Shown here piece after piece: positions 1-64,000 of a DNA stretch of 64,000 nucleotides (positions within the stretch are counted from its first letter, which is position 1; each line of letters starts with the position of its first letter). The notes beneath the pieces were generated by a model, which was given only the letters and a program-made list of their open reading frames with translations, made no database searches and had not been told where the DNA came from. The stretch covers positions 113,119 to 177,118 of the forward strand of contig CAVTJQ010000020.1 in assembly GCA_963734975.1 (NCBI GenBank). The letters run 5' to 3'. The position numbers were made by a program, and so were the translations under genes. This DNA comes from an uncultured Gaiellaceae bacterium. Lineage in GTDB: Bacteria > Actinomycetota > Thermoleophilia > Gaiellales > Gaiellaceae.

Positions 1-1584
1 GCCTCGACCAGCTCTTCCCGCAGCGCCGCCCGCTCGAGCCGCTGCTCGGACACCGGCCGCGGCTCCTCCGGCACGACCTCGGGGAACGGCCCGAAGCGCG
101 CGAGCGCCTCGGCGCGCAGCTCCAGCAGCCAGTCGCGCAGGAGCCGCGTCGCGACGCAGTCCTCGCGGTTGTACTCGTCGATCTGGCGCAGAAGCTCCGG
201 GTCGCTCGTCTGCATCCAGCGCTCGAAGACGACAATCGAGGCGCCGCCGTCCTGCACCTCCGCCCGGCGCTCGAGCGGCAGGAAAGCCTCGAGCTCCTTA
301 AGCCCGTAGCCCGGCCGCGAGGCGCGCAGGCCGTTGCGGACGACCTTGAGCAGGTCGACGAAGACGCCGCGCCGCAGCAGGTCGTCGAGCTCGGCCTCGC
401 GCGTCCCGTAGAAGCCCATCAGCCGGCGCAGCGCCGTGATCTCGTAGGCGGCGTAGTGGTAGACGTGCAGGTCGGGGTGGCGCTCGAGCCGCGCGTGGAC
501 GAGGTCGACGAACTGCTCGAACGCCGCGCGCTCGGAGGCGCGGTCGTGCGCGTGGATCGGCTCGAACGCGCCGTCGACGTCGAGGATCCCCCAGAGGTAC
601 TCGAGGCTCCCGTCCTTGTCCCAGAACGGGTTGCCTTCGAAGTCGAAGAAGAGATCGCCCGGCGAGGGCTCGGGGAGGAGTGCGAAGCCGGTGCCCGGCT
701 GCGGCTCGAGCAGCTCGTAGCGGTCCTCGCCGTGCTCGCGCGCCCAGAGCTGCAGCTCGGCCTGGTTGCGGATCTTCGCCCACGTGCCGGCGGAGATCCC
801 GCCGAGCGCGGGCTCCGGCGGCGCACTCCCGAGCGCGGCGAGCGTCGCGATCCCCGCGTCGCGCAGCTTCTGGACGTGGTCGCGCCGCAGCCCCGCGACC
901 TTGCTCAGGTGGTCGACCCGTTCCCAGTGCGCCTCGCAGACGGGCCTGAAGTCGCAGACGGCACAGTGCGAGACGGGGTACGGCTCGGTCGCGGGCGGGT
1001 CGGCGACGAAGCGCTCGAGCCGCCTCCGCACGTGCCGGTAGTAGGCGGCGAACTCCTGCGGACGGAAGGACGCCCGCTCGCCGGAGCCGAGCAGCACGTG
1101 GATGCGGGCGGGATCGCGCCCCTGGATCCGCGCGAGCTCCTCCGAGTAGAAGAGGAGCTGGAGGATGTACGCCGGCTTCGGCGAGCGCGCGAGCTTCGTG
1201 TCGAGCGCCTCGTAGCTGCCGTCCGGCTGGCGGAGGAGGAAGTCGGCGACGCCGCGCCAGGTTCCGTGGGCGAGGACGGCCTGGTAGATGACGTCGTGTT
1301 CGGCTTTCTTGATAGCGGCGGCCGTGGCGCGGGCGGCTGCGTCGAAGTCGCCGTCCGGCTCGGGGAGCTCGAGGACGGAGTTCCCCTCGGCGCGGAGCTG
1401 CTCGAGGTAGGCGCGCTCGTGCTCGAGCCCCTTCCGGAAGATCAGCTCCGCCTGCTCGTTCTCGGTGTCGGGTCGGTCGATCTGGCCGCGCGCATTTCGC
1501 AAAGACAGGGTCGTCAGGTGTTCGCAGGCCAGGAAGGCCGTGACGTCGGAGGGCGAGAGCTGCAGGCGGTCGGCTTGGTGGTGC
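1..1584 (-). CDS. RecB-family nuclease, TM0106-like (N-terminal ~528 codons; gene continues past the left edge)
   Basis: Absent from the ORF track because there is no stop in the window. Manual minus-strand translation from ATG at 1584 gives MHHQADRLQLSPSDVTAFLACEHL... It contains DTKLARSPKPAYILQLLFY (PD-(D/E)XK-like core), a CAVCDFRPVCEAHW Cys cluster, and later FFDFEGNPFW / YHYAAYE / YNREDC motifs. The 415-aa + ORF 456..1703 is its antisense shadow. Confidence 0.8.
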
Positions 1585-1744
1585 ATCCCTTAAGAGTTGC
1601 CGAAGAGCCGGTCGGCTCAGTAGATGAAGACGGTCTGATCTACGAGGACCAAGAGGTTCTTTCGGGGGAGAAGTATCCGGGAGGGCGCGTCAGTGCCACC
1701 TAACGGCGTGCAGTACCGGGCGGCGTCGACATGTTGGCGTGCCT

Positions 1745-1964
1745 CAGGCGCACGCCCGCGCGGGAACGACTTGCGCGGCACCGCCAACAAGAATCCCGAA
1801 GACGACGGCGGCGAGGGCGAAGCGGAGGCCGGCGCCCCAGAGCGGTCGAGCTCGCGGTTGCTGTAGCGGATCGCGACGAAGTTCGAGCCGCCGATCACGA
1901 CCGCGCCGGCGAAGGCGCCGAGAGCTAGGCGGTCGGGCGCCCGCTCGGCCTCCGTCGCGCTCAC
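1745..1964 (-). pseudogene. Remnant of an EamA/DMT-family transporter (N-terminal ~70 codons only, frameshifted)
   Basis: ORF 1617..1964 starts MSATEAERAPDRLALGAFAGAVVIGGSNFVAIRYSNRELD. The adjacent frame continues PLWGAGLRFALAAVVFGILV, like the first two TM helices of EamA proteins. After that no transporter-like sequence follows. Confidence 0.3.
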
Positions 1965-1978
1965 CCGTCTGTAAGGCG

Positions 1979-3052
1979 CTACCCGGCCTCGGTCGTCGTC
2001 GCCTCTGTCGTCGTCGGCGGGGGCGGCTCCTCGGTCGTCGTGGGTGGCGGCTCCGTCGTCTCGGGCGGCTGCTCCGTCGTGTCGGGGGGCGGCTCCGTCG
2101 TGTCGGGCGGCGGCTCGGTCGTGGGCGGCGGCGCGGTCGCCGTGGGCGGAGCGGTGGTCGTGGCCGGTGGTGGCGCCGTCGTCGTCTGCGCGGTGCTCGT
2201 CGGCGCAGTGGTCGTGCCCGTCGTCGTCGCGTCGGTCGTCTCCGCGGTCGTCACCGGTGGCGGTGCATCCGTCTCCGAGACGGTGGACTCCGTCGGCACG
2301 GACGCGGACGGCGATTCGGTCGTCGGCTCGTTCGTCTCCGAGTCGCCCGAGGTCGCGAGGAACGCAGCGCCGATCCCCGCGGCCAGCAGCGCTGCCACGA
2401 CGGCGCCCGCGACCACGACGGACCGCCTGTGTGCCGGGGCTGCTGACTCGAGCGGCGGCACGATCAGCGTCGTCGGCTCGGCCACGGCCGGCACGGGGAC
2501 GGCGACGTCGTCGAGGCGAGCGAGCAGCTCGGCACTGTCGAGCTCGCCGGCGAGGGCCGCGGCGGCAACCGGGGCGAGCGCCGGCGCGGCGGTCGCGAGC
2601 GCCTGCAGGATCCCGCCGAACGCGCGCACGTCGTCCAGCGGCTCTCCCACCCCGGCGAAGTCGGCCAGCTTCGCCCGGCCCTCGGCGTCGAAGAGGACGT
2701 TCGCCTCGGTCAGCGCGCCGTGAGCGACTCCCTGCTCGTGCGCGTAGGCGAGCGCCGCAGCCACGTCACGGGCAGCGGTGTGCGCATCCGCCTCGGAAAG
2801 AGAGGGGGCATCGCGCTCGGCGAGCGACCCGCCGGGCAGGTACTCCCGCACGACGAAGTGCTCGCTGTCTGCCTTCCCCTGGTCGAAGACGCGCGCGATG
2901 CTCGGGTGCGAGAGCGGCGTGACGTCCGTGCTGTCCGCCTTGCCGAGCCGCACGAGCACGTCCCGTTCGAGCTCCATGTCGGTCGCGCGCCAGCTCGATC
3001 CGCCCAGGGGCTCGCGCAGCTCGTAGCGGCCGGCGATCAGTCGCTGCTCCAC
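1979..3052 (-). CDS. Ser/Thr protein kinase-like protein with degenerate catalytic motifs (predicted pseudokinase), one TM helix and a Pro/Thr-rich tail
   Basis: 357-aa ORF with a Hanks-kinase-like layout (GRYELREPLGG..., HPSIARVFD, VVREYLPGGSL). The VAIK Lys reads VLVRL, HRDLKP reads AHGALTE, and DFG reads DFA. A TM segment VVVAGAVVAALLAAGIGAAFLA is followed by a T/P/E-rich low-complexity tail. Confidence 0.8.
   Translation of the reverse strand: MEQRLIAGRYELREPLGGSSWRATDMELERDVLVRLGKADSTDVTPLSHPSIARVFDQGKADSEHFVVREYLPGGSLAERDAPSLSEADAHTAARDVAAALAYAHEQGVAHGALTEANVLFDAEGRAKLADFAGVGEPLDDVRAFGGILQALATAAPALAPVAAAALAGELDSAELLARLDDVAVPVPAVAEPTTLIVPPLESAAPAHRRSVVVAGAVVAALLAAGIGAAFLATSGDSETNEPTTESPSASVPTESTVSETDAPPPVTTAETTDATTTGTTTAPTSTAQTTTAPPPATTTAPPTATAPPPTTEPPPDTTEPPPDTTEQPPETTEPPPTTTEEPPPPTTTEATTTEAG
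2046..2126. repeat. Tandem 21-nt repeat (about 3.8 units) inside the Pro/Thr-rich tail coding region
   Basis: The units ggcggctccgtcgtctcgggc / ggctgctccgtcgtgtcgggg / ggcggctccgtcgtgtcgggc / ggcggctcggtcgtgggc were read directly. On the minus strand they encode TTEPPPD-type heptads. Confidence 0.8.
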
Positions 3053-3139
3053 TCGAACGCTCTTCCTCCGCTGCGCGCGCGCTAACCGACACCGTGACCG
3101 CGCCGCTCTGCCCGCGGCGCACGCCCGTGACGCGTGGCG

Positions 3140-3922
3140 TTAGCGCGCCGGGCTTGCGATCACCGCGAAGACGGCGCCGACCGGATCCCGGAGGACTGCG
3201 TAGCGGCCGATTTCGGGGATGTCGGTGGGCGGCATCAGCACGTCCGCGCCGAGCTCGCCGGCATTCGCGACGGCCGCATCTGCGTCGTCGACCGAGAAGA
3301 CGGTGGCCCAGTTCGGTGGGATGTCGCCCATCCGCTGGCCCAGCTGCATCAGGCCGCCGATTCCCTTGCCGCCGACCTTGAGGACTCGGTAGGGCTCACC
3401 CTCCCCCATCGGCATCTCGTCGATTCCGTAGTCGAAGACCGCGCGGTAGAACGTCTCCGCCGCTGCGGCGTCCTTCGTCTGACACTCGTTCCAGTTGAGC
3501 GTTCCGTGCTCGTTCGCGAGCTGAGCGCCGTGGTGGGCGCCTGCCTGCCAGACGCCGAAGACCGCGCCGGTCGGGTCTTGCGCGACGGTCATGCGACCGG
3601 CATCGAAGACGTCGAATGGCTCGGCGAGCACGGTGCCGCCCGCCTCGCGAACGCGCTTCGCCGTCGCGTCGACGTCGTCGCTCGCGATGTAGGTCGTCCA
3701 GTGCGGCGGGACGCCCTCCTGGCCGGGCGGTGGCGGACTCGCCGCGGCGACCGACTTTCCCTCGAGGCTGAACATCGTGTAGCCGCCGGCTTCGGGGCGT
3801 GGGTCGCGATCGGCCTGCCAGCCGAAGAGGGCGGAGTAGAACGCGATCGTGGCGTCGAGGTCGGGGCTCGTGACGTCGACCCAGCAGGGCGTGCCGGGCG
3901 CGTACTCGGTGAACTCGGGCAT
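3140..3922 (-). CDS. VOC (glyoxalase/bleomycin-resistance) family protein, two-domain
   Basis: 260-aa ORF with duplicated halves (PCWVDVTSPDLDATIAFYSALFGW... and LNWNECQTKDAAAAETFYRAVFDY...). An AAGGAG Shine-Dalgarno lies upstream of the ATG at 3922. Confidence 0.85.
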   Translation of the reverse strand: MPEFTEYAPGTPCWVDVTSPDLDATIAFYSALFGWQADRDPRPEAGGYTMFSLEGKSVAAASPPPPGQEGVPPHWTTYIASDDVDATAKRVREAGGTVLAEPFDVFDAGRMTVAQDPTGAVFGVWQAGAHHGAQLANEHGTLNWNECQTKDAAAAETFYRAVFDYGIDEMPMGEGEPYRVLKVGGKGIGGLMQLGQRMGDIPPNWATVFSVDDADAAVANAGELGADVLMPPTDIPEIGRYAVLRDPVGAVFAVIASPAR

Positions 3923-4051
3923 GGCGGCTCCTTGTCGCTTTTCGTCTCTGCTAGACGTTGGGTCGGGCCGGATGTTTGCGTGGACGAAGAGTCACACTTT
4001 CGGCGCAAAGTTGCGACACGGCGGTGAGCGTTCGTCCGGCACGCTGGAGAC

Positions 4052-4603
4052 GTGACCTCCATGCACCTCGTCCGCCCGCCCCTGCCGGGCTCCTACGTCG
4101 TCTTCCTGCCGGTGCTCGCCGGGCCGTATCCGGGTGCGGCCAACGAGTGCGAGTCACGCCGGCGGATCGAGCGCGTGCTCGAAGCGGGCTGCGATCTCTT
4201 CCTCGACCTGACGGAGGCGGGCGAGTGCGAGCCGTACGCTCAGCTCCTGCCGCCGCACGTGCGCTACGTGCGTCTGCCGATGCGTGCCGGGGCGGTTCCG
4301 TCGGACGAGCAGATGGAGGAGATCGTGGCGGTGATCGACCGCTTCTCGGCCGCGGAGGGGTGGTTCCTGTACGTGCACGACGCGAACGGGATCGGCCGGG
4401 TCGGCACGGCGATCGGCTGCTGGGTCGGCTGTGCGGCCGGTCTGAGCCGCGATCCGCTCTCGCTGCTCGACGAGCTCCGGCGGTCGATCCCGAGGCCATG
4501 GCACCTGTCTCCTGCGTTGCCAGAGCAGCGTGCGTTCGTCCGCCGCTGGACGCACGCCCGGCGGCGGGAGTCGGCTCAACTTGTGGGAGGAGGGAGCCGG
4601 TAG
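4052..4603 (+). CDS. Dual-specificity/PTP-like phosphatase-fold protein with Asp in place of the catalytic Cys
   Basis: 183-aa ORF. Its P-loop-like segment VHDANGIGRVGTAIG aligns to HCxxGxxR(S/T)G with Cys replaced by Asp. The alternative start ATG 4061 has better SD spacing. Confidence 0.6.
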   Translation: MTSMHLVRPPLPGSYVVFLPVLAGPYPGAANECESRRRIERVLEAGCDLFLDLTEAGECEPYAQLLPPHVRYVRLPMRAGAVPSDEQMEEIVAVIDRFSAAEGWFLYVHDANGIGRVGTAIGCWVGCAAGLSRDPLSLLDELRRSIPRPWHLSPALPEQRAFVRRWTHARRRESAQLVGGGSR

Positions 4604-5088
4604 GCCATCAGGATCGCATCCACATACTCCTCGTCACGGCGATAGTGCTCCCGGCGGACGCCTTCGCGCTCGAAACCGAATGTCTCGTAGAGGCGGATCG
4701 CGGGCTCGTTCCAGGGGAAGACGTGCAGCTCGAGCTTGCGGACGCCGGCGTCGCGCGCCCAAACGGCTGCCTGCTCGAGCAGCATCCGGCCGACACCGCG
4801 GCGTCGGTGGCTGGCGGCGACCATCAAGCCGAGGTCGGCGACGTGGTGGCTCGCGGGATGCGGGTCGCGCGCGAGCGAGAGCCGGCCGACCAGCTGGCCG
4901 TCCTCCTCGGCGACGTAGACCGCCGCGTCGGGGTAGCGCTTGAGCGCACGCAGGTAGCGACGCTCGTCGGCGGCGCTGCGCCAGCCTTCGCTGGTGAGCA
5001 GCCAGGCGCCCTCCTCGCGGCCGATCGCGGTGCCGAGCGCGACGAGAGTTGCCGCGTCCTCGCCGCGGGCGGGTCGGATCTCGATCAC
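4576..5088 (-). CDS. GNAT family N-acetyltransferase
   Basis: 170-aa ORF with the acetyl-CoA motif RRRGVGRMLLEQAAVWARDAG and the ending RLYETFGFEREG. Confidence 0.9.
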   Translation of the reverse strand: MIEIRPARGEDAATLVALGTAIGREEGAWLLTSEGWRSAADERRYLRALKRYPDAAVYVAEEDGQLVGRLSLARDPHPASHHVADLGLMVAASHRRRGVGRMLLEQAAVWARDAGVRKLELHVFPWNEPAIRLYETFGFEREGVRREHYRRDEEYVDAILMAYRLPPPTS

Positions 5089-6398
5089 TCGACGACGATC
5101 CCGTGGCCGCCGCGTCGCGGATCACCGGCGGCCGCGAAAGCCCCGTCTCCGGTGCGCGCGACGGCCGAGACGCCGCCGAAGAAGAGGTTGCGGCCGGCCC
5201 AGTGGACGACGTCCCAACCTGCCGGTGCCTCGCCCTGATACCCGCCCTCGAGATGGAGGACATCACCGTCGACGTGCAGGCGAGGCGCATCGATCGCCTC
5301 GGCCAGCGGAACGCCGCGGATCGCGGCGTCGACAACCTGGGCGATCGCACCAGCGAGCCTTACCGACCCGGCGCTGCCGAGAGCGAGCCGAGGGCGGCCG
5401 TCCTCGAGGACGAGCGTCGGAGTCATCATGCTGGCGAGCCTCGCACCCGGTTGGAGCTCGGCATCGCCAATCACGTCGCGCTCCCCGAGCATGTTGTTCA
5501 GCTGTGCGCCGCCCCGGAAGACGCCGGAGCCCGAGCCCAGTGTCGACGAGAGAGCAGCGGCGTTGCCGTCGGTATCGATCACGGAGATGTGCGTCGTGCC
5601 GGCCATACGCGCGGGCGGCGCGGTCGCATAGGCGTCACGCAGGGCGGCGGCGCGCTCGCTCAGGTTCGTCGCGGACTCGAGGCGCGCGAGCGCCGCGGCG
5701 ACGATCCCGCCGCCTCTCGAGGGCGCGGGCGTCCCGATGACGTCGTGTCCGAGGAACGTGGTGCGGATCGGATCGCGCTCGATCACCGTGTAGGCGGCGA
5801 GATCGACCGCCAGCTCGGGGATCAACTCAACGACGGCTGCAGCGCCGCGATCGCGGATGTGCTCGAGTGTCGGGACGAGGTCGCTCGTGTCGAGACGGTC
5901 GGAGTGACCGTAGATGCGGCGGCCGCCTTCGTCGCGCTGGAGGATCCCGGTCAGGATCAGGTGCAGGAAGGCGTGCTCCTCGCTCACCTCGACCCCGGCC
6001 ACGGCGATCGCGATCGCCGGCTGGACGAGCTCCTCCCACGCCACGCTCCCGTGGCGTCGATGAGCCTCTTCGAGACCCGGGAGGAGCCCGGGCACGGCGA
6101 CCGATGCCTCCCCGACGTGAAAGACCTGCGTCGACGCGTCGCCGAAGTCGATCACGATCTCGTCCATGGCGCCGAGTGGGCGCGTGGGGACGGCGAAAAA
6201 GCAGTCCAAGAGCTGCGGCTCGCCGTCAACGTGGGCGAGGAAGAAGCCCCCGCCGGCAGGCCCGGTCAGGGGGCCTTCCGCCACGAACGCGGCAAACGCC
6301 GCCGCGACGCAGGCGTCGACGGCATTGCCGCCGTTTGCGAGTACCCTGGAGCCAGCTTCGGCCGAGAGTGGGTGCCCCGCTGCGATCGCTGCCTGCAT
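5085..6398 (-). CDS. Gamma-glutamyltransferase family protein
   Basis: ORF 5085..6443. It has HPLSAEAGSRVLANGGNAVDA at the N-terminus and the autoprocessing-site context GTTHISVIDTDGNAAALSSTLGSGSG. I prefer the internal ATG at 6398. There is a 4-nt overlap with the downstream GNAT gene. Confidence 0.85.
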   Translation of the reverse strand: MQAAIAAGHPLSAEAGSRVLANGGNAVDACVAAAFAAFVAEGPLTGPAGGGFFLAHVDGEPQLLDCFFAVPTRPLGAMDEIVIDFGDASTQVFHVGEASVAVPGLLPGLEEAHRRHGSVAWEELVQPAIAIAVAGVEVSEEHAFLHLILTGILQRDEGGRRIYGHSDRLDTSDLVPTLEHIRDRGAAAVVELIPELAVDLAAYTVIERDPIRTTFLGHDVIGTPAPSRGGGIVAAALARLESATNLSERAAALRDAYATAPPARMAGTTHISVIDTDGNAAALSSTLGSGSGVFRGGAQLNNMLGERDVIGDAELQPGARLASMMTPTLVLEDGRPRLALGSAGSVRLAGAIAQVVDAAIRGVPLAEAIDAPRLHVDGDVLHLEGGYQGEAPAGWDVVHWAGRNLFFGGVSAVARTGDGAFAAAGDPRRGGHGIVVE

Positions 6399-6473
6399 TC
6401 GAGCAGCGTAAACGGGAGCTTCCTGCCGATAACAGGTCAGCACCCAATCCCGACTCCGGAGCGTTCACACTCG

Positions 6474-7491
6474 ATGCCTACGTTTTTCGATCTCCGCAAG
6501 CGCCATCTGCTCCTGTCTCTCGGGACGGTCGCGGTGCTCGTCTTGGTGGCGACCACGCCCCAGCTGCTCGGCGAGCAGGTGGCCGACGGGTTCCACGGGC
6601 TGCTCGTCGCGAGCCCGGCCTGGCTCTGGCTCGCAGCTCTCTCCTTCGCGACGCGCGCTCGTCGCCTCAGGTTGCGCCTGGCGCTCCGCCCTTCGCCGTT
6701 GCGGCGGCGAGCTCGGAAAGGCGGACGCGAGCGCGCGCTACGGCGTGGGCTCGCTCGTGAACGCGGTTGCGCCGGCGAAGCTCGGCAGCGCGCTTCGTCT
6801 CGCGCTCTACTCGCGCGTGATCGTCGGAGAGGGACGGCTGTGGACGACGGGCGGGGTCGCGGCCTCGATCGGCGCAGCTCGCTCGATCTGGGTCGCGGTG
6901 CTGCTCGCGTTCGCGGCGGCGAGCGGCGTCCTACCGGTCTGGCCGCTCGCGCTGCTCGCACTCGGGCTCGCCGTCGCGATCACGGTGGCTGTTCTGTCAC
7001 GCGATCGGAAGCCGAGCGCACGCATCGCGCACGTCCTCGACGCCTTCCGCGCGCTCGGCAGCTGCCCGCGGGCCGCGGCACAGCTCGTCGGCTGGGTCGG
7101 CCTGGCCGCAGCAGCGCGCATCGGCGCCGCGACGGCAATCGCAGCCGCGTTCGGCGTCGAACGTCCGTTGCTGGCCGCACTCCTCGTCGTGCCCGCACTC
7201 GACCTGGCGGGAATCCTGCCGCTTACCCCGGGCAACATCGGAATCGCGAGCGCAGCCGTCGCGTTCGCGCTCCATGCTCACGGTGCGACCAACGGCGCAG
7301 CGCTCTCGGCGGGAATCGCGTTCAGCGCGGTCGAGACGGTGACGAGCCTCGCCTTCGGAGCGGGCAGCGTGCTCTACCTCGCGGCCGGCGCGCCCGGTGC
7401 ACGGCGCTGGACGATGGCCGCGGCCGGCGCGACGGCCTGCCTCGGCCTGGGCGCCGCCTTCGGCGCGACCGTCGTGCTGCCGCTCGTCTAG
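6474..7491 (+). CDS. Lysylphosphatidylglycerol-synthase-TM-region/flippase-like (UPF0104) membrane protein, apparent +1 frameshift near 6651-6658
   Basis: The N-terminus MPTFFDLRKRHLLLSLGTVAVLVLVATTPQLLG...AWLWLAALSFAT is in frame 0 from ATG 6474. The continuation ALVASGCAWRSAL...ARYGVGSLVNAVAPAKLGSALRLALYS is in frame 1 (track ORF 6745..7491). The junction lies in acgcgcgc. Confidence 0.65.
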
Positions 7492-7833
7492 CGCGCGCGG
7501 CGCGGCGCCAGACCGGAGCGCGGGCAGCGGCTCCGCGGATCGGTCGGGATCCGGCGTCGCGAACGACGCATCGGCAAGTGCCCCTTCCACCGGGACGTAG
7601 CCCGTGCACTCGCATGGCGCGGAGCTCAGCGTCTGGAAGTCTCCGATTCTCCTGCGGCACTCACGCCGTCCGCCCTGGACGAAGACCCGCACATGGTCGC
7701 GACGCGGATGCCCGCAGGTATCGCAGAGTGGCGAGCCACCGCAGGTGGGACAGCCGCCGCCATCCGAGATCCAGCGGTGCTTCCGCCGCCTCCAGCTCGC
7801 GCCGCAGTAGCGGCACGCGATCGAGTCACCCAT
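7488..7833 (-). CDS. Putative small Cys-rich (zinc-ribbon-like) protein; 3' end uncertain
   Basis: The internal ATG at 7833 of shadow ORF 6997..7983 gives MGDSIACRYCGASWRRRKHRWISDGGGCPTCGGSPLCDTCGHPRRDH...CECTGYVPVEG. G/C dominates the third codon position. The frame stays open into the convergent gene, so a +1 indel would be needed to end it at TAG 7490..7488. Confidence 0.35.
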
Positions 7834-7876
7834 CGCTCGTGTATTCGACCGCGGGCCGCCGCGACTTGAGGCGACG

Positions 7877-9001
7877 CTACCGACGCAGGAAGCTCGGCGG
7901 CTCGAGCGGGTCCTCTGCTCGAGCCGGGCGACTCGTCGTTCCACTCGAGAAGGTCGGTGCCGGCGTGCGCCTGCGCGTGCCACCGAGACCCGTCGCGACC
8001 ACGGTGACCCAGACCTGACCGGCGAGACGCTCGTCGACCGTGGCGCCGAAGATGATGTTCGTGTCGTCGGTCGCGGCCGCGCGCACGGCCTCGGCTGCGT
8101 CGTTCACCTCGAGCAAGGTCAGGTCCTCGCCGCCCGCGATCGAGAGCAGGATTCCTCGGGCGCCGACGATCTCCGTGTCGATCAACGGCGAGCGGAGGGC
8201 ACGCTCCGCTGCCTGCTTCGCCCGGTCGTCGCCGGTCGCGAAGCCGATTCCCATCAGCGCGGAGCCGGCGTCGGACATGACGGTCCGGACATCGGCGAAG
8301 TCGAGGTTGATCAGCCCCGGCATCGTGATCAAGTCGCAGATCCCCTGGACGCCCTGGCGCAGGACGTCGTCGGCGATCTTGAACGCGTCGAGCATCGACG
8401 TCGAGCGGTCGAGCACCTCGAGCAGGCGGTCGTTCGGGATCACGATCACCGTGTCGCACGCAGCCCGCAGTTCCTCGACGCCCAGATCCGCGGAGGTCTT
8501 GCGCCGGGTTCCCTCGAAGCGGAACGGCGTCGTGACGATGCCGACGGTGAGCGCACCGAGCTCACGCGCGATCTTGGCGACGACGGGCGCGGCGCCCGTA
8601 CCGGTGCCGCCGCCCTCGCCGGCGGTGACGAACACCATGTCCGAACCGCGCAGCGCGTGCTTGATCTGGTCGTACGTGTCCTCGGCAGCGCGGCGGCCGA
8701 TGTCCGGCTCGGCACCCGAGCCGAGGCCCTGCGTGAGCTCGCGGCCGATGTGGATCTTCACTGGTGCGTCCGAGAGCTGGAGCTGCTGCATGTCGGTGTT
8801 GATGGCGACGAACTCGACCTGCGAGATGCCGGCGTCGATCATCCGGTTGACCGCGTTCAGACCGGCGCCGCCGACGCCGACGACGCGAATCACGGCGAGG
8901 TACGACGCGCTGTCGGCACGAGTGGAGTACTCGAGCCGCGGTGCGGGCTCGGGCATCGTCGTGTAGAGGCTCGTGGGCGGCTCGTATGGGCGCTCGCGCA
9001 C
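7877..9001 (-). CDS. ftsZ: Cell division protein FtsZ
   Basis: The ORF contains [21 protein letters not shown], the tubulin signature [21 protein letters not shown], and the C-terminal peptide [11 protein letters not shown]. The start is ambiguous: GTG 9001, ATG 8956, or further upstream via the ORF at 9300 if a 1-nt deletion is assumed. Confidence 0.95.
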
Positions 9002-9300
9002 CGGTTCGGGTGCGGCGACGACGACCGGGGGCGCGGCGTCACCGGCGGAGCAGGCTCTTTCACGCGTGCCGGTGCCGGCGTCGGTGCGGCGGCAGGCTTG
9101 GCGCGCTGCTTGGCAACGAAGTCCGGTACGTGCTCGACCGTCTTCTCCTGAGGCTCCTCCGGGGGCGCGACGGCAGGCGGTGCCGCAGCCACGGGCGGCT
9201 CTTGCGGAGACGCATCGGGCTGTGGCTTCTCGCTCTGCTCGGCCTGCCGCTGAGCGGCTTCGGTCGCACGGAAGAGCTCGGCGAGCGGGCCCTCACGCAT
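8890..9300 (-). CDS. Pro/Glu/Ala-rich ORF between parA-like and ftsZ (either a small disordered protein or a frameshifted N-terminal extension of FtsZ)
   Basis: ATG 9300 overlaps the ParA-like stop (ATGCGTGA). The product is [29 protein letters not shown]...[20 protein letters not shown]. Its last ~110 nt overlap ftsZ out of frame and look non-protein-like. The ftsZ frame is open upstream and reads [20 protein letters not shown]. Confidence 0.4.
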
Positions 9301-10135
9301 GCTCGCGCGATTTCGCGCCACTGAGCACCTCCTTTGCCAGGTCGCGGTAGGCCTGGGCGGCCGTCCCCGACGGATCGTACTTCAGGACGGACGAGCCCTT
9401 CACGGGCGCCTCGGCGTAGCGGACGGTCTTCCGGATCCGCGTCTTGTAGACGAGCTCGCCGAAGTTCTCCTCGAGGATCTCGACTGCCTCGCGGGCGTGC
9501 AGCGTGCGGCTGTCGAACATCGTCGGCAGGATCCCTTCGATCTTCACCTCGGGGTTCAGGTTCTCGCGCACCATCGCGAGCGTGTTCTCAAGCTGTACGA
9601 GGCCGCGCAGCGACAGGTACTCGCACTGCACCGGCACGATCACGCCCGTGGCCGCGACGAAGGCGTTGATCGTCAGCAGGCCAAGCGAGGGCGGCGTGTC
9701 GATGAGGACGAAGTCGTAGCGGTCGCGCACTTCGACCAGCGCTTTCTCCAGTGCGCGCTCACGGCCGATCATGGCCGACAGCGCGAGCTCGGCGCCGGCC
9801 AGGTCGATCGACGACACGGCAACGTCGACCTCGGCCGGATGGATGATCTCGGAGATCGGCAGCCGGTGGACGAGGACGTCGAACATGGAGCGCTCGATCG
9901 CGTCGGGGTTCATCCCCTGGCTCATGGTCAGATTCCCCTGCGGATCGAGGTCGACGATCAGCACCCGGTGGCCGAGCTCCATGAACGCGACGCCGAGGTT
10001 CAGCGTCGTAGTGGTCTTCGCGACGCCGCCCTTCTGGTTGGCGAAGACGATCACCCTCTGCAACGTTGTCTCCTCGGTGGCGGTGTCGGGCCGAACGTTC
10101 GGCCGCGGAAGCAGGCGCATGAGTCCCATGTGCAC
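9293..10135 (-). CDS. ParA/Soj/MinD-family P-loop ATPase (orphan; no ParB gene seen nearby)
   Basis: 280-aa ORF with the deviant Walker A NQKGGVAKTTTTLNLG, then LIVDLDPQGN and FVLIDTPPSLG. Confidence 0.9.
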   Translation of the reverse strand: MHMGLMRLLPRPNVRPDTATEETTLQRVIVFANQKGGVAKTTTTLNLGVAFMELGHRVLIVDLDPQGNLTMSQGMNPDAIERSMFDVLVHRLPISEIIHPAEVDVAVSSIDLAGAELALSAMIGRERALEKALVEVRDRYDFVLIDTPPSLGLLTINAFVAATGVIVPVQCEYLSLRGLVQLENTLAMVRENLNPEVKIEGILPTMFDSRTLHAREAVEILEENFGELVYKTRIRKTVRYAEAPVKGSSVLKYDPSGTAAQAYRDLAKEVLSGAKSREHA

Positions 10136-10263
10136 CCGCTTTTCAAGGCTACGTCGCCTATTCCTTCACCCGCCTCAACGAGCCGGCCTCGTAATCGCGC
10201 TCCATGCGGTTCCACGGGAGCCCGTCCCAGCGCGTGACGACGTCGGACGAGATCACTCGCCGA

Positions 10264-10470
10264 TTATGTCCCGTGCGGCGCCGTGCGGAGGCGCTCGACC
10301 ACCTCCCCTCCACTCGGGGCCGGCGCCGTCCACGTCTCGGCGTCGCGCATCAGCTCGCGCAGCTCGGCGAGCAGCTCGCCGGGCGGAGCCTCGCGGCGGT
10401 CGAGGGCGGCGATCCGCTCGAGCCGAGCGAGAACGGCGCCTTCCGGTGCAGCTGAGACCGTCGTCTCCAT
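10264..10470 (-). CDS. Hypothetical small protein
   Basis: 68-aa ORF METTVSAAPEGAVLARLERIAALDRREAPPGELLAELRELMRDAETW... It has protein-like composition and lies on the same strand as its neighbours. No family was recognised. Confidence 0.4.
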   Translation of the reverse strand: METTVSAAPEGAVLARLERIAALDRREAPPGELLAELRELMRDAETWTAPAPSGGEVVERLRTAPHGT

Positions 10471-10564
10471 CGGCCAACGACGCTACCGGCCGGAAGCGAG
10501 ACGCGTGTGCCGATTCAGCGCCGGATCTGTGCCGCTTTCCTCACGGGTTCGTCGCGACGCACCG

Positions 10565-11788
10565 TCAGACGGCGGCGGCGGCGCGGTCATGCGCGTCGCG
10601 CAACCCGAGCAATGTCTCGTCGAGCGAGCCCACGAGCGTCCGCCGGTCGCCGGCGCGTAGCACCTCGACGAGTGCGCGGCGCGCTGCGTCGGCGGCAGAC
10701 GGCGCCGCGGGCTCCCCGTCGGCGAGCGACCGAAGCGCTGCGTGGACGGCTCGCCGCTCCTCCGACGAGCCACCGAGCAGGACAGCGGCCCGGAGCGGCC
10801 AGGTGTCGCCGAGGAGCGCTCCGAGCGAGCCGCGGAGCTGCTCGGAGCGGAACGGCTCGTTCTGGAAGAGGGAGAGCTCCCAGCGGTCGAGCGCCTCCGC
10901 GAGCGGCGGATCGCCATCCGCGAGCAGGAGGCGCTGGAGCAGCTCCCTTGCCAGCTCCGCGCGAAACGTGTCGAGACGCGAGGGCTCACCGGGAGGCTGG
11001 GTGGCTGCGATCGGCAGCACCGGGCGGATCCCGAACGGGCGCCAGTCGAGCCGCTCGAACAGCACCGGGCCTGCCGAGACGGGCGCGGCGGTCGCGAGCC
11101 GGATCGCCGTGACGGCGTCGGCGAGCTCGGCCGGCGCGTCGGGCGCGTCCTCCTCCGCCTCGAGCCCACGCTCCAGCTCGAGCACGCAGTAGCGGTCGAT
11201 CTCGCGACCGAACCCGGGTGGGAGCAGACCCTGCGCCTCTGGCCAGTGCTGCGCGAGCTCCCCGGTTGCCCCGGCCCGAATCCGCAGCCCGTTCCCGAGC
11301 TCGACCTGTGTCACCACCGAGATGCCGACGAGCGGCGCCACGGCGGCATACGCGCGCGAGGTGCCGAACAGCGAGCGTGCCAGCTCCTCGTACGCCCGCT
11401 CGAAGGCGACGTCGTCCCAGTCGAAGCCGCCACACGACTCCGCGGTTGCGATCAGCAGTGAGAGCAGAACCGTGCGGAAGAGCGCCTGCTCCTCGGATGG
11501 CTCGGGACCTGCATGCGCGCGCGCGAAGATCGCCGCGGCGGGCTCGCGCATGAGCTCGTCGAGCGCGAGCCGGGCGTCCTCGCGGCCCGCCAGCTTCCGC
11601 TCGTGCGACTCGATGAAGCTGCGGACGAGCGGCCGGTACTCGTACAACGCCGGCCCGCCGCGCTGCACGTGCTCCTCGAACGAGAAGGGCAGCTCCTCGC
11701 CTTCCTCGAGCGCACGCCCCAGAAAGACGAACGCGCCGAGGCAGAAGGCGCGCAGGGTGAGATGAAGATGCGGAGCTCGGACTGCCAC
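10565..11788 (-). CDS. Conserved-looking hypothetical protein (~407 aa)
   Basis: This is the long ORF 10565..11911 with a coding-like composition. I prefer GTG 11788, which lies 8 nt after the upstream nei-like stop, because the track start overlaps that gene. No family was recognised. Confidence 0.6.
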   Translation of the reverse strand: MAVRAPHLHLTLRAFCLGAFVFLGRALEEGEELPFSFEEHVQRGGPALYEYRPLVRSFIESHERKLAGREDARLALDELMREPAAAIFARAHAGPEPSEEQALFRTVLLSLLIATAESCGGFDWDDVAFERAYEELARSLFGTSRAYAAVAPLVGISVVTQVELGNGLRIRAGATGELAQHWPEAQGLLPPGFGREIDRYCVLELERGLEAEEDAPDAPAELADAVTAIRLATAAPVSAGPVLFERLDWRPFGIRPVLPIAATQPPGEPSRLDTFRAELARELLQRLLLADGDPPLAEALDRWELSLFQNEPFRSEQLRGSLGALLGDTWPLRAAVLLGGSSEERRAVHAALRSLADGEPAAPSAADAARRALVEVLRAGDRRTLVGSLDETLLGLRDAHDRAAAAV

Positions 11789-11796
11789 CCGTCCGG

Positions 11797-12555
11797 TTAC
11801 GACCCGGCGGTCGCGGCTCCTGCCTGCGGCTGGCAGGTCGGGCACCAGTACGCGGTGCGGTTCTCGTCGCCAAGCCCGCGCGAGCGCACGATCGCGCCGC
11901 AGCGCCGGCACGGCCGTCCCGCCCGACGGTAGACGTTGCGGCCGGGGCGTCCGGTGGCCAGCGACTCGCGCATCAGACGGCGCGCAGCGGCGAGCGCCTC
12001 TGCGAGCTGCTCGTCACCGACCTCGGCGACGAGCGTCCGGGGCGAGAGGCGGATCTCCCACAACGCCTCGGCCATCCACATGTTCCCGATCCCGGCCACG
12101 AGCCGCTGGCTCTGGAGCGCCTCGCCGAGCGGGCGGCAACCGGCGCTCCGGAGCCGCGCCACGGCTGCCGTGACGTCGAAGTCGTCGGCGAGCACGTCCG
12201 GCCCGAGTCGCCGCACCGGACCGACGTCGAGCGAGAGCACCGGACCGTTCCAGAGCACGGCCTCGAGCTCGCTCGTGCGCAGAACGAGCCACGGCCTGCC
12301 AGTCCGCGCCGACCCGCGCGGCTCGACCCGCCAGCGGCCGCTCATGCGCAGATGGCTGCGCAGGACGAGCCCGCCCTCGAAGCGCAGCAAGAGGTTCTTG
12401 CCGACAGCCTCGACGGATTCGAGCACACGGCCGTCGATCCGCGGCGCGACACCGGTCGCCTGCGCCCGCGGATGGGGCGCCTCCACCTCGATGCGGCTGC
12501 CCACGAGGGCCTGGAGCCGCTCGGCGGCGCGGCGCAGCGAGTCCCCCTCAGGCAC
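11797..12555 (-). CDS. Fpg/Nei family DNA glycosylase (endonuclease VIII-like)
   Basis: The N-terminus is MPEGDSLRR (catalytic Pro2/Glu3). The H2TH region reads LVAGIGNMWMAEALW, and the C-terminal zinc finger reads CRRCGAIVRSRGLGDENRTAYWCPTCQ. Confidence 0.9.
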   Translation of the reverse strand: MPEGDSLRRAAERLQALVGSRIEVEAPHPRAQATGVAPRIDGRVLESVEAVGKNLLLRFEGGLVLRSHLRMSGRWRVEPRGSARTGRPWLVLRTSELEAVLWNGPVLSLDVGPVRRLGPDVLADDFDVTAAVARLRSAGCRPLGEALQSQRLVAGIGNMWMAEALWEIRLSPRTLVAEVGDEQLAEALAAARRLMRESLATGRPGRNVYRRAGRPCRRCGAIVRSRGLGDENRTAYWCPTCQPQAGAATAGS

Positions 12556-12591
12556 GAATCGAGGGTAGATGACAGCTAATGTGTCGCACCG

Positions 12592-13935
12592 ATGGACAAC
12601 GCTGGCACGCTCACCGTCGGCCCGAAGCGCGTCGACCCCGTTGCGGGGAGCGCGGCGCTTCGGGCACGCGCACAGGACCCGGTGGACAAGCGCGTGTTCG
12701 ATCGCCTCACGCGGCTCGTTGCAGCATTGCTCGAAGCGCCGGTTTCGCTGTTGATGATCTCCGACGCCGACGATCTCGTCTTCGCGAGCTTCGCCGGGCC
12801 GGCGGATCCATGGGGCAGCCTGCGGAGCTTTCCCCTCACGGATGCGTACTGCCAGTACGCGATCGGCAGCCGCGAGCCGTTCGTGGTCGAGGACGCGCTC
12901 GCCGATCCCGTCGTTCGCGACCTGCCCCCGACCACCGACCTCGGAGTCGTCGCCTACCTCGGCGTTCCCCTCCTCACCTCAGGCGGGGAGCCGATCGGCA
13001 TTCTCTGCGCGATCGACCTAGAGGCTCGCTCCTGGAGCGAACGCGACATCGGCGTCGTGAAGGAGCTCGCCGCGACGGTCATGGCCTACATCGAGACTCG
13101 GCCGACCGGGACGGAACGGGCATCGGGAGGATTGAACATCGCGGCGGTCGCCCGCAAGACAGGAATCGCGTCCGACACGCTGCGCAAGTGGGAACGCCGC
13201 TACGGCGTGCTCCGACCCAGTCGGACGCCGGGCGGTCAACGCCGCTACGACGACAACGACGTGGCTCGTGTGGAGTGGCTGCGCGACCGGCTGGCGGAGG
13301 GGTTCCGGATCTCCGAGGCGGCCGCGCTGCTCGATCCCGCCGGCGAGACGGCGTTCGCTTCGGCCGACGAGATGCGCGCAGCGCTCGTCGATGCGGCGCA
13401 CGCCGCAGATCCCGCACGGCTGATCGCGCTCGTCGAGCAGACCTTCGCGCTGAACCCGGTCGAGACGGCGATCGAGGAGATCGTGCGCCCCGCACTCGAG
13501 GAGATCGGCTCCGACTGGGCAGAGCGCAGCGGCGCGATCGCCGAGGAGCACCTGCTGACCGAGACGGTTCGAGCGCGGCTCGAGCGCATGCTCGCGGACC
13601 GGCGGCCCGGCCTCCGCGGCAAGGCGGTGCTCGCCTGCGGCCCGGACGAGCGCCACGACCTCGGCCTGCTCGCGCTCGCGGTGCTGCTCCAGGCGGACGG
13701 CTGGCTCGTGGCCTATCTCGGAGCGGACATCCCGCTCGACGCCGTCCTCGAGCTGGCCGAGCAGATCGAGGCCGACGCGCTGTGCGTGAGCTTCACGCTG
13801 ACCGATTCGTACGAGCGCTTCGTCGCCGACCTCGCGGACGTGACGCTGCCGGATCGGCTCACCGTCGTCGTCGGCGGTGCGGCGGCACCGCAGCAGCGCG
13901 GCCTCGCCGAGATCGTCGCCGGCCTGCGCGCCTGA
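12592..13935 (+). CDS. GAF domain - MerR HTH - cobalamin-binding (CarH/LitR-type) fusion regulator
   Basis: 447-aa ORF with a GAF-like N-terminal region (about residues 30-165). The MerR HTH reads LNIAAVARKTGIASDTLRKWERRYGVLRPSRTPGGQRRYDDNDV. The helical-bundle motif is WAERSGAIAEEH (W-x9-E-H), and the B12 loop is PDERHDLGL (E-x-H-x-x-G). Confidence 0.85.
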   Translation: MDNAGTLTVGPKRVDPVAGSAALRARAQDPVDKRVFDRLTRLVAALLEAPVSLLMISDADDLVFASFAGPADPWGSLRSFPLTDAYCQYAIGSREPFVVEDALADPVVRDLPPTTDLGVVAYLGVPLLTSGGEPIGILCAIDLEARSWSERDIGVVKELAATVMAYIETRPTGTERASGGLNIAAVARKTGIASDTLRKWERRYGVLRPSRTPGGQRRYDDNDVARVEWLRDRLAEGFRISEAAALLDPAGETAFASADEMRAALVDAAHAADPARLIALVEQTFALNPVETAIEEIVRPALEEIGSDWAERSGAIAEEHLLTETVRARLERMLADRRPGLRGKAVLACGPDERHDLGLLALAVLLQADGWLVAYLGADIPLDAVLELAEQIEADALCVSFTLTDSYERFVADLADVTLPDRLTVVVGGAAAPQQRGLAEIVAGLRA

Positions 13936-14357
13936 TGTCCTACGCCCGGTCAGCGGCCGCCGGTGCGATTGCGGCGACGACGTGGGGGCTGGCGGAGCCG
14001 CTCGATCAGCGTGTGCTTCGGTACGACTACTCCGACATCGCGCTGCTGGGGAAGGCCGTGACGCGCGGGCCGCGGTGGCGTCCGGTCGGGTTCGCGATCC
14101 ACGCGGCGAACGGGATCGCCTTCGGGCTCGCGCTCGAGGCGGTGCACCGGCGGACGGCGATCGACAAGCGGCGCCTCGCGCTCGGAGCCGCCCTCGCAGA
14201 GCACGTGGCGCTCTATCCGCTCTCCTACTTCGTCGATCGCCACCATCCGGCGCGCGGCGAGCCGGGGCTTCCGCCGCTGCTGACGAGCCCGCGCGCGTTC
14301 GCACAGGCGGCGTGGCGCCATGCGGTCTTCGGCACCGTGCTCGGCCGGCTCGCCTGA
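13935..14357 (+). CDS. Hypothetical membrane-associated protein, translationally coupled to the CarH-like gene
   Basis: The ATG overlaps the upstream stop (TGATG at 13933-13937). The product MSYARSAAAGAIAATTWGLAEPLDQRVLRYDYSDIALLGK...FGTVLGRLA is the only protein-like part of shadow ORF 12579..14357. Confidence 0.65.
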   Translation: MSYARSAAAGAIAATTWGLAEPLDQRVLRYDYSDIALLGKAVTRGPRWRPVGFAIHAANGIAFGLALEAVHRRTAIDKRRLALGAALAEHVALYPLSYFVDRHHPARGEPGLPPLLTSPRAFAQAAWRHAVFGTVLGRLA

Positions 14358-14376
14358 CGCGACCGCGGCCGTTGCG

Positions 14377-15958
14377 TCAACCTCGCGCGCGGTTGACTGC
14401 GGCGCAGAAGCGACCGTAGGTCTCGAGCTCGGCCTCGACCGGCTCGAGCACGAGCGTCAGGGCCGAGCTCTCCAGTCGCTTGCGCATCGAGCGGGCAGCA
14501 GCGCGCGCACGCCTGCGCGCGCCGCCTCCGTTCAGGAGACGTGTCAGGAACGCCACCGCGATCCCGCCGATCACACCGCCGAGCAGGAGACCGGTCGGCA
14601 GCGGCACGCCCCGCGCCTCCGGCACCGGCAGGACGTCGCCCAGGCGCAGGTAGTCGAGCAGGAACAACGCAAGCAGCCACAACACGCCGATCGCGACGGC
14701 GGCGGCCAGCAGCGTCTGCAGCGCGCCCGCGAAGCGCCACCAGCGCGGCCGCCGCAGCTGGAGGTCGGCTCCTGCGACAGCGCGGTCGAGCTCCGCGGCG
14801 ACCTGCGACTCGCGGCTCGTGGCGGCGCTTCGGACGAGTGCAGGCCATGGCTCCGGCAGCCCGGCCGCCGCCGCACTGCCCAGCGCTCGCGCCGCGTTCT
14901 CCACCTGCGCGACCTGAACCGCCGAGGCCGGCGGCAGCGACGTGTGGACTCGTTCCGACGAGTCGCCGCCGAGCCGCAGACGGCGGAGCGGGTCCGGCCG
15001 GAGGCGCTTGAGCCAGCGCACGAACGGCCACCCGGTCGCGAGCACCCCGCTCCGGCGGTGAGCGCGCTCCACGGCCCGGGTCACCGTCGCCACTCCCGCT
15101 GCGTCCTCGAGCGCCCGGCGAAGGCGCGCGTGCTCCTGCCGGCCGACGCGGCCGCCGTCGCCTCCGCAGGCGGCACCGAGACGCCCCGTCGCCGCCTCCA
15201 CGTCCGCCTCGAGCCGCGCGACGACAGCCTCTCGCGCCGCGACTCGCTCCGCCAGGAGCCGCCGCAGCTCGGGCAGCCCCGCGCCCGTGACGGTCGAGAC
15301 GGCGAGCACCGGAACCCGGTCGAGCCCATTGCGCTCGAGCAGCCGCACGAGGTCCGCCCGACACGATGCCAGCGCCTGAGCGTCGAGCAGGTCGGCCTGG
15401 TTGAGCACCACCGCCATGGCGTCGCCGTAACCGACGAAGCGCCGCAGGTAGCCGTCGTGCCAGGCCGCGTCCGCGTACTTCTGCGGATCGACGACCCAGG
15501 CGACCAGGTCGACGAGCTCGACCAGCCGGTCGACCTCCAGCCGGTGGGCGGTCTCGACGGAGTCGAAGTCGGGCAGGTCGAGCAGGACGAGGTCGTCCAG
15601 ATCGTGGCCGCGGGGCGTCGCCGTCGAGGCGGTGCCGCCGCGGCACCTCGAGCCAGTCGAGGAGCGCGGTGGCTCCGTCGCCGCCCCAGACCGCTGCCGC
15701 AGCCGCGGACGTCGTCGGCCGGCGCCGCCCGACCGACCCGAGGTCGGAGCCGGCGAGCGCGTTGAAGAGCGAGGTCTTGCCGGCGCCCGTCGGGCCCGCG
15801 AGCGCCACGACGGTCGATTCCACCCCGAGACCGAGTCGTGCTCCCGCCTTCGTGACGACGGCCCGGCCCGGAGCGAGGAGCTCGTCGTCGAGTCGCCCTT
15901 CGGCCAGCGACGTCGCCTCGGCAAGCGCCGCCAGCCGCACGTCGAGCGTGGCCGTCAC
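14377..15958 (-). CDS. Dynamin-like/HSR1-type GTPase with C-terminal TM hairpin; apparent +1 frameshift near 15606-15618
   Basis: The N-terminus VTATLDVRLAALAE...VVALAGPTGAGKTSLFNALAG...LLDWLEVPRRHRLDGD is in the frame of track ORF 14225..16333. The continuation GHDLDDLVLLDLPDFDSVETAHRLEVDRLVELVDLVAWVVDPQKY... is in ORF 14377..15924. The GTG start overlaps the upstream stop (GTGA). Two TM helices lie near the C-terminus. Confidence 0.8.
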
Positions 15959-17619
15959 GGGCGAACGGCGGAGGCGGCCGCGCGCACGCGCTCGGCCGCA
16001 TCGGGCCCGGATCCGACCGGGTCGAGCAGCGCGGTGAATCGCTCGGCCTCGGCGTCGAGCAGCCCGCGGACGCGGGCGAGCAGGTTCTCGCGCGCTCTGG
16101 CCGCCAGCGCCCGGACCGCCTGGTCGCCGAAGATCGCCTCGAGCACCTTCTGCCCGACTGCAGACGTGCCGCCGGCGATCACCACCTCGGCACCGGTGAG
16201 CCCACCGGTCTGGACGAAGACGGCGAGCATGACCGTGAGGCCCGCGCCGTTCACGCCGAGCGAGGCGAGCCGCGCAGTCGTGCGCTTGCTCATCCCCTCG
16301 CTGCGGACGAGCTCGAACACATCGCCCTGCCACTCGCGCACCTCGCGCTCGGCCGCCTGGGCGAGCCCCGGCGAGGCCGTGTCGAGACCGGATCCGTCCG
16401 CGAGCAGCTCGCGGCCGCCGCCCGTCTCGCGCCAGACCCCTGCGACTCGACCTGCGGCGCGGTCGGCCGCCGCCCGCACCACCGCCTCGACACCGGTCTC
16501 CACCGCCTCCTTCACCTCGTCGTCCGCCGTCGGCTTACCCGAGACCACGCTGCGGAGGCGATCGCGCGCCCACGCTACGCGCGACTCGAGCGCGCGCATT
16601 ACGTCGCCGGTGCCCACGACCTCGTACCAGCGCGCCAGCACCTCACCGCGCAGGAGCGAGCCGCTCCCGAGCGACTCGCCGACCTCCTCGGCCGCACGTT
16701 CGTACTGACGATCGGCCGCGCCCTGAAGCTCCGCGACGGCGGCGGCCTGCGTGTCCAGCGCCCGCGCGACCGTCTCGGCGCGGGGACGGACGCTCGCGAG
16801 CGCACCCGCGAGCGTGCGCTCGATCAGCTCGGAACGCGCCCCGGCATCGGCGGTGAGCGCGTCGAGCCAGCTGCGCACGGGCGCGAGGGCCGCGGCCGGA
16901 AGCAGGCCCCGCTCGAGCACCGTCTCGGGGACGACGAGCAGGTCCGTTCCCGCCAGCCCCTGGTCGGCGAGCATCTGCTCCAGGTGAGCGGTCACCTCTG
17001 CGGCCCCGTCGGCCGGGACGCGGTTCAGCACCACCGCGAGCGTGGTGCCACGGTCGCGCGCGGCGTGCAGGAGCTCCCACGGGACGGCGTCCGCGTACCG
17101 AGCCGCCGTGGTGACGAAGAGCCAGGAGTCGGCGGCGGCGAGGAGCTGTGCCGCCAGCGTTCGGTTCGCCGCGGCCACCGAGTCGATGTCGGGCGAGTCG
17201 AGGAGGGCGAGTCCCGGCGGGAGCGCAGCCGTCGGCACGAGCTCGAGCCCGCCCGGTCCGGCGGCGCCGCCGGTCGTGCGGGACAGCTCCGGGAGCACGC
17301 GCTCGTCCTCGAACCAGCGCAGGTCGCCCGGATTGCAGGCGAGGACGGGCGCACGCGTCGTCGGCCGGAGGACGCCGGCGGCGCTCACCTCGGCCCCGAC
17401 GAGGCTGTTCAGGAGCGTCGACTTCCCGGCGCCGGTCGAGCCGCCCACGACCATGAGCAGCGGCGCGTCCATCTGGCGGAGGCGCGGCAGCAGGTAGTCG
17501 TCGATCTGGGCGACGAGCTCGTCCCGCACCAGGCGCGCCGCCGGCGCGTCCGTGAGCTCGAGCGCGAGGCGCAGAGGAACGAGCTCGTCCCGCAGGCCCT
17601 CGAGGGCTTCTGTGCTCAT
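15955..17619 (-). CDS. Dynamin-like/HSR1-type GTPase (first of tandem pair)
   Basis: 554-aa ORF with the P-loop VVGGSTGAGKSTLLNSL, then LLDSPDIDS and AVVLNRV (NKxD-like). A hydrophobic paddle LGVNGAGLTVMLAVFVQTGGLTGAEVVIAGG lies near the C-terminus. Confidence 0.85.
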   Translation of the reverse strand: MSTEALEGLRDELVPLRLALELTDAPAARLVRDELVAQIDDYLLPRLRQMDAPLLMVVGGSTGAGKSTLLNSLVGAEVSAAGVLRPTTRAPVLACNPGDLRWFEDERVLPELSRTTGGAAGPGGLELVPTAALPPGLALLDSPDIDSVAAANRTLAAQLLAAADSWLFVTTAARYADAVPWELLHAARDRGTTLAVVLNRVPADGAAEVTAHLEQMLADQGLAGTDLLVVPETVLERGLLPAAALAPVRSWLDALTADAGARSELIERTLAGALASVRPRAETVARALDTQAAAVAELQGAADRQYERAAEEVGESLGSGSLLRGEVLARWYEVVGTGDVMRALESRVAWARDRLRSVVSGKPTADDEVKEAVETGVEAVVRAAADRAAGRVAGVWRETGGGRELLADGSGLDTASPGLAQAAEREVREWQGDVFELVRSEGMSKRTTARLASLGVNGAGLTVMLAVFVQTGGLTGAEVVIAGGTSAVGQKVLEAIFGDQAVRALAARARENLLARVRGLLDAEAERFTALLDPVGSGPDAAERVRAAASAVRP

Positions 17620-17677
17620 GGGCGGGGAATGCCCGGTTTCGACGAATGAGAAAAGCGCGTCTCCGTAGCGACGGAGC

Positions 17678-20600
17678 TCAGGGTCGCAGGACGGCGCGGC
17701 GAGGGCCGGCCAGGAAGCCGGCCTCGACGAGCAGCGGCATGATCTCCGTCTCGATCACCGGTCTGCCGTCGAAGCGCTCGACGGCGAGCCGCTTCGGCTT
17801 GCCGCCGGTCACGGACGCGCCGCGCACGTGCGCGACCAGCGCCTCGATCGCCGGCCGCAGCCACGTCTCGTCGGGCTCGCGGAGCGGCACGAGCGTGCGG
17901 CCGCCGCGCTCGACGAAGAGCGCCGCCTCGCCACCGAGCAGGACGACCTGGGCACCGGCGACGCGTGCCGCCCGCGCACCGGCGCGCCTCGGCCACGGCA
18001 GCGCTGCGCCGTAGGGCTGCGCCGGGTCGGCGGCAGCGAGCACGAGCGGCTCCTCGTCGTCGCCGTCCCGGCCGCGCAGCTCGCGCAGTCGCTCGACCGC
18101 GCCGGCAAGCGCGAACTGGGCGCCGCCGAGCCCTTCGACGAAGTAGCCGCGGCGGCACACGCCGATCGTCTCCAGATCCTTCAGCTCGCCGTAGACCGCG
18201 CCGTAGCCGCCGGGGATGCCCTCGCCGCGGACGCCGTCGCGCGTGACGATCCCCTGCCGCTCGAGCAGGAGCTCGGCGAGCGCGCGCCGGTCGACCCCTT
18301 GTGACTCTGTGTCACCTGCGAACAGCCGCCCGGTGAGCGACCAACGTCCCTGGGTGGAGGTGATCGCGGCGGCGCGGCTGCGCGAGAAGCGCCGCGGGCG
18401 ACCTCGTGACACGGTGTTACGAGGCGTCGCGTAGCGGCGCCCGGCGCGCAGCGGCGTCCACGCGTCGTTCGTCACCTCGCCCGCCCAGACGAGCTCCCAG
18501 AGCGCCGGCAGCGCCGCCTCGGGCTCGAGCTCGGCGGCCTCGACGAGCGGATACCAGAACTCGGCGCTGCCGGTGAGCACCCGGCGGATCGCATCAGCCT
18601 CCTCGCTCTCGGGGGAAGGCGCGCCCGCGGGCTGCCCGAGCAACGGCGCGTCCTCGCGGAAGTAGAGCGCCACACGATCGAGCCCGGCGCCGACCCAGAC
18701 GACCTCGCCCGACGCACAGAGGGCGTCGAGCCAGGCAGGCTGATAGTTGGGCACGCGCCGCGGCAGCACCTCGGACTCCCAGAGCGAGACGGGGAGCGCG
18801 AGCCCCTGGAGCGGGACGAGCGCCTCGCGCAGGCTCGCCCGCCGGTCGATGCCGTGCCAGGCGGGCAGGAAGCGACCGAGCGCAGCCTGCTCCGCCGGCT
18901 CGACTTCCCGGCGCAGCGCGGCGAGCGAGGCCCGTCGCAGGCGCCGCAGCACCTCGGGATCGCACCACTCGCGCTCGGTGCCTCCCGGTCGGAGCTCGCC
19001 GCGTACGAGCGAGTTGTCCCGTTCGAGAGCGTGCAGGAGGTCGGCCACGTCGACGCCGAAGTGCTCGTTGGCCTGCGCGCGTCGTGAACGGCCCTCGGCC
19101 CTTCGCGAAGCGAAGCACGAGCTGGCGCAGCGAGTCGGGCCCGCCCTCGAGGAAGGCCTCGGGCAGCCCGCCGGGCGGCATCACGCCGAGCGCGTCGCGG
19201 TAGCGGCCCGCGTCCTCGGCGGCGAGCAGCCGCGCCTCGCCTGCGAGCCTGATCTCGAGCGCCCGTCGCTCGGCGACGAGCACCGCCGCGAACGCCTCGT
19301 CGTACTCGCCGGGGCGAAGGTCGCCGCGACGGCGCAGCACGTCGTGCAGCTCGTCGGGGTCGCGCGGGCTGCCGCGGAGCTGCGCCTCCACGTCGGCGAG
19401 CGCATCCGCGTCGATCAGCTCGCGCAGCTCCTCCTGCCCCAGCAGCTCCCGCAGCAGATCGCGGTCGAGCGAAAGTGCCTGCGCGCGCCGCTCGGCCGGC
19501 GGCGTGTCGTCCTCGTACATGTACGTCGCGACGTAGTCGAAGAGGAGCGACGAGGCGAACGGCGAGGCCGACACGGTCTCGACGTCGACGAGGTCGAGCT
19601 CGCGCGTCTGCAGCCCACGCAGGATCTGCTTCAGCGCGGGCAGGTCGAAGACGTCCTGGAGACACTCGCGGTAGGTCTCGAGCACGATCGGGAACGAGCC
19701 GTATTTTCTGGCTACCTGCAACAGCCCTTGTGCCTTCAGACGCTGCTGCCAGAGCGGCGTGCGCTGACCCGGGCGGCGGCGCGGGATCAGCAGGGCGCGG
19801 GAGGCGTTCTCGCGGAAGCGCGCGCCGAAGAGCGCAGTCTGCCCCACCTCGTTGACGACCAGCTCCTCGATCTCGTCGGGTGGGATCAGCAGGTCGGCAA
19901 CCGGCGGCAGCGCGTCGGTGTCCGGCAGGTGGAGCGCGATCCCGTCGTCCGACCAGATCGACTGCACCTCGATCCCGAGCGCGTCCCGCAGGCGGGCCGC
20001 GAGCGCCATCCCCCAGGGCGCGTGCACCCGGCCACCGAACGGCGTCAGGATGCAGACGCGCCAGTCGCCGATCTCGTCACGGAAGCGCTCGACCACGATC
20101 GTCCGGTCGGATGGCACCACGCCGGTGGCTGTCTGCTGCTCGCGCGAGATACGTGAGCAGGTTCGCGGCTGCCCGCTCGTCGAGGTGGTACTCGTCGCGC
20201 AGCCGAGCGAGGCCGACGTCGTGGCTCAGAGCCGACAAGCTCCCTCGAAGCCGCGCCGATCTTCTCGCCCAGCTCGTACGGCCGGCCGACGCCCTCGCCC
20301 TTCCAGAACGGGACGGCGCCGGGAACGCCCGGCGCGGGCGAGACGAGCACGCGGTCGCGCGTGATCTCCTCGATCCGCCAGCTGGAGGCGCCGAGCAGGA
20401 ACGTCTGACCCTGTCGCGCCTCGTAGACCATCTCCTCGTCGAGCTCGCCGACGCGCCCTCCGCCGTCCACGAGGTGGACGCCGAAGAGGCCGCGATCGGG
20501 GATCGTGCCCGCGTTCGTGACGGCGAGCCGGCGAGCGCCGGTGCGGCCTCGGATCACGCCCGCGGTGCGATCCCAGACGATCCGCGGCCGCAGCTCGGCG

Positions 20601-21940
20601 AACTCGTCGGAGGGATAGCGGCCGGCGAGCATGTCGAGCACGTTCTCGAGCTGCTCGCGCGAGAGGTCGGAGAAGTTGTAGGCGCCGCGGACGAGCCGGT
20701 GCAGGTCGTCGACCTCGATCTCGTCGTCGGCGGCGATCGCGACGATCTGCTGCGCGAGCACGTCGAGCGGGTTGCGCAGGATCGATGTCTCCTCGATCGC
20801 GCCGTCGCGCATCGCGCGCGCGACGACCGCGCACTCGAGCAGGTCGGCGCGGAACTTGGGGAAGATGCGGCCCTTCGAGACCGACGCGAGGTCGTGGCCG
20901 GCGCGGCCGATCCGCTGCAGGCCCCGTGCGACCGACTTCGGGCTCTCGACCTGGATCACGAGGTCGACGGCGCCCATGTCGATCCCGAGCTCGAGGCTGG
21001 AGGTCGCGACGAGGCACGGGATCTGCCCCGCCTTCAGCAGCTCCTCGATCTCGACCCGCTGCTCGCGCGCGAGCGAGCCGTGGTGGGCGCGCGCCAGAAC
21101 TTCTTCCGCGAGCTCGTTCAGCCGCAGCGCGAGCCGCTCGGCGAGCCGGCGGTTGTTGACGAAGACGATCGTCGAGCGATGCGCGCGGACGAGCGCCAGC
21201 AGCTCGGGGTAGATGGAGGGCCAGATCGAGTTGCCGCTCTCGTCGCCGGGCTCGCGCATGTCCTCGACCGGCACGACGACCTCGAGGTCGAGCTCCTTGC
21301 GCGTGCCCGCGTCGACGAGCTGGATCGGGCGGTCACCGCTGACGAACCGGCCGATCTCCTCGAGCGGGCGCTGGGTCGCCGACAGGCCGATGCGTTGCAT
21401 CGGTGCCGGCAGAAGCTGGTCGAGCCGCTCCAGGCTGACCGCGAGATGGGCGCCGCGCTTCGTTCCCGCGACCGCATGCACCTCGTCGACGATCAGCGTC
21501 TCGATCGTGCCCAGGATCGAGCGGGCCTGCGAGGTCAGCATCAGGAAGAGCGACTCTGGCGTCGTGATCAGGATGTCGGGCGGCGTGCGCACGATCGCCG
21601 CCCGCTCCTTCTGCGAGGTGTCGCCCGTGCGGACGGCCACGCGGAGCTCGGAGCGGAGACCGGCGAGCGGCCCGCGCAGGTTCCGCTCGATGTCGTAGTT
21701 CAACGCCTTCAGCGGCGAGACGTAGAGCAGCCGGAGACCCTCGCCCGGGTTCTGGGTCAGCCGGTCGATCCCGTAGAGGAAGGCGGCGAGCGTCTTGCCC
21801 GATCCCGTCGGCGCCTGGATCAGGACGTTGCCTCCGGTCGCGATCGCGGGCCAGCCGGCGACCTGCGCGGGGGTCGGGCCGGCGAACGCCCGCTCGAACC
21901 ATTCGCGCGTCCGGGGCGAGAACGGCGCGAGCGGATCCAT
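17678..21940 (-). CDS. lhr: Lhr-type large ATP-dependent DEAD/DEAH helicase, split over four frames by three apparent +1 frameshifts
   Basis: Track ORFs 20045..21967, 18594..20120 and 17678..19048 are consecutive Lhr segments. They carry QAPTGSGKTLAAFL, DEVH, VATSSLELGIDMG, then VVPSDRTIVVERFRDEIGDWRVCILTPFGGRVHAPWG, then DLLHALERDNSLVRGELRPGG. A short middle frame gives HDVGLARLRDEYHLDERAAANLLTYL. The junctions are near 20221-20230, 20139-20148 and 19074-19084. Confidence 0.85.
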
Positions 21941-22012
21941 GCTCACAGGGTACCCCTCGCCCGCCACCGTCCTTCGCGGACGTGTCTGGGGTCTGACCCC
22001 GGACGTGGCCGG

Positions 22013-22174
22013 TCAGGCCAGGAGGTACGCGACGAACGCGATCGTCAGGACGACCGCGACGAGCGTGCCGACGACGAGATGCATGCCGCCCCAGACGAGC
22101 CACGGTGTGCGCTCGCTGCGGCCGCGCTCCGCCTCCTGCACGAGCTCCTCGGTCTTCTCGATCGGTTCGGGCAT
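22013..22174 (-). CDS. Possible 53-aa single-TM membrane protein upstream of lhr
   Basis: Not in the track because it is shorter than 60 aa. Manual translation gives MPEPIEKTEELVQEAERGRSERTPWLVWGGMHLVVGTLVAVVLTIAFVAYLLA. G/C dominates the third codon position, but there is no clear SD. Confidence 0.3.
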   Translation of the reverse strand: MPEPIEKTEELVQEAERGRSERTPWLVWGGMHLVVGTLVAVVLTIAFVAYLLA

Positions 22175-22209
22175 GAGGTCGGAGTACCCGGCGGCGGTAG
22201 GATCGAAGC

Positions 22210-22765
22210 ATGGCCGACGTGCTCCACTTCACCGGGCAACGAGGAAGCGGACGCGCTGATCGCGCGCGACCCGCTCGCACTGCTGATCGGCTTCGCGCTC
22301 GACCAGCAGGTGACGGTGCCGACGGCGTTCCTCGGCCCGCTCAAGCTGCAGCAGCGGCTGGGCCGGCTCGACGCGGCCGAGATCGCGGCGCTCGACCCCG
22401 ACCGGCTCGACTCCGTCTTCCGCGAGAAGCCGGCGATCCACCGCTTCCCGGGCAACATGGCGAAGCGCGTGCAGGAACTGGCGGCAGTCGTCGCCGAGGA
22501 GTACGGCGGCGACGCCGCGCGGGTCTGGCGCGACGCAGCCGACAGCGACGATCTGAAGCGGCGGATCGAGGGACTCCCCGGCTTCGGCGAGATGAAGGTG
22601 AAGGCGCTCGCCTCGGTGCTCGCAAGCGGTTCGGCGCTCGACCTGGCGGAGCCGCTCGTCCCGGATCATCCGATGCTCGGCGACGTCGACTCGCCCGAGG
22701 CTCTCGCCGAGTACCAGGCCGCGAAGCGCGCGTACAAGGCCTCGCTCCGCGCAGCCCAAGGGTGA
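22210..22765 (+). CDS. HhH-GPD family base-excision-repair-type protein; apparent +1 frameshift at codon ~9 (22233-22238)
   Basis: ATG 22210 gives MADVLHFTG. The next frame gives NEEADALIARDPLALLIGFALDQQVTVPTAFLGP...GLPGFGEMKVKAL (helix-hairpin-helix), which is the tail of shadow ORF 19880..22765. Confidence 0.75.
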
Positions 22766-23596
22766 CCTACTCTCTCGTCGCACGCGACCCGCGAGACGGG
22801 AGAGCTCGGCGTCGCGGTGCAGAGCCGCTCCTTCGGCACCGGCGCCGCGGTCCCGTGGGCGCAGGCCGGAGTCGGTGCCGTGGCGACACAGTCATTCACG
22901 CAGCGCAGCTACGGGCCGCTCGGGCTCCAGCTGCTGAAGGAGGGCGCTCCACCCGGCGCCGCGCTCGAGCAGCTCGTGGCCGCGGATGCCCAGCGTGACT
23001 TCCGGCAGGTCGCCTTCGTCGACGCGCAAGGACGGACGGCATCGCACACGGGTGACGCCTGTATCCCGGCCGCCGGCTCGCTCGCGGGCGACGGCTTCTC
23101 GGCGCAGGGGAACATGCTCCGCTCGGACGACGTCGTGCCCGCGCTCGCGGACGGATTCTCTCGCGCCGAGGGCTCGCTCGCGGAGCGACTCCTCGCGGGG
23201 CTCGACGCCGCAGAGGCGGGGGGCGGAGACTTCCGGGGCCGAGAGGCAGGCGCGGTGCTGGTCGTCCCGGCCGAAGGAGACGCGCTCGAGCGGGTCATCG
23301 ACCTGCGCGTGGACAATCACCGCGACCCACTCGGCGAGCTCCGCCGCCTGCTTGGGGAGGCGCAGGCGCTGCGCCGGCTGCGGCGAGCCGCACAGGACGA
23401 GCTCGACGACGCGCTGGAGGAGGCGCGCGCGGCCGGGGTCGACGACGACGTCGCGCGCTGGGTCGCCGCCGTCACGCTCAGCGGCACCGATCGCGAGCGT
23501 GCGGACGCGCTGCTCGCGCCGCTCGTAGCCGAAGACGACCGCTGGCGTGTGGCACTCGACGTCGCCGCGGACCTCGTCCGCCAGGTCGATGGCTGA
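22762..23596 (+). CDS. DUF1028-like (Ntn-hydrolase fold) protein; apparent +1 frameshift near 22788-22795
   Basis: The GTG overlaps the upstream stop (GTGA). VTYSLVARDP is followed in the next frame by ETGELGVAVQSRSFGTGAAVPWAQAGVGAVATQSF... (track ORF 22817..23596). Confidence 0.75.
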
Positions 23597-24644
23597 CCTC
23601 GACGTCCGGCTCTACCGCGACGGCGGGCAGAGCCCGCTCGACGTCGCCCGCCAGGTGGCGGAGTTCTTCGGCGCGGCCGAGCGCACGCTCGACCTCGCGC
23701 TGTACGACATCCGCCTGCACGACGAGGCGGCCGAGCTCGTGAAGGGCGCGTTCGTCGCCGCCCACGAGCGCGGCGTGCGCGTCCGGCTCGTCTACAACGC
23801 GGACGACCACCGCGGCCCGATCCCGGTGCCGCCGCCGCCGCGAACCGAGCCCGAGCTGCTGAACCTCCTGCCGATCGAGACGAAGCCGATCCCGGGCGAG
23901 CCCGACCTGATGCACCACAAGTACGTGATCCGGGATGCCGAGGCGGTGTGGACGGGGTCGATGAACTGGACCGACGACTCGTGGTCGCGGCAGGAGAACG
24001 TGATCGTCGTCGCCGGGTCGCCGCAGCTTGCACACGCGTTCGCGCTCAACTTCGAGGAGCTCTGGGAGGGCGGGCTCGTCGAGCTCTCCGGCAAGGTGGA
24101 GCCGCGGCCGGTCGACGTCGGCGGCGTGCAGGTGCGACCGTGGTTCACGCCCGGGCACGGCGAGGAGCTGGCGCACCGGATCGCGAAGCGGATCGGACAG
24201 GCGCGGAAGCGCGTGCGGATCGCCTCGCCGGTGCTCACGTCCGGCCCGATCCTCGGCACGCTCGCGGAGGTCTGCTCGGAGCGTCGGGTCGACGTCGCCG
24301 GCGTGATCGACGACACGCAGATCGACGGCGTCCTCTACCAGTGGCGCCAGAACGGCAACGCGAGCTGGAAGGTGCCGGCGCTGCGGCGGCTGCTCGAAGC
24401 TGCGTCGTGGTCGGGGAAGCCGTCGACGACCTGGGCGCCCGACACGGTGCACGACTTCATGCACGCGAAGATCACGGTCGCCGACGACGTCTCGTTCGTC
24501 GGCAGCTTCAACCTCTCGCGCTCGGGCGAGCTGAACGCGGAGAACGTGCTCGAGCTCCACGACGCCGCGATCGCAGACCGGCTCGCCGCGTTCGTCGACG
24601 AGATCCGCGCGCTCTATCCCGCGGTGACGCTCCCACCTGAATAG
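23589..24644 (+). CDS. Phospholipase D superfamily protein with two HKD motifs
   Basis: ATG 23589 overlaps the upstream stop (ATGGCTGA). The HKD motifs are HHKYVIRD...GSMNWT and HAKITVADD...GSFNLS. Confidence 0.85.
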   Translation: MADLDVRLYRDGGQSPLDVARQVAEFFGAAERTLDLALYDIRLHDEAAELVKGAFVAAHERGVRVRLVYNADDHRGPIPVPPPPRTEPELLNLLPIETKPIPGEPDLMHHKYVIRDAEAVWTGSMNWTDDSWSRQENVIVVAGSPQLAHAFALNFEELWEGGLVELSGKVEPRPVDVGGVQVRPWFTPGHGEELAHRIAKRIGQARKRVRIASPVLTSGPILGTLAEVCSERRVDVAGVIDDTQIDGVLYQWRQNGNASWKVPALRRLLEAASWSGKPSTTWAPDTVHDFMHAKITVADDVSFVGSFNLSRSGELNAENVLELHDAAIADRLAAFVDEIRALYPAVTLPPE

Positions 24645-24671
24645 GGCACGCAGCCGTCTGCGGGCCGCCTA

Positions 24672-25605
24672 GTGTGCCGGCACGTGAGGCACGCCGCCGC
24701 CCTCGCCCTGCTCTGCCTCCTCGCCGTCGGCGCCGCCTCGGCGTCGCGCCTGCCGGGTGCGCCCGCCTGTCAGGTCCTGCCCGAAGACGAATGCGTGGAA
24801 CCAGCGCGTCGACGCGCTGCCCCGCGCGGCCGACTCCGACCGCATCGTCGCCGCGATCGGCGCCGACGACCACATGCACGCCGACTTCGGCTCGGGGCTC
24901 TGGGAGGGCGGCCCGATCGGCATCCCGATCACCGTCGTCCGCGGCGCGCAGCCGAAGGTGCGGGTCGCCTTCGAGTACGCCTCCGAGTCGGACAAGGGCC
25001 CGTACCCGATCCCCGCAAACGTCGCGATCGAGGGCGGCCGCCACTCCGACGGCGACCGGCACGCGCTGATCGTCGACCGCGACCGCTGCAAGCTGTACGA
25101 GCTCTTCGCCCTCCAGCCAAAGCCCGGCGGCGGCTGGCGGGCCGGCTCGGGCGCGATCTTCGACCTGCGCTCGAACAAGCTCAGGCCGAAGGGCTGGACG
25201 TCCGCGGACGCGGCCGGCCTGCCGATCCTCCCGGGCCTCGCGCGCTACGAGGACGTGGCCCGCGGACGGATCGACCACGCGCTGCGCTTCACCGTCTCGC
25301 GCACGCGGCGCGCCTACGTCTGGCCCGCGCGCCACTTCGCGAGCGACCTCACCGATCCGTCCCTGCCGCCGATGGGGCTGCGCTTCCGGCTCAAGCGCGG
25401 CTACCCGATCGCAGGCTTCCCGCGCCAGGCCCGCATCGTCCTCCGAGCCCTGAAGGAGTACGGGATGATCCTCGCCGACAACGGCTCGAACTGGTTCGTC
25501 TCGGGCGCGCCGCACCCGAAGTGGTCGAACGACGAGCTGCACACGCTGCACCGCGTCCCCGGGTCGGCCTTCGAGGTCGTCGACGGGACAAGCTTGCGCC
25601 CGTAA
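24672..25605 (+). CDS. Secreted conserved hypothetical protein; apparent +1 frameshift just after the signal peptide (~24775-24795)
   Basis: The signal-like N-terminus VRHAAALALLCLLAVGAASASRLPGAPAC is in the frame of ORF 24672. The mature part NAWNQRVDALPRAADSDRIVAAIG...DHALRFTVSRTRRAYVWPARH... is in ORF 24757..25605. Confidence 0.7.
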
Positions 25606-25631
25606 TGGTCAGGAAGCTGTCAGCGATTCGT

Positions 25632-26007
25632 CTATGAGGACGGGCGCTTCATGAACAGCTCCGTGAAGTCGGCGCAGCGGCCGTCTCCGATCGAAGCGAA
25701 GCAGGAAGACGTTGTGGTACACGCGCGACACCGTGCCGTCCGGCTCGCGGTACGTGCTCGTGCCGACGGCGACCGCCGCGTCGCCGTCCACGGCGAAGCA
25801 CTCGTAGCTCGCATCGAAGCTGCCCGGCGCGTCGGGCTCCTCGAGCCACGACTCGACGACCGCTTCGCGGCCCTCGAGCGGCTCGTCGTAGGGGTGGTAG
25901 CGGTGGCGCACGTCCTCGCTGAAGAGATCGCCGATCTCGCCGCGGTCGCCGCTTTTCCAGGCCGCGACGTACCGCTCGAGCCAGCTCTTTACGTCGGCTC
26001 GTTCCAC
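25632..26007 (-). CDS. SnoaL/NTF2-like fold protein; apparent +1 frameshift near 25686-25693
   Basis: MERADVKSWLERYVAAWKSGDRGEIGDLFSEDV...VYHNVFLLRFD comes from ORF 25609..26007. It continues as GDGRCADFTELFMKRPSS* in ORF 25632..25814. Confidence 0.7.
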
Positions 26008-26019
26008 GTCCTCGAGCCT

Positions 26020-26334
26020 CTAGCAGTCGGCCAGCGCGGCGAGCGCACGGCACAGCTCCTCGCGGCGAGTCGGGCTCAGTCGACCCAGGCGGTGGGTGAG
26101 CGACGACCTCCGGATGGGCTGGGTGTTGTCGAACGATGCCGCGCACGGCTTCGGCAGCCCCTCGTCAGTCCCGAGCCCGAGCTCCGTCGGGATTCCCCGC
26201 ACGTTTGTCGTGACGGGCGCGACGACGAGCCTCGTCAGCACAGGGACAGCCTCGCTGCGCGTGACGATCAGCACCGGACGCCGCTTGTCCTCCGTCTCCG
26301 CCCACCAGATGTCACCCTGGCGCGGCAGACTCAC
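26020..26334 (-). CDS. MazF/PemK-family type II toxin
   Basis: The GTG overlaps the antitoxin stop (GTGA at 26331-26334). The product is VSLPRQGDIWWAETEDKRRPVLIVTRSEAVPVLTRLVVAPVTTNVRGIPTELGLG...ASFDNTQPIRRSSL, the tail of shadow ORF 26020..27810. Confidence 0.8.
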   Translation of the reverse strand: MSLPRQGDIWWAETEDKRRPVLIVTRSEAVPVLTRLVVAPVTTNVRGIPTELGLGTDEGLPKPCAASFDNTQPIRRSSLTHRLGRLSPTRREELCRALAALADC

Positions 26335-26585
26335 CAGGGCTCTTCCGCGATCATCCGTCGCGTGTCCTCGTCCGTCCAGAGCAACTCGTCCTCGGTCTGC
26401 GGCATCCGCTCGTAACCCTCGACGATCGCTTCCCCGATCCGCCGCCGCCGCTCGCGGTCGACCAGCCGCTCGAGGCCGAGCCTGACCGCCTCCGAGCGAG
26501 ACGTGACAACGCCCTCCTCGACGAGGCGGTCGACCTCCAGCGCGAGAGCATCCGGGATGCGCGTCACGAGCTGTGCCACGTGCAC
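26331..26585 (-). CDS. Ribbon-helix-helix (CopG-like) antitoxin
   Basis: 84-aa ORF. MHVAQLVTRIPDALALEVDRLVEEGVVTSRSEAVRLGLERLV is a typical RHH N-terminus and is followed by an acidic tail. Confidence 0.75.
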   Translation of the reverse strand: MHVAQLVTRIPDALALEVDRLVEEGVVTSRSEAVRLGLERLVDRERRRRIGEAIVEGYERMPQTEDELLWTDEDTRRMIAEEPW

Positions 26586-26633
26586 AGCCTAGCCGAGTGC
26601 ATTGCAGATCGCAATGCACTTCCGGGACATGTC

Positions 26634-27815
26634 TCAGCCGACGCCGGCGAGCAGGAACGCCCGCGTCTCGCGCAGCATCTCGCGCGCGATCACGAGCCGC
26701 TGCACCTCCTGCGTGCCCTCGTAGATCTGCGTGATCTTCGCGTCGCGCATCATCCGCTCGACGGGGTACTCCTTGATGTAGCCGTAGCCACCGAGGATCT
26801 GGACGGCGTCGGTCGTGACGGCCATCGCCGTGTCGCCGCAGGCGAGCTTGGCCTGCGCGGAGGCTTTCGTCAGCTCCGGCCCGTCGCTGCCTGCGTCGGC
26901 CATCTGCCCGAAGCGGTAGAGGAGACCGCGCGCCGCCTCGCAGGCCGTCTCCATGTCGGCGAGCTTCGCCTGGATCAGCTGGTGCTGCGCGATCGGCTTG
27001 CCCATCGTGACACGCTCCTTCGCGTACTCGAGCGCGTAGTCGGTGGCGCCCTGCGCGATCCCGAGCGCCTGCGCCGCGACGCCGGGCCGCGAGCGGTCGA
27101 GGATCCGCATCGCGAGCTTGAAGCCCTCGCCCTCGGCGCCGATCAGGTTCCCGGCCGGGATGCGGCACTCGTCGAAGGCGAGCTCGCCGGTGGTCGAGCC
27201 GCTGATGCCCATCTTCGGCTCGAGCCGCGTCACCTCGAAGCCGGGAGCGTCGGAGGCGACGACGAAGGCTGAGATGCCGGAGTGCCCGGCCTCCGGGTCG
27301 GTCTTGGCGAAGACGGTGTAGAGGCTCGCGACGCCCGCGTTCGTGATGAAGCGCTTGCTCCCGTTCAGGACGTACTCGTCGCCGTCGAGACGAGCGGTGG
27401 TCCGCATCGCGGCCGAGTCGGAGCCCGAGCCGGCCTCCGTCAGCGCGTAGGCGCACAGCTCCTCGCCCGAGGCGAGCTTCGGCAGCCAGCGCTCCTTCTG
27501 CTCCTGCGTGCCGCCGAGCTTCAGCCCCAGTGAGCCCAGCTCCTGCACGGCGAGCAAGAGGCCGCTCGTCGCGCAGACCTTCGAGACCTCCTCGATCGCG
27601 ACGAGCGCGAGCAGCGTGCCGGTACCGGTTCCGCCCCACTCCTCGTCGAAGAGGAGGCCGAAGAGCTCGTGCTCGCGGAAGAGCTCGACGACGTCCCACG
27701 GGAACTCGTGCGACTCGTCGATCTCCGCCGCGCGCGGCGCGACCCGCTCGCGCGCGAGGTCGCGAACGAGCTCCCGGATCTCGCGCTGCTCCTCGGTGAG
27801 GACGTCCCACGGCAC
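26634..27815 (-). CDS. Acyl-CoA dehydrogenase
   Basis: The ORF shows an ACAD layout: LTEEQREIRELVRDLARERVAP, YALTEAGSGSDSAAM, GEGFKLAMRILDRSRPGVAAQALG, QILGGYGYIKEYPVERMMRDAKITQIYEGT. I prefer GTG 27815 (VPWDVLTEEQ) over the track start. Confidence 0.9.
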   Translation of the reverse strand: MPWDVLTEEQREIRELVRDLARERVAPRAAEIDESHEFPWDVVELFREHELFGLLFDEEWGGTGTGTLLALVAIEEVSKVCATSGLLLAVQELGSLGLKLGGTQEQKERWLPKLASGEELCAYALTEAGSGSDSAAMRTTARLDGDEYVLNGSKRFITNAGVASLYTVFAKTDPEAGHSGISAFVVASDAPGFEVTRLEPKMGISGSTTGELAFDECRIPAGNLIGAEGEGFKLAMRILDRSRPGVAAQALGIAQGATDYALEYAKERVTMGKPIAQHQLIQAKLADMETACEAARGLLYRFGQMADAGSDGPELTKASAQAKLACGDTAMAVTTDAVQILGGYGYIKEYPVERMMRDAKITQIYEGTQEVQRLVIAREMLRETRAFLLAGVG

Positions 27816-27867
27816 GTCGCGCAGTCTAGTCCCCGCCGCGTCGAACCTTGCGACTACGCTCGCGTCC

Positions 27868-29407
27868 GTGATCCTGGAGAACGGCGTCATCCGGACGATG
27901 GACCCGTCGCTGCCGACAGCACGGGCGCTGGCAATCGCGGGCGACCGGATAGCCGGTGGCGTCGGCGTCCACGAGACCGCGCTCGCGAGCCCGGAGACCG
28001 TCAACCTCGGCGGGCGCTGCGTCCTCCCCGCGTTCACCGACTCACACGTCCACTTCCCCACGTGGTCGCTGGCGCAGCAGCAGGTGAAGCTCGACGGCTG
28101 CGGGTCGCTCGAGGAGGCGCTCGCGCGGGTGCGTGAGGCTGACGTCGCGCCCGGCCGCTGGCTGCGGGGCTACGGGTGGCGCGACGGCGACTGGTCGCCC
28201 CGGGCCGCGCCGACGAAGGAGACGCTGGACGAGGTGACGGGGCGCGAGACGCCGGCGCTCCTGATCTCGAAGGACTACCACTCGGTCTGGCTGAACTCGG
28301 CGGCGCTCGCCGCGGCGGACGGCGACCTCGAGGTCGCGGGGGGCGTGGTCGAGCGCGACGCACAGGGCGAGCCGACCGGCGTGCTGCGCGAGGAGTCCGC
28401 CTGGCGCTTCCGCGACCGCTACGTCACGACCACGCAGGACGAGTGGGTCGAGGCGACACGGGCCGGGCTCCGGCTCGCCGCGGCACGCGGCGTCGGGGCG
28501 ATCCACGACAAGGACGGCTGGCTCGGCGCACCGGGGATCTTCCAGCGCCTCCGGCAGGAGGGGAACCTCTCGCTGCGCGTTTGGGGCTCGATCCCGGCCG
28601 AGGCGATGAACGCCGCGCGCGACCTGAGCCTGCGCAGCGGCTTCGGCGACGACTACCTGCGGATCGGCTACCTGAAGTGCTTCATGGACGGCACGCTCGG
28701 CTCCCAGACCGCGCGACTCACAGACGGCAGCGGCGTCGAGATCACGAGCCGCGCAGAGCTCGAGGAGATCATCCGGCGCGGCGCCGAGGCGGGCTGGCCA
28801 GTGGCGGTGCACGCGATCGGCGACCAGGCGAACCGGGATGCGCTCGATGCCTTCGAAGCGACTCGCGGCACATGGGTACACATGGGCCTCCGTCACCGGA
28901 TCGAGCATGCACAGTGCGTCACACCGGAGGACCTGCCGCGGTTCGCCGAGCTCGGGATCGCCTGCTCGGTGCAGTTCTCGCACGCTCCCTCCGACCGCGA
29001 CCTCGCCGAGCAGCTCTGGGCCGATCGCCTCGACGGCACGTACGCGTTCAGGAGCCTGCTCGAATCGGGTGCGCTTCGTCGCGAACGGCTCCGACGCGCC
29101 GGTGGAGGAGCTCGACCCGCTCGCCGGGATCGCCGCCGGTGTGCTGCGCACGATCGACGATCGTCCGGCCTGGCGGGGACACGAGGCGCTCACGGTCGAG
29201 CAGGCACTCCACGCGCAGATCGTCGCGCCCGCATGGCTCTCGGGCGACGAGCGCCGGCGCGGCCGCCTTCTCCCCGGCTTTTTCGCAGACCTGGTGGTGC
29301 TCGACCGCGACCCGCTCGAGCTCGAGCCGGAGGAGCTGCCCGAAGTGCAGGTCGTCGCGACGATGGTCGGCGGCCGCTGGACACACAATTCGCCGCCCTG
29401 GGATTGA
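27868..29407 (+). CDS. Amidohydrolase-3 family metal-dependent hydrolase; apparent +1 frameshift near 29068-29078
   Basis: GTG 27868 gives VILENGVIRTMDP...AFTDSHVHF...CFMDGTLGSQTA...VAVHAIGDQANR...RIEHAQ (within ORF 27508..29667). It continues as FVANGSDAPVEELDPLAGIAAGV...ATMVGGRWTH in ORF 28838..29407. Confidence 0.8.
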
Positions 29408-29441
29408 ACAAACCGGCACGGGGACGGACAATCGCGCTCGG

Positions 29442-29561
29442 ATGCCGACGATCAGGACCGGAGCAGTGGAGCTGTACGACGAGACCCGGGGCGACGGGCC
29501 GGCGCTTCTGCTTGCCGGCCTCCGGAACCGGGAGCCCGCCGGAGCCGAAGCCGGTTCATGA
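29442..29561 (+). pseudogene. N-terminal remnant of an alpha/beta-hydrolase gene
   Basis: MPTIRTGAVELYDETRGDGPALLLAGL resembles the start of alpha/beta-fold hydrolases. It terminates after 39 codons, with its stop overlapping the next ATG (ATGA). Confidence 0.4.
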
Positions 29562-32323
29562 CGACGCAGACGCCGGCGATCGTCGGACGCGACGCCGAGC
29601 TGCAGACGGTCGAGCGCTTCCTCGACGAGCTCGGAGCAGCCGCGAGCGCGCTCGTGATCGAGGGTGAGGCGGGGATCGGTAAGACAACCGTCTGGCGCGA
29701 GGGAGTCGCGGGCGCGGAACGCCGCTCCTATCGCGTTCTCCGGGCGCAGCCTGCCGAGAGCGAGAGCACGCTGTCTTACACGGCACTCGCGGACCTGATC
29801 GGTTCGGCCTTCGACGAGGCGCGCTCGGAGCTGCCGGCGCCACAACAACGTGGCCTCGAGGTGGCGCTGCTCAGAGCGGATCCGGACGCGAGCACGGACC
29901 CGCGAACGATCGCGACCGGACTCGTGTCCGTGCTGGCGGCGCTTGCGGCCGACAGACCGCTGGTCGTAGCAATCGACGACGTCCAGTGGCTGGACCGCGC
30001 CTCCGAACGCGCGCTCGAGTTCGCCGTGCGCCGACTGCCCGTGGGGGTGGCGCTGCTGCTGTCCCGACGCACCGAGAGCGGGGTTGCACTTCAGCACGGC
30101 CCCGAGCTCGCGGTCCCGCCCGAGCAGCTCGTGCGTGTCCCGATCGGGCCGCTCTCGCTGGCGGCCCTGCACCACCTGATCGCCGGGCGACTCGGCGGCG
30201 CTCCCTCACGGCTGATGCTGGTGCGCCTCACGAGCGCCTCGGGCGGCAACCCGTTCTACGCACTCGAGATCGCTCGTGCACTCGGGGCCGAGTCAGCCGA
30301 GCGGGGTCTGGGCGACCCGCTGCCCGTTCCCCCGCACCTGCACGCGCTCGTGGCTGCGCGTCTCGACGCGCTCTCGCCCGCGGCCCGGGGCGCCGTCCTG
30401 GTCACCGCCGCAATCGCTCGCCCGACGAAGCGGGCTGTGCTCGCGCAGCTCGAGCAGGGGGACACAGGGCTGCTCGAAGCCGAGCAGTCAGGCATCCTCA
30501 CCGAGGAGGCAGGCCGGCTCCGCTTCACACACCCGCTTCTGGCCTCCGCTGTCTACGGTTCGGCATCCCTAGAGCGGCGGCGGGCGCTGCACCGTCGACT
30601 CGCCGAGACCACAGCAGACTCTGAAGGACGTGCGCGTCATCTCGCCCAGAGCGAGGTCGACCCCCACGAGCCCACTGCGGCTGAGCTCGAGCTCGCCGCA
30701 GAGCGCGCCGCCCGACGAGGGGCGCAGGACGCGGCCGCAGAGCTCTACGACGCCGCACACCGTCTCACTCCCGCCGGCCTGACCCGAGAGCGCCTGCGTC
30801 GCCTGCTCGGCGAGGCGAGTGCACTGCTCGCGGCGGGCGAGCTCGGTCAGGCGCGCGTCGTCGCCGAATCCGCACTGGCGGATGCGCCGCCGGGGACGCT
30901 CCGCGCGGAATCGTTGTTCCTGCTCAGCCAGATCGCGTGGGTGGACTCGACCGCCACTGCAGTCGAGCAGCTCGAGCGGGCGCTCGCCGAAGCCGGAGAC
31001 GATCGTCGGCTCCGCGGTCGGATCGAGGCCAAGCTGGCGGCGTTCTCGATGCGCGACCAGCGCGTGGCGGTTGCCCACGCCGATGCGGCTGCGGCGCTCC
31101 TGGACGAGGACGAAGATCCCGGGCTGCTCGCCTACGCGCTGGTCAACAGCGTCTTCTTCGGCGCGCAGGTAGGTCTAGGCGCCCGCCCGGAGCTGCTCAA
31201 CCGGGCGCTACGGCTGGAAGAGAGAGCGGGTCCCGACGCCGAAAGGAGCTCGCTCTTCCTGATCTGGTTCTCGAGCGTCGACGACTTCGACGCCGCAAGG
31301 GAGCGCCATCTACTCGAGGATCGGTGGTACCGCGATCGCGGCGAGGCGGGCTGGCAGGCCGAGAAGCAGGCGCTGCTGGCCGATGTGGAGCTCCGGGCCG
31401 GGAATGGGGCTCTCGCGGAGCGACTCGCGGAGGAATCGTGCGCGACGATCGGGCAGATGGGGCCGCCGCAAGGTCCTTGGGCGATCCCGTTCGCGATCCG
31501 CTCGCGGATCGATGCGCAGTGCGGTCGGATCGCGCGCGCACGCGAGACACTGCGTCCGATCGTCGAGGAGATGGAGGGCACGGGCAGCTCCTGGTTCGCG
31601 GCGCTCGTCCTGAACACGCTCGGGGAGGTCGAGCTCGCGGCGGGCGATCCGGCCGCCGCGGCGGTCGCGTTCGAGCGCTCGGAGTCGTTGCTCGAGTCGA
31701 TCGGCGTGATCTGTCCGGTCGGCGTCCGGATCGGACCCGATCACATCGAGGCGCTCGTCGCGACCGGCGAGCTCGAACAAGCTGGACGTGCGCTCGAGCG
31801 GCTTGAGCAGCGCGGCCGCCTGCTGCCCCGCCTCTGGATCGACGCGACGCTGCCACGCTCTCGCGCACTCGTGACCGCGGCCGGCGGCGATCCGGCGGGT
31901 GCTCTGGCGCTGCTGGAGCAGGCGCACGGGATCGAGCAGCTCCCGTTCGAGCTCGGTCGAACGTTGCTGACCCGAGGGCAGCTCCAGCGCAGGTTGAAGC
32001 GGAAGCTCGACGCGGCGCAGTCGCTCGGGCGAGGGCTCGAGCTGTTCGAGCGCATCGGCGCAGTCTCCTGGGCGGCACGCAGCCAAGCGGAGCTCGACCG
32101 GATCGGACTGAGGCGCAGGGATCCCCACGAGCTGACGGCGACCGAGCGGCGCATCGCCGAGCTGACCGCGAGCGGTCTCACCAACCGGGAGGTCGCGCAG
32201 GCCGCGTTCGTCAGTCCGAAGACGGTCGAGGCGAATCTCGCCCGCGTCTACCGGAAGCTCGGGATCTCCTCCCGGGCCGAGCTTGGCGCGCGCATCGGCG
32301 CTCAGCCTCCGGCCGAAACGTAG
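29558..32323 (+). CDS. LAL-type (large ATP-binding LuxR family) transcriptional regulator
   Basis: 921-aa intact ORF. It has the N-terminal Walker A EGEAGIGKTTVW, a long helical/TPR-like middle, and the C-terminal LuxR HTH LTATERRIAELTASGLTNREVAQAAFVSPKTVEANLARVYRKLGI. Confidence 0.9.
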   Translation: MTTQTPAIVGRDAELQTVERFLDELGAAASALVIEGEAGIGKTTVWREGVAGAERRSYRVLRAQPAESESTLSYTALADLIGSAFDEARSELPAPQQRGLEVALLRADPDASTDPRTIATGLVSVLAALAADRPLVVAIDDVQWLDRASERALEFAVRRLPVGVALLLSRRTESGVALQHGPELAVPPEQLVRVPIGPLSLAALHHLIAGRLGGAPSRLMLVRLTSASGGNPFYALEIARALGAESAERGLGDPLPVPPHLHALVAARLDALSPAARGAVLVTAAIARPTKRAVLAQLEQGDTGLLEAEQSGILTEEAGRLRFTHPLLASAVYGSASLERRRALHRRLAETTADSEGRARHLAQSEVDPHEPTAAELELAAERAARRGAQDAAAELYDAAHRLTPAGLTRERLRRLLGEASALLAAGELGQARVVAESALADAPPGTLRAESLFLLSQIAWVDSTATAVEQLERALAEAGDDRRLRGRIEAKLAAFSMRDQRVAVAHADAAAALLDEDEDPGLLAYALVNSVFFGAQVGLGARPELLNRALRLEERAGPDAERSSLFLIWFSSVDDFDAARERHLLEDRWYRDRGEAGWQAEKQALLADVELRAGNGALAERLAEESCATIGQMGPPQGPWAIPFAIRSRIDAQCGRIARARETLRPIVEEMEGTGSSWFAALVLNTLGEVELAAGDPAAAAVAFERSESLLESIGVICPVGVRIGPDHIEALVATGELEQAGRALERLEQRGRLLPRLWIDATLPRSRALVTAAGGDPAGALALLEQAHGIEQLPFELGRTLLTRGQLQRRLKRKLDAAQSLGRGLELFERIGAVSWAARSQAELDRIGLRRRDPHELTATERRIAELTASGLTNREVAQAAFVSPKTVEANLARVYRKLGISSRAELGARIGAQPPAET

Positions 32324-32373
32324 GGAATCACCCGATTCATCCACGAGAGTCCTGGCGTAACGTCGGGCGCATC

Positions 32374-32656
32374 GTGCAGCTGTACCTCGTGGAGCAATAC
32401 CGACCCGGCTCGACGTCGGTTGCCCTCCACCATGCAGCGGAGCTCGTCCGTACGGCAGCGGCGTCGATGGCGGGCGACGGAGCTCGGATGCGTTACCTGC
32501 GCTCGACGATCGTCCCGCACGACGACGCGGTTTTCTCATTCATCGAAGCGGTTTCAGAGGAGCTCGTACGCGAGATCTACTCCCGCGCTCAAGTCGCATC
32601 GACCGCATCTCGCCAGCCGTTCGGCGGAAGCCGGGGAACCGAAGGAGGCACCATGA
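32374..32656 (+). CDS. Small hypothetical protein (DUF4242-like by eye); C-terminus probably in the +1 frame
   Basis: VQLYLVEQYRPGSTSVALHHAAELVRTAAASMAGDGARMRYLRSTIVPHDDAVFSFIEAVSEELVREIYSRA. The listed frame has no stop before the next gene. The +1 frame ends at TGA 32654-32656, overlapping the next ATG (ATGA). Confidence 0.5.
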
Positions 32657-33880
32657 GGCTGCTCCGCAGCACTCTCGTATCGCTCTCGATCGTGGCCGCG
32701 TCCGCGTGGATGGCCTTTGCGGCGCCGTCCGCAGCGGCAGCGGCCACGCCAGCCGGCACCGTGGTCATGTCCGGGCTCGCAACCCGCGCGGATTGACGTT
32801 CGCGCACGCCGGGCTCAGCCTGTTCGGCAATGCACGTTGGGCGCTCTACGTCGCGGAGGCCGGCAAGGCGGCGGACCAGGTTCGCACTGCATCGCGCTAC
32901 CCCGCGGGGAGCCTGCCTGCCCCGGAGTCACGGGAGCGGTCTCCCGTCTTTGGCGCGGCGAGCAGCAGCGCGTCCTGACGGGTCTGCCCTCCTACGCAGC
33001 TCCCGACGGCTCGAATGCGACGGGACCACACGACGTGTCGTTCGCCTGGCCGTTGTTCGGATCGGTGACGATCGGGCTAGGAGGCCATCCCGATCTGCGC
33101 TCGCAGCTCGGTACCGGCTTCGGCCGAGTCGTCAGCTTCGTGCCCGGCTTCGGGCCGGCCTGGAGCACGGACATCGCCGGCTACGAGGCGACGGCGAACC
33201 CCGACGGCGGCCCGGTCGACAGCAATCCGTACGGGCTGCTCGAAGGCTTCGGGCGAACCATCCTGACGGATGCCGGAGGCAACACGCTGCTCGAGATCCG
33301 CAGGGGCCGGGTGTCCACCCTGGCCGTCCTGCCGTCGCGGGCCCAAGGTCGTCCGACGGATTCAGTGCCGACGGCGGTGGTTCGTGGCCCGGACCGGGCG
33401 CTCTACGTGAGTGAGCTCACCGGCGTCCCGTTCGCACGGGGCGCAGCCAACGTCTACCGGCTGCAGGACGGGACGCCCGAGGTGTTCGCAGCGGGCTTCA
33501 CCACCGTGCTCGATCTCGATTTCGACCGAGCGGGCAACCTGTACGTGCTCGAGCACTCGAGCGGCCCGGTCTTCTTCGGCGGCACCGGAACGCTCTGGAA
33601 GCTCGAGCCGGGCGGCGCGCGGACTCCGGTCGTGCAGGGCTTGACCCGGCCGACGTCCGTGGCGATCGGCCCCGACGGAGCCGCCTACGTCTCGAACCGA
33701 GGCAACGAAGCCGGCTCGGGCGAGGTACGCCGATTCGACGTCGGTGACCCCCTCCGGCTCCCCCTTTGCCGCTTCGGTCGAGGAGTCGTAAACACTGCAA
33801 TCGCGCCCGTCCGGAGGCGGCGGCCAAGCGCCTCCGCCTCCGGACGGCGTACAATCCGGACGTGGCCATTCGCACGATGA
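32653..33880 (+). CDS. ScyD/ScyE-like secreted beta-propeller protein; two apparent -1 frameshifts (~32778-32782, ~32865-32870); 3' end uncertain
   Basis: A GAAGGAGG SD precedes ATG 32653. The signal peptide is MRLLRSTLVSLSIVAASAWMAFAAPSAAAA. The sequence continues as NPRGLTFAHAGLSLFGNARWALYVAEAGK (frame of ORF 32706), then GGGPGSHCIALPRGEPACPGVTGAVSRL...LYVSELTGVPF...NLYVLEH...AYVSNRG (ORF 32717..33880). Codon bias decays after about 33760, and a hairpin lies at 33807-33847. Confidence 0.7.
33807..33847 (+). terminator. Perfect 14-bp inverted repeat (hairpin), candidate intrinsic terminator without a U-tract
   Basis: ccgtccggaggcgg - 13 nt loop - ccgcctccggacgg, read directly. It is located just before the HxlR-type gene. 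Confidence 0.4.
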
Positions 33881-34206
33881 ATCCCGTCCACGACGCGACC
33901 TGCTCGGTCGCGGCCTGCGCGGAGATCATCGGCGCGAAGTGGACGGCGCTCCTCGTGCACGACCTCTCGGAGGGGGCGCGGCGCTTCTCGGAGCTCGAGC
34001 ACTCCTGCCGCGGGATCAGCCCGCGCACGCTCTCCGAGCGGTTGCGCTGGCTCGAGGGCGAGGGTCTGATCGAGCGCCAAAGCTACCCGGAGTCACCGCC
34101 GCGCGTCGAGTACGAGCTGACCGAGAAGGGCGAGGCGCTGCTGCCGATCATCGACGAGATGCGCCGTTTCGGGCACGAGCATCTCGGCTGCACCAGCGCG
34201 TCCTAG
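33877..34206 (+). CDS. HxlR family (winged-helix) transcriptional regulator
   Basis: From internal ATG 33877 the product is MNPVHDATCSVAACAEIIGAKWTALLVHDLSEGARRFSELEHSCRGISPRTLSERLRWLEGEGLIERQSYPESPPRVEYELTEKG. Confidence 0.85.
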   Translation: MNPVHDATCSVAACAEIIGAKWTALLVHDLSEGARRFSELEHSCRGISPRTLSERLRWLEGEGLIERQSYPESPPRVEYELTEKGEALLPIIDEMRRFGHEHLGCTSAS

Positions 34207-35471
34207 CGCTTCTCGGCCCAGACGCGGGCGAGCTCGACGGCGGTCGCCGCAGCCGCGGCCATGTCCTGAACGCTCGCCCACTCGCGCCGCGAGTGGTACT
34301 CCTGGCCGCCGGTGAAGATGTTCGGCGTCGGGAGGCCGCGGTGCGACAGCCGCGCGCCGTCGGTGCCGCCGCGGATGATCGCGGGCACGGGCTCGGCACC
34401 GGCGCGGCGCACGGCCTCCTCGGCCGCCTGGACGACCTCGGGGTGCCGGTCGATCACCTCGCGCATGTTGCGGTACTGCTCCGCCGCCTCCAGCTGAACC
34501 TGCGCACGCGGCTCGCGCTCGGCGATCTGATCCGCGAGCCGCCGCACGAGCGCGAGGTGCTCCTCCAGCTTCGTCGCGTCGTGGTCGCGGACGATCAGGT
34601 CGACCGTTGCCTCGTCGGCCGACCCGCGGATGACCGTCGGGTGGACGAAGCCCTCTCGCTCCTCCGTCGTCTCGGGCGAGAGCCCGTCGCGCGGCAACGA
34701 GGCGACGAAATCGGCGGCCAGCTTGACGCTGTTCACGAGCTTCCCCTTCGCCGAGCCCGGATGGACTGCGCTGCCGCGGATCGTCACGCCGACGCGCCAG
34801 GCGTTGAACGTCTCAGTCTCGATCTCGCCGAGGCCGGAGCCGTCGAACGTGTACGCGTAGCGCGCGCCGAACTCGCCGATGTCGAGGTGATCCGCGCCGG
34901 CGCCGATCTCCTCGTCGGTGGTGAAGCAGACGTTGACGGGAGCGTGCCCGCCGGGGTTTCGCTTCAGGTACGCGACGGCCGCCATGATCTCCGCGACGCC
35001 CGCCTTGTCGTCGGCACCCAGGAGCGTCGTGCCGTCGGTGGTCACGAGATCGTGGCCGACCCGCTCGGCGAGCGCGGGATGCTCCGCCGGGTCGAGCACC
35101 TGCGAGCGATCGGCGGGCAGCTCGATCCGGCTCCCGTCCCAGCCGCGCAGCACCTGCGGCTCGACGTTCGTCCCGGTGACGTCGGGCGAGGTGTCGACGT
35201 GCGCGATCAGCCCGATCGGCTCGACGCCATCCGCTCCGGGCAGGCAGCCGTAGACGTAGCCGTGGTCGTCCATGCGCACGTCGTCCAATCCGATCTCTTC
35301 GAGCTCGGCGACGAGCAGCCGCGAGAGCTCGAGCTGCTTCGCCGTCGAGGGCGCGGTGTCGGAGCCGTAGGCGGACTGGGTGTCGATGCGGACGTAGCGC
35401 AGGAAGCGCTCGAGCACGTCCTCGGCGAGCTCCTCCGCGAGCGGCGAGGCGAAGGGCGCGCTAGCTGCCAA
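34203..35471 (-). CDS. pepT: Peptidase T (M20B tripeptide aminopeptidase)
   Basis: 422-aa ORF with LERFLRYVRIDTQS, IGLIAHVDTSPD, TTLLGADDKAGVAEIM, FTTDEEIG and GGTDGARLS. Confidence 0.85.
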   Translation of the reverse strand: MAASAPFASPLAEELAEDVLERFLRYVRIDTQSAYGSDTAPSTAKQLELSRLLVAELEEIGLDDVRMDDHGYVYGCLPGADGVEPIGLIAHVDTSPDVTGTNVEPQVLRGWDGSRIELPADRSQVLDPAEHPALAERVGHDLVTTDGTTLLGADDKAGVAEIMAAVAYLKRNPGGHAPVNVCFTTDEEIGAGADHLDIGEFGARYAYTFDGSGLGEIETETFNAWRVGVTIRGSAVHPGSAKGKLVNSVKLAADFVASLPRDGLSPETTEEREGFVHPTVIRGSADEATVDLIVRDHDATKLEEHLALVRRLADQIAEREPRAQVQLEAAEQYRNMREVIDRHPEVVQAAEEAVRRAGAEPVPAIIRGGTDGARLSHRGLPTPNIFTGGQEYHSRREWASVQDMAAAAATAVELARVWAEKR

Positions 35472-36798
35472 GCCGGCCCCAGGCGAGGAAGAGCTGCCGC
35501 GCCGCCTCGACGCCGAGCGGGATGTACTCCACGAGCAGGCGCTCGTTCGGGGAGTGCACGTTGCCCTCGGGCAGGTCGAAGCCGGTGATCACGGTCGGGA
35601 TGCCGCGGTCGGCGAGCGCGGGCACGATCGGCAGCGTCCCGCCCGAGCGGACGAGCAGCGGCCGGACGCCGAGCGCCTGCTCGAAGGCATCGAGCGCGAG
35701 CTGGATCGGCGCTGCATCCGGCGGCACGAGCCCGGCCGGCGCCGAAGACCACAGGTCGATCTGGACGTCCGCTCCCTCGGGCGCCGCCTCCCGCAGCAGT
35801 CGCTCGACCTCCGGCGCGATCGTCTCGATCTGCTGGCCGGGAGCGAGCCGGATCGAGAGGTTCGCGACGGCGTGCACCGGCAGCACGGTCTTCTGGAGCA
35901 GCGCCGAGCCGCCCTCGATCCCGTGCACCGTCACGGAGGGCTCGCCCCAGGTGCGCAGGTAGAACTCCTCGGCGCCGCGCTGGTCGAGCGGCCGAGCGCC
36001 CTGATCGGAGAGCACCGCCGCGCCGGCCTGGAGCGCGGCCCAGCCCTCGAGCTCCTCGGGCGTCGGCGGCACGAGCCCGGCGCGAAGCGGCTCCGGCAGC
36101 CGGCCGTCGCGCGGCAGCACGCCCGTCAGCGTCTGGAGCATCGCCTCCATCGCGTTCAGCGCGGCGCCGCCGTAGACCCCGGAGTGGAGGTCGCGCTCGC
36201 CGGTGCGGAGCTCGACGTGGAAGTAGCAGAGGCCGCGCGTGCCGATGTTGAAGGCCGGGATCCCGCGTCCCATCATCGAGCTGTCGAAGATCACGGCCGC
36301 GTCCGCGCCGCGCTCGTCGTCGGCCAGGAAGTCGACGATCGAGTGGCCGCCGATCTCCTCCTCGCCGTCGCACGCGAAACGGACGTTGACCGGCAGCTCA
36401 CCGACGGCGGCGAGCAGCTCGGCCGCCTTCAGGAGCATCCAGAGCTGCCCCTTGTCGTCGGCGATCCCGCGCGCATAGAGCCAGCCGTCGCGGACGGTCG
36501 GCTCGAACGGCTCCGAGTCCCAGAGCTCGAGCGGCTCGGGCGGCTGCACGTCGAAGTGGCCGTAGCAGAGGATGGTGGGCGCGCTGTCGGCGTCGTTCGA
36601 CGCGCGCACCTCGCCGATCGCAAGCGGACGGCCATGCCAGTCGACGAGCTCGGCCTCGCCGCCTGCGCCGCGAATCCGCTCGCAGACCCACTCGCCGGCG
36701 GCCTTCACGTCGTCGCCGTGCGCAGGGTCGGCGCTGATCGACGGGATCCGCAGGATCTCCGACAGCTCCTCCAGCCAGTCTTGCCGCAGCTCGGCCAC
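35461..36798 (-). CDS. M20 family dipeptidase/deacylase
   Basis: 445-aa ORF with ILRIPSISADP, LCYGHFDVQPP, LYARGIADDKGQL, FACDGEEEIGG and SPNERL. Confidence 0.85.
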   Translation of the reverse strand: MAELRQDWLEELSEILRIPSISADPAHGDDVKAAGEWVCERIRGAGGEAELVDWHGRPLAIGEVRASNDADSAPTILCYGHFDVQPPEPLELWDSEPFEPTVRDGWLYARGIADDKGQLWMLLKAAELLAAVGELPVNVRFACDGEEEIGGHSIVDFLADDERGADAAVIFDSSMMGRGIPAFNIGTRGLCYFHVELRTGERDLHSGVYGGAALNAMEAMLQTLTGVLPRDGRLPEPLRAGLVPPTPEELEGWAALQAGAAVLSDQGARPLDQRGAEEFYLRTWGEPSVTVHGIEGGSALLQKTVLPVHAVANLSIRLAPGQQIETIAPEVERLLREAAPEGADVQIDLWSSAPAGLVPPDAAPIQLALDAFEQALGVRPLLVRSGGTLPIVPALADRGIPTVITGFDLPEGNVHSPNERLLVEYIPLGVEAARQLFLAWGRLGS

Positions 36799-36813
36799 CG
36801 CGCGCGAGTCTAG

Positions 36814-37216
36814 TCACTGCTCGGAGTCGCCTCGACGGTACGAGCACGGGCCGCAGCCCCCGGCCCGGAGGAAGGCGACATGCGCGCGCCAGAATCGCTC
36901 GCGCGCTTGGCATTCGTCGAGCTCCAACCCGTCCAGGTAACCGCGCGCCCGGAGCTGACGGATGACGCGATCCGTCAGCCCCAGGCGTACGGCGACCCGT
37001 TCGGCCTCTCTGTGCTCATCGCGGTCACGCGTCTTCGCGGAGGCGGAGCTGCCGTCGGCGGACGTGGAGCGCGATGCGTGCGAACCGCGCTGGCCGGGTC
37101 GTCGGTTCCCGCTCGGCCAACCGTTCCGTCGCCGGCCGCCTGCGTGCGGCACGGGCCAACCGCTCCATCCGCTCACGGTGCAGCAGGCGGATGACTTCGG
37201 TTTCGTGGGTGAGCAT
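36814..37216 (-). CDS. Hypothetical protein; possibly two track ORFs joined by a +1 frameshift near 37025
   Basis: A strong SD (AAAGGAGGGAAC) precedes ATG 37216, giving MLTHETEVIRLLHRERMERLARAA... (ORF 37025..37216). The protein-like tail DRDEHREAERVAVRLGLTDRVIRQLRARGYLDGLELDECQARERFW... is in ORF 36814..37293. No family was recognised. Confidence 0.35.
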
Positions 37217-37419
37217 GTTCCCTCCTTTCGCTCGGTCGCTGGGACTCCGACTTGGCGTGCGAGTCGCTGGTCGGGCTGTAAATCACGACGCACGTTCTCC
37301 TTCCTCGAGGGATTGGTTCTCTGGGCGCGGGTGCGCCCGGTTCGCTGCGCTCGTAGAGCTAGCTGGACGAGGCAGGCACTACAGAGATGGGCCTGGCAGG
37401 ACCCTGCTCGCGGCGGTGC

Positions 37420-37467
37420 TCAGGCTGCGAGCGGAGGCCGAACTCCGAAAGTGACGTTCTGGATCAT
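37420..37467 (-). promoter_or_regulatory. 15-codon upstream ORF (MIQNVTFGVRPPLAA) with strong SD, inside a putative leader
   Basis: GAAAGGAGGTCGA precedes the ATG. The SD/start segment GGAGGTCGAA (37467-37476) can pair with TTCGGCCTCC (37433-37442) inside the uORF, giving 10 bp with one G-U. Confidence 0.3.
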
Positions 37468-37519
37468 TCGACCTCCTTTCACGAAATGCCGGCCGAAATG
37501 GGGCCAGCGGAAGCCGCAC

Positions 37520-37548
37520 ATCATGAACCCTCCGATCCCTCGTGTCAA
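37520..37548 (-). promoter_or_regulatory. Candidate sigma-70-type promoter
   Basis: On the minus strand: TTGACA (37548-37543), 17-nt spacer, CATGAT (37525-37520). It lies in a 350-bp stretch that reads as lower-GC non-coding sequence. Confidence 0.3.
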
Positions 37549-37568
37549 GAGCGGGGAAGACCAGATGA

Positions 37569-38388
37569 TCAGACCTTCTGCACCTCGAAGTAGAGGAGCG
37601 CGTGGTCGGAGAACCGCCGCACCCAGGCGAGCCGCTCGTCGCGCGACTCGAGCTTCGGCCAGCCACGCACGGCGACGTCGAAGCCGCCGAACTGCTTGAA
37701 GCGCAGGTGCTCGCGCGCGACGACGAAGTCGAGGCTGGAGGGGTCGATCGAGCCGCCGCCCCACCAGGTGAACGGCTCGTCCTTCTCCAGCACCTTCATC
37801 TGGCGGCGCGGCGCCCCGCGCGTCAGCTTGAGCAGCTCCTTGTCGGCCATGATGTCCCGCTCGCGGACGTAGCGGTACTGCATGCCCATGATGTTGAAGT
37901 CGCCGAGGAAGATGTAGTTCGCGCGCCGGCCCGGAGGCGCGGAGCGGTCGAGCACCTTCGCGAAGTCGAGCGCCCGGGTGAGCATGTCGTCGCGCAGCCC
38001 GAGCCCGCGGGGATCGGTGCCGCTCTTCGTGTGCAGGAAGAGCAGCGGGTAGCTCTGATCGCTCGACCCGGACGGTGAGCAGCGCGCCCGGACGCAGCAG
38101 CGAGACACCCGAGCGGAACTCGGTCTTCTGGGTGAAGAACGCCGTCAGCCCCTGGCGGACGCCGAGCAGGATCTGCTGCACCTGCGAGCCCTCGGTGATG
38201 TGGAACGTGTACTTCGGCATCTGCGAGGTGAGCGCCTCGTAGACCTTGCTGCCCTCGACCTCGTAGAGCGCGAAGACGTCGGGACGCTGCTCGTCGAGGA
38301 ACGCGAGGACGTCCTCGACGCGGCTGTCGACGCGCTGGCTGCGGAAGTGCTCGACGTTCCAGGAGGCGACCGAGAAGGCTTTCGCCAT
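37569..38388 (-). CDS. Endonuclease/exonuclease/phosphatase (EEP) family protein; apparent +1 frameshift near 38058-38066
   Basis: MAKAFSVASWNVEHF...PDVFALYEVEG...LLTVRVE comes from ORF 37420..38388. It continues as DQSYPLLFLHTKSGTDPRG...NYIFLGDFNIMG...FSDHALLYFEVQKV in ORF 37569..38108. Confidence 0.75.
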
Positions 38389-38407
38389 CGCCCCGGACGC
38401 TATCGCG

Positions 38408-39514
38408 TCAGGCTACGTCGCGGAGCTTGGCTGCGTCGGCGAGGGCGCGCAGCTTCTTCAGGCACTGGTTCTCGATCTGGCGGATCCGCTCGCGCGTCAC
38501 GTTGAACGTGCGACCGACCTCGTCGAGCGTGCGCGGCTGCTCGCCGTCGAGGCCGTAGCGCAGCTCGAGCACGCGTCGCTCGCGGTGGGAGAGCGTGCCC
38601 AGGATCCCGCGCAGCGCTTCCTTGCGCATCGTCTCCTCGGCCACCTCGTCGGGCAGCGGCTGCGTCTCGTCGGTGAGGAAGTGCCCGAACTCGGACTCGT
38701 CCTCGTCGCCGACGGGCTTCTCCAGCGAGATCGGCGTCTGCGCGCTGCGACGGATCTGATCGACCTCCTCGGAGTGCAGGTCGAGCTCGAGGCCGATCTC
38801 GGCCGAGCTCGGCTCGCGCCCGAGCTTCGCGCGCAGCGTCCGCTCGGTGCGGACGATCTTGTTCAGCTTCTCGACGACGTGCACCGGCATCCGGATCGTC
38901 CGCGCCTTGTCGGCGAGCGCGCGCGCGACGGCCTGCCGGATCCACCAGGTCGCGTAGGTCGAGAACTTGAACCCCTTGCGATGGTCGAACTTCTCGGCGG
39001 CGCGGACGAGCCCGATCGTTCCTTCCTGGATCAGGTCGAGGAACGGAAGGCCCTGGTTGCGATAGCGCTTGGCGATCGAGACCACGAGCCGCAGGTTGGC
39101 CTCCACCATGGCCTGCTTGGCCGAGTGGTCGCCGCGCTCGATCCGCTTGGCGAGCTCCACCTCCTGCGGCGCGGTCAGGAGCGGCACGCGGCCGATGTCC
39201 TTCAGGAAGAGCTGGAGCGTGTCGGTGGAGACCTCGCTCGCGACGGCCTCCTCGGGAACGTCGAGCTCCTCGTCGGCTCGGGCGACGACCTCGATCTGCT
39301 GCTCCTCGAGCGCGACGAAGAACTCGTCGAGCTGCGCCGCGTCGAGGTCGAGCTCGTCGAGCGCCGCGGCGATGTCCTCGGCGCGGAGCTTGCCGGCGGC
39401 GCGGCCGCTCTCGAGCAGCTGTCGGGCCTCGTCGGTCTCGAGCAGGTCGAATGCGCGCGCGGGCGCGGCAGTAGTCCCCTTGCTGCCGGTACCCACGTTG
39501 GCTCCTGCGCTCAC
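38408..39514 (-). CDS. rpoD: Principal (group 1) RNA polymerase sigma-70 factor
   Basis: 368-aa ORF. Region 2 reads [55 protein letters not shown]. Region 3 reads [13 protein letters not shown]. Region 4 reads [15 protein letters not shown]...[39 protein letters not shown] is present. Confidence 0.95.
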
Positions 39515-39540
39515 CCGGTCCCCCTCCGATCGGCGCTCTC

Positions 39541-39569
39541 ACAGTAGATGCGTCCCGGCTACTCCGCAA
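39541..39569 (-). promoter_or_regulatory. Candidate promoter upstream of the sigma factor gene
   Basis: On the minus strand: TTGCGG (39569-39564), 17 nt, TACTGT (39546-39541). It was identified by pattern only. Confidence 0.25.
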
Positions 39570-39621
39570 CACATCTGGAAATGAAGATGCCGCATGGTGC
39601 CAGCCCGTGACGCAAACCGCC

Positions 39622-39639
39622 ATGGGCCGTTCGGCCCAT
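39622..39639 (-). terminator. Short hairpin after the TPR-like gene, followed by a T-containing tract
   Basis: atgggcc-gttc-ggcccat is a 7-bp stem starting 8 nt after stop 39647. On the minus strand it is followed by ggcggtttgcg. Confidence 0.4.
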
Positions 39640-39646
39640 CTTTGGC

Positions 39647-40627
39647 TCAGCCGGTCCCGGCGGCCTCGAGCTCGTCCAGGTAAAGGCCCGCCTGGCGGGC
39701 GACGAACGAGCCCGGGTCGGCTGCGCGCGCCAGCCGCAGCTGGCGTCGCGCCGGCGCCACGTCGCGCTGCCAGAGGAGGAGCAAGCCGAGATGGAAACGA
39801 ACGGTCGCCGAGCGCGGAAAGCGCTGCGAGAGCGGGCCCAGCCGCGAGAAGGCCGCCGCCGGACGCTCCTTCGTGTAGCGGCCGACCGCGTCGGCGACGA
39901 GCGCTTCGGGCTCGTCCGGAAAGGCCTCCGCCGCAGCCGAGTAGACCTCGCGAGCCGACTCGGACCTGCCCGCGCCCTGGAGTGCGATCCCGTACCGGAG
40001 CCGAGCGTCCAGCGACCCGTCCTCGGCAGCCTCCCGCAGGGCTTCGAGCCGCTCGGCGGGCGGGAGCTCCGCCGCGTCTGCCGACGGCACGCCGGCGTCA
40101 CTGACGAGGATCGGCACACCTGGTGCGAACTCCGGGTGTAGCAGGTCGCCCGCGCGGACGGCGTACGGCGTGTCGGGCTCGACGTCCTGCGCCTCTCGCC
40201 ACGCGTCGAGCGCGCCGTCGCGCCCGGCCCAGAAGCGCGCAATCCCGACGTGGAGCTGCATCATCGCGCTGCGCGGGTACAGCGCACCGAGCTGCTCGAC
40301 GCGGTCGAGGGAGCCCGGCCAGGCCGCGAAGGCCGCGCCTAGCTTCGCCTCCAGCGAGTCCGACTCTGCAAAGAGGACGGCGGCCTCCTGCAGCCGCCCG
40401 GCATCGTAGGCCTCGGACGCCCGCTCGAGCAGAGCTGTGTCGGCGTCAGTCCGGAGAGCCAGCGCAAGCGACAACGTCGGCGCGCCCGGTCGCGTCTCGC
40501 CCGCTTGCGCAGCCTCCGCCGGGCGCACGACCTCTTCCGCGGAGACGACCGCTGCACCTGCCACCACGACCGCCGCGAGCAGCGCGAGCGCTCCGACGAT
40601 CAGACCGACGCGTACACGGGGGGACAC
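39647..40627 (-). CDS. Membrane-anchored TPR-like repeat protein
   Basis: 326-aa ORF with the N-terminal TM MSPRVRVGLIVGALALLAAVVVAGAAVV, followed by helical repeats rich in A/L/R/E. Confidence 0.65.
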   Translation of the reverse strand: MSPRVRVGLIVGALALLAAVVVAGAAVVSAEEVVRPAEAAQAGETRPGAPTLSLALALRTDADTALLERASEAYDAGRLQEAAVLFAESDSLEAKLGAAFAAWPGSLDRVEQLGALYPRSAMMQLHVGIARFWAGRDGALDAWREAQDVEPDTPYAVRAGDLLHPEFAPGVPILVSDAGVPSADAAELPPAERLEALREAAEDGSLDARLRYGIALQGAGRSESAREVYSAAAEAFPDEPEALVADAVGRYTKERPAAAFSRLGPLSQRFPRSATVRFHLGLLLLWQRDVAPARRQLRLARAADPGSFVARQAGLYLDELEAAGTG

Positions 40628-40702
40628 GCGATCAGACTAGCCAGCGCCCACGTCCAACTCGCGGGCGTTTCCCGCAGCGGAATCGCTATCCTCGTTGAAG
40701 TA

Positions 40703-41870
40703 ATGGCCACCTACCGCGAGCTGCTGCAGCAGGTGAAGGGCGAGATCGACGAGATCGGCGCGGCCGACGCGCGCGAGCGCACCGGTTCTGCGCTCTTCCT
40801 CGACGTGCGCGAGCAGGACGAGTGGGACGAGGGCGTCGTACCGGGCGCGATCCACGTGCCGCGCGGCCAGCTCGAGTCGCGGATCGAGGGGCTCGTGCCC
40901 GACAAGGAGCGCGAGCTCGTCGTCTACTGCGCCGGCGGCTCCCGCTCGGCCTTCGCCGCCAAGTCGCTCGGCGAGCTCGGCTACGGCAACGTCAGGTCGC
41001 TCACGGGCGGCTTCACCGACTGGAAGCGCAACGGCTTCGAGGTCGAGACGCCGCAGGCGCTGACGCCGCCGCAGCGCGCTCGCTACAGCCGCCACCTGCT
41101 GATCCCGGAGGTCGGCGAGGCGGGCCAGCAGAAGCTGCTCGACTCGCGCGTGCTCCTGATCGGCGCCGGCGGGCTCGGCTCCCCCGCGTCGCTCTACCTC
41201 GCCGCCGCCGGCGTCGGCACGCTCGGGATCGTCGACGCGGACGTCGTCGACGACTCGAACCTCCAGCGCCAGATCGTCCATTCGACGAAGCGGCTCGGCG
41301 AGCCCAAGGTGCAGTCGGCCAAGGACACGATCGAGGCGCTGAACCCGGACGTCGAGGTCAAGGGGTACGAGGAACGGCTCACCTCCGAGAACGTCGAGCG
41401 GATCCTGGGCGACGGCTGGGACGTGATCGTCGACGGCGCCGACAACTTCCCGACCCGCTACCTCGTCAACGACGCGTCCGTCTGGCACGACGTTCCCGTC
41501 GTGCACGGCTCGATCTACCGCTTCGAAGGCCAGGTGACGGTCTTCAAGCCGGGGGACGGCCCGTGCTACCGCTGCCTCTTCCCCACCCCGCCGCCGCCCG
41601 GAGCTCGCGCCGAGCTGCGCCGAGGGCGGCGTCCTCGGCGTGCTGCCGGGGATCATCGGCTCGCTCCAGGCGAGCGAGGCGCTGAAGCTGCTGCTCGGGA
41701 TCGGCGACTCGCTGCAGGGCCGCCTGCTCCTCTTCGACGCGCTCGCGACGACCTTCGACGAGGTCTCGGTGAAGCGCGACCCGGCCTGCCCAGTCTGCGG
41801 CGAGAGCCCCTCGATCACGGAGTACGTCGACTACGTCGAGTTCTGCGCCGGCCCGCGGGTGACGTCGTGA
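40703..41870 (+). CDS. Rhodanese-ThiF/MoeB (E1-like adenylyltransferase/sulfurtransferase, MoeZ-like but rhodanese at the N-terminus); apparent +1 frameshift near 41588-41602
   Basis: ATG 40703 starts a rhodanese region FLDVREQDEWDEGVVPGAIHVP...VVYCAGGSRSAF. The ThiF region follows: RYSRHLLIPEVGEAGQQKLLDSRVLLIGAGGLGSPASLYLAAAGVG...CYRCLFPTPPPP. The next frame gives ELAPSCAEGGVLGVLPGIIGSLQASEALKLLLGIG...CPVCG (ORF 41640..41870). Confidence 0.85.
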
Positions 41871-42136
41871 CCGCGATCCGGATCCCGCCGACGCTGCGCA
41901 ACGAGGTCGGCGGCGAGCGCCAGGTCGAGGCGCACGGCGGCAGCGTCCGCGAGGTGCTCGAGGACCTCGCGCGCCGCTATCCGGCGCTCGAGTCGCAGCT
42001 CTTCGAGGACGGCGACCTCGCGGCGTTCGTGAACGTCTACCTCGGCGGCGAGGACATCCGCACGCTCGACGGGCTGGACACGACGGTGAATGGCCAGCCG
42101 ATGATCCTCCTGCCGGCGATGGCCGGTGGAAGCTAA
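41867..42136 (+). CDS. cysO: MoaD/ThiS-family ubiquitin-like sulfur carrier (CysO-like), ending ...AGGS
   Basis: The GTG overlaps the upstream stop (GTGA). The product is VTAIRIPPTLRNEVGGERQVEAHGGSVREVLEDLARRYPALESQLFEDGDLAAFVNVYLGGEDIRTLDGLDTTVNGQPMILLPAMAGGS. Confidence 0.8.
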   Translation: MTAIRIPPTLRNEVGGERQVEAHGGSVREVLEDLARRYPALESQLFEDGDLAAFVNVYLGGEDIRTLDGLDTTVNGQPMILLPAMAGGS

Positions 42137-43067
42137 CTCGCTCGCGCCGAGCCTTCTCGACCTCGTCGGCTCGACACCGCTCGTCGAGCTCTCCCGCTTC
42201 GTGCCGGGGCCGGTACGGGTCTACGCGAAGCTCGAGGGCCAGAACCCGACCGGCTCGATCAAGGACCGCGTCGCGAAGGCGATGATCGAGGCGGCGGAGG
42301 CCTCCGGCGAGCTCGAGCGCGGCCGGCGCCTGCTCGAGCCGACCAGCGGGAACACGGGCATCTCGCTCGCGCTCGTCGCGAAGCTGAAGGGGTATCCGCT
42401 CACGTGCGTGCTGCCTTCGAACGCGACCGAGGAGCGCCGCCGGCTGCTGCGGCTCTACGGCGCGGAGATCGTCGAGTCGCCCGGCGAGGAGGGCTCGAAC
42501 GGCGCCGTCCGGATGGCGCTCGCGCTCGCCGAGGCCGACCCCGCCTGGTTCATGCCCTTCCAGTATGCGAACGAGGCGAACCCGCGCGCCCACTACGAGG
42601 GCACGGGCGCGGAGATCGCCGACGCGCTCGACCGGGTCGACGTGCTCGTCGCGGGCCTCGGCACCGGCGGGACGCTGATGGGCGCCGGCGAGCGCCTGCG
42701 CGAGCGCTTCCCGGACGTCGTCGTCGCAGCCGCCGAGCCGCTTCCCGGCGACCCGGTGATGGGGTTGCGCTCGCTCGCCGATGGCTACGTGCCGCCGATT
42801 CTCGACGTGGCCAAGCTCGATCGGAAGGTGCTCGTCTCGAACGAGGAGTCCGTAACGGCGCTGCGCGAGCTGCTCGACGCGGACGGGATCTTCGGCGGTG
42901 TCTCGGCCGGCGCAGTCGCGCACGTGGCCAGGCGGCTCGCTCGCGAGCTCGAGCCGGACGCGGTCGTCGTCTGCATCCTCGCCGACGGCGGCTGGAAGTA
43001 CCTCTCGGCCGACTTCTGGGACGCGGCCGACGTCGAGCGCTCGATGGAGCGGACTGTCTGGTGGTAG
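42126..43067 (+). CDS. cysM: PLP-dependent cysteine synthase (CysM type)
   Basis: 313-aa ORF with TPLVEL, AKLEGQNPTGSIKDRVA (PLP lysine), EPTSGNTGISLA and GLGTGGTLMG. Confidence 0.9.
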   Translation: MEANSLAPSLLDLVGSTPLVELSRFVPGPVRVYAKLEGQNPTGSIKDRVAKAMIEAAEASGELERGRRLLEPTSGNTGISLALVAKLKGYPLTCVLPSNATEERRRLLRLYGAEIVESPGEEGSNGAVRMALALAEADPAWFMPFQYANEANPRAHYEGTGAEIADALDRVDVLVAGLGTGGTLMGAGERLRERFPDVVVAAAEPLPGDPVMGLRSLADGYVPPILDVAKLDRKVLVSNEESVTALRELLDADGIFGGVSAGAVAHVARRLARELEPDAVVVCILADGGWKYLSADFWDAADVERSMERTVWW

Positions 43068-43450
43068 TCCCGGCGGCGATCCGCGGGCAGCTCGTCGAGC
43101 ATGCGGCGGCGGAGGCTCCGAACGAGGCCTGCGGGCTCGTCGTCCTGCGCGACGGCGTCGCCGAGCGCTACGTCCCCGGCCGCAACGGGGCTGCGTCGCC
43201 GTATCGCTTCGAGCTCGACGTGCCGCCCGAGACGTGGTTCCTCGAGGACGACGGCTTCGAGCTCGCCGTCTTCCACTCCCACCTCTCTTCTCCGCCTCGC
43301 CCGTCGCGCACGGATGTCGAGAACATCGGGCTCTGGCAGGGCCGGCCGTACCTGATCCTCTCGCTGCGAACCGGTGAGCTCGCGGCCTGGCGGATCGAAG
43401 GCAGGACGATCGCAGCGGTTGCCCTTTCGGAAGTCGAGGCGGGGGATTAA
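43061..43450 (+). CDS. mec: JAMM/MPN+ metalloprotease (Mec-like)
   Basis: The product is the tail of shadow ORF 42404..43450: VVVPAAIRGQLVEHAAAEAPNEACGLVV...FHSHLSSPPRPSRTD. It carries the E...HxHx7Sx2D JAMM motif. Confidence 0.8.
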   Translation: MVVPAAIRGQLVEHAAAEAPNEACGLVVLRDGVAERYVPGRNGAASPYRFELDVPPETWFLEDDGFELAVFHSHLSSPPRPSRTDVENIGLWQGRPYLILSLRTGELAAWRIEGRTIAAVALSEVEAGD

Positions 43451-43451
43451 C

Positions 43452-43824
43452 ATGCGCTGTCTCGTGAAGCTGCTGGCCCCCACTGCGCTCGTCGCGCTCG
43501 CGCTCGCCCTCGCCGGCTGCGGCACGGACAACAGCGGCGGCGGCTCGGCTGCCGACACCAACCCCGAAGGAGCCGGGGTCGGCTTGTCGGTGCAGGAGGC
43601 GCTGCTCGTCGGCCTCGACGCGCCGACAGCTCGTCAGCGGCTACCTGATCGAGGAGGACGGGACGCTGAAGCTCTGCGAGAGCCTGCAGGAATCGGAGCC
43701 GCCCGGGTGCGGCGAGCCGTCCCTGACAGTCGAGGGGAGCATGCTCGCGGACCTGCCTCGCGGCGAGCTCGTGGACGTGAACGGCGAGGTCTCCGGCACG
43801 ACGATCACTCCGACGCCGGGCTAA
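43452..43824 (+). CDS. Small lipoprotein; apparent +1 frameshift near 43618-43630
   Basis: The lipobox reads MRCLVKLLAPTALVALALALAGCGTDNSGG. The sequence continues in the next frame as QLVSGYLIEEDGTLKLCESLQESEPPGCGEPSLTVEGSMLADLPRGELVDVNGEVSGTTITPTPG*. Confidence 0.65.
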
Positions 43825-44649
43825 TCGAGCCGCTCGACCTCGGCGTCCGTGAGCTCGAGCTCACGCGCCGCCATGTTCTCGTCCAGGTGCTCGAGCGACG
43901 AGGTGCCGGGGATCGGGATCGTCACCGGCGAGCGCCGAAGCAGCCACGCGAGTGCCACCTGAGCCGCAGTCGCATCGCGCTCGCGCGCGATCGACTCGAC
44001 CGGCCCGCCTGAGCGGGCGAGCTCGCCGGCGTCGAGCGGGTACCAGGGCAGAAATGCGATCCCTGCCCGCTCGCAGGCCTCGAGCACGTCCTCCGACTCG
44101 CGATTGCCGAGGTTGTACTCGTTCTGCACCGACGCGATCTCGACGATGTCGCGCGCCTCGCCGAGCTGCGCGACCGAGACGTTGGAGAGGCCGACGTGCC
44201 GGATCTTGCCCTCGTCGCGCAGCTCCTTCAGCGCCCCGACCGAGTCGGCGAACGGAACCTTCGGGTCGGGACGGTGCAGCTGGTAGAGGTCGATCCGCTC
44301 GAGGCGCAGCCGGGCGAGCGAGCCCTCGCAGGCGGCACGAAGATGCTCCGGTCTCCCGTCCTGCGGCCAGCCGCCCGGCCCGCCGCCGCGAACCAGCCCG
44401 CCCTTCGTGGCGACGACGATCCCGTCGTAGGGGTACAGCGCCTCCGCGACCTGGAGCTCGTTCACCTCGGGCCCGTACGCGTCGGAGGTGTCGACCAGGG
44501 TCGCGCCGAGCTCGACCGCACGACGAAGCACCCGCAGCGCGTTCTCCCGATCCTCGGGCCAGCCCGGTCACCCGCGGACCGCAGAGCCGCATCGCGCCGT
44601 AGCCGATCCGGTTCACCTCGAGCTCGCCGCCGATCCAGAAGGTCTCCAT
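43821..44649 (-). CDS. Aldo/keto reductase; apparent +1 frameshift near 44560-44568
   Basis: METFWIGGELEVNRIGYGAMRLCGPRVTG comes from ORF 43861..44649. It continues as WPEDRENALRVLRRAVELGATLVDTSDAYGP...IDLYQLHRPD...IRHVGLSN...IPIPGTSS in ORF 43821..44531. Confidence 0.85.
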
Positions 44650-44677
44650 CTCACCTGACGCTATAGGCTGCCGCGCC

Positions 44678-45322
44678 GTGGACGTCCGCGAGCTCGCACC
44701 CGGCCTCTGGCGCTGGACCGCCCTCCATCCGGAGTGGTCGCCCGGCGCGGACTGGGAGCAGGAGGTCGGTTGCCTCTACGTCGAGACGGCCGGCTCCGTG
44801 GTCCTCATCGACCCGCTCGTCCCGGGTGAGCCCACGTTGCGCAAGATCTTCCTCGACCGGCTCGACGCGGACGTGGAGCGCAACGGCAAGCCCGTCTCGA
44901 TCATGCTCACCGTCTGGTGGCACGAGCGCAGTACGGGTGAGCTGGCAGAGCGCTACGGCGCCGAGGTGTGGGCCAACGCCGAGGGCGGCAGAAGGCGCAC
45001 CGAAACGCCGCTGACGCACCCGTTCTCGGCCGGGGACGTCCTCCCCGGTGGGCTGATCGGGATCGACGCGCAGAGGGTTGGCGAGACGTTGTACTGGCTG
45101 CCCGAGCACCGGGCGCTCGTCTCCGGCGACATCTTCCTCGGCGACGGCGAGGGCGGCGTCCGCATCTGCTCCCAGTCGTGGCTCGGCGACGTGTCGTACC
45201 GCGAGCTGAAGCTCGCTCTCGCCGGCCTGCTCGACCTCCCCGTCGAGATGGTGCTCGTCGCGCACGGCGAGCCGGTGCTCGAGGACGGCCTGGCGGCGCT
45301 CGCCGCAGCGCTCGCGGACTAA
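44678..45322 (+). CDS. Hypothetical protein, MBL-fold-like with degenerate metal motif
   Basis: 214-aa ORF. The overall pattern (LWRWTALHPEW..., CLYVETAGSVVLIDP, ...VLVAHGEPV) resembles beta-lactamase-fold proteins. However, HxHxDH reads TVWWHERS. Confidence 0.55.
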   Translation: MDVRELAPGLWRWTALHPEWSPGADWEQEVGCLYVETAGSVVLIDPLVPGEPTLRKIFLDRLDADVERNGKPVSIMLTVWWHERSTGELAERYGAEVWANAEGGRRRTETPLTHPFSAGDVLPGGLIGIDAQRVGETLYWLPEHRALVSGDIFLGDGEGGVRICSQSWLGDVSYRELKLALAGLLDLPVEMVLVAHGEPVLEDGLAALAAALAD

Positions 45323-45331
45323 GCTCGCCCC

Positions 45332-46824
45332 GTGGGCACGTCCTCCGTCCTGACGCCGGAAGCGGTCGAGTTCCTCACCGAGCTCGAGCGGCGCTTCGGG
45401 CCGCGGCGGCGGGAGTTGCTCGCCGCGCGGGACGAGCGCGCGCAACGGCTCCGGGACGGTGAGCTGCCCGACTTCCTCCCCGAGACTCGGGACGTGCGGG
45501 AGCGCGACTGGCAGGTCGAGCCGGTGCCGGATGAGCTGCAGGACCGTCGCGTCGAGATCACCGGCCCGGTCGACCGGAAGATGGTGATCAACGCGCTCAA
45601 TTCCGGCGCGCGCATGTTCATGGCCGACTTCGAGGACTCGAACTCGCCCACCTGGCGGAACTGCATCGAGGGCCAGGTCAACCTCACCGACGCGCTCGAG
45701 CGCACGATCTCGCTTGATACCGGGTCGAAGCAGTACGCCCTGAACGACGACGTCGCGACGCTTGCTCGTGCGTCCGCGCGGCTGGCACCTCGTCGAGCGC
45801 CACTTCGATGTCGACGGCGCGGCGATCTCTGCCTCCCTCTTCGACTTCGGGCTCTACTTCTTCCGCAACCACGACCGCGGCGGCCGCTTCTTCTACCTGC
45901 CGAAGCTCGAGAGCCACCTCGAGGCCAGGCTCTGGAACGACGTCTTCGCCTGGGCCCAGGACGAGCTCGGCGTCGCCCGTGGCTCGATCAAGGCCACCGT
46001 CCTGATCGAGACGATCCTCGCCGCGTTCGAGATGGACGAGATCCTGTACGAGCTGCGCGAGCACTCGGCCGGGCTGAACGCGGGCCGCTGGGACTACATC
46101 TTCAGCGTGATCAAGAAGCTCGGACACCGGCCCGAGTTCGTGTTGCCGGATCGCGCCGACGTGACCATGGCCGTGCCGTTCATGCGCGCATACGCCGACC
46201 TGCTCGTGAAGACCTGCCACCGCCGCGGAGCGCACGCGATCGGCGGCATGGCCGCCTTCATCCCCTCACGCCGCGACCCCGAGGTGAACGAGAGGGCTTT
46301 GGCGAAGGTGCGCGAAGACAAGGAGCGGGAGGCGGCCCAGGGTTTCGACGGCACCTGGGTCGCCCATCCCGATCTCGTCCCGGTGGCCACCGAGATCTTC
46401 GACCGCGTGCTCGGCGAGCGGCCGAACCAGGTCGAGCGTCAGCGCGACGACGTGGACGCCTCCGCAGCGGCCCTGCTCGACGTCGCCGCCACTCCGGGCG
46501 AGATCACCGAGGACGGTCTGCGCAACAACATCTCGGTCGGGATCCAGTACCTCGGCGCGTGGCTGAACGGCTCCGGCGCCGTCGCGATCTTCAACCTGAT
46601 GGAGGACGCCGCGACCTCGGAGATCTCGCGCTCACAGGTGTGGCAGTGGCTGCACCACGGCAAGGTCGACCGCGCCGACGTCGAGCGAGTGCTCGCCGAG
46701 GAGGTCGCGGAGCTGGACGACAGGTACGACGAGGCACGGGTCGCTCTTCGAGCAGGTCGCGCTCGGCGACGACTTCGTCGAGTTCCTGACGCTCCCCGCC
46801 TACGAGCGCCTCGACGACGCCTAA
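45332..46824 (+). CDS. aceB: Malate synthase A; two apparent +1 frameshifts (~45758-45766 and ~46738-46746)
   Basis: [35 protein letters not shown] comes from ORF 45332. [14 protein letters not shown]...[19 protein letters not shown]...[10 protein letters not shown]...[11 protein letters not shown] comes from ORF 45762. The third frame gives [26 protein letters not shown]. Confidence 0.9.
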
Positions 46825-47452
46825 TCGCCCGCGACGAAGAACTGCCAGTCGCCGTCGGCCGTGATCGCGGTGCGGTAGCCGAGGTAGCCGAGTTCTGCTC
46901 GCGCATCACGTCGACCTGCTCCTGGGTGTGGAGGCCCGCGTCGACGAGCGACTGCCAGGCCTCGTCGGTCGGCGACTCGGTGTAGGCGGTCGGCCAGGCG
47001 TAGGAGCCCGACTCGTTGCGCGTGTGGGGCAACGTCAGGATCGTGGCGAGGACTCGCATCGGCTCCTCCGCCCCGCTCTCCTCGAGCTCCTGCCAGCGCG
47101 CCGCGGCGGAGTCGTCGGGGCCGGCGCCGTAGCTGAAGGTGAAGCCCTCGCCCTGCTCCAGCGCGATCTGCTCGAGCGTCTCGTAGTCGCAGGCGACGGC
47201 GGCGTCGAAGACGCGCTGCCGCACGTCCGCGACGGGCTCCGGCAGCTCCTGCTCGGGCAGGCTCAGCCGCAGGCCGGCCGTCGAGCACTCGACTCCTGGC
47301 TCGGCGGGCTCGGGCGCGGGGGGCGGCTCGGCCTCGACCGTCTCGGTCTGGGTGACCGTCACCGTCTCAGGCGCCGGCGCGGCGGCGTTGTCGGACTCGC
47401 TGCCGCAGGCGGCGAGCACGAGGACGAGCACGAACGCGAGCAGGACTCTCAT
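46821..47452 (-). CDS. Lipoprotein, hypothetical; apparent -1 frameshift near 46893-46899
   Basis: The lipobox [22 protein letters not shown] lies within shadow ORF 46439..49540. The C-terminus [24 protein letters not shown] is in ORF 46821..47288. Confidence 0.65.
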
Positions 47453-47493
47453 GCCGCTTCCTTCTAGCAGCCACCGTGTCCCTCCTTCCCCGG

Positions 47494-47973
47494 CTACAGG
47501 TGGATCGGGCCCTGGGCGACCGCGGCCACCGCGGGCTCTTCCGCCCGCACGAGCACGACGCGGACGACCGAGCCGGCTCCCTCGAGCTCGGCGGGCTCGA
47601 CCCACGCTCCGAACGGCGAGACCGGCTCGCCGTTCACGAGCAGCTCGCCGCGCAGGACGCAGCCGATCCCGGGGCCGGCCGCGCGGGCGGTCGTGCCGCG
47701 CTCGCAGCGCATCACGTAGTCCGCCCACGGGTCGAGCTCGACCTGCGAGCAGAGCTTCGCGTCGTCGACCGACCACTCCGTCAGCTCCCAGCGCAGCACC
47801 GTCGCCCCGTCGGTGCCGGCCGCGACGGTTGCCTCGTCCGAGCCGAAGGCGCCATGGCCCGCGTGCAGGCCGGCGAGCTCGCCCGAGGCGACGTAGACGA
47901 TGCGTCCACCGCCCGGCAAGCGGAGCTCCTCCCCCGGGCCGAGCAGATCCTCGTAGAGCGAGAGCGACGTCAC
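47494..47973 (-). CDS. Hypothetical protein (~160 aa)
   Basis: This is the C-terminal part of ORF 47494..48396. From GTG 47973 it reads VTSLSLYEDLLGPGEELRLPGGGRIVYVASGELAGLHAGHGAFGSDEATV...LRGELLVNGEPVSPFGAWVEP. The upstream part of the ORF is antisense to the dipeptidase gene. Confidence 0.45.
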   Translation of the reverse strand: MTSLSLYEDLLGPGEELRLPGGGRIVYVASGELAGLHAGHGAFGSDEATVAAGTDGATVLRWELTEWSVDDAKLCSQVELDPWADYVMRCERGTTARAAGPGIGCVLRGELLVNGEPVSPFGAWVEPAELEGAGSVVRVVLVRAEEPAVAAVAQGPIHL

Positions 47974-47991
47974 GCTGCGAGGATAGTCGCG

Positions 47992-48988
47992 GTGCTCGCG
48001 GACGCCCACACCGACCTGCTGATGGAGCTCGCATACCGTTCGCACCGGCTCGGTGAACACGACGTCTTCGCCCGGACCTGGCTGCCGTTGCTCGAGGCCG
48101 GCGACGTGGGGCTCCAGGTGTGCCCCATCTTCGTGGAGCTCCACCACCAGCCGGAGGGAACGCTGCGGCAGGCGCTCGGACAGGTCGCCGCCTTCCATGC
48201 CGCCGTGCGCGAGAACGGCGACCGCGTCGTCGCGGTCCGGACACGGGCCGACCTCGAGCTCGTCGAGCGCGGCGAGCGAATCGGGCTCGTGCTCGCCCTC
48301 GAGGGCGTCGAGCCGCTCGGTTACGAGACGTGGGGCGGCGACCTCTTCTGGGAGCTCGGCCTTGCGCGTGGCCGGCCTGACGTGGAACCGCCGCAATCCG
48401 TATGCGGACGGCGCCGCCGAGCAGGGAGGTCTCTCGCGGCTCGGGCGGGCACTGCTCGCGCGCCTGGCCGAGCTCGGCGTCGTGCTCGACCTCTCCCACG
48501 CCTCGGAACGGCTCTTCGCCGAGTGCCTCGATCTCTACGAGGGCCGCGTCTGCGTGACGCACGCCGCGTGTCGCGCAGTCCACGACCATCCGCGCAACCT
48601 CACCGACGAGCAGCTGGGGGCGCTGGCCGACCGCGACGGCCTGCTCGGAGTGATGCTGCATCCCCTCGCGATCGACCCGGAGCGGCGGACGATCGAGCGG
48701 GTGATCGACCACCTGGAGCACGCTGCTTCGGTGCTCGGCCCGGAGCGCATCTGCCTCGGCGGCGACTGGACGAAGCGCCTGACCGCGGTGCTCGGGAGCG
48801 CCCCCGTCCCCGACGCGCTGATGCCGCCCGGCCTGGAGGACGGCATGAGCATCGAGGGCCTGACCGGGCCGGAGGACTACGGCGTCCTCGTCGAGGCGCT
48901 GCGTGCGCGCGGCTGGGAGGGCGACCGGCTGGACGGTCTGCTCTCGGCGAACCTCGTCCGGCTGTTCCGCGAGACGCTCCCCGCCTGA
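47992..48988 (+). CDS. Membrane dipeptidase (peptidase M19 family); apparent +1 frameshift near 48357-48368
   Basis: VLADAHTDLLMELAYR...LQVCPIFVE...LVLALEGVEPLG...DLFWELG comes from ORF 47476..49164. It continues as LRVAGLTWNRRNPYADG...VVLDLSHASERLF...VTHAACRAVHDHPRNLTDEQL...ICLGGDW in ORF 48053..48988. Confidence 0.8.
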
Positions 48989-49042
48989 CGCGCCGAGCGA
49001 AAGATCGCGTGACGATCGCACCATTTGTGACGTATAACGCGG

Positions 49043-51010
49043 GTGATGACCTTTCGCAGACGCGTCGGACTGCTCGCCGCGCTGGCGGTTCTGCTCGTCG
49101 CCACGCTGGCCGGCGGCGCCGACCGATCCGCCGTCGAGGTTGCGCGCGCTGCGACGACCGCTGAGGCGGGCGCGGCGGCGAAGGCCGGGCGTCTCGTCGC
49201 GTTCGGATCGTGCGGAGCTCTGCTCGGCCACGCCAAGTCGCAGGCAAAGCGCTTCGTCGGCCCGTGGGGCTTCGGCGGCTCGCTGGCTGCCGATACGGTC
49301 GGCAGGCCGGCCACGCCGAGCGCCGCGCGCGCGGCGACGCCCGAGCAGGGCGTCGACTACTCCGGCACGAACGTCCAGGAGGAAGGCGTCGACGAGCCCG
49401 ACCTCGTGAAGACGAACGGGACGACGCTCTTCACCGTCGCGGGCGGGAAGCTGAACGCCGTCGACGTCGCGACCGGCACGCCTCGCCTGCTCGACACCCT
49501 GAAGCTCGACGGCGGCTGGAGCCACGAGCTGCTCCTGCACGGAGACCGCCTGCTCGTCCTCTCTCGCGGCGGCTTCTGGATCGAGCCGATGCCGGCACTG
49601 GCAGCGCGGATGATGCCGTACTCACCCGCCGAGTCCGTGCTGGCGGAAATGGACGTGTCGAATCCGAAGGCGCTGCGTCTCGTCCGCACGCTCACGCTGG
49701 ACGGCTCCTATCTCGCCGCGCGGCTCGTCGGAGGCAGCGTCCGCGTCGTCGCTACGTCACCGCTGCCGGGCGACCTGCCGTTCGAGCAGCCGGCGAGCAC
49801 GACCAAGGAAGGGCTCGCTGCGGCAACCGAGCGGAACCGGGCGATCGTCGGCTCCTCGCGCCTCGCCACCTGGCTGCCTTCCTACCGCATCTCGCGTCCG
49901 CGGGCGGGCCGTGGGAAGGCGCGTCCGCTCGTCCAGTGCCGCAACGTGCGCAGGCCGGCCGCCTTCTCCGGGCTCGGCATGCTGACGGTGCTGACGATCG
50001 ACCTCGCGAAGGGACTCGAGCCCGTCCACTCGGCCGCAGTGATGACCGATGCCCGCATCGTCTACGCCTCGCCGGAGAGCCTCTACGTCGCGACGGAGCG
50101 CTGGGCGGACCGCCCCGACCCGGACAAGCCGACTGAGACGCAGGACGGCGTCACGACGGCCATCCATTCCTTCGACATCTCGAGCCCGTCGCGGACGCTG
50201 TACCGCGGCAGCGGGCGCGTCTCGGGCTACCTGCTCAGCCAGTGGTCGCTCTCGGAGCATCGCGGTGTCCTGCGCGTCGTCAGCACGGAGGCGCCGGCAT
50301 GGTGGAGCGGCCGCGTCGCCGAGACCGAGTCGTTCCTGACCACGCTGCGCCTCCGGGCCGGTGGGCTCGTACAGGCCGGAAGGATCGGCGGGCTCGGCAA
50401 GGGCGAGCGCGTCTACGCGGTGCGCTTCGTGGGCGACACGGGCTACGTCGTCACCTTCCGGCAGATCGATCCGCTCTACACGATCGACCTCGCCGTCCCG
50501 GAGCAGCCGCGCGTGGTCGGGGAGCTGAAGATCCCCGGCTACTCGGCGTACCTGCATCCGATCGGCGACGACCTGCTGCTCGGAATCGGCCAGGACGCGA
50601 CGGAGGACGGCAGGCCGACCGGGACGCAGGTGTCGGTCTTCGACGTCTCCGACCTCCGGCGGCCGACGCGGCTGCACCGGCTCGCTCTCGGGGCGGGCTG
50701 GTCCGAGGCGGAATCCGACCATCACGCGTTCCTCTTCTGGCCGCGAACGGGGCTCGTCGTCATCCCGTTCGACCAACGGGCGGTCGGGCTCCGAGTGAGC
50801 CGCACCAGCGGGATCGCGCAGGTCGGCCGCGTCGAGCATCCGACGCCGCGAGCCTTGTACGAACCGGGAATCCGCCGCTCGCTCGTCGTCCGGAACGCCG
50901 TGCTCACGGTCTCGGACAGCGGCGTCAAGTCGAGCAGCCTGCAGACCTTCGGCGCGCTGGGCTGGGCCGCGTTCCCGCCGCCGGAGCCGCCGAAGCCCGA
51001 CGGCGGCTAG
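49043..51010 (+). CDS. Secreted beta-propeller domain protein
   Basis: 655-aa intact ORF with the signal/TM MMTFRRRVGLLAALAVLLVATLAGG. It also carries YSGTNVQEEGVDEPDLVKTNG, YVVTFRQIDPLYTIDLAVPEQPRVVGELKIPGYSAYLHPIGDDLLLGIG and VSVFDVSD, as in bacterial 'beta propeller domain' proteins. Confidence 0.8.
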   Translation: MMTFRRRVGLLAALAVLLVATLAGGADRSAVEVARAATTAEAGAAAKAGRLVAFGSCGALLGHAKSQAKRFVGPWGFGGSLAADTVGRPATPSAARAATPEQGVDYSGTNVQEEGVDEPDLVKTNGTTLFTVAGGKLNAVDVATGTPRLLDTLKLDGGWSHELLLHGDRLLVLSRGGFWIEPMPALAARMMPYSPAESVLAEMDVSNPKALRLVRTLTLDGSYLAARLVGGSVRVVATSPLPGDLPFEQPASTTKEGLAAATERNRAIVGSSRLATWLPSYRISRPRAGRGKARPLVQCRNVRRPAAFSGLGMLTVLTIDLAKGLEPVHSAAVMTDARIVYASPESLYVATERWADRPDPDKPTETQDGVTTAIHSFDISSPSRTLYRGSGRVSGYLLSQWSLSEHRGVLRVVSTEAPAWWSGRVAETESFLTTLRLRAGGLVQAGRIGGLGKGERVYAVRFVGDTGYVVTFRQIDPLYTIDLAVPEQPRVVGELKIPGYSAYLHPIGDDLLLGIGQDATEDGRPTGTQVSVFDVSDLRRPTRLHRLALGAGWSEAESDHHAFLFWPRTGLVVIPFDQRAVGLRVSRTSGIAQVGRVEHPTPRALYEPGIRRSLVVRNAVLTVSDSGVKSSSLQTFGALGWAAFPPPEPPKPDGG

Positions 51011-52098
51011 GGAATCACCAGCACTCGCCCGGGCGTCCCGGCGAGCGAAGCCTGGAACGCGTCGTCGGCGCGGTCGAGCGGGTAGCTCGGGCCGACGAGG
51101 CTCGCCAGGTCGAGCTCGCCCGAGCGGACGAGGTCGAGCAGTTGCGGCAGCGCGACGGCGGGATCCTCGGAGCCGTAGATCGTCCCCGTGAGCGTCTTCT
51201 CGCGGTTCGTGAAGTCGAGCGGGTCGAGGTCGAGCCGCGCACCCGCCGCGGGGAGGCCGACGACGACCGTCGTGCCGCCGCCGCGCGTCCAGCGGAGCGC
51301 GAGTGCGGTCGTCTCGGGCGCGCCGACGGCGTCGAAGGCGTAGTCGACGCCCTCGGGGTCGAACGCCCGCAACGCCTCGCGCACGTCGTCGGGCGCGAAC
51401 GCGTGCGTGGCGCCGAGGCGCAGCGCCTGCTCGCGGCGCGCAGCGACCGGATCGACCACGAGCACGGCGGCCGCGCCGGCGATGCGCGCGCCCTGGACGA
51501 CGAACTGCCCCACGCCGCCCGCGCCGAGCACGAGCGCCGAGAAGCCCGGCTCGGGCCGCGCCGCGTTCAGCACCGCTCCCACGCCGGTGAGCGCGGCACA
51601 GCCGAGCAGCGCCGCGTGCTCCAGCGGCACGTCCTCCGCAAGCGGCAGCGCCGCGCCGGCGGCGACGACCACGTGCTCGGCGAGCGCGCCGGTCGCGGTG
51701 CCGCGATAGACGGTCTCGCCGTCGAGCGAGAGACCGGTGTGCCCGCCGAGCAGGGTGCCGCGACCGATCGCGGACGAGAGCGGGCCGCACGCCGCGGGAC
51801 GGCCACGCCTGCACGCACCGCACTCGCCGCAGGCCGGCGCCCACGAGAGCACCACGCGATCGCCCTCGGCAACGCCTTCCACCTCGGCGCCGACCGCCTC
51901 GACGACGCCGGCACCCTCGTGCCCGAGCACGATCGGCGTCGGCCGGCGCCACTCGCCCTTGTAGGAATGGAGATCCGTGCCGCAGACGCCGACTGCCGTC
52001 ATCCGCACGACCACCTCGCCGGTGCGCGGCTCCTCGACGTCCAGCTCGACGAGCTCCAGCAGCCCCGGCTCCCGCATCAGCGCCGCACGCGTCCTCAC
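51007..52098 (-). CDS. Zinc-dependent alcohol dehydrogenase family (MDR) oxidoreductase
   Basis: GVCGTDLH...GHEGAGVVEAVG...CGECGACRRG...LVLGAGGVGQ. GTG 52098 overlaps the upstream SDR stop (GTGA). The rest of track ORF 51007..52527 overlaps the SDR out of frame. Confidence 0.85.
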   Translation of the reverse strand: MRTRAALMREPGLLELVELDVEEPRTGEVVVRMTAVGVCGTDLHSYKGEWRRPTPIVLGHEGAGVVEAVGAEVEGVAEGDRVVLSWAPACGECGACRRGRPAACGPLSSAIGRGTLLGGHTGLSLDGETVYRGTATGALAEHVVVAAGAALPLAEDVPLEHAALLGCAALTGVGAVLNAARPEPGFSALVLGAGGVGQFVVQGARIAGAAAVLVVDPVAARREQALRLGATHAFAPDDVREALRAFDPEGVDYAFDAVGAPETTALALRWTRGGGTTVVVGLPAAGARLDLDPLDFTNREKTLTGTIYGSEDPAVALPQLLDLVRSGELDLASLVGPSYPLDRADDAFQASLAGTPGRVLVIP

Positions 52099-52808
52099 CG
52101 CATCAGCATCCCGCCATTGACGTCGAGCGTCGCACCGGTCACGAAGCCCGCCGCGTCGGACGCGAGATACGCGACGGCCGCCGCCACCTCCTCCGGCCGG
52201 CCGAGACGCCCGACGGGAATCGTCTTCAGCATCGCCTCCAGCCGCGCCGGCTCGACGCTTGCGACGGACGGGCCGTCGATCGCAGCGGGCGCAACGGCAT
52301 TCACCGTCACGCCCGAGCCCGCCAGCTCGTGCGCCGCATGCCTCGTCAGAGCGACGATCGCCGCCTTCGAGGTCGCGTAGTGGACGCCTGTCGCCGAGGT
52401 GCTTCGCTGCCCTGCGACAGACGCGAGATTGACGATCCGGCCGGCACCTCGGTCGCGCATCTGCGCCCCGACGACGCGGCAGCCGAGGTACGTGCCGCGC
52501 AGGTTCGTCGCGAGCACGTCGTCCCACTCGTCGACCTCGATCTCCCAGAACGAGCGAAACTCGGTGCGGGCCGCGTTGTTCACGAGCACGTCCACCTCGC
52601 CCGCAGCCGCGAGCAGGCGCTCCCAGGATTCGAGGCTGCGCACGTCGTGCTCGATCGCCGGCGCGTTTCCCCCGAGCTCGGCGGCCAGCGCCTCGGCGCC
52701 GTCCAGGTTCACGTCCGCGAGCACGACGCGGTCACCGTCCGAGTGGAGCCGCCGGGCGATCGCCTCGCCGAGACCCCGCGCCGCACCCGTCACGACGGCT
52801 GTCCGCAC
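52095..52808 (-). CDS. Short-chain dehydrogenase/reductase (SDR)
   Basis: 237-aa ORF with TGAARGLGEAIA, LVNNAA, the catalytic YATSKAA, and GATLDVNGG. Confidence 0.9.
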   Translation of the reverse strand: MRTAVVTGAARGLGEAIARRLHSDGDRVVLADVNLDGAEALAAELGGNAPAIEHDVRSLESWERLLAAAGEVDVLVNNAARTEFRSFWEIEVDEWDDVLATNLRGTYLGCRVVGAQMRDRGAGRIVNLASVAGQRSTSATGVHYATSKAAIVALTRHAAHELAGSGVTVNAVAPAAIDGPSVASVEPARLEAMLKTIPVGRLGRPEEVAAAVAYLASDAAGFVTGATLDVNGGMLMR

Positions 52809-52811
52809 CGG

Positions 52812-53559
52812 CTACTCGACCACGACGTGGATCCGCTGCTTCGACTCCCGTAGCGGGCCGCCGCCGCGCTCGGCGCGCGTCGCGAGCGCCTCGGCGAGGA
52901 TCGAGACGGCCGTTTCCTCGTTCGAGTCGGCGCCGATGTCCAGCCCGCACGGCCCCGAGATCCGCGGCAGCTCGTCCTCCGCGACGCCCGCCTCGAGCAG
53001 CCGCTCGCGCCGCCGCTCCTGATTGCGGCGCGAGCCGAGCGCGCCGATGTAGAACGCCTCCGTCGCCAGGGCGGCCTTCAGCGCCGGCACGTCGAACTTG
53101 TCGTCGTGCGTCAGCACCACGACGGCCGTCGAGTGATCGGGGGCCACCTGCGCAAAGGTCTCCTCGGGCCACTCGACGACGAGCTCGTCCGCGCTCGGGA
53201 TCCGCTCCGCCGTGGCGAACTTTCCGCGTGCGTCGGCGACGATCGTGGTCCAGCCCAGCAGCTTGGCGGCGCGGCAGAGCGACTCTGCCGTGTCGACGGC
53301 GCCGTAGACGAGCAGGCGCGGCGGCGGGCCGTAGACCTCGCAGAAGACGCGGCGCCCCTCCAGCTCGAGCAGCTTGTTGCGGCCACCGCGGATCAGCGCG
53401 CCGACATGCTGAGCCAGCTCTGGCGGGCCCGTCGCCCTCGATCTCGCCCGACTCGCGCGCGAGCAGCTTGCCGCCGGCGCCGTCGCCCTCGAGCACGGTG
53501 AAGAGCACCGCGTGCTCACCCGACTCGGCGAGCCCGACAAGCCGCTCCAGCAGCGTCAT
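52812..53559 (-). CDS. XdhC/CoxI-family accessory protein (full length); apparent +1 frameshift near 53423-53433
   Basis: MTLLERLVGLAESGEHAVLFTVLEGDGAGGKLLARESGEIEGDG comes from ORF 52732..53616. It continues as PPELAQHVGALIRGG...RLLVYGAVDTAESLCRAAKLLGW...VVLTHDDKFD...IGALGSRRN in ORF 52812..53540. The ATG overlaps the upstream stop (ATGA). Confidence 0.75.
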
Positions 53560-53867
53560 GCCAGGCGTTCGAGGAAGACGTCGATCTCGCCGCCGCAGGG
53601 GAGGCCGACGCTCCACGCCTCGTCGTCGGTGATCCCGTACGACAGCAGCTTCGGCTCGCCGGTCGCGAGCACCGTGCGTGACTCCTCGTAGACGTCGTTC
53701 TCGACACAGCCGCCCGAGACCGAGCCGCAGAGCTTGCCGCTCTCCGAGATCGCGAGGCTCGAGCCGACGGGCCGCGGCGCCGACCGGCGGGTGGCGACGA
53801 CGGTGGCGACGACGATGCGCTCGCCCGCCTGCCGCCAGGCCTCCAGCTCCGGGAGGATCTCCTTCAC
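53556..53867 (-). CDS. XdhC/CoxI N-terminal-domain-only protein
   Basis: The 103-aa ORF reads MKEILPELEAWRQAGERIVVATVVATRRSAPRPVGSSLAISESGKLCGSVSGGCVENDV...GLPCGGEIDVFLE. Confidence 0.75.
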   Translation of the reverse strand: MKEILPELEAWRQAGERIVVATVVATRRSAPRPVGSSLAISESGKLCGSVSGGCVENDVYEESRTVLATGEPKLLSYGITDDEAWSVGLPCGGEIDVFLERLA

Positions 53868-53914
53868 GGCACAGACACTATCGCGAGCGAACCGCGCGGC
53901 GATAGCCTGCCCGG

Positions 53915-54118
53915 GTGAACGACCAGGCGTCCGTGAGCTTGCTGCGCTGGCTGCGGCGGCAACTGCGCGAGCCGACTCCCTGGCGGGAGCGGCTCGAGGC
54001 GGCCGTGGCGAACGACGACCCCACCGAGGCGCGGCGGCTGCTCGCGAAGATGGAGTTCACCGACGCGCAGCGCCACCACGTCGCCGGGCTGATCGACCGC
54101 TGGGAGCAGGGACGCTGA
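53915..54118 (+). CDS. Hypothetical small protein
   Basis: 67-aa ORF with helical, protein-like composition (LLRWLRRQLREPTPWRERLEAAVANDDPTEARRLLAKMEFTDAQRHHVAGLIDRWEQ). No family was recognised. Confidence 0.4.
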   Translation: MNDQASVSLLRWLRRQLREPTPWRERLEAAVANDDPTEARRLLAKMEFTDAQRHHVAGLIDRWEQGR

Positions 54119-54120
54119 GT

Positions 54121-54522
54121 ATTCGGCAGCAGAGCATCCAGGGAAATGCTGCGCTCGTCCGGCGGATCATGGAGGCGTTCGCGCAGAAAGAGGGCTTCGC
54201 GCTCCGGGACTGCTTTGCCGAGGATGCGGTCTGGCACGTTCCGGGCACCGGCGTCATGTCGGGCACCTACCACGGCCGCTCGGAGATCTTCCGCTTCCTC
54301 GCCCGGCTGCCGAAGCTGACCGGAGGCACGTACCGCTCGACGTTCGTCGACGCGCTGGCGAGCGAGGAGCGTGGCGCGGGCCTCTACCGGGCGCGCGGCG
54401 AGCGGAACGGCCGCACGCTCGACATCGACCAGTTGCTCCTCTTCACGATCCGGGACGGCGTCGTCGTCGAGGTGCTCGCGCTGCCGAGCGACCCGGCTGC
54501 GTTCGAGGCGTTCTGGGCCTAG
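54121..54522 (+). CDS. SnoaL/NTF2-like fold protein; start codon unresolved
   Basis: NAALVRRIMEAFAQKEGFALRDCFAEDAVWHVPGTGVMSGTYHGRSEIFRFL...LLLFTIRDGVVVEV is the tail of ORF 53734..54522. There is no ATG or GTG between the upstream stop region and ATG 54169, so the start may be hidden by an indel. Confidence 0.65.
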   Translation: MRQQSIQGNAALVRRIMEAFAQKEGFALRDCFAEDAVWHVPGTGVMSGTYHGRSEIFRFLARLPKLTGGTYRSTFVDALASEERGAGLYRARGERNGRTLDIDQLLLFTIRDGVVVEVLALPSDPAAFEAFWA

Positions 54523-55718
54523 GACCAGGTCTCCAGGATCGGGAAGCGCGCTCGCCCGTCGACGCAGTCGGCGGCGAAGAGCGCGACGCCGGGGTCGCCC
54601 GTCCAGAGCGAGTAGCGGCCGCGGCCCCGCTCCGCGCGCGCCGCCAGCGTCTGCTCGAGTGCATGCACGGCAAAGCGGCGTGCGCGCTCGAGCCAGAGCT
54701 CATCGCCCGTTCGCTCGAAGGTCGCCAGGAGCGCGTAGCCGTTCCCCGCGGTGCCGTGGCAGAGGCCGGCGCCCTTCTCGTCTCCGTGGGCGCCTGCTTC
54801 CCAGACCGTCCGCGCACCGGCCAGCAGCAGCTCCTCGTCGAGGTAGTCGAACGCCGTCGCGACGATGCCCGGCGCGCCCTGATCCCATTGCAGGCGGATC
54901 TGGTCGTCGCTCGCGACCAGCGGCTTGCCGACTGCGCCCGGCCAGTTGGTCTTTCCGTTCGCGACGACCGCCGTACGGGCGAGCAGCGCCGACGCTTCGC
55001 GCTCTAGCGTCGCGCGCTCCTCATTCGCGAGCGGCCCGTCGAGCAGGACTCGCACGTTGCCGACCGCGCCGTGGATCGGACCGAGCCCGCGGTAGACCTC
55101 GCCGTAGAGCCGCTGCGCCCACATTCCATCGGCGTCACGCCGCCCGATCAGCGCATCCGCGCTCTCGCGCCAGGCATCCGCCCACCGCTCCTCGCCGGTC
55201 GCCTCGTGCAGGGCGCGGGCAGCGAGCATCGTCCCGGGCGCTCCCCACATCAGCTCCTCCGCAGGGTTGTCGCGGTTCGCGTGCACGAGCGCGAGCAGCT
55301 CGTCCGCGAACGACTTAGTGTTGTTCCAACACAAAGTCAGGACGGCAAGGATCCCGCTCTCGCCCTCGAGCAGGCTCGCGTCGGACGGCTGCGGGAGCTC
55401 GATGCCCGCCATCAGGTCGGGCCGCTCGCGCCGCAGCTCCAGCGTGCGCAGCGCCGCTCGCTTCAGCTCGAGCCGCGAGCTTGCGAGATCACGCTCACCG
55501 AGCGCCCACAGCGCCCAGATCACGCCGGCCGCGCCGACGTAGAGATTCTTCAGCGGCAGCGGTGTGCTCCAGCCGTCCCACTCGTGGGCCGGCCAAAGCG
55601 CGTCGGCGTCGAACGCCGCGTCGATGTCGGCGACGATCTCCGCGATCGCCTCCCGCACACGGTTATCGCTCCACGGCGTCGGCGAGAGCGCGGTGAACGC
55701 ATCCGGCCGGTACAGCAC
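54519..55718 (-). CDS. LanC-like (lanthionine synthetase C family) protein with one altered zinc-ligand motif
   Basis: Repeated alpha-toroid G-rich motifs are present: YVGAAGVIWAL, EGESGILAV, MWGAPGTMLAA, GLGPIHGAVGN, WDQGAPGIVAT, GLCHGTAGNGYAL. The CHG motif is present, but the WCxG motif reads WDQG. I prefer GTG 55718. Confidence 0.75.
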   Translation of the reverse strand: MLYRPDAFTALSPTPWSDNRVREAIAEIVADIDAAFDADALWPAHEWDGWSTPLPLKNLYVGAAGVIWALWALGERDLASSRLELKRAALRTLELRRERPDLMAGIELPQPSDASLLEGESGILAVLTLCWNNTKSFADELLALVHANRDNPAEELMWGAPGTMLAARALHEATGEERWADAWRESADALIGRRDADGMWAQRLYGEVYRGLGPIHGAVGNVRVLLDGPLANEERATLEREASALLARTAVVANGKTNWPGAVGKPLVASDDQIRLQWDQGAPGIVATAFDYLDEELLLAGARTVWEAGAHGDEKGAGLCHGTAGNGYALLATFERTGDELWLERARRFAVHALEQTLAARAERGRGRYSLWTGDPGVALFAADCVDGRARFPILETWS

Positions 55719-55719
55719 C

Positions 55720-56253
55720 TCAGCGCTCCGGCAGCCACCCGTCGCGGGCGCGGGTCGGCGTGTCGTCGGGGACGCCTGCGTACGCCTCGCCGGACTCGTG
55801 CGTTGTCTTCGCCACTCCCGCCCCGTGGCGCTGTGCGAGCTCGGAGGCGGGGTAGACGACACCGGCCCCCTCCGTGCGGCTGCCGATAGACAGGATCACG
55901 CAGTCGCCCTCGCCGGCCCCCACGAAGACGTGCTCCGTCCAGGCAGGGCAATGGACGAAGTCCCACGCGCGCAGGCGTCGCTCCTCGCCTTCCACGAGCA
56001 GCAGGCACTCGCCCCGGAGGACGAGGAAGTTCTCCTGCTCGTCCTCGCCGTGGTACATGCAGCTCGGCTGGCCCGGCGCGAGCACGCTCAGGTTGATGCC
56101 CACCTGCGGGAACCGTGCGTCCCCTTCGAAGCGCGTATAGGCGCCGAAGGTGCCTTCCTGCCAGCGCGCCTCGCGCGCGTTGACGACGAACCAGCCCTCG
56201 CCCTGCGGAACGAGGCCGTGCTCCGTGCTGTCGAGCGGGGCTTCGGGAACCAT
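55720..56253 (-). CDS. Cupin domain protein
   Basis: From ATG 56253 it reads MVPEAPLDSTEHGLVPQGEGWFVVNAREA...CMYHGEDEQENFLVLRGECLLLVEGEERRLRAWDFVHCPAWTEHVFVG. It is the tail of shadow ORF 55720..57570. Confidence 0.75.
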   Translation of the reverse strand: MVPEAPLDSTEHGLVPQGEGWFVVNAREARWQEGTFGAYTRFEGDARFPQVGINLSVLAPGQPSCMYHGEDEQENFLVLRGECLLLVEGEERRLRAWDFVHCPAWTEHVFVGAGEGDCVILSIGSRTEGAGVVYPASELAQRHGAGVAKTTHESGEAYAGVPDDTPTRARDGWLPER

Positions 56254-56255
56254 GG

Positions 56256-57560
56256 CTACCTGCCGCTCTCGGCCTGCGACTCGTGCTCGGTCTGCTCGCG
56301 GAACTCGACCTCGAGGCGCTGGATCCGCGAGCCCTCGACCTCGACGACCCGCATCACGAGGCCGTTGGTCGGCACCTCGTCGCCCACCTCGGGAGCGCGA
56401 CCGAGCTGTCCGAACACGTACCCCGCCATGGTGTGGTAATCCTCGACCTCGATCTCGCTGCCGAACTGCTCGTTGAAGTCGTCGATCGGGAAGGTGCCGT
56501 CGATCCGGACGTGGGTGTCGTCGACCCGCTCGACCGACTCGTCGGGCAGATCGAACTCGTCCTCGATCTCGCCGACGATCTCCTCGAGCAGGTCCTCGAG
56601 CGTGACGATTCCCTGCATGGCGCCGTACTCGTCGACCACGATCGCCATGTGCTGGTTCTGCCGCCGGAACTCGGCGAGAAGGGCTGCCAGATCTTTCGTC
56701 TCGGGGACGATGTAGGCGGGACGAAGCAGCGAGACGAGCTCGACCTGCGCGATCCCGCGGTCGTGCATCGCGCCGAAGAGGTCGCGTACGTGCAGGATGC
56801 CCGCGATCTCGTCGACCGAGCCGTGGTAGACGGGATAGCGCGTGTACGGCGAGCTCATCAGCGCCGAGAGCGCCTCCTCGGGGGGCAGATCGGCAGACAG
56901 CGCCACCACTTGCGGACGCGGCACCATCACCTCGTGGACCTCCTTGTCCGCGAAGTCGAAGACCTTGTAGAGCATCTCCTGCTCGGTGGTCGCGATCACG
57001 CCCGCGTCCTCCGCGCCGGCGAGGATGTGGCGGATGTCCTCCTCGGTGTGCGCCAGCTCGCCGGCCGGAGCCGGCCTGACCCCGAAGAGCCGGGTCACGA
57101 AGTTGGCGGAGACCTGCAGCGCGTAGACGAAGGGCGTCGTGACCCACTGGAGCAGCGAGAGTGGGAGCGCGAGGGCCTTCGCCAGCGGCTCTGCCTTCTG
57201 CAGCGCGATCGCCTTCGGCACCAGCTCGCCGAGCGCGACGCTGAGGTAGGTGAGGATCAGGAACGCGAACGCATACGAGAGCCCGTTCGACATCACGGGG
57301 TTGAAGTAGCCGGAGAGAAGCGGCTGGCCGACGGCGCCGAGCGCGATCCCGAAGACCGTGATCCCGATCTGCACGGTGCTGATGAAGCGCACGGGCTCGT
57401 CCATCAGCACGAGCGCGCGGCGCGCCCCCGCGCTCCCTCGCTCGGCGTCCGGCTCGAGTCGCGACCGCCGCGCCGTCACGAGCGCGTACTCGGCCGCGAC
57501 GAAGATCGCGTTCCCGAGGATCAGGAGGAAGATCGCCAGCAGGCGAACGGCGTCGCTCAT
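56256..57560 (-). CDS. CNNM/TlyC-type hemolysin-family membrane protein (DUF21-CBS pair-CorC_HlyC)
   Basis: The N-terminal TM region carries AEYALV. It also has GELVPK, CBS-type segments ([11 protein letters not shown]..., [20 protein letters not shown]) and [24 protein letters not shown]. Confidence 0.9.
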
Positions 57561-57629
57561 GCGGAAGCACACCCCCGGTGGGGCGGCCTGCGGCGCGAGG
57601 AGGCCCCGGTACGACCCGGGGCGCAGGTA

Positions 57630-58583
57630 CTAGGCGGAAGCTCGTCTTCCAAGCTGGCGCGCAGTATAGGCGACGAGTCCGACATCTTCGCGCCGCACGG
57701 CCCGCTCCGCGAGCACGAGTCGCTCGAGGTGCGACAGCGTCTCGGCGACCGCGAAGCGCCGCGCAGCCGGCTTCAGCTCGCGGCCGAAGAGGTCGAACGA
57801 GACCTCGTAGCCGCTGCGCGGGGTGTCCGTGAGCACTGCCTCGGTTGCTTCGAGCCGCTCGCGGTGGTGCTCGATCAGCTCGTACGCGCGGGCGACCGGG
57901 TCCTCGATCGGCTCACCGTGCCCCGGCAGCGCGAGCTGCGGCTCTAGCTCGATCGTCCGCTCGAGTGCGCCCAGAAAGTCGCCGAGCGGGTCGGGCCGGC
58001 TCTCGGGCCAGAGGCCCACCGTCGGTGTGATCCGCCCGAGCAGGTGATCCGCGGAGACGAGCACACCGTCCTTCAACAGGCAGAGCTGCCCGTCGGCATG
58101 ACCGGGAGCGCCCACGAGCTCCCACCCGTCCAGCTCCTCTCCCTCCGCCACGAGCACCGGGTCGGGCTGGTAGCGGATGAAGGGCGCGTACACCGAGCCC
58201 GACGCGATCAGCTCCTCCGCGCTTGCGCGCGGTACGCCGTGCGACAGGAACCACTCCGCGATCCGCTGCGGCCACTGCGGATTCCCCCAGACGAGCTCGC
58301 ATTGCGAGTAGTCGAGTGCGCCCTCGTGGACGGGCGCGCCGGTGACGGCCGCCACATCGGCCGCGGCTCCGACGTGGTCGGGGTGGAAGTGAGTGACCAG
58401 GATCCGCACGACGTCGATCCCCGCGAGCTCCGCCGCCCAGCGCTCCTGCGCGTCCGGCAAGCCGATCCCGGTGTCGACGAGCGTCCACCCGTCGCTGCCG
58501 GGCAGCAGGTAGGCATGCACGTGCCCGGGCCGCGTCGGCAGCGGACAGGTGACGCGACGGATCCCTCCGGGCAGCTCCTCCAC
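57630..58583 (-). CDS. MBL-fold metallo-hydrolase
   Basis: From GTG 58583 it reads VEELPGGIRRVTCPLP...HAYLLPGSDGWTLVDTG...ILVTHFHPDHVG...GAPGHADG...LPGHG. The upstream part of ORF 57630..59138 is antisense shadow. Confidence 0.85.
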   Translation of the reverse strand: MEELPGGIRRVTCPLPTRPGHVHAYLLPGSDGWTLVDTGIGLPDAQERWAAELAGIDVVRILVTHFHPDHVGAAADVAAVTGAPVHEGALDYSQCELVWGNPQWPQRIAEWFLSHGVPRASAEELIASGSVYAPFIRYQPDPVLVAEGEELDGWELVGAPGHADGQLCLLKDGVLVSADHLLGRITPTVGLWPESRPDPLGDFLGALERTIELEPQLALPGHGEPIEDPVARAYELIEHHRERLEATEAVLTDTPRSGYEVSFDLFGRELKPAARRFAVAETLSHLERLVLAERAVRREDVGLVAYTARQLGRRASA

Positions 58584-58637
58584 GCGGTTATCTAACCAGC
58601 GTCGCGGCAATACGAACGTGTGTTCTATACTGCGCCG

Positions 58638-59540
58638 ATGCGGGTCGAATACCGCGAGGAGCCTTGCCGGAGCGCCCTGAACCGGGTCAAGGGAATGCCG
58701 TTCGAGTGGTCGCTCAATCCCTACATGGGCTGCGTCCACCGCTGCACGTTCTGTTACGTCCGCGCCTTCGAGCGTCGCGCCGAGCGACCGTCGGACGACC
58801 GCTACGGCAGCTCGATCCGCGTGAAGACGAACGTGGCCGAGGTGCTCGCCCGCGAGCTCGGCCGCCCGTCGTGGCGGCGCGAAGAAATCGTGATCGGCGC
58901 GGCCACCGATCCCTACCAGCCTGCCGAGGGCCGCTACCGGCTCACCCGCGCCTGCCTCGAGGTGCTCGCCGAGGCGCGAAACCCGTTCGGGATCATCACC
59001 CGCGGCCCGCTGATCGTGCGTGACCTCGATCTGCTCCGCGAAGCATCGTCCCGGGCGGACGTCTCGGTCACGTTCTCGGTGCCGACGCTCGACGCCGAGA
59101 TCTGGCGAACGACCGAGCCCGGCACGGCGCCCCCGCACCAGCGGCTACGGGCGCTACGGCTGCTCGTCGACGCCGGCGTGAATGCGAGTGTCGGCATGGC
59201 ACCGATCCTGCCCGGCCTCAGCGACCGGCCCGAGCTGCTCGCCGACGTCGTCCGTGCGGCCCGCGAGGCCGGCGCGACGGGGATCTGGGCGAACCTGCTC
59301 TATCTGAAACCGGGCACGCGCGAGCACTTCCTCGAGGCGCTCGCTCGCGACTGGCCGGAGCAGCTGCCGGCCTACGAAGAGCTCTACGACGGCCGGGCCT
59401 ACCTTCCCCAGCCGGAGGTCCAGCCGGTGCGCGAGCAGGTGCGCGCGCTCGCCCGGCAGCACGGCATCCGCGATCGCCGGCCACGCGTTCGGCGCGACCC
59501 GGAGCCGCCGCAGCAGGAGCAGCTCCGGCTCGCCGTGTAG
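58638..59540 (+). CDS. Radical SAM protein (SplB/COG1533-like)
   Basis: NPYMGCVHRCTFCYVR carries the CxxxCxxC cluster. It is followed by IGAATDPYQPAE and GMAPILPGLSD. The start is either ATG 58638 or GTG 58620. Confidence 0.85.
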   Translation: MRVEYREEPCRSALNRVKGMPFEWSLNPYMGCVHRCTFCYVRAFERRAERPSDDRYGSSIRVKTNVAEVLARELGRPSWRREEIVIGAATDPYQPAEGRYRLTRACLEVLAEARNPFGIITRGPLIVRDLDLLREASSRADVSVTFSVPTLDAEIWRTTEPGTAPPHQRLRALRLLVDAGVNASVGMAPILPGLSDRPELLADVVRAAREAGATGIWANLLYLKPGTREHFLEALARDWPEQLPAYEELYDGRAYLPQPEVQPVREQVRALARQHGIRDRRPRVRRDPEPPQQEQLRLAV

Positions 59541-59576
59541 GAGGACGCGGAGAGACGCGGAATAGAATCCCTCGCG

Positions 59577-60200
59577 ATGCCGGAGGAGATCACCTGCCTG
59601 ATCGTCGACGACCACGAGGTCGTGCGCGAAGGCCTGCGCCTTTCCCTCTCCCGCGCCCCGCACATTCGCGTGATCGGCGAGGCCTCCGACGGGGCCGGCG
59701 CGGTCGCGCTCGTCGAGCGGCGGCGCCCCGACGTCGTGATCATGGACGTCCGCATGCCCGGCATGGACGGGCTCGAGGCGACGAAGAAGATCCGTGAAGC
59801 CGTGCCGGACGCGGCCGTCCTCATCTTCACCGCGTACAGCGAGCGGTCGCTGCTCGGGCGCGGGCTCGAGTCGGGCGCGAAGGGCTACATCCTCAAGGAG
59901 GCGCCACACGCCACGCTCGTGCGGGCGATCGAGAAGGTGGCCGGCGGGGAGAGCTTCGTCGACCCGGCGCTGATGCCCACGTTCCTGACCGGCAAGGAGC
60001 AGAACGAGATGCTGACCGCGCGCGAGCGCGAGATCCTCCAGCTGCTCGCCGACGGGATGTCGAACGCGGACGTCGCCGCACGGCTCTTCATCAGCCAGGA
60101 GACGGTGAAGAGCCACGTCCGGCACATCCTCGCGAAGCTCGAAGCGGACACGCGGACGCACGCGGTCGCGATCGCGCTGCGCGACGCGATCATCGACTAG
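59577..60200 (+). CDS. NarL/LuxR-family response regulator
   Basis: The receiver domain reads LIVDDHEVVREGL...DVVIMDVRMPGMDG. The LuxR HTH reads LTAREREILQLLADGMSNADVAARLFISQETVKSHVRHILAKL. Confidence 0.95.
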   Translation: MPEEITCLIVDDHEVVREGLRLSLSRAPHIRVIGEASDGAGAVALVERRRPDVVIMDVRMPGMDGLEATKKIREAVPDAAVLIFTAYSERSLLGRGLESGAKGYILKEAPHATLVRAIEKVAGGESFVDPALMPTFLTGKEQNEMLTAREREILQLLADGMSNADVAARLFISQETVKSHVRHILAKLEADTRTHAVAIALRDAIID

Positions 60201-60202
60201 GG

Positions 60203-60991
60203 ATGTTCACCGCCATCCTGCTCGTCGTCGTCCTCGTCGCCGGCGCGTACGCGCTGCACCTGATCGTCAGCGAGCGCCGCCGCCACCAGCTGGTCGAGGT
60301 CGAGAACGCCCGGCTCCTCGCCGAGGCCGCGCTCCGCGAGGACGAGCGAAACCGTCTCTCCGACCGGATCATCACCGCGGAGCAGGACGAGCGGCGGCGG
60401 CTCGCGCTGTTCCTGCACGACGGGCCGGTGCAGAACCTCGCCGGGATCGCGCTGATGCTCGACGCGGCGGTGCACGCGATCGACGACGAGCGCGGCCAGG
60501 ACGCGCGCGGGATCATCGGCAGCGCGCTCGAGAAGCACCGCGAGACGATCCGCTCGCTGCGCGACCTCTCCTTCAACATCGAGCCGGTCGTCCTGCGCGA
60601 CCAGGGGTTCGCGCCCGCCGTGCAGGAGCTCGCCAACCAGTTCGGGATCGAGCACCGCGTGCAGATCGAGGTCGACGTCGGTCGAGCGGAGCAACTGGGC
60701 GAGAAGGAGCAGGTCGGCCTCTACCAGATCATCCGCGAGCTGCTCAGCCAGGCAGTCCGCCGCGGCCCACCGACGCGGATCTCGATCGTCGTGCGCGAGA
60801 CCGGAGACGGCGCGCTCGAGACCGTCGTCGCGGACGACGGCAAGGGCGAGCGCCGGAAGACGACGCTCGACGCGATCGCCGAGCGTGCCACGACGCTGAA
60901 CGGACGCTTCACGGTCGAGCAGGGCGCCGACGGCGGCACGGCCGTCCACGTCGTCCTGCCCGCCTACGCGGCCGGTGACGGCTCCGCGTAG
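60203..60991 (+). CDS. HisKA_3-type sensor histidine kinase-like protein with a degenerate ATPase domain
   Basis: There is one N-terminal TM helix. The H-box reads ERNRLSDRIITAEQDERRRLALFLHDGPVQNL. The N-box position reads RELLSQAVRRG (no Asn/His). DDGKG is present, but no clear GxGL G2 box. Confidence 0.75.
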   Translation: MFTAILLVVVLVAGAYALHLIVSERRRHQLVEVENARLLAEAALREDERNRLSDRIITAEQDERRRLALFLHDGPVQNLAGIALMLDAAVHAIDDERGQDARGIIGSALEKHRETIRSLRDLSFNIEPVVLRDQGFAPAVQELANQFGIEHRVQIEVDVGRAEQLGEKEQVGLYQIIRELLSQAVRRGPPTRISIVVRETGDGALETVVADDGKGERRKTTLDAIAERATTLNGRFTVEQGADGGTAVHVVLPAYAAGDGSA

Positions 60992-61002
60992 AATCACCGC
61001 CG

Positions 61003-61206
61003 ATGTCGGACTGGAACGGCACCGAGAGCAGTCACGTGCTGTTCGTCTGGTCGGCGAACGGCTGGACGCTGCAGGAGCGCGAAGGCGAGCCGCCGGCCGT
61101 CGGCTCGACGGTGCACGACGGCGACCGCGTCCTGCAGATCATCAAGATCGGCCCGTCGCCGCTCCCCGGCGACCGCCGCCCCTGCGCCTTCACGCAGCTC
61201 GCGTAG
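61003..61206 (+). CDS. Hypothetical small protein
   Basis: The 67-aa ORF reads MSDWNGTESSHVLFVWSANGWTLQEREGEPPAVGSTVHDGDRVLQIIKIGPSPLPGD... It is protein-like and starts 11 nt after the kinase gene. Confidence 0.45.
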   Translation: MSDWNGTESSHVLFVWSANGWTLQEREGEPPAVGSTVHDGDRVLQIIKIGPSPLPGDRRPCAFTQLA

Positions 61207-62286
61207 CTAGCTCAGCGCGCTCTCGGCGGCGACGCGGCCGAAGACGAGTGCCGCCGCGAGGCCGCTGCCGTAGCCGCCGGTGAAGATGCCCCCCGCGTCG
61301 GCTCCCGCGCCGTACAGCCCCGCCACGGGTGCTCCGTCCGGGCGCAAGACCCGAGCGCGATCGTCGATGCGAAGGCCGCCGATCGTGTGGGTGACCGCCG
61401 CGCGGACGCGTACCGCGAGGAACGGCGGCTCGACGAGCTTCGGCGACTCCGGCAGCTCGAACGGCAGCTCGCCGGCAGGCAGCACCTCGCCTCCGGCCGA
61501 GCGTGCCGCCTCGACGAGATCCGCCACCGTGCGCTCGCGCACCGACCGGCGCAGCGCCCGCGCGTCGACCACGTACCACGCCGCGCGCGCGGGCAGCCGC
61601 GCGGTCGCCTGGACGAGGTCGGTCTCCGACCACGACGGCTCCCGCTCGAAGAACTCGTGCCCCTCGTCGTCGAGCACGAGCGCGTGCGCGCCGTAGAGCT
61701 GCGCGGCGCTCACGAACAGCTCCTCACCGACCTCGGCCGGCAGGTTGCGGCCGTAGAACTCGTCCATCCCGCTCGAGAGATCGGCGCCGCGGCCGAGAGC
61801 ATGGGCGAGCCCGTCGCCCTCGCTCCACCGGTTCGCCCTCAGGAGCAGACCCCGGTCGCGGGCGAGCCGGGCCCCGAAACCGCCGGTAGCGAGAATCTGC
61901 GCATCGACGAACGCCGTTTGAAGCCGGGGCTCCACCCCGGCGCCGACGAGCGCCTCGGTGAGGCCCCGCGGGTCGAAGCGCCGGCCGACGGTTCGCTCGT
62001 TGCCGGTCGAGCGCTCGAGCACGGGCGCGCCCAGTCCTTCGAGCCAGTCGAGCGCCTCGTCCAGCTCCTCGACGATCCGCCGCTGCAGCGCAAGCTCGCC
62101 GCCGGGACATTCGGCCTGGAACTCCTCGAGCGTTCGGTGACGCCAGACGACGCCGCTCGAGAGCAACATCGACCCGCCCGCCCGGTCGCCCTTCTCGAGG
62201 ACGACCGGCTCGGCACCCAGCTCGCGAGCTCGGGCCGCGGCCACGAGACCCGCCATTCCGGCTCCGGCGACGACGAGGCTTGTCAG
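61207..62286 (-). CDS. FAD-binding oxidoreductase (fumarate reductase/KstD-like flavoprotein family); start unresolved
   Basis: The Rossmann motif SLVVAGAGMAGLVAAARARELGAEPVVLEKGDRAGG is followed by ILATGGF and the C-terminal HTIGGLRID...GLYGAGADAGG. The GxGxxG motif lies upstream of the first ATG, and only CTG 62286 is in frame there. Confidence 0.75.
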   Translation of the reverse strand: MTSLVVAGAGMAGLVAAARARELGAEPVVLEKGDRAGGSMLLSSGVVWRHRTLEEFQAECPGGELALQRRIVEELDEALDWLEGLGAPVLERSTGNERTVGRRFDPRGLTEALVGAGVEPRLQTAFVDAQILATGGFGARLARDRGLLLRANRWSEGDGLAHALGRGADLSSGMDEFYGRNLPAEVGEELFVSAAQLYGAHALVLDDEGHEFFEREPSWSETDLVQATARLPARAAWYVVDARALRRSVRERTVADLVEAARSAGGEVLPAGELPFELPESPKLVEPPFLAVRVRAAVTHTIGGLRIDDRARVLRPDGAPVAGLYGAGADAGGIFTGGYGSGLAAALVFGRVAAESALS

Positions 62287-62921
62287 GAGAGCGAGAAGGA
62301 GGGCTTGTGCTCGACGTACTCGAGCTTCACGCGATCCGGTCCCCAGACGAACAACGCCAGCGTGTTCGCCGCATCGACGACGTCGGCGATCTCGAGCTCG
62401 GCTGCTTCGGCAGCCTCGATCTGCGCGGTGACCGAGTCCACGAGCACGCCCAGGTGGTTGAGGAGCGGCCGCTCGGGCTCGCCCGGATCGCCACGCTCCA
62501 GCTCGACGAACGCCCCGCCCACCTCGAGGCGGGCATCGCCGGCGCGGATCAGCCCGAAGGTCTCCCACGCGGTGGCCGCCGCCATCGGGTCGGGACTGAG
62601 CAGGGTGACGTGGTCGAGGTCGAACTCGGTCTCGGTCTCGGTCTCGACGAGCACGATCTCGAGCCCCTCGCCCAGGTCGTACGACGAATCCCGGCCGTCG
62701 AGCGAGCTGACGCGCAGGCCCACGCGGGCGAGCGCGCCGCGCTCCCGCGGCCCTTCCGCGTCGAACAGCGTCAGCTTGCCGCGACGCGCGTCCGAGCCGA
62801 TCAACGTGAAGCGGTCGGTGCGCTCGATCACGTGCATTCCGAGCTGCTCCGTCGCACGCTCGGCGATCGGGTCGCGCCCCGCGACCCAGAGGGCAACGTG
62901 ATCGAGCGTCAGCAGGCCCAT
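62283..62921 (-). CDS. VOC (glyoxalase) family protein
   Basis: 212-aa ORF with two halves beginning LDHVALWV and LDHVTLLS / LNHLGVLV. Confidence 0.75.
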   Translation of the reverse strand: MGLLTLDHVALWVAGRDPIAERATEQLGMHVIERTDRFTLIGSDARRGKLTLFDAEGPRERGALARVGLRVSSLDGRDSSYDLGEGLEIVLVETETETEFDLDHVTLLSPDPMAAATAWETFGLIRAGDARLEVGGAFVELERGDPGEPERPLLNHLGVLVDSVTAQIEAAEAAELEIADVVDAANTLALFVWGPDRVKLEYVEHKPSFSLS

Positions 62922-62942
62922 GACCCGACGATAGCTGCCGGC

Positions 62943-63275
62943 CTACTTCTTGCGATCCACCGCCCGCTCGAGCTGGGCCTTGTTCATCTTCGAGCGGCCC
63001 TCGATGTTCAGGTCCTTCGCCTCGTTGTAGAGCTGGTCGCGGGTGCGCCCACGCTCGCGGCGTGTCCCCGACCGCAGGCCGCCGCGCCGGCCCGAGGAGA
63101 TGTCCTCCCGTGAGAGCCGCGACGACTCCTTCGCCTCGCCGGCGCGGGCGCGCTCCTTGTTCACCGTCCTCGCGGCGATCTCCTCGGCCTTGTCCTCGGA
63201 CGACCCGCGCTCCTCGAGGCTGTCCTTGATGTGCTCGTACTGGCGCTCGCGCTTCGCGCTCCAGGCTGTCGGCAT
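62943..63275 (-). CDS. Small basic protein with a C-terminal Rho-N/SAP-like helix-extended-helix motif
   Basis: 110-aa ORF. It reads KRERQYEHIKDSLEERGSSEDKAEEIAARTVNKERA ... LYNEAKDLNIEGRSKMNKAQLERAV. A GAAGGAGG SD is present. Confidence 0.65.
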   Translation of the reverse strand: MPTAWSAKRERQYEHIKDSLEERGSSEDKAEEIAARTVNKERARAGEAKESSRLSREDISSGRRGGLRSGTRRERGRTRDQLYNEAKDLNIEGRSKMNKAQLERAVDRKK

Positions 63276-63327
63276 CGCTCCTCCTTCGTCTGGCTTGACG
63301 GAGAACGCGTTCCCGATTCGCAGCGGA

Positions 63328-63633
63328 TTATTCGAGCGGCGGGTTCTGGACGTCGTGCTCGGTCGCGTACTCGTCGACGAGCTTGTCGATCACGGTCGCG
63401 CCTTCGCTGTAGGCGTAGTTGATCTTCACGAACGGCTCCCATTTGTCGGGGAGAGCATCCTCCGGGAAGATCGCCTCCACAGGGCATTCCGGCTCGCACG
63501 CGCCGCAGTCGATGCACTCCTCCGGATCGATCACGAGCAGGCGCCCGAACTCGTGGATGCAGTCGACCGGGCACACGTCCACGCACGAGCGGTCTTTGAT
63601 GTCGATGCACGGCTCGGCGATGATGTACGTCAC
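63328..63633 (-). CDS. fdxA: 7Fe-type ferredoxin
   Basis: From GTG 63633 it reads VTYIIAEPCIDIKDRSCVDVCPVDCIHE...IDPEECIDCGACEPECPVEAIF. It is the tail of shadow ORF 63328..63987. Confidence 0.9.
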   Translation of the reverse strand: MTYIIAEPCIDIKDRSCVDVCPVDCIHEFGRLLVIDPEECIDCGACEPECPVEAIFPEDALPDKWEPFVKINYAYSEGATVIDKLVDEYATEHDVQNPPLE

Positions 63634-63656
63634 GGCGGCGAGTGTATCGGCGGGTA

Positions 63657-63971
63657 TCAGGCGGGCGGCGAGGTCAACTCGGCCACCAGCTCGGGGCACC
63701 GTTCGACGAGGGCGGACTTGACGATCACCTGATCGAAACCGGCCGTGTGGGCCCGCTGGAGCCCCGACTTGTCGGTGTGGTTCGCGTAGCCGAGGATCGG
63801 GACGTCCGGCCATGCCTCGACGACCTCGTCCGGATCGACGCGTGCGATGTCGACGATCACGAGATCGGGTGGATCGATGCTGTCGGTCATGACGACGTGA
63901 TGCCCTGGTAGCAACCCCTCGAGCTTGGCCCGGAAGAAGAGGTCGACCCCCGCCAGCAGGATCGTCGCCAC
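63657..63971 (-). CDS. Small receiver(CheY)-like domain protein, hypothetical
   Basis: 104-aa ORF. MATILLAGVDLFFRAKLEGLL...PDLVIVDIARVD...ILGYANHTD...AGFDQVIVKS has a beta-alpha pattern like a receiver domain. The acidic pocket is not clearly complete. Confidence 0.5.
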   Translation of the reverse strand: MATILLAGVDLFFRAKLEGLLPGHHVVMTDSIDPPDLVIVDIARVDPDEVVEAWPDVPILGYANHTDKSGLQRAHTAGFDQVIVKSALVERCPELVAELTSPPA

Positions 63972-64000
63972 GCAACGAATCTACCACCCGGTTCGCTTGT

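Follow-up and report, generated by a model that had tools for sequence, protein, structure and literature searches.

Frame breaks in conserved genes of a Gaiellaceae metagenome-assembled genome are very probably single-base consensus errors

When about 20 conserved genes on one stretch of a bacterial genome each change reading frame partway through, it must be asked whether the breaks belong to the organism or to its assembly. Such a stretch, a 64,000-nt window of a Gaiellaceae metagenome-assembled genome (MAG) from an uncultured bacterium of soil, was analyzed here. The assembly comprises 3.19 Mb in 23 contigs, the longest of 903 kb, with an estimated completeness of 77% and an estimated contamination of 1.66%. 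An initial annotation of the window, made from the sequence, had listed the junctions at which the frames change and had favored assembly or base-calling indels over old pseudogenes.

All 22 listed junctions were present in the deposited sequence, each at the position first proposed or a few bases away (Table 1). Three kinds of evidence were used: DNA alignment to three syntenic genomes of the same genus (G011, G012, and G018), a single Pfam domain spanning the junction, and uninterrupted homologs. As proposed, 18 junctions were of the one-extra-base type. At 14 of these, DNA alignment revealed exactly one surplus base in the window relative to all available syntenic relatives (sites 6653, 19080, 20144, 20232, 22236, 24780, 25690, 29077, 41595, 43622, 45763, 46740, 48363, and 53426), with sites 25690 and 43622 aligned against G011 only. 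The four further insertion-type junctions (15609, 22790, 38059, and 44555) were verified by one Pfam domain running across the junction in the read-through translation. Pfam domains also crossed DNA-aligned junctions, namely, SnoaL_2 at 25690, LPG_synthase_TM at 6653, Amidohydro_3 at 29077, ThiF at 41595, and Peptidase_M19 at 48363. Three to four missing-base junctions had been suspected, and four were verified from the lengths of relatives, homologs, and single open reading frames (ORFs): 46892, 32780, 32866, and the break at 9020-9045 in ftsZ. Each indel that could be resolved by DNA alignment was 1 nt. At 13 junctions, an independent Viterbi model of codon usage put the frame switch no more than about 15 nt from the verified position.

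Table 1. Frame breaks in the window, with the evidence at each junction
Gene	Position	Strand	Break	Evidence
LPG_synthase_TM/UPF0104 membrane protein	6650..6656	+	one extra base, frame +3 to +1	tblastn frame switch; 1-nt gap in G011, G012, and G018; PF03706 across junction
FtsZ	9020..9045	-	-1 type, in Pro/Ala-rich linker between conserved N-terminal extension and FtsZ core	one ORF of 466-470 aa in relatives (MREGPL... to ...EPPSFLRN); two frames needed in window
GTPase	15606..15618	-	+1 type, between G1/G2 and G3 motifs	HMM switch 15609/15610; MMR_HSR1 at residues 65-178, junction at residue 131
Lhr helicase, third of three breaks	19074..19084	-	one extra base	tblastn and DNA alignment
Lhr helicase, second break	20139..20148	-	one extra base	tblastn and DNA alignment
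Lhr helicase, first break	20221..20234	-	one extra base	tblastn and DNA alignment
HhH-GPD gene	22233..22238	+	one extra base after codon 9	CACCGGG-AACG in 3/3 relatives versus CACCGGGCAACG in window
DUF1028 gene, near start	22788..22795	+	+1 type	PF06267 1-193/193 across junction; three-frame view
Secreted protein, just past signal peptide	24775..24795	+	one extra base	1-nt gap in 3/3 relatives
SnoaL-like protein, near C-terminus	25686..25693	-	one extra base	SnoaL_2 2-100/102 across junction; 1-nt gap in G011
Amidohydro_3 gene	29068..29078	+	one extra base, T to TT	tblastn, DNA alignment, and Pfam domain
ScyD-like secreted beta-propeller	32778..32782	+	one missing base, frame +1 to +3	homologs uninterrupted
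ScyD-like gene, second missing base	32865..32870	+	one missing base, frame +3 to +2	homologs uninterrupted
Endonuclease/exonuclease/phosphatase gene	38058..38066	-	+1 type	HMM switch 38059/38060; PF03372 (Exo_endo_phos) 1-225/225 spans
Rhodanese-ThiF (MoeZ-type) gene	41588..41602	+	one extra C, CC to CCC	tblastn, DNA alignment, and Pfam
Lipoprotein gene	43618..43630	+	one extra base	1-nt gap in G011; HMM switch 43624/43625
Aldo/keto reductase	44554..44568	-	+1 type	PF00248 (Aldo_ket_red) 1-287/291 spans; HMM switch 44554/44555
Malate synthase A, first break	45758..45766	+	one extra base, T to TT	tblastn and DNA alignment
Malate synthase A, second break	46738..46746	+	one extra base	tblastn and DNA alignment
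Lipoprotein gene, near C-terminus	46889..46899	-	one missing base	HMM switch 46890/46891; lengths in G011, G012, and G018 equal the window's +1 mod 3
M19 membrane dipeptidase	48357..48368	+	one extra base, T to TT	tblastn, DNA alignment, and Peptidase_M19 spans
XdhC-family gene	53423..53433	-	one extra base	DNA alignment; HMM switch 53419/53420

Orthologs and homologs ran uninterrupted across the junctions. Lhr is a single frame of 1405 to 1435 aa in G011 and G012, the pieces in the window are 77 to 90% identical to orthologs by tblastn, and the best 120 database homologs of malate synthase A are all single proteins of 489 to 522 aa. In five homologs of the ScyD-like protein, exactly one residue falls at each junction (VVMSGL[D]NPRGL and AEAG[R/E]GG). 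A scan of the window for frameshifts beyond those already listed found none. A tblastn frame switch at about position 520 was rejected because DNA alignment assigned the indel to G011 itself, and the other same-strand frame changes in the window were ordinary gene boundaries (5087, 13931, 15964, 26339, 35461, 38409, 41859, 42124, 43064, 52100, 53561, 54107, 55720, 56267, 60197, 62288, 63331, and 63675). Searches of the window against Rfam and for tRNA genes gave no hits. Two long genes, encoding the 921-aa LAL regulator and a 655-aa propeller, were intact, as first described. No exact protein match to the LAL regulator was on record, and no near-identical independent assembly was found, the best match to the read-through malate synthase among 5.8 billion clusters being 93% identical.

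The kinds of lesion were then compared. Insertions outnumbered deletions 24 to 4 (18:4 in the window and 6:0 in the ribosomal region), counted from homology-verified sites only because the strong class of the frame model described below favors insertion-type events, stops being rare in that off-frame. Real bacterial pseudogenes reportedly show a deletional bias, and an insertion excess is the opposite of this, which favors an artefact; on the other side, no documented error profile was found to match the excess. A scan of 34,114 bases of conserved coding sequence found no internal nonsense codon, versus at least 14 frameshifts within the same 34 kb, and the five stops seen in the scan all lay upstream of gene starts. 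The broken genes are otherwise perfectly open, as had been noted at first. Both codon bias and ortholog identity (77 to 100%) were undiminished downstream of each break. The junctions had been described as lying in short G/C runs or CGCG contexts. These were not true homopolymer runs; the alignments mostly showed a single added base beside CG or GC, or a duplication of T to TT or C to CC. No common motif, such as a methylation motif, was evident by eye at 20 aligned insertion sites, and no slippery motif or homopolymer was common to the aligned junctions.

For the rest of the assembly, a codon-usage frame HMM was employed, in which a strong switch was defined as a same-strand switch with the upstream frame open for >60 nt beyond it. 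This threshold was adopted because the initial criterion, which asked only for a stop >9 nt beyond the switch, lacked stringency, yielding 16 to 37 calls per 100 kb even in relatives. Over all large contigs, 972 strong switches were called, or about 30 per 100 kb, and every contig of >100 kb carried 20 to 35 per 100 kb. The comparison with other contigs that had been proposed as a check thus revealed similar breaks on each of the large ones. With the same HMM, 100-kb samples from relatives in the same genus gave 1 (G041), 3 (G018), 3 (G048), 6 (G052), and 8 (G012) strong switches, whereas G011, another few-contig MAG, gave 22. Inside the window, 10 of 10 strong calls were correct and 10 of the 22 verified sites were recovered; on this basis, the true total of frame breaks in the assembly is probably about 2,000, as a rough figure.

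Essential single-copy genes elsewhere on the same contig were broken likewise, namely, those for EF-Tu, ribosomal proteins L2 and S4, and adenylate kinase, in addition to FtsZ inside the window. Compared with G018, one extra base was present in each of the genes for EF-Tu, S4, adenylate kinase, and an acyl-CoA ligase, and two were present in that for L2. Identity to G018 flanking the breaks was 94 to 100% for EF-Tu and S4 and 76 to 92% for L2, adenylate kinase (79%), and the acyl-CoA ligase. For rplB, positions 1 to 70 and 70 to 274 of TIGR01171 were matched in two frames, while the gene is one 281-aa frame in G018; no other match to rplB, and hence no second copy, was found in the genome. The rpoB gene, which is cut short by the contig end (C2), was uninformative, as was rpoC, which was not found.

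The indels therefore exist in the deposited sequence, are specific to this assembly, occur genome-wide, and strike essential genes. They are very probably uncorrected single-base consensus errors in a MAG probably assembled from long reads, and the genes of the organism are almost certainly intact at these sites. The errors would be mostly spurious inserted bases, scattered over the whole assembly at about one per 1.5 to 3 kb. We infer that they arose when bases were miscalled, or the consensus was misbuilt, from Nanopore reads alone and at a modest depth. The shape of the assembly, with few and long contigs yet a completeness of just 77%, would agree with this. Many few-contig relatives in this lineage are MFD Nanopore-only MAGs, and the MFD soil MAG catalogue was produced by Flye assembly with a single Medaka round and without short-read polishing (PMC12313526). 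At coverage below about 40x, indels in a Nanopore consensus are documented to shift the frames of called genes (PMC9262707). Long-read-only assemblies (Nanopore or PacBio CLR; IDEEL test) likewise carry single-base indels that split conserved genes assembly-wide, are absent from relatives, and lower completeness estimates, as here. Unlike classic Nanopore indels, the present sites are not long homopolymers, and insertions predominate. Since the breaks are almost certainly consensus errors and occur throughout the assembly, even in EF-Tu, L2, S4, and FtsZ, they constitute a warning about assembly quality rather than biology. Almost certainly, no new biology is involved, and the frame breaks are not a real feature of the genome.

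Recent genome decay, which the initial annotation had left open, would require that hundreds to thousands of genes have been inactivated by real single-base indels. The deposited sequence does carry the indels, and a completeness of just 77% would agree with decay. As in Mycobacterium leprae and recent host-restricted symbionts, many genes are frameshifted yet recognizable. However, decay would have had to inactivate EF-Tu, L2 (sole copy), S4, Adk, and FtsZ together. In reductive evolution, the core of translation and cell division is spared, and the lesions are a mixture of nonsense mutations, larger deletions, and IS insertions with a deletion bias; more generally, indels in real bacterial pseudogenes are of mixed sizes. 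None of these lesion traits was seen here, where the events are 1 nt only, with insertions in excess and no nonsense codons, and core translation and division genes are broken. The preserved codon bias and ortholog identity beyond the breaks, together with a genome size and GC content that are ordinary for the genus, also stand against decay. Genuine recent pseudogenes are thus very unlikely.

An artefact of different origin, a consensus built across co-assembled, closely related strains, is less likely still. Soil Gaiellaceae are highly diverse, with hundreds of distinct relatives at 77 to 93% identity, and the density of frameshifts is over-dispersed along the contigs (variance/mean, 2 to 3), both of which could fit such a mixture; the estimated contamination of 1.66% counts against it. 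Whether strains were merged or bases were miscalled at low depth, the practical consequence is identical.

Decoding of the frame changes in vivo, by programmed ribosomal frameshifting, transcriptional slippage, or RNA editing, has almost no probability. The sole point in its favor is that each gene is otherwise open, which recalls the +1 frame change inside the otherwise open gene in prfB-type programmed frameshifting. Programmed sites carry slippery and stimulatory motifs of a defined kind and are conserved among orthologs. Unlike these, the present junctions are unique to one assembly and lack a motif; all relatives have a single frame, and about a thousand sites of both +1 and -1 types would require decoding. 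Judged from orthologs without the indels, this explanation appears effectively refuted. It is just as implausible that the indels are real and that full-length proteins arise through genome-wide tolerance or correction, at the transcript or ribosome level, of +1 errors at non-slippery sites.

With consensus errors as the favored explanation, the matter is one of data hygiene, as this genome represents its species in a public taxonomy set. At about one error per 1.5 to 3 kb, ORF-based annotation splits or loses a large fraction of genes; by rough estimate, spurious indels cut up or shorten between a quarter and half of them. This would distort what is derived from the genome, namely, gene calls, protein clusters, pangenome presence/absence tables, and estimates of completeness and of pseudogene number. 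Before gene content is inferred, the genome needs to be polished with short reads of the same sample or annotated by a frameshift-aware method. Within the genus, at least the few-contig genome G011 calls for similar care.

All of the frame breaks described in the initial annotation were upheld by alignment, Pfam, and homologs: 18 junctions of the insertion type (one extra base) and 4 of the deletion type (one missing base). For comparison, 100 kb of syntenic DNA was taken from each of three genomes of the same genus (G011, G012, and G018), and their GC3-rich open frames were translated and searched against the window with tblastn. Single ORFs of the relatives were split across frames of the window, and local MAFFT alignments located an extra base at 14 sites. 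For genes without a syntenic ortholog, each side was translated in its own frame, joined with an X at the junction, and scanned against Pfam; in every case, a single domain match spanned the junction. The LPG_synthase_TM, Amidohydro_3, ThiF, and Peptidase_M19 domains likewise spanned their junctions.

Frame breaks and other features examined (window positions unless a contig is given)
Feature	Position	Observation
Extra base, sites 1-7	6653, 19080, 20144, 20232, 22236, 24780, 25690	Exactly +1 base versus every available relative (MAFFT)
Extra base, sites 8-14	29077, 41595, 43622, 45763, 46740, 48363, 53426	Exactly +1 base versus every available relative (MAFFT)
Split relative ORFs	6650, 19080, 20144/20234, 29076, 41599, 45763, 46739, 48363, 53425	One relative ORF matches neighboring segments in different frames (tblastn)
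GTPase gene		MMR_HSR1 spans junction (Pfam)
DUF1028 gene		DUF1028 1-193/193 spans junction (Pfam)
SnoaL gene		SnoaL_2 2-100/102 spans junction (Pfam)
Endonuclease/exonuclease/phosphatase gene		Exo_endo_phos 1-225/225 spans junction (Pfam)
Aldo/keto reductase gene		Aldo_ket_red 1-287/291 spans junction (Pfam)
Deletion-type junction	46892	Length in G011, G012, and G018 equals the window's +1 (mod 3)
ftsZ	7877-9300 (-)	Deletion type; frame switch required in linker, ~9035-9045
Lhr helicase gene	17678-21967 (-)	Three +1 insertions, totaling +3
L2 gene break	G000:C20:273977-274047	Two separate 1-nt insertions, ~20 nt apart
Stretch lacking codon-usage signal	36800-37571	~770 nt, flanked by a conserved gene and the EEP gene

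Two of the deletion-type junctions lay in the ScyD-like gene, for which five homologs, two of them paralogs in the same genome, were uninterrupted and held exactly one residue per junction (VVMSGL[D]NPRGL and AEAG[R/E]GG). In the relatives, ftsZ encoded a single protein of 466-470 aa, with a conserved N-terminal peptide followed by a Pro/Ala-rich linker and the FtsZ core. When malate synthase was read through its breaks, its alignments to the 120 top database hits spanned 98-100% of its length; these hits were all single malate synthase A proteins of 489-522 aa and had the three Pfam domains expected. Frame switches were also called with an independent seven-state Viterbi model, its codon usage trained on 499 long ORFs of the source assembly (G000); at 13 junctions, the call fell within ~15 nt of the verified position. 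The remaining same-strand frame changes in the window were all normal gene boundaries, and no further break was found. In Lhr, the last fragment was back in the frame of the first; this return is a coincidence, and a naive start-to-stop check could look deceptively consistent.

The breaks could be read as sequence errors or as genuine pseudogenes. In the 34,114 bases of the window under sense-frame alignments with an identity of ≥60%, no internal stop codon was found alongside at least 14 frameshifts, which argues for errors; the five stops in this set were all upstream of the true gene start. Genuine pseudogenes of bacteria are reported to be biased toward deletions and to carry lesions of various sizes (Mira, Ochman & Moran 2001). 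Here, every event resolved at the DNA level was exactly 1 nt, with 24 insertions to 4 deletions, and codon bias and ortholog identity were undiminished past every break, both of which again favor errors. The insertions did not fall in long homopolymers; approximately half were duplications of an adjacent base (T to TT, C to CC or CCC); in the others, a new base adjoined CG/GC. No documented error profile predicting the strong insertion excess was found; the excess nevertheless points to a technical rather than a mutational process.

Indispensable genes were also broken, which likewise speaks against pseudogenes: FtsZ in the window and, elsewhere on the assembly, L2, EF-Tu, S4, and adenylate kinase. 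Positions 1-70 and 70-274 of TIGR01171 (ribosomal protein L2) matched in two different frames of contig C20, and no second L2 copy was found in the G000 genome; in G018, L2 occupied one frame (281 aa). When the ribosomal-protein region of G018 (40 kb) was compared with G000, frame switches appeared in these four genes and in an acyl-CoA ligase gene. Except in L2, one extra base in G000 accounted for each break. The identity of EF-Tu to G018 was 94% ahead of the break and 100% past it. The two L2 insertions jointly mimicked a single missing base, and some deletion-type junctions elsewhere could likewise be double insertions.

To count breaks across the assembly, the same Viterbi model was used, and only same-strand switches whose abandoned frame stayed open for >60 nt past the switch were scored (strong switches), thereby excluding ordinary stop/start overlaps. 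The whole assembly contained 972, or 30 per 100 kb, with 20-35 per 100 kb on all contigs >100 kb. Within the window, all 10 strong switches were correct and 10 of the 22 verified sites were recovered; therefore, the true genome-wide number is, as a rough estimate, probably near 2,000. The preferred reading of the initial annotation, assembly or base-calling indels, was strongly supported, and the frame breaks are almost certainly an assembly-quality artifact across the entire genome rather than a biological feature.

In 100-kb samples of same-genus genomes, strong switches numbered 1 (G041), 3 (G018), 3 (G048), 6 (G052), 8 (G012), and 22 (G011). A 1-nt indel belonging to G011 itself (2 contigs; sample G011:C2:1730001-1830000, L009-L013) lay in the ortholog of the gene at ~520. 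Because G011 is 93% complete yet switch-rich, a high completeness score is no guarantee that a long-read MAG of this genus is free of indels. Lhr was a single frame of 1405-1435 aa in G011 and G012. It was split into several frames in G006 (L003) and G010 (L005), two few-contig genomes with a completeness of 55-63%, a pattern that suggests the same artifact in other species representatives.

G000 comprises 3.19 Mb (71% GC) in 23 contigs, the largest of 903 kb, with an estimated completeness of 77%; the window covers positions 113119-177118 of its contig C20. Named relatives of Lhr were in every case uncultured Gaiellaceae/Gaiellales (Thermoleophilia) soil MAGs, and MFD isolate names were common among the few-contig ones. 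For the MFD catalogue, Flye (--meta, --nano-hq) was used to assemble Nanopore reads, followed by one round of Medaka polishing and no short-read correction (PMC12313526). The same group reported that Nanopore consensus indels lead to frameshifted gene calls and that ~40x coverage is required for near-finished quality (PMC9262707). G000 fits a long-read MAG, because its contigs are very long yet completeness is just 77% and because MFD long-read MAGs abound among its relatives; its platform, depth, and read support are inferred. Anyone who analyzes gene content or pseudogenes in G000, or in some of the few-contig relatives, should take the frame breaks as a warning.

Two further observations were made in the window. 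The stretch at 36800-37571 had no codon-usage signal in any frame and no Rfam or tRNA hit, and its two longest ORFs had no Pfam match. The FtsZ of the genus (relatives L009-L023) carried a conserved N-terminal extension of ~135 aa before the tubulin-like core, made up in order of a 19-residue segment, a 14-residue segment, and a variable Pro/Ala-rich linker. This extension appears to belong to the protein, because the residue directly preceding the core in G018 is Leu, not Met. The C terminus carried a normal EPPSFLR peptide, preceded by a very short C-terminal linker.

Follow-up and report, generated by a model that had tools for sequence, protein, structure and literature searches.

The window analyzed here, a 64,000-nucleotide stretch of a contig from an uncultured Gaiellaceae bacterium, carries on its minus strand a parA-like ATPase gene, ftsZ, and a small Cys-rich gene, in that order. 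All of the features noted for this locus in a preliminary description were found at their coordinates in the window sequence, including nei and genes for 407-aa and 68-aa hypothetical proteins upstream. It had also been remarked that ftsZ is not preceded by other division and cell wall (dcw) genes; this holds, as scanning of 42 ORFs of the 64-kb window returned no dcw genes, no parB and no second ftsZ. Gaiellales is a soil actinobacterial order, and comparison of related loci shows that the parA-like gene followed by ftsZ is a two-gene module conserved across this order (class Thermoleophilia). ParA is encoded immediately upstream of ftsZ in every Gaiellales locus, and this junction is the sole invariant feature of the neighborhood, all other neighbors being variable.

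The parA-like gene (positions 9293–10129, minus strand, with an alternative GTG start at 10135) encodes a 278-aa deviant Walker-A ATPase matching the Pfam families AAA_31 (7e-57), CbiA, and MipZ; gene callers assign the same 278 aa to ParA in the related loci L081 and L082. Three motifs do not vary among 36 ParA orthologs: NQKGGVAKTT (Walker A, of the deviant KGGxxK[ST] form with signature Lys), DLDPQGN (Walker A'), and IDTPPSLG (Walker B). The best PDB match is an M. smegmatis protein (4pfs/5ihp; 46% identity, 201.8 bits), which we take to be the orphan ParA MSMEG_3743 and with which the Gaiellales protein shares KGGVAKTT, IDLAGAE, and TVR(Y/F)AEA. Soj-type PDB proteins follow close behind (198.6 and 189.3 bits vs. 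201.8, with identities of 46, 41, and 47% across these matches), Thermus Soj being 47% identical. The Arg of the TVRYAEAP segment aligns with the Soj segment NVRLAEAP, at the Arg that in B. subtilis Soj presumably binds DNA non-specifically. Judged by these motifs, the ParA-like protein looks active and DNA-binding.

Two more specific assignments were rejected, MinD because the tail, which in MinD forms an amphipathic membrane-targeting helix, is hydrophilic and variable and stops at differing positions, and because the NCBIfam minD_bact model gives 52.9 bits (cut-off 212.9), and MipZ because PF09140 matches at only 3e-12 over a partial profile (1–147 of 262), against 7e-57 for AAA_31. No ParB-type domain was found among the window ORFs or the L081 and L082 gene calls, the gene downstream of parA being ftsZ, and neither scpA/scpB nor minC/minE was seen within the 64-kb window.

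In the window as assembled, the sequence downstream of parA is divided between two reading frames. One (frame A) becomes Arg/Ser/Pro-rich, out-of-frame text after ∼9030 and ends at 8890; the other, the FtsZ frame, is open without a break from the ParA stop onward. Frame A had been described as a Pro/Glu/Ala-rich "linker ORF," with the proviso that one missing base near 9020–9045 would fuse it to FtsZ as an extension of about 100 aa, and the orthologs strongly support this fusion. The frame-breaking indel lies at about 9027–9037, where one base is missing in a G/C run (ccgcgccccc); restoring one extra base there joins frame A and the FtsZ frame into a complete ftsZ of ∼481 aa (7877–9321, minus strand). 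Orthologous protein is matched by frame A until …PAPPVTP and by the FtsZ frame from APPVVV… on, and the DNA alignment of the window with L082 contains a non-multiple-of-3 difference between ∼9046 and ∼9015. FtsZ is one unbroken ORF of 417–523 aa in 34 related Gaiellales loci and likewise in more than 100 database proteins of up to 90% identity. The best database matches to the fused query are 455–500 aa long with 100% coverage (≤90% identity), and the L081 and L082 gene calls also give ftsZ as a single gene.

It is thus strongly supported by these comparisons that the linker ORF is the 5' part of ftsZ, split by a one-base assembly indel; as an independent gene it is ruled out by the uninterrupted orthologous ftsZ ORFs, which also refute the earlier suggestion of a small, separate FtsZ-adjacent adaptor. 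That the split is biologically real, whether as a small adaptor plus an FtsZ starting at 9001 or 8956, as a programmed frameshift, or as a decaying ftsZ pseudogene, is exceedingly improbable: the two frames of the assembled window and the C5 run at their junction speak for it, but orthologs are single ORFs (14 of 14 among those assembled from short reads, and most of the remainder), frameshifted ftsZ copies in other assemblies break at differing positions so that no break is conserved at the same site as for a programmed ribosomal frameshift, frame A past ∼9030 is out-of-frame text, at least four further frame-breaking indels lie in conserved genes of the window (two in Lhr, others in LPG synthase and the Cys-rich ORF), the FtsZ frame lacks a start codon from the ParA stop down to 9001, and orthologs have either M or L where the window has the Met at 8956.

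The start of this gene also differs from that first proposed. The ATG overlapping the ParA stop is present as described (ATGCGTGA at 9300–9293), but the true ftsZ start is the GTG at 9321, seven codons upstream. It is preceded at a distance of 6–7 nt by the Shine-Dalgarno sequence AAGGAGG (9328–9334, minus strand), which lies within the codons for ParA L-A-K-E-V-L, and 36 of 37 loci keep both the start (MARKRAS…) and the AAGGAGG site. The first 29 nt of ftsZ thereby lie within the 3' end of parA. Within the overlap it is the FtsZ frame that is constrained, with synonymous changes in Arg codons, while the ParA tail drifts and stops at varying places. With the ribosome-binding site of ftsZ embedded in ParA codons and its initiation point 29 nt within parA, the two products are made together.

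The FtsZ core, comprising the Tubulin/FtsZ GTPase and FtsZ C-terminal domains, occupies positions 7985–8890 on the minus strand (PF00091, 4e-49; PF12327, 8e-32). Translation of 9001–7877 scores 167.9 bits against PF00091 (cut-off 33) and 109.9 bits against PF12327 (cut-off 27), and the L034 ortholog reaches 431 bits for the TIGR00065 ftsZ model (cut-off 295). After a C-terminal linker of ∼30 aa, a canonical FtsZ C-terminal peptide can be read at 7880–7912 (minus strand); it is kept as LEPPSFLR in 35 of 36 aligned orthologs. Its presumed role is to dock membrane anchors. The predicted product is a normal FtsZ, with GTPase core, C-terminal domain, and C-terminal peptide, plus an N-terminal extension that totals 85–190 aa ahead of the core among orthologs.

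The extension begins with a peptide of 25–26 residues, five of them basic (9244–9321, minus strand). Mean pairwise identity is 88% in the peptide, compared with 80% in the FtsZ core and 36% in the linker, and 12–15 peptide columns are invariant in ortholog alignments. The five Arg/Lys residues fall within the first 18 positions, with R3, R5, and R9 invariant; the net charge is only +2. AF2 predicts a short helix at about residues 14–28, with low confidence, and otherwise no structure up to residue 147 (mean pLDDT 52). With a mean hydrophobicity of ≤0.16 and a modest hydrophobic moment, the peptide appears poorly suited as a membrane helix. The linker that follows spans 38–143 aa across orthologs, is rich in Pro (28%), Ala (19%), and Glu (12%), and has no predicted structure. 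Within it lies a second motif, TVEHVPDF (9118–9141, minus strand), found in 23 of 32 orthologs and twice in L023; its residues T60, V61, H63, V64, and F67 are invariant in a closer ortholog set. A third motif, ..(M/L)PEPAPRLEY, recognized by its conserved alignment columns, sits just before the GTPase domain (8927–8998, minus strand) and was not found in non-Gaiellales FtsZ N-termini.

Searches with the peptide against 5.8 billion and 1.8 billion proteins gave 582 and 1004 matches, respectively, and every match inspected was the FtsZ N-terminus of a member of the Gaiellales lineage. At 14 non-Gaiellales FtsZ loci, neither the ParA gene nor an N-terminal extension was present. As every occurrence goes back to one lineage, the joint presence of peptide and ParA counts as a single evolutionary event and not as independent replication.

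ParB N-termini such as …GLGRGLxALL or MAKGLGKGINALF loosely match the R-E-G-P-L-A-E-L-F segment of the peptide, a weak resemblance raised in the preliminary description. It is not statistically detectable, as a profile of the peptide run against all PDB chain sequences retrieved no ParB/Spo0J, MinE, or other activator at E ≤ 10; the likeness to ParB is therefore architectural rather than statistical. The peptide does fit the sequence definition of the N-terminus of ParA/MinD activators, being short, conserved, and positively charged and followed by a flexible region (PMC7993993). In ParABS systems, ParB likewise has a short basic N-terminal peptide before a flexible region and activates ParA by an Arg finger within its N-terminal region (PMC9178275). 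The Gaiellales ATPase is itself Soj-like (47% identity to Thermus Soj), although the Gaiellales peptide profile recovers no ParB from PDB sequences.

Among the closest known systems is PomXYZ of Myxococcus xanthus, in which the nucleoid-bound ParA/MinD-type ATPase PomZ, with PomX and PomY as its activators, positions the Z-ring; in PomX, a conserved, positively charged N-terminal peptide of ∼22 aa precedes an unstructured region rich in Ala and Pro (PMC7993993). In Gaiellales, by contrast, it is FtsZ that bears the peptide and linker, the module lacks any scaffold gene of the PomX or PomY type, and the sequences do not resemble PomX. MipZ of Caulobacter crescentus is a DNA-binding ATPase of the ParA type with FtsZ as its direct target (10.1101/766287; PMC9178275), and the Gaiellales ParA weakly matches the Pfam MipZ model. 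That match falls well short of the one to the generic ParA family (3e-12 vs. 7e-57), however, and MipZ differs in depending on ParB and in inhibiting FtsZ through the FtsZ core; moreover, Caulobacter FtsZ lacks such an N-terminal peptide.

From the parA-ftsZ module with its single ftsZ, we infer that the N-terminal peptide of FtsZ contacts the ParA-like ATPase encoded with it and stimulates its ATPase activity, a reading to which we give slightly less than an even chance. In its support speak the invariant parA-ftsZ coupling, the conserved peptide and its presence together with ParA, the activator-like architecture (PMC7993993), the Arg finger of ParB (PMC9178275), the intact motifs of the ParA-like protein, and the effects on cell division of the related orphan proteins PldP and Rv1708/MSMEG_3743 (PMC3989709, PMC10482377). 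Weighing against it are the lack of any activator among the profile matches, the origin of all cases in one lineage, the peptide's net charge of only +2, and the poor AF2 model. The layout of the module suggests that the ATPase positions FtsZ directly, and our comparisons are consistent with FtsZ being the direct target of a ParA-type ATPase by way of a ParB-like N-terminal peptide. Under such a mechanism, ATP-bound ParA dimers would coat the nucleoid, and the FtsZ peptide would contact and activate the ATPase in parallel to the N-terminal peptides of ParB, MinE, PomX, and McdB. Polymers of FtsZ would display many peptide copies on flexible linkers and so could act as cargo and activator at once. 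A ParA gradient, working as a diffusion ratchet, would then move or confine the nascent Z-ring on the nucleoid with no separate adaptor. The net effect might be positive, with the ring placed at mid-nucleoid as for PomZ, or negative, with dense ParA preventing assembly locally, as for MipZ or MinCD. We put forward only tentatively, as an extension less likely than not, that Gaiellales FtsZ serves a ParA-type ATPase as cargo as well as activator, such that the Z-ring, with its many copies of the built-in peptide, positions itself on the nucleoid without ParB, MinC/E, PomX/Y, or a MipZ-ParB adaptor. If true, it would rank as the most minimal of the ParA-based systems for division-site selection.

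The peptide may instead serve another role, such as binding a divisome or anchor partner, tuning FtsZ polymerization in the manner of the Anabaena N-terminal peptide, or binding DNA or membrane, with any effect of ParA on division passing through the FtsZ core (as with MipZ) or through other partners. A precedent is found in heterocyst-forming cyanobacteria, where FtsZ has a conserved N-terminal extension peculiar to that lineage, which affects polymerization and is needed for normal polymerization and division (PMC6175996). The cyanobacterial peptide is unrelated in sequence and is not known to have a linked ParA gene. The two further conserved motifs of the extension and the missing statistical similarity to ParB peptides also fit such a role. 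We nevertheless regard it as rather unlikely, given that ParA is the only invariant neighbor, with overlapping coding sequence and the ribosome-binding site of ftsZ inside parA, and that the hallmark of ParA/MinD activators is just such a layout, with a disordered linker behind a basic peptide at the N-terminus (PMC7993993). For a membrane-binding role in particular, the hydrophobicity (mean ≤0.16) and modest hydrophobic moment are unfavorable.

Gene adjacency may also reflect co-expression only, a possibility that counts against direct contact between ParA and FtsZ. The genes for the orphan ParA-like ATPases PldP (C. glutamicum) and Rv1708/MSMEG_3743 (mycobacteria) presumably adjoin scpAB, not ftsZ, and the FtsZ proteins of their hosts are not known to have an N-terminal extension. 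These proteins of Actinomycetota affect cell division and are implicated in septum placement (PMC3989709, PMC10482377). Recent work on PldP, the nearest relative to have been studied, links it to the dynamics of the Tat system, through TatA, and not to FtsZ (bioRxiv 10.1101/2025.07.02.662783), and Rv1708 interacts with ParB and ScpA (PMC10482377). Both findings, together with the about equal similarity of the Gaiellales ParA to Thermus Soj (47%) and to 4pfs/5ihp (46%), would suit an operon that serves co-expression alone, in which the ParA-like protein positions some other cargo (the chromosome via a ParB encoded elsewhere, Tat, or other complexes) and has no direct relation to FtsZ. We consider this improbable, because 36 of 37 loci retain the 29-nt overlap and the internal ribosome-binding site while all other neighbors vary, and because the peptide and the ParA linkage appear together.

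Downstream of ftsZ, the Cys-rich gene (7488–7833, minus strand) encodes a protein of ∼113 aa with the pattern CxxC-x17-CxxC-x5-CxxCxH…H…C…CxC, an intact 113-aa ortholog of which occurs in L082. The motif reported earlier from 7833 onward is present, but the ORF as assembled does not stop at 7488; it runs past this point because that TAG is out of frame, the window copy having a +1 indel near 7525, and the ORF of the closest relative, L082, does stop at the equivalent position. We rejected this gene as part of the parA-ftsZ system, as it is absent from most orthologous parA-ftsZ loci (a ∼390-nt segment holding it is missing from L034 and L081) and in L083 adjoins a phage integrase, not ftsZ. 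It belongs to a real gene family, with only 13 members found in 5.8 billion proteins and no variation in their Cys and His residues, and is an incidental neighbor of ftsZ.

On the minus strand of the window, nei (12555–11797) is followed by genes for two hypothetical proteins of 407 aa (hyp407, 11788–10568) and 68 aa (hyp68, 10470–10264), a ParA-like ATPase (10129–9293; AAA_31 in Pfam, 7e-57), a reading frame that opens within the last parA codons, the FtsZ core (listed as an ORF at 9001–7877, with Tubulin and FtsZ_C domains), and a Cys-rich ORF starting at 7833. All three upstream genes named in the preliminary description are present on the parA-ftsZ strand, and its observation that ftsZ lies apart from dcw genes held for the 42 ORFs scanned in the 64-kb window, which also include no parB, min gene or second ftsZ. 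Consensus scans of the region returned no promoter, terminator or Rfam family. Among related loci in other assemblies, the order nei - hyp407 - (hyp68) - parA - ftsZ - ... - ggt was broadly syntenic, with variable-size inserts between hyp407/hyp68 and parA (e.g., a cupin gene in loci L081 and L082, missing from the window) and a different gene downstream of ftsZ from locus to locus. The parA|ftsZ junction was the only invariant element of the neighborhood. Both hypothetical proteins are conserved across Gaiellales, and numerous residues of hyp407 are invariant, among them a GGFDWDD motif and DRWELSLF. Neither protein matched Pfam or NCBIfam, and PDB offered no informative relative of hyp407. 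Because the variable inserts separate hyp407 from parA, we left it out of the module.

In the window the Pro/Glu/Ala-rich ORF downstream of parA (frame A) had been described as entering ftsZ in the wrong frame, and three-frame translation of 9330–8860 agrees: frame A is Pro/Glu/Ala-rich, continues past ~9030 as Arg/Ser/Pro-rich text and closes at 8890. The FtsZ frame, which is that of parA, has no stop between the end of parA and the FtsZ core, and the two frames join if one base is added in the G/C run at ~9027–9037. The idea that one missing base separates the linker ORF from FtsZ proved correct, as the orthologues are single ORFs beginning with the same peptide. A scan at one genome per species yielded ~38 loci from Gaiellales/Gaiellaceae MAGs with FtsZ matching the fused query from residue 1, and in 34 of these FtsZ is a single uninterrupted ORF of 417–523 aa that starts with this peptide. 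Searching 5.8 billion proteins with the fused sequence retrieved more than 100 full-length proteins of 455–500 aa at 100% query coverage and up to 90% identity, the closest of which (P0242) derives from a short-read MEGAHIT contig, L082. Gene calls on L082 give a ParA of 278 aa and an FtsZ of 483 aa that overlap by 29 nt with nothing between them, and the arrangement in L081 is identical. When the window was aligned with L082 at the DNA level (85% identity), the length difference between ~9046 and ~9015 was not a multiple of three. Within the Pro/Ala/Glu linker, GC3 frame plots left the frame ambiguous; homology settled it, with orthologues matching frame A as far as PAPPVTP and the FtsZ frame from APPVVV on.

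A biologically real split, whether a programmed frameshift or a pseudogene, is very improbable: other assemblies (L029, L035, L036, and long contigs with many short “proteins”) do contain frameshifted ftsZ copies with the same kind of out-of-frame text at their ends, but they break at different positions, which favors homopolymer errors over a programmed shift. We conclude that the split is an artefact and that ftsZ is one gene, and we hold the structural conclusions on the parA-ftsZ locus with near certainty. Indels also affect other conserved genes of the window, namely lhr, an LPG_synthase_TM gene and the Cys-rich ORF. The lhr helicase gene (17681–21967, minus strand), a single 1431-aa gene in L081, is spread over three reading frames, with DEAD, Helicase_C and WH_Lhr at 20045–21967, DEAD_assoc and WH2_Lhr at 18594–20120, and WH3 and WH4 at 17681–19180 (all minus strand), which implies at least two more frame-breaking indels and hence an indel-prone assembly. 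The LPG_synthase_TM gene (6490–7491, plus strand), convergent with ftsZ and the Cys-rich ORF, shifts frame at ~6647–6655, such that residues 36–75 of its relatives match one frame and residues 78–356 another. In long-read assemblies, homopolymer indels concentrate in the disordered, GC-rich FtsZ linker, and annotations of this FtsZ therefore often wrongly list two products, a short “hypothetical protein” and a truncated FtsZ.

The linker ORF does open at the 3′ end of parA, as first described, but not at the ATG initially assigned to it: a conserved ATG/GTG lies seven codons upstream (GTG 9321 in the window), is the start used by gene callers in public data, and yields a product beginning M-A-R-(K/R/N). 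In the 29-nt dual-coding stretch the FtsZ frame is kept through synonymous changes (e.g., CGN to AGA for Arg) while the ParA tail changes residues and stop positions, so the constraint acts on the FtsZ N-terminus. The sequence AAGGAGG, spelled by the ParA L-A-K-E-V-L codons, precedes the ftsZ start by 6–7 nt in 36 of 37 loci. Four short predicted proteins in the databases (P0030, P0101, P0109 and P0119) join the FtsZ N-terminal peptide to the ParA C-terminal tail (...AYRELAKEVL...REHA) and are probably short-contig assembly loops across the parA/ftsZ overlap.

The resulting N-terminal extension of FtsZ is 85–190 aa long and has four parts: a 25–26-residue N-terminal peptide, a variable Pro/Ala/Glu-rich linker, a TVEHVPDF motif, which 23 of 32 orthologues carry and which is duplicated in L023, and a conserved RPYEPP..(L/M)PEPAPRLEY segment adjoining the GTPase domain. 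The duplication in L023 (~5500–6100) is a tandem repeat of RREEAALEETVEHV, the segment holding the motif. Mean pairwise identity across the 32 orthologues reached 88% in the peptide, against 80% in the FtsZ core and 36% in the linker. An AF2 model of the full-length protein with 36 close homologues was weak (mean pLDDT 52) and was used for its secondary-structure outline alone, which places a helix at residues 14–28 and no secondary structure at 29–147. The peptide carries five basic residues, and its low hydrophobicity and moment make it unconvincing as a membrane-targeting helix. Beyond the extension FtsZ is standard: its C-terminal linker is short, and its C-terminal peptide, LEPPSFLR, is the usual one.

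The ParA-like ATPase keeps its Walker A (NQKGGVAKTT), A′ and B motifs unchanged across 36 orthologues; the window copy, with either of two alternative starts, had no exact-sequence database entry. Its best solved relatives, with nearly equal scores, are a Mycobacterium smegmatis protein (4pfs/5ihp, 46% identity) and Soj-type ParAs (41–47%). The former, which we take to be the orphan ParA MSMEG_3743 of the Rv1708/PldP group, shares KGGVAKTT, IDLAGAE and TVR(Y/F)AEA with the window protein. Proteins of this group influence where the septum forms (PMC10482377; PMC3989709), and a recent study tied PldP to TatA dynamics (bioRxiv 10.1101/2025.07.02.662783). Assignment as MinD was rejected because the C-terminal amphipathic helix is absent and the score falls far below the cut-off, and assignment as a MipZ orthologue was likewise rejected.

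Gaiellales abound in soil and have Gaiella occulta as their one cultured representative. Profile searches built on the FtsZ peptide returned 582 matches in a set of 5.8 billion proteins and 1004 representatives in one of 1.8 billion. All matches inspected (the top 120 of the 582 and selected members of the top 150 of the 1004) trace to this same FtsZ locus, as N-terminal fragments, copies truncated by a frameshift or read-through versions, and the source names among them were Gaiellaceae and Gaiella only. Where the scan covered other Thermoleophilia, Acidimicrobiia and Actinomycetes, their FtsZ proteins begin with an ordinary short N-terminus and lack an upstream ParA gene. The locus is a lineage-specific FtsZ variant with a built-in, ParA-coupled N-terminal peptide, and in the literature searched we found no description of a parA-linked, N-terminally extended FtsZ, or of Gaiellales or Thermoleophilia FtsZ at all.

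The sequences thus show a single ftsZ gene, in whose product a disordered tether bears an invariant, basic N-terminal peptide; obligatory co-translation with an apparently active ParA-like ATPase; and co-occurrence of the two throughout the lineage. Activators of ParA/MinD ATPases place a short basic peptide at the N-terminus, ahead of a disordered region (PMC7993993), and the extension shares this layout. In PomX a conserved 22-aa peptide precedes an Ala/Pro-rich unstructured region (PMC7993993), and the N-terminal region of ParB contributes an Arg finger (PMC9178275). By analogy we tentatively infer, with a little less than even confidence, that the FtsZ peptide may contact and activate the co-encoded ParA-like ATPase, a plausible function. 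The weak ParB-like resemblance noted earlier for the first residues of the linker ORF is a lead only, as the peptide profile retrieved no ParB and no meaningful match from PDB sequences. It is less likely that the peptide instead serves another partner or an autoregulatory role, and less likely still that parA and ftsZ are adjacent merely for co-expression. If the peptide does activate the ATPase, an FtsZ polymer would display many copies of it and so, on a nucleoid covered by ParA-ATP, could act much as a ParB-parS complex or a PomXYZ cluster does.

Actinomycetota have neither Min nor Noc, and it is not clear what their orphan ParA-like proteins do (PMC3989709; PMC10482377), so Z-ring placement in this phylum is an open question. 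The parA-ftsZ module offers a concrete, testable link between an orphan ParA-like ATPase and an FtsZ with an apparent built-in ParA-activating peptide. Were the proposal true, a ParA gradient mechanism could act directly on a cytoskeletal polymer, and the two proteins would make a system open to in vitro reconstitution.

The Cys-rich ORF noted downstream of ftsZ is a real small gene of 112–114 aa, with invariant C7, C10, C28, C31, C37, C40, H42, H47, C59, C74 and C76 and no Pfam family. It belongs to a family of only 13 proteins among 5.8 billion, all Gaiellaceae where named, and sits in a ~390-nt segment missing from L034 and L081; the other loci held no homologue. Its described end at a TAG overlapping the convergent LPG-synthase stop is seen in L082 but not in the window copy, where a +1 indel near 7525 causes the stop to be missed. 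The most distant homologue (54% identity) lies among small ORFs in a separate locus (L083, 3994–6620) beside a phage-type integrase, not ftsZ, which suggests that the Cys-rich gene moves along with a mobile element. The Cys-rich ORF is an incidental neighbor of ftsZ.

Two paired genes for dynamin-like GTPases (Dynamin_N, MMR_HSR1) are located 4–8 kb upstream of parA-ftsZ (14380–17754, minus strand) and are similarly placed in the two closest relatives (L081, 878–4128; L082, 879–4174); in Streptomyces, DynA/DynB stabilize Z-rings. Divergent from nei, a regulator combining GAF, MerR HTH and B12-binding domains in a CarH/LitR-like architecture (12592–13935, plus strand) is kept in L081, L082, L009 and L034.

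Follow-up and report, generated by a model that had tools for sequence, protein, structure and literature searches.

The window, i.e. the whole stretch of 64,000 nucleotides that was analysed, derives from an uncultured soil actinobacterium of the family Gaiellaceae and carries the gene for a 447-aa regulator. Pfam searches of this protein returned four domains, all above the gathering scores: a GAF domain, a MerR-type winged helix-turn-helix (wHTH), a four-helix bundle and a Rossmann domain of the B12-binding type (Table 1). The gene is followed by a conserved reading frame of 140 aa (ORF140). On the other side, a short control region separates it from the divergent gene nei, which is in turn followed by an orphan gene that we call unk406. 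The reading frame, the joining of GAF and MerR domains to a cobalamin module and the exact size of the gap between the divergent start codons are all as the original prediction, made from the nucleotide sequence, had described them.

Table 1. Coordinates of the genes, protein domains and DNA elements at the locus (positions in the window)
Feature	Position	Strand	Remarks
unk406, orphan gene	10565..11845	-	~406 aa in relatives; directly downstream of nei and overlapping its end; start codon uncertain
nei, Nei2-type Fpg/Nei glycosylase/AP lyase	11797..12555	-	252 aa; Pfam H2TH + Fapy_DNA_glyco
Shared control region	12556..12591	.	36 bp, between nei GTG (complement of 12553-12555) and regulator ATG at 12592
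nei -10-like box TACCCT	complement of 12563-12568	-	6 nt before GTG
GACA-N7-TGTC element	12571-12585		from sequence; between the two -10 boxes
Regulator -10-like box TAATGT	12577-12582	+	9 nt before ATG
GAF-CarH regulator gene	12592..13935	+	447 aa; GAF + MerR wHTH + four-helix bundle + Rossmann B12-binding
GAF domain	12691..13086	+	residues 34-165; Pfam GAF E 5.6e-16, 59.7 bits; GAF_2 E 1.1e-12, 48.8 bits
MerR-type winged HTH	13135..13335	+	residues 182-248; Pfam MerR_1 E 5.9e-15
B12-binding_2 four-helix bundle	13378..13584	+	residues 263-331; Pfam E 2.4e-9
Rossmann B12-binding domain	13618..13887	+	residues 343-432; Pfam E 4.5e-12
ORF140, conserved 140-aa ORF	13935..14357	+	start overlaps regulator stop
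lhr helicase gene	18594..21967	-	two overlapping ORF pieces; same strand as nei-unk406

Apart from its N-terminus, the regulator resembles the B12 photoreceptor CarH. Thermus CarH (TtCarH; 3whp/5c8d) was the best sequence match in the PDB (E 5e-29), and a Foldseek search with an AF2 model of the regulator (pLDDT 81.8; the pTM of 0.49 makes the inter-domain geometry unreliable) returned 5c8d/5c8e/5c8f as top matches (E 1.5e-15), with a TM of ~0.77 and an rmsd of ~3.3 A for the cobalamin-binding domain against Thermus CarH. The recognition helix contains the motif RKWERRY (residues 198-204), which is invariant in the clade of GAF-containing forms. Wx9EH, the defining motif of CarH, which lies in the four-helix bundle and caps the adenosyl group (PMC9304148), is present as WAERSGAIAEEH (residues 309-320, nt 13516-13551); its residues W309, E319 and H320 align to W131, E141 and H142 of TtCarH. 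In the lower-ligand loop ERHDLG (E353, H355, G358), H355 aligns to H177 of Thermus CarH. The Rossmann motif as a whole is defined as D/ExHx2G/P-x41-SxT/V-x22-27-GG (PMC9304148), and a regular expression found it complete at residues 353-429 (E353-x-H355-xx-G358-x41-S400-x-T402-x25-G428G429). Wx9EH and the loop ExHxxG, the two AdoCbl-photoreceptor signatures that the original prediction had already pointed out, are invariant across 23 diverse homologues (H355 included), and so are S400 and G428G429.

An intact Wx9EH together with the full lower-ligand motif is the criterion that separates CarH from CarA (PMC9304148). The positions of the dimer and tetramer interfaces are conserved as well: R354/D379 of the regulator align to the R176-D201 pair of TtCarH, and G370 aligns to G192. 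Two observations speak against this identity: the NCBIfam CarH equivalog NF052513 matched residues 178-434 with 141 bits (E 4.1e-41), which is under its cut-off of 400 bits, and the His next to the Trp that is common in CarH proteins is missing (WA...). On balance, we infer that the regulator is a class-I (AdoCbl-type) CarH variant with all CarH sequence hallmarks, and that it would bind AdoCbl and respond to light. The expected departure from canonical CarH/LitR proteins, which consist of MerR and B12 domains only, is borne out: an additional GAF domain stands before the HTH.

This GAF domain is preceded by an extension of 33 residues, and the strands and helices of the region in the AF2 model fit the GAF fold. 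The nearest solved relative is the GAF domain of Dcsbis (PA2771) from Pseudomonas aeruginosa (4zmu; E 2.3e-7 by sequence, E 2e-9 by Foldseek), with which it has the motifs FCxHAI and GxLCxID in common. The outputs differ, since Dcsbis is a diguanylate cyclase (GAF-GGDEF) and the regulator a putative DNA-binding photoreceptor. In Dcsbis, the GAF domain forms dimers by means of a four-helix bundle; its large pocket has no known ligand, and neither cAMP nor cGMP is bound. Residues C87 and C139 of the regulator's GAF domain are invariant among 23 homologues. The conserved Cys raised the possibility of a photosensory GAF domain of the bilin or haem type; we dropped this idea as unsupported because the same Cys motifs are present in Dcsbis, which is not a photoreceptor. 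By analogy, the most likely role of the GAF domain is to dimerise the protein directly at its DNA-binding heads; it may also sense small molecules or thiols. The earlier suggestion that it integrates a second signal with light can at most be inferred, because the nearest solved GAF domain is a dimeriser without a known ligand.

In the phylogenetic tree, all 27 GAF forms group in a single clade (SH-aLRT 100), which branches from within the nei-linked orthologues that lack GAF. In a sample of 401 genomes of the order, GAF forms occur almost only in the window's genus: full-length ones were found in the window's genome and in 8 of the 11 further genomes of that genus, and none came from another genus. 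The architecture is frequent in soil metagenomes, yet limited to this one small clade, and a literature search found no GAF-MerR-CBD protein that had been expressed or characterised. The original prediction had allowed for an architecture already common and characterised; what the survey returned is a new and uncharacterised variant of CarH. All GAF forms have WERRY in the recognition helix, whereas the GAF-less orthologues have WEQRY.

ORF140 is joined to the regulator gene by the overlapping stop and start codons TGATG (13933-13937), which confirms the proposed translational coupling. It has more than 5000 homologue clusters, every one annotated as "hypothetical", and matched nothing in Pfam or NCBIfam. 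When 1.84 billion representatives were searched with its profile and the longer matches scanned for domains, only fusions to neighbouring genes came up and nothing informative. Its invariant residues are E21-P22-x-D24, Y32-S33-D34, H56, N59-G60, E89 and R128-H129. While the 140-aa frame itself is present as predicted, its description as a hydrophobic membrane protein is doubtful, as the highest 19-residue Kyte-Doolittle mean is 1.36 and the customary threshold is ~1.6. ORF140 lies beside the regulator at about half of the loci only (13 of 29 of the GAF type, 18 of 35 without GAF).

The glycosylase encoded by nei has the Fpg/Nei fold domains and the sequence features MPEGD at the start (P2, E3), VGK53N and a CRRC...CPTC tetracysteine. 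Nei2 enzymes are described by the Fpg/Nei fold, Pro2-Glu3 at the N-terminus, a Lys at about position 51 and a zinc site of four cysteines at the C-terminus (PMC11323726). Nei2 was also the best NCBIfam model (130 bits, below its cut-off of 400), and the best PDB match was 8tjg (E 4.9e-27), ahead of E. coli Nei. Judged by its sequence, the divergent gene is closest to Nei2, not to Nei or Fpg. The product of unk406 has no match in Pfam or NCBIfam; it has more than 5000 homologue clusters that are ~80% identical, and 270 of the 275 genomes sampled from the family have the gene. Its AF2 model is confident (pLDDT 85.4) and matched no fold in the PDB (best E 0.73), so that a new fold is predicted.

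Further along the window lies lhr, and the regulator cassette sits between lhr and nei, together with two genes for dynamin-like GTPases. At related loci, carH and lhr converge in 46 of 52 cases; in relatives without carH, lhr-nei-unk406 or lhr-unk406 are contiguous on one strand. The Nei2 type of the glycosylase, the conserved orphan behind it and the lhr...nei2 repair array around the regulator had not been noticed in the original prediction. In mycobacteria, DNA damage induces the lhr-nei2 operon, and the action of Nei2 is specific to damage by psoralen-UVA (PMC11323726). The carH-less relatives resemble this crosslink-repair operon in having lhr followed by nei2 on one strand, and the window's Nei is closest to Nei2. 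However, the Gaiellaceae lineage has unk406 as a third member, and here the regulator cassette and the two GTPase genes split lhr from nei2. The unk406 protein is a likely partner of Lhr and Nei2.

The association of regulator and glycosylase is conserved well beyond the window. Among loci with enough flanking sequence, a divergent nei stands next to the regulator at 26/26 GAF-type and 29/34 GAF-less orthologous loci, with unk406 at 26/26 and 29/29, respectively; the proposed link between the two genes is thus backed by synteny. In the shared control region, the -10-like boxes of the two genes are 8 bp apart. TAnnnT boxes 6-9 nt from both start codons are kept in ~57 related loci, with 4-14 bp from box to box. 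This conservation implies overlapping, near-leaderless promoters, as had been suspected from the small size of the gap. A scan of positions 12350-14500 for promoters and terminators of the E. coli type returned nothing, including no -35/-10 pair. An inverted repeat of 20 nt in the 5' coding region (12620-12665) was discarded, as its folding was no better than that of shuffled sequences (z -1.1).

CarH operators are built from 11-bp direct repeats (nnnnTnnACAn), three or four in tandem, that overlap the promoter (PMC9304148). Neither the window's control region nor any GAF-type locus contains TGTnnA or TnnACA in tandem at 11 bp, and an open search, in which any 4-mer could be the unit of an 11-bp repeat, gave nothing in the GAF-type loci. 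The window's own 36 bp hold no CarH-type tandem repeat and no other convincing operator, and the 28-bp core of the region, used in a regulon search, has no second copy in the genome. The GAF-less loci behave differently: the exact 11-bp TGTC repeat is found in 10 of 30 (mean of shuffled sequences 0.04, maximum 1), compared with 1 of 27 GAF-type loci, and an 11-bp GTC repeat in 15 of 30. These repeats overlap the -10 box and the start of carH, and they match the CarH type of tandem-repeat operator. The arrival of the GAF domain thus coincides with the loss of the tandem operator and with the change from Q to R in the recognition helix, which points to remodelled operator binding.

Taken together, the regulator is probably a photoreceptor-repressor of the class-I CarH/LitR type that has gained a GAF domain and would control both carH-ORF140 and nei2-unk406 by light, although cofactor binding, repression and targets are deduced from comparison with known proteins and loci. 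In the dark, the AdoCbl-loaded regulator would oligomerise and cover the 36-bp region with its overlapping back-to-back promoters, one of which would give the carH-ORF140 transcript and the other the divergent nei2-unk406 transcript, so that both would be repressed. Light would cleave the Co-C bond, the oligomer would disassemble and both units would be expressed. In evolution, a plain CarH cassette may first have entered an ancestral lhr-nei2-unk406 repair operon, between lhr and nei2 and on the opposite strand. This would have cut nei2-unk406 off from lhr and put it under a promoter that responds to light. The fusion of a Dcsbis-type GAF domain ahead of the DNA-binding domain would have followed, in essentially a single genus of Gaiellaceae. 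The layout of the locus thus suggests light-controlled DNA repair.

Still, the adjacency of nei could merely reflect the site of insertion. The regulator would then autoregulate carH and ORF140 only, and nei2-unk406 would be constitutive or damage-inducible. Most of the family has the nei2-unk406 core without carH (unk406 is nearly universal, and any CarH-like gene is found in about half of the genomes), carH-less relatives, one of them in the same genus, have nei2-unk406 in another context, and the mycobacterial lhr-nei2 operon answers to DNA damage (PMC11323726). We nevertheless regard this explanation as improbable: with -10 boxes only 4-14 bp apart, a protein sitting on the carH promoter must block the nei promoter as well, and the divergent arrangement has been retained in 55 of 60 loci over deep divergence.

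A different objection concerns the signal rather than the targets. The cobalamin domain may be a sensor of B12 status or a structural oligomeriser, as in CarA, a B12-independent paralogue that sets the precedent (PMC9304148), with the GAF domain and its ligand pocket as the real sensor, e.g. of redox state or a metabolite. Wx9EH is lost or altered in 4 of 28 members of the GAF clade and in 0 of 34 GAF-less orthologues, so that light sensing may be under relaxed constraint in this clade; the missing His after the Trp, and the invariant cysteines common to Dcsbis, fit as well. However, the regulator itself and 24 of the 28 clade members have kept Wx9EH and the complete lower-ligand motif unaltered, and the genome encodes an adenosyltransferase of the PduO type and has three genes for methylmalonyl-CoA mutase, by which its owner is predicted to synthesise and use AdoCbl. 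We thus give this reading a small chance. The genome also has a photolyase gene, which we count as a sign of light exposure, and the regulator is its sole CarH-like gene. In line with the reported absence of carotenoid genes nearby, no crt genes were found, including phytoene synthase anywhere in this 77% complete metagenome-assembled genome (MAG); owing to its incompleteness, further targets or crt genes may be missing from the assembly.

It is very unlikely that the regulator is a MerR-style promoter-remodelling activator instead of a CarH-style repressor. In favour of an activator, it belongs to the MerR family, the GAF clade lacks a visible tandem-repeat operator and the short inverted element GACA-N7-TGTC lies between the -10 boxes. 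Against it, all characterised members of class I CarH/LitR are repressors (PMC9304148), there is no long-spacer -35/-10 pair suited to MerR-type distortion, and the inverted element is not enriched in the genome (13 copies, ~20 expected).

The photoreceptor-repressor reading can be carried further, into more doubtful territory. It is conceivable, if speculative, that the GAF domain has rebuilt the B12 photoreceptor for a compact-site operator over two leaderless promoters in place of tandem 11-bp repeats, with the Nei2 module gated by light and a second signal. If true, this would be the first regulon for base-excision or crosslink repair that is gated by light, and a CarH to which nature has given two inputs.

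Among known systems, the regulator is closest in sequence and fold to CarH/class I LitR of Thermus thermophilus, Myxococcus xanthus and Bacillus megaterium, with which it has the RxWERRY wHTH, the Wx9EH bundle and the full lower-ligand motif in common. It differs from them in the 180-residue N-terminal GAF module before the DNA-binding domain, in a promoter without detectable 11-bp repeats and in its neighbours, which are nei2 and an orphan gene and not crt genes. The GAF-less nei-linked orthologues of other Gaiellales/Thermoleophilia (loci L034-L070) occupy the same slot (lhr ... carH <> nei2-unk406, with or without ORF140), are 47-58% identical to the regulator over MerR and B12 domains and have the same leaderless promoter layout; by contrast, they start 20-60 nt from nei, carry the WEQRY helix and have 2-3 tandem TGTC repeats at 11 bp. 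A survey with SignatureFinder lists GAF among the domains fused to light-responsive cobalamin-binding domains (PMC11796333). CtMerR (8jbs), B12-GGDEF proteins and photoglobins have the light-responsive CBD signature in common with the regulator, but other partner domains; here, the GAF domain precedes a complete CarH. Light control of DNA-repair genes by regulators of the LitR/CarH family has parallels, of which the present locus is only a candidate: class II LitR of Pseudomonas controls phrB. Romine et al. reportedly described in 2017 a light-regulated DNA-repair regulon of the LitR family under the B12-dependent PhrR of Halomonas. The targets there are photolyases, whereas the candidates here are a glycosylase of the Nei2 type and the orphan unk406 protein, and a GAF domain is added to the sensor.

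Among B12 photoreceptors CarH serves as the model, and optogenetics makes wide use of it as a green-light part, so that a natural version with an added sensor or dimeriser is of interest in itself. GAF-containing forms and GAF-less ones with classic tandem-repeat operators, all in one genomic slot, provide a natural experiment on how oligomer architecture shapes operator design, and could give a two-input switch. The locus also flags unk406 as a near-universal orphan gene at the family level. The role of Nei2 is relevant here, as the mycobacterial enzyme acts specifically on damage that is light-dependent (psoralen-UVA; PMC11323726). As far as its gene order and motifs can tell, the locus suggests that the abundant uncultured Gaiellaceae of soil place a Nei2-type repair module under the control of light.

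The regulator is a CarH-type protein, as judged by sequence and structural model, and all coordinates that the original prediction had given for its locus proved correct on re-reading. Thermus thermophilus CarH (TtCarH; 3whp, 5c8d) was the top PDB sequence match (E ~5e-29, residues 171-435). The AlphaFold2 model of the regulator (pLDDT 81.8, 23 homologues as input) ranked full-length TtCarH first in a Foldseek search (E 1.5e-15), and the cobalamin-binding domains of the two superpose with a TM of ~0.77. The full set of CarH-defining motifs listed in PMC9304148 was found, with no variation in these residues across the 23-sequence alignment (mean column identity 63%). R354, D379 and G370, which align with the dimer salt bridge and the tetramer glycine of TtCarH, are also conserved. 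Unlike typical CarH, the protein scores only 141 bits on the NCBIfam CarH equivalog model (cut-off 400) and its DNA-binding domain is not N-terminal; unlike many CarH proteins, it has no His after the Trp.

Features of the regulator locus (genes in window coordinates, domains and motifs in regulator residues)
Feature	Position	Strand	Remarks
unk406	10565-11845	-	orphan protein, ~406 aa
nei	11797-12555	-	start 36 bp from regulator ATG
Regulator (carH) ORF	12592-13935	+	447 aa
GAF domain	34-165		Pfam, above gathering score
MerR_1 domain	182-248		Pfam, above gathering score
B12-binding_2 domain	263-331		Pfam, above gathering score
B12-binding domain	343-432		Pfam, above gathering score
RKWERRY	198-204		CarH motif match
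W-x9-E-H	W309-x9-E319-H320		CarH motif match
C-terminal B12 motif	E353-x-H355-xx-G358-x41-S400-x-T402-x25-G428-G429		CarH motif match
140-aa ORF	13935-14357		140 codons; TGATG overlap with regulator stop at 13933-13937
lhr	18594-21967	-	two ORFs (20045-21967, 18594-20120) overlapping in different frames

A large protein database contained 880 relatives of the regulator. The best 120 all have the three modules; they derive from Gaiellaceae/Thermoleophilia MAGs and carry no labels other than "MerR family" or "GAF domain-containing". Among GTDB species representatives the GAF form was found in 29 loci, all from Gaiellaceae, Gaiellales or unclassified Actinomycetota. Of 401 evenly sampled genomes of the order, 210 had a CarH-like gene; full-length GAF forms were confined to the genome of the window and 8 of 11 further genomes from the same genus, and the only trace outside this genus was a single GAF fragment at a contig edge. 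In a maximum-likelihood tree of the MerR and B12 part, 27 GAF forms make up one clade (SH-aLRT 100), with GAF-less proteins from other Gaiellales branching around it. The position of one divergent GAF form (L029) is not fixed, so that a single GAF gain is possible and two changes suffice. The start of the GAF-less proteins lies 20-60 nt away from that of nei, in many cases right behind an in-frame stop, which leaves no room for an encoded GAF domain; by position they are true orthologues of the regulator.

The closest solved relative of the GAF domain, in sequence and fold, is that of Dcsbis, a Pseudomonas diguanylate cyclase (4zmu). The two share the motifs FCxHAI and GxLCxID, within which lie C87 and C139, the invariant cysteines of the regulator family. 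Dcsbis dimerises through its GAF domain by a four-helix bundle; the domain has a large hydrophobic pocket, fails to bind either cAMP or cGMP and has no known ligand. The original prediction had proposed that the GAF domain senses a second signal, which, given these properties of Dcsbis, we can only infer; a role in dimerisation appears at least as likely. The W-x9-E-H motif is damaged (Trp lost, spacing altered, or EH changed to ER) in 4 of 28 GAF-type regulators (L012, L022, L024, L033) versus none of the 34 GAF-less orthologues. Constraint on adenosyl capping may have relaxed in the presence of a GAF domain, or the changes may be MAG errors. The ~30-residue extension preceding the GAF domain (12592-12690 in the window, and its counterpart in L006-L037) exists as two versions, both conserved, MENAGTLTVG... 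and MAQPLTPQGVRTG...; in the former, conservation of the nucleotides (ATGGAGAACGCTGGCACGCTCACCGTCGG) is unusually high and extends to a rare GCT codon. The extension may be under DNA- or RNA-level constraint beside the promoter. A 20-nt inverted repeat, 80% complementary, lies in the 5' coding part at 12620-12665, and the RNA hairpin predicted there does not exceed shuffled sequence in stability (z -1.1).

The control region was aligned over ~57 loci, anchored on the nei start. On the nei strand, a TAnnnT hexamer (TACCCT in the window) lies 6-8 nt ahead of the start codon, and on the carH strand a TA(C/G/A)TGT hexamer (TAATGT in the window) lies 8-13 nt ahead, the two being 4-14 bp apart (8 bp in the window). 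Since there is no room for a leader of Shine-Dalgarno length, both transcripts must, as predicted from the sequence, have no leader or almost none; the predicted promoters overlap completely. Of 30 GAF-less loci, 10 have TGTC recurring at a spacing of exactly 11 bp (shuffled sequence: mean 0.04, maximum 1) and 15 have GTC recurring in this way; other spacings (9, 10, 12 and 13 bp) occur rarely. Two loci carry a match to TnnACA's strict complement. Tandem 11-bp repeats are the CarH operator type (PMC9304148), and this is good indirect evidence that the GAF-less orthologue would bind this region and control both promoters. The GAF clade lacks 11-bp repeats in all but 1 of 27 loci, and its recognition helix reads WERRY in 28/28 forms; the 34 GAF-less orthologues have WEQRY there, with WESRY or WEERY as rare exceptions. 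No operator could be defined for this clade from the GAF-type loci compared: a GACA-N7-TGTC element in the window is not statistically unusual for the whole genome, and the genome holds no second copy of the control region.

Across the related loci, which are not independent samples, nei is divergent from carH in 26/26 GAF-type and 29/34 GAF-less loci, followed by unk406 in 26/26 and 29/29, respectively; three loci have only unk406 in the divergent position. The nei product is of the Nei2 type by sequence: Nei2 is the best NCBIfam model, 8tjg the best PDB match (above E. coli Nei), and P2, E3, K53 and the tetracysteine site are present. Of 275 Gaiellaceae genomes sampled, 270 have the orphan unk406, mostly as a single copy; it always comes after lhr/nei2, and its identity among close relatives is ~80%. 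Neither Pfam nor NCBIfam assigns it to a family, and its confident AF2 model (pLDDT 85.4) has no fold match in the PDB. It is a candidate for a new partner in Lhr-Nei2 repair. The mycobacterial lhr-nei2 operon is inducible by damage, and Nei2 is specifically required there to withstand psoralen-UVA damage. In 46 of 52 loci lhr lies across the regulator from nei-unk406, on the same strand as these, and in relatives without carH the array is unbroken on a single strand (lhr-nei-unk406 in G109 and G250; lhr-unk406, with abutting ORFs, in G202). The simplest history is therefore an inverted insertion: a carH cassette would have entered between lhr and nei2 and provided nei2-unk406 with a new promoter, shared with carH. 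The split lhr of the window, a single ORF of 1466-1558 aa in relatives, is probably a frameshift or an assembly error of the MAG. The same-genus locus L090 (G250:C3:34500-48945, 2640-4130) offers a natural comparison without carH: the gene immediately ahead of nei, on the same strand, encodes a ~475-aa membrane protein and in sister loci is convergent to carH. The nei -10 motif (CAGCTTAGAGC) is kept.

The 140-aa ORF follows the regulator in 13 of 29 GAF-type and 18 of 35 GAF-less loci and ends 20 bp from a convergent GTPase gene in the window; where it is missing, a convergent gene abuts carH. At L086 (G007:C21:12500-27600, 7311-8502) a homologue is divergent from nei with no carH between them, so its tie to the locus is independent of the regulator. 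A metagenomic protein of 338 aa (P0402) joins CarH C-terminal B12 domains and the 140-aa ORF in one reading frame, either as a natural fusion or as a frameshifted gene call.

The source genome is a MAG of 3.19 Mb, 77% complete and containing assembly errors. Its PduO-type adenosyltransferase and three methylmalonyl-CoA mutase genes indicate that AdoCbl is made and used. It has a photolyase gene; within the 77% recovered there is no phytoene synthase and no other CarH-like gene, the sole other B12-binding_2 match being MetH. Our literature search found no characterised GAF-MerR-B12 protein. Among the fusion partners of light-type cobalamin domains, the survey in PMC11796333 names GAF but does not study it further. 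LitR classes I-V are set by C-terminal domains, class II controlling photolyase genes. The mechanism proposed here is what we infer from knowledge of the family, from synteny and from the contrast between operators. Because no such protein has been characterised and the LitR classes are based on C-terminal domains, we regard the regulator, by its sequence, as new in form: a class-I sensor bearing a GAF domain at its N terminus, with a new candidate regulon.
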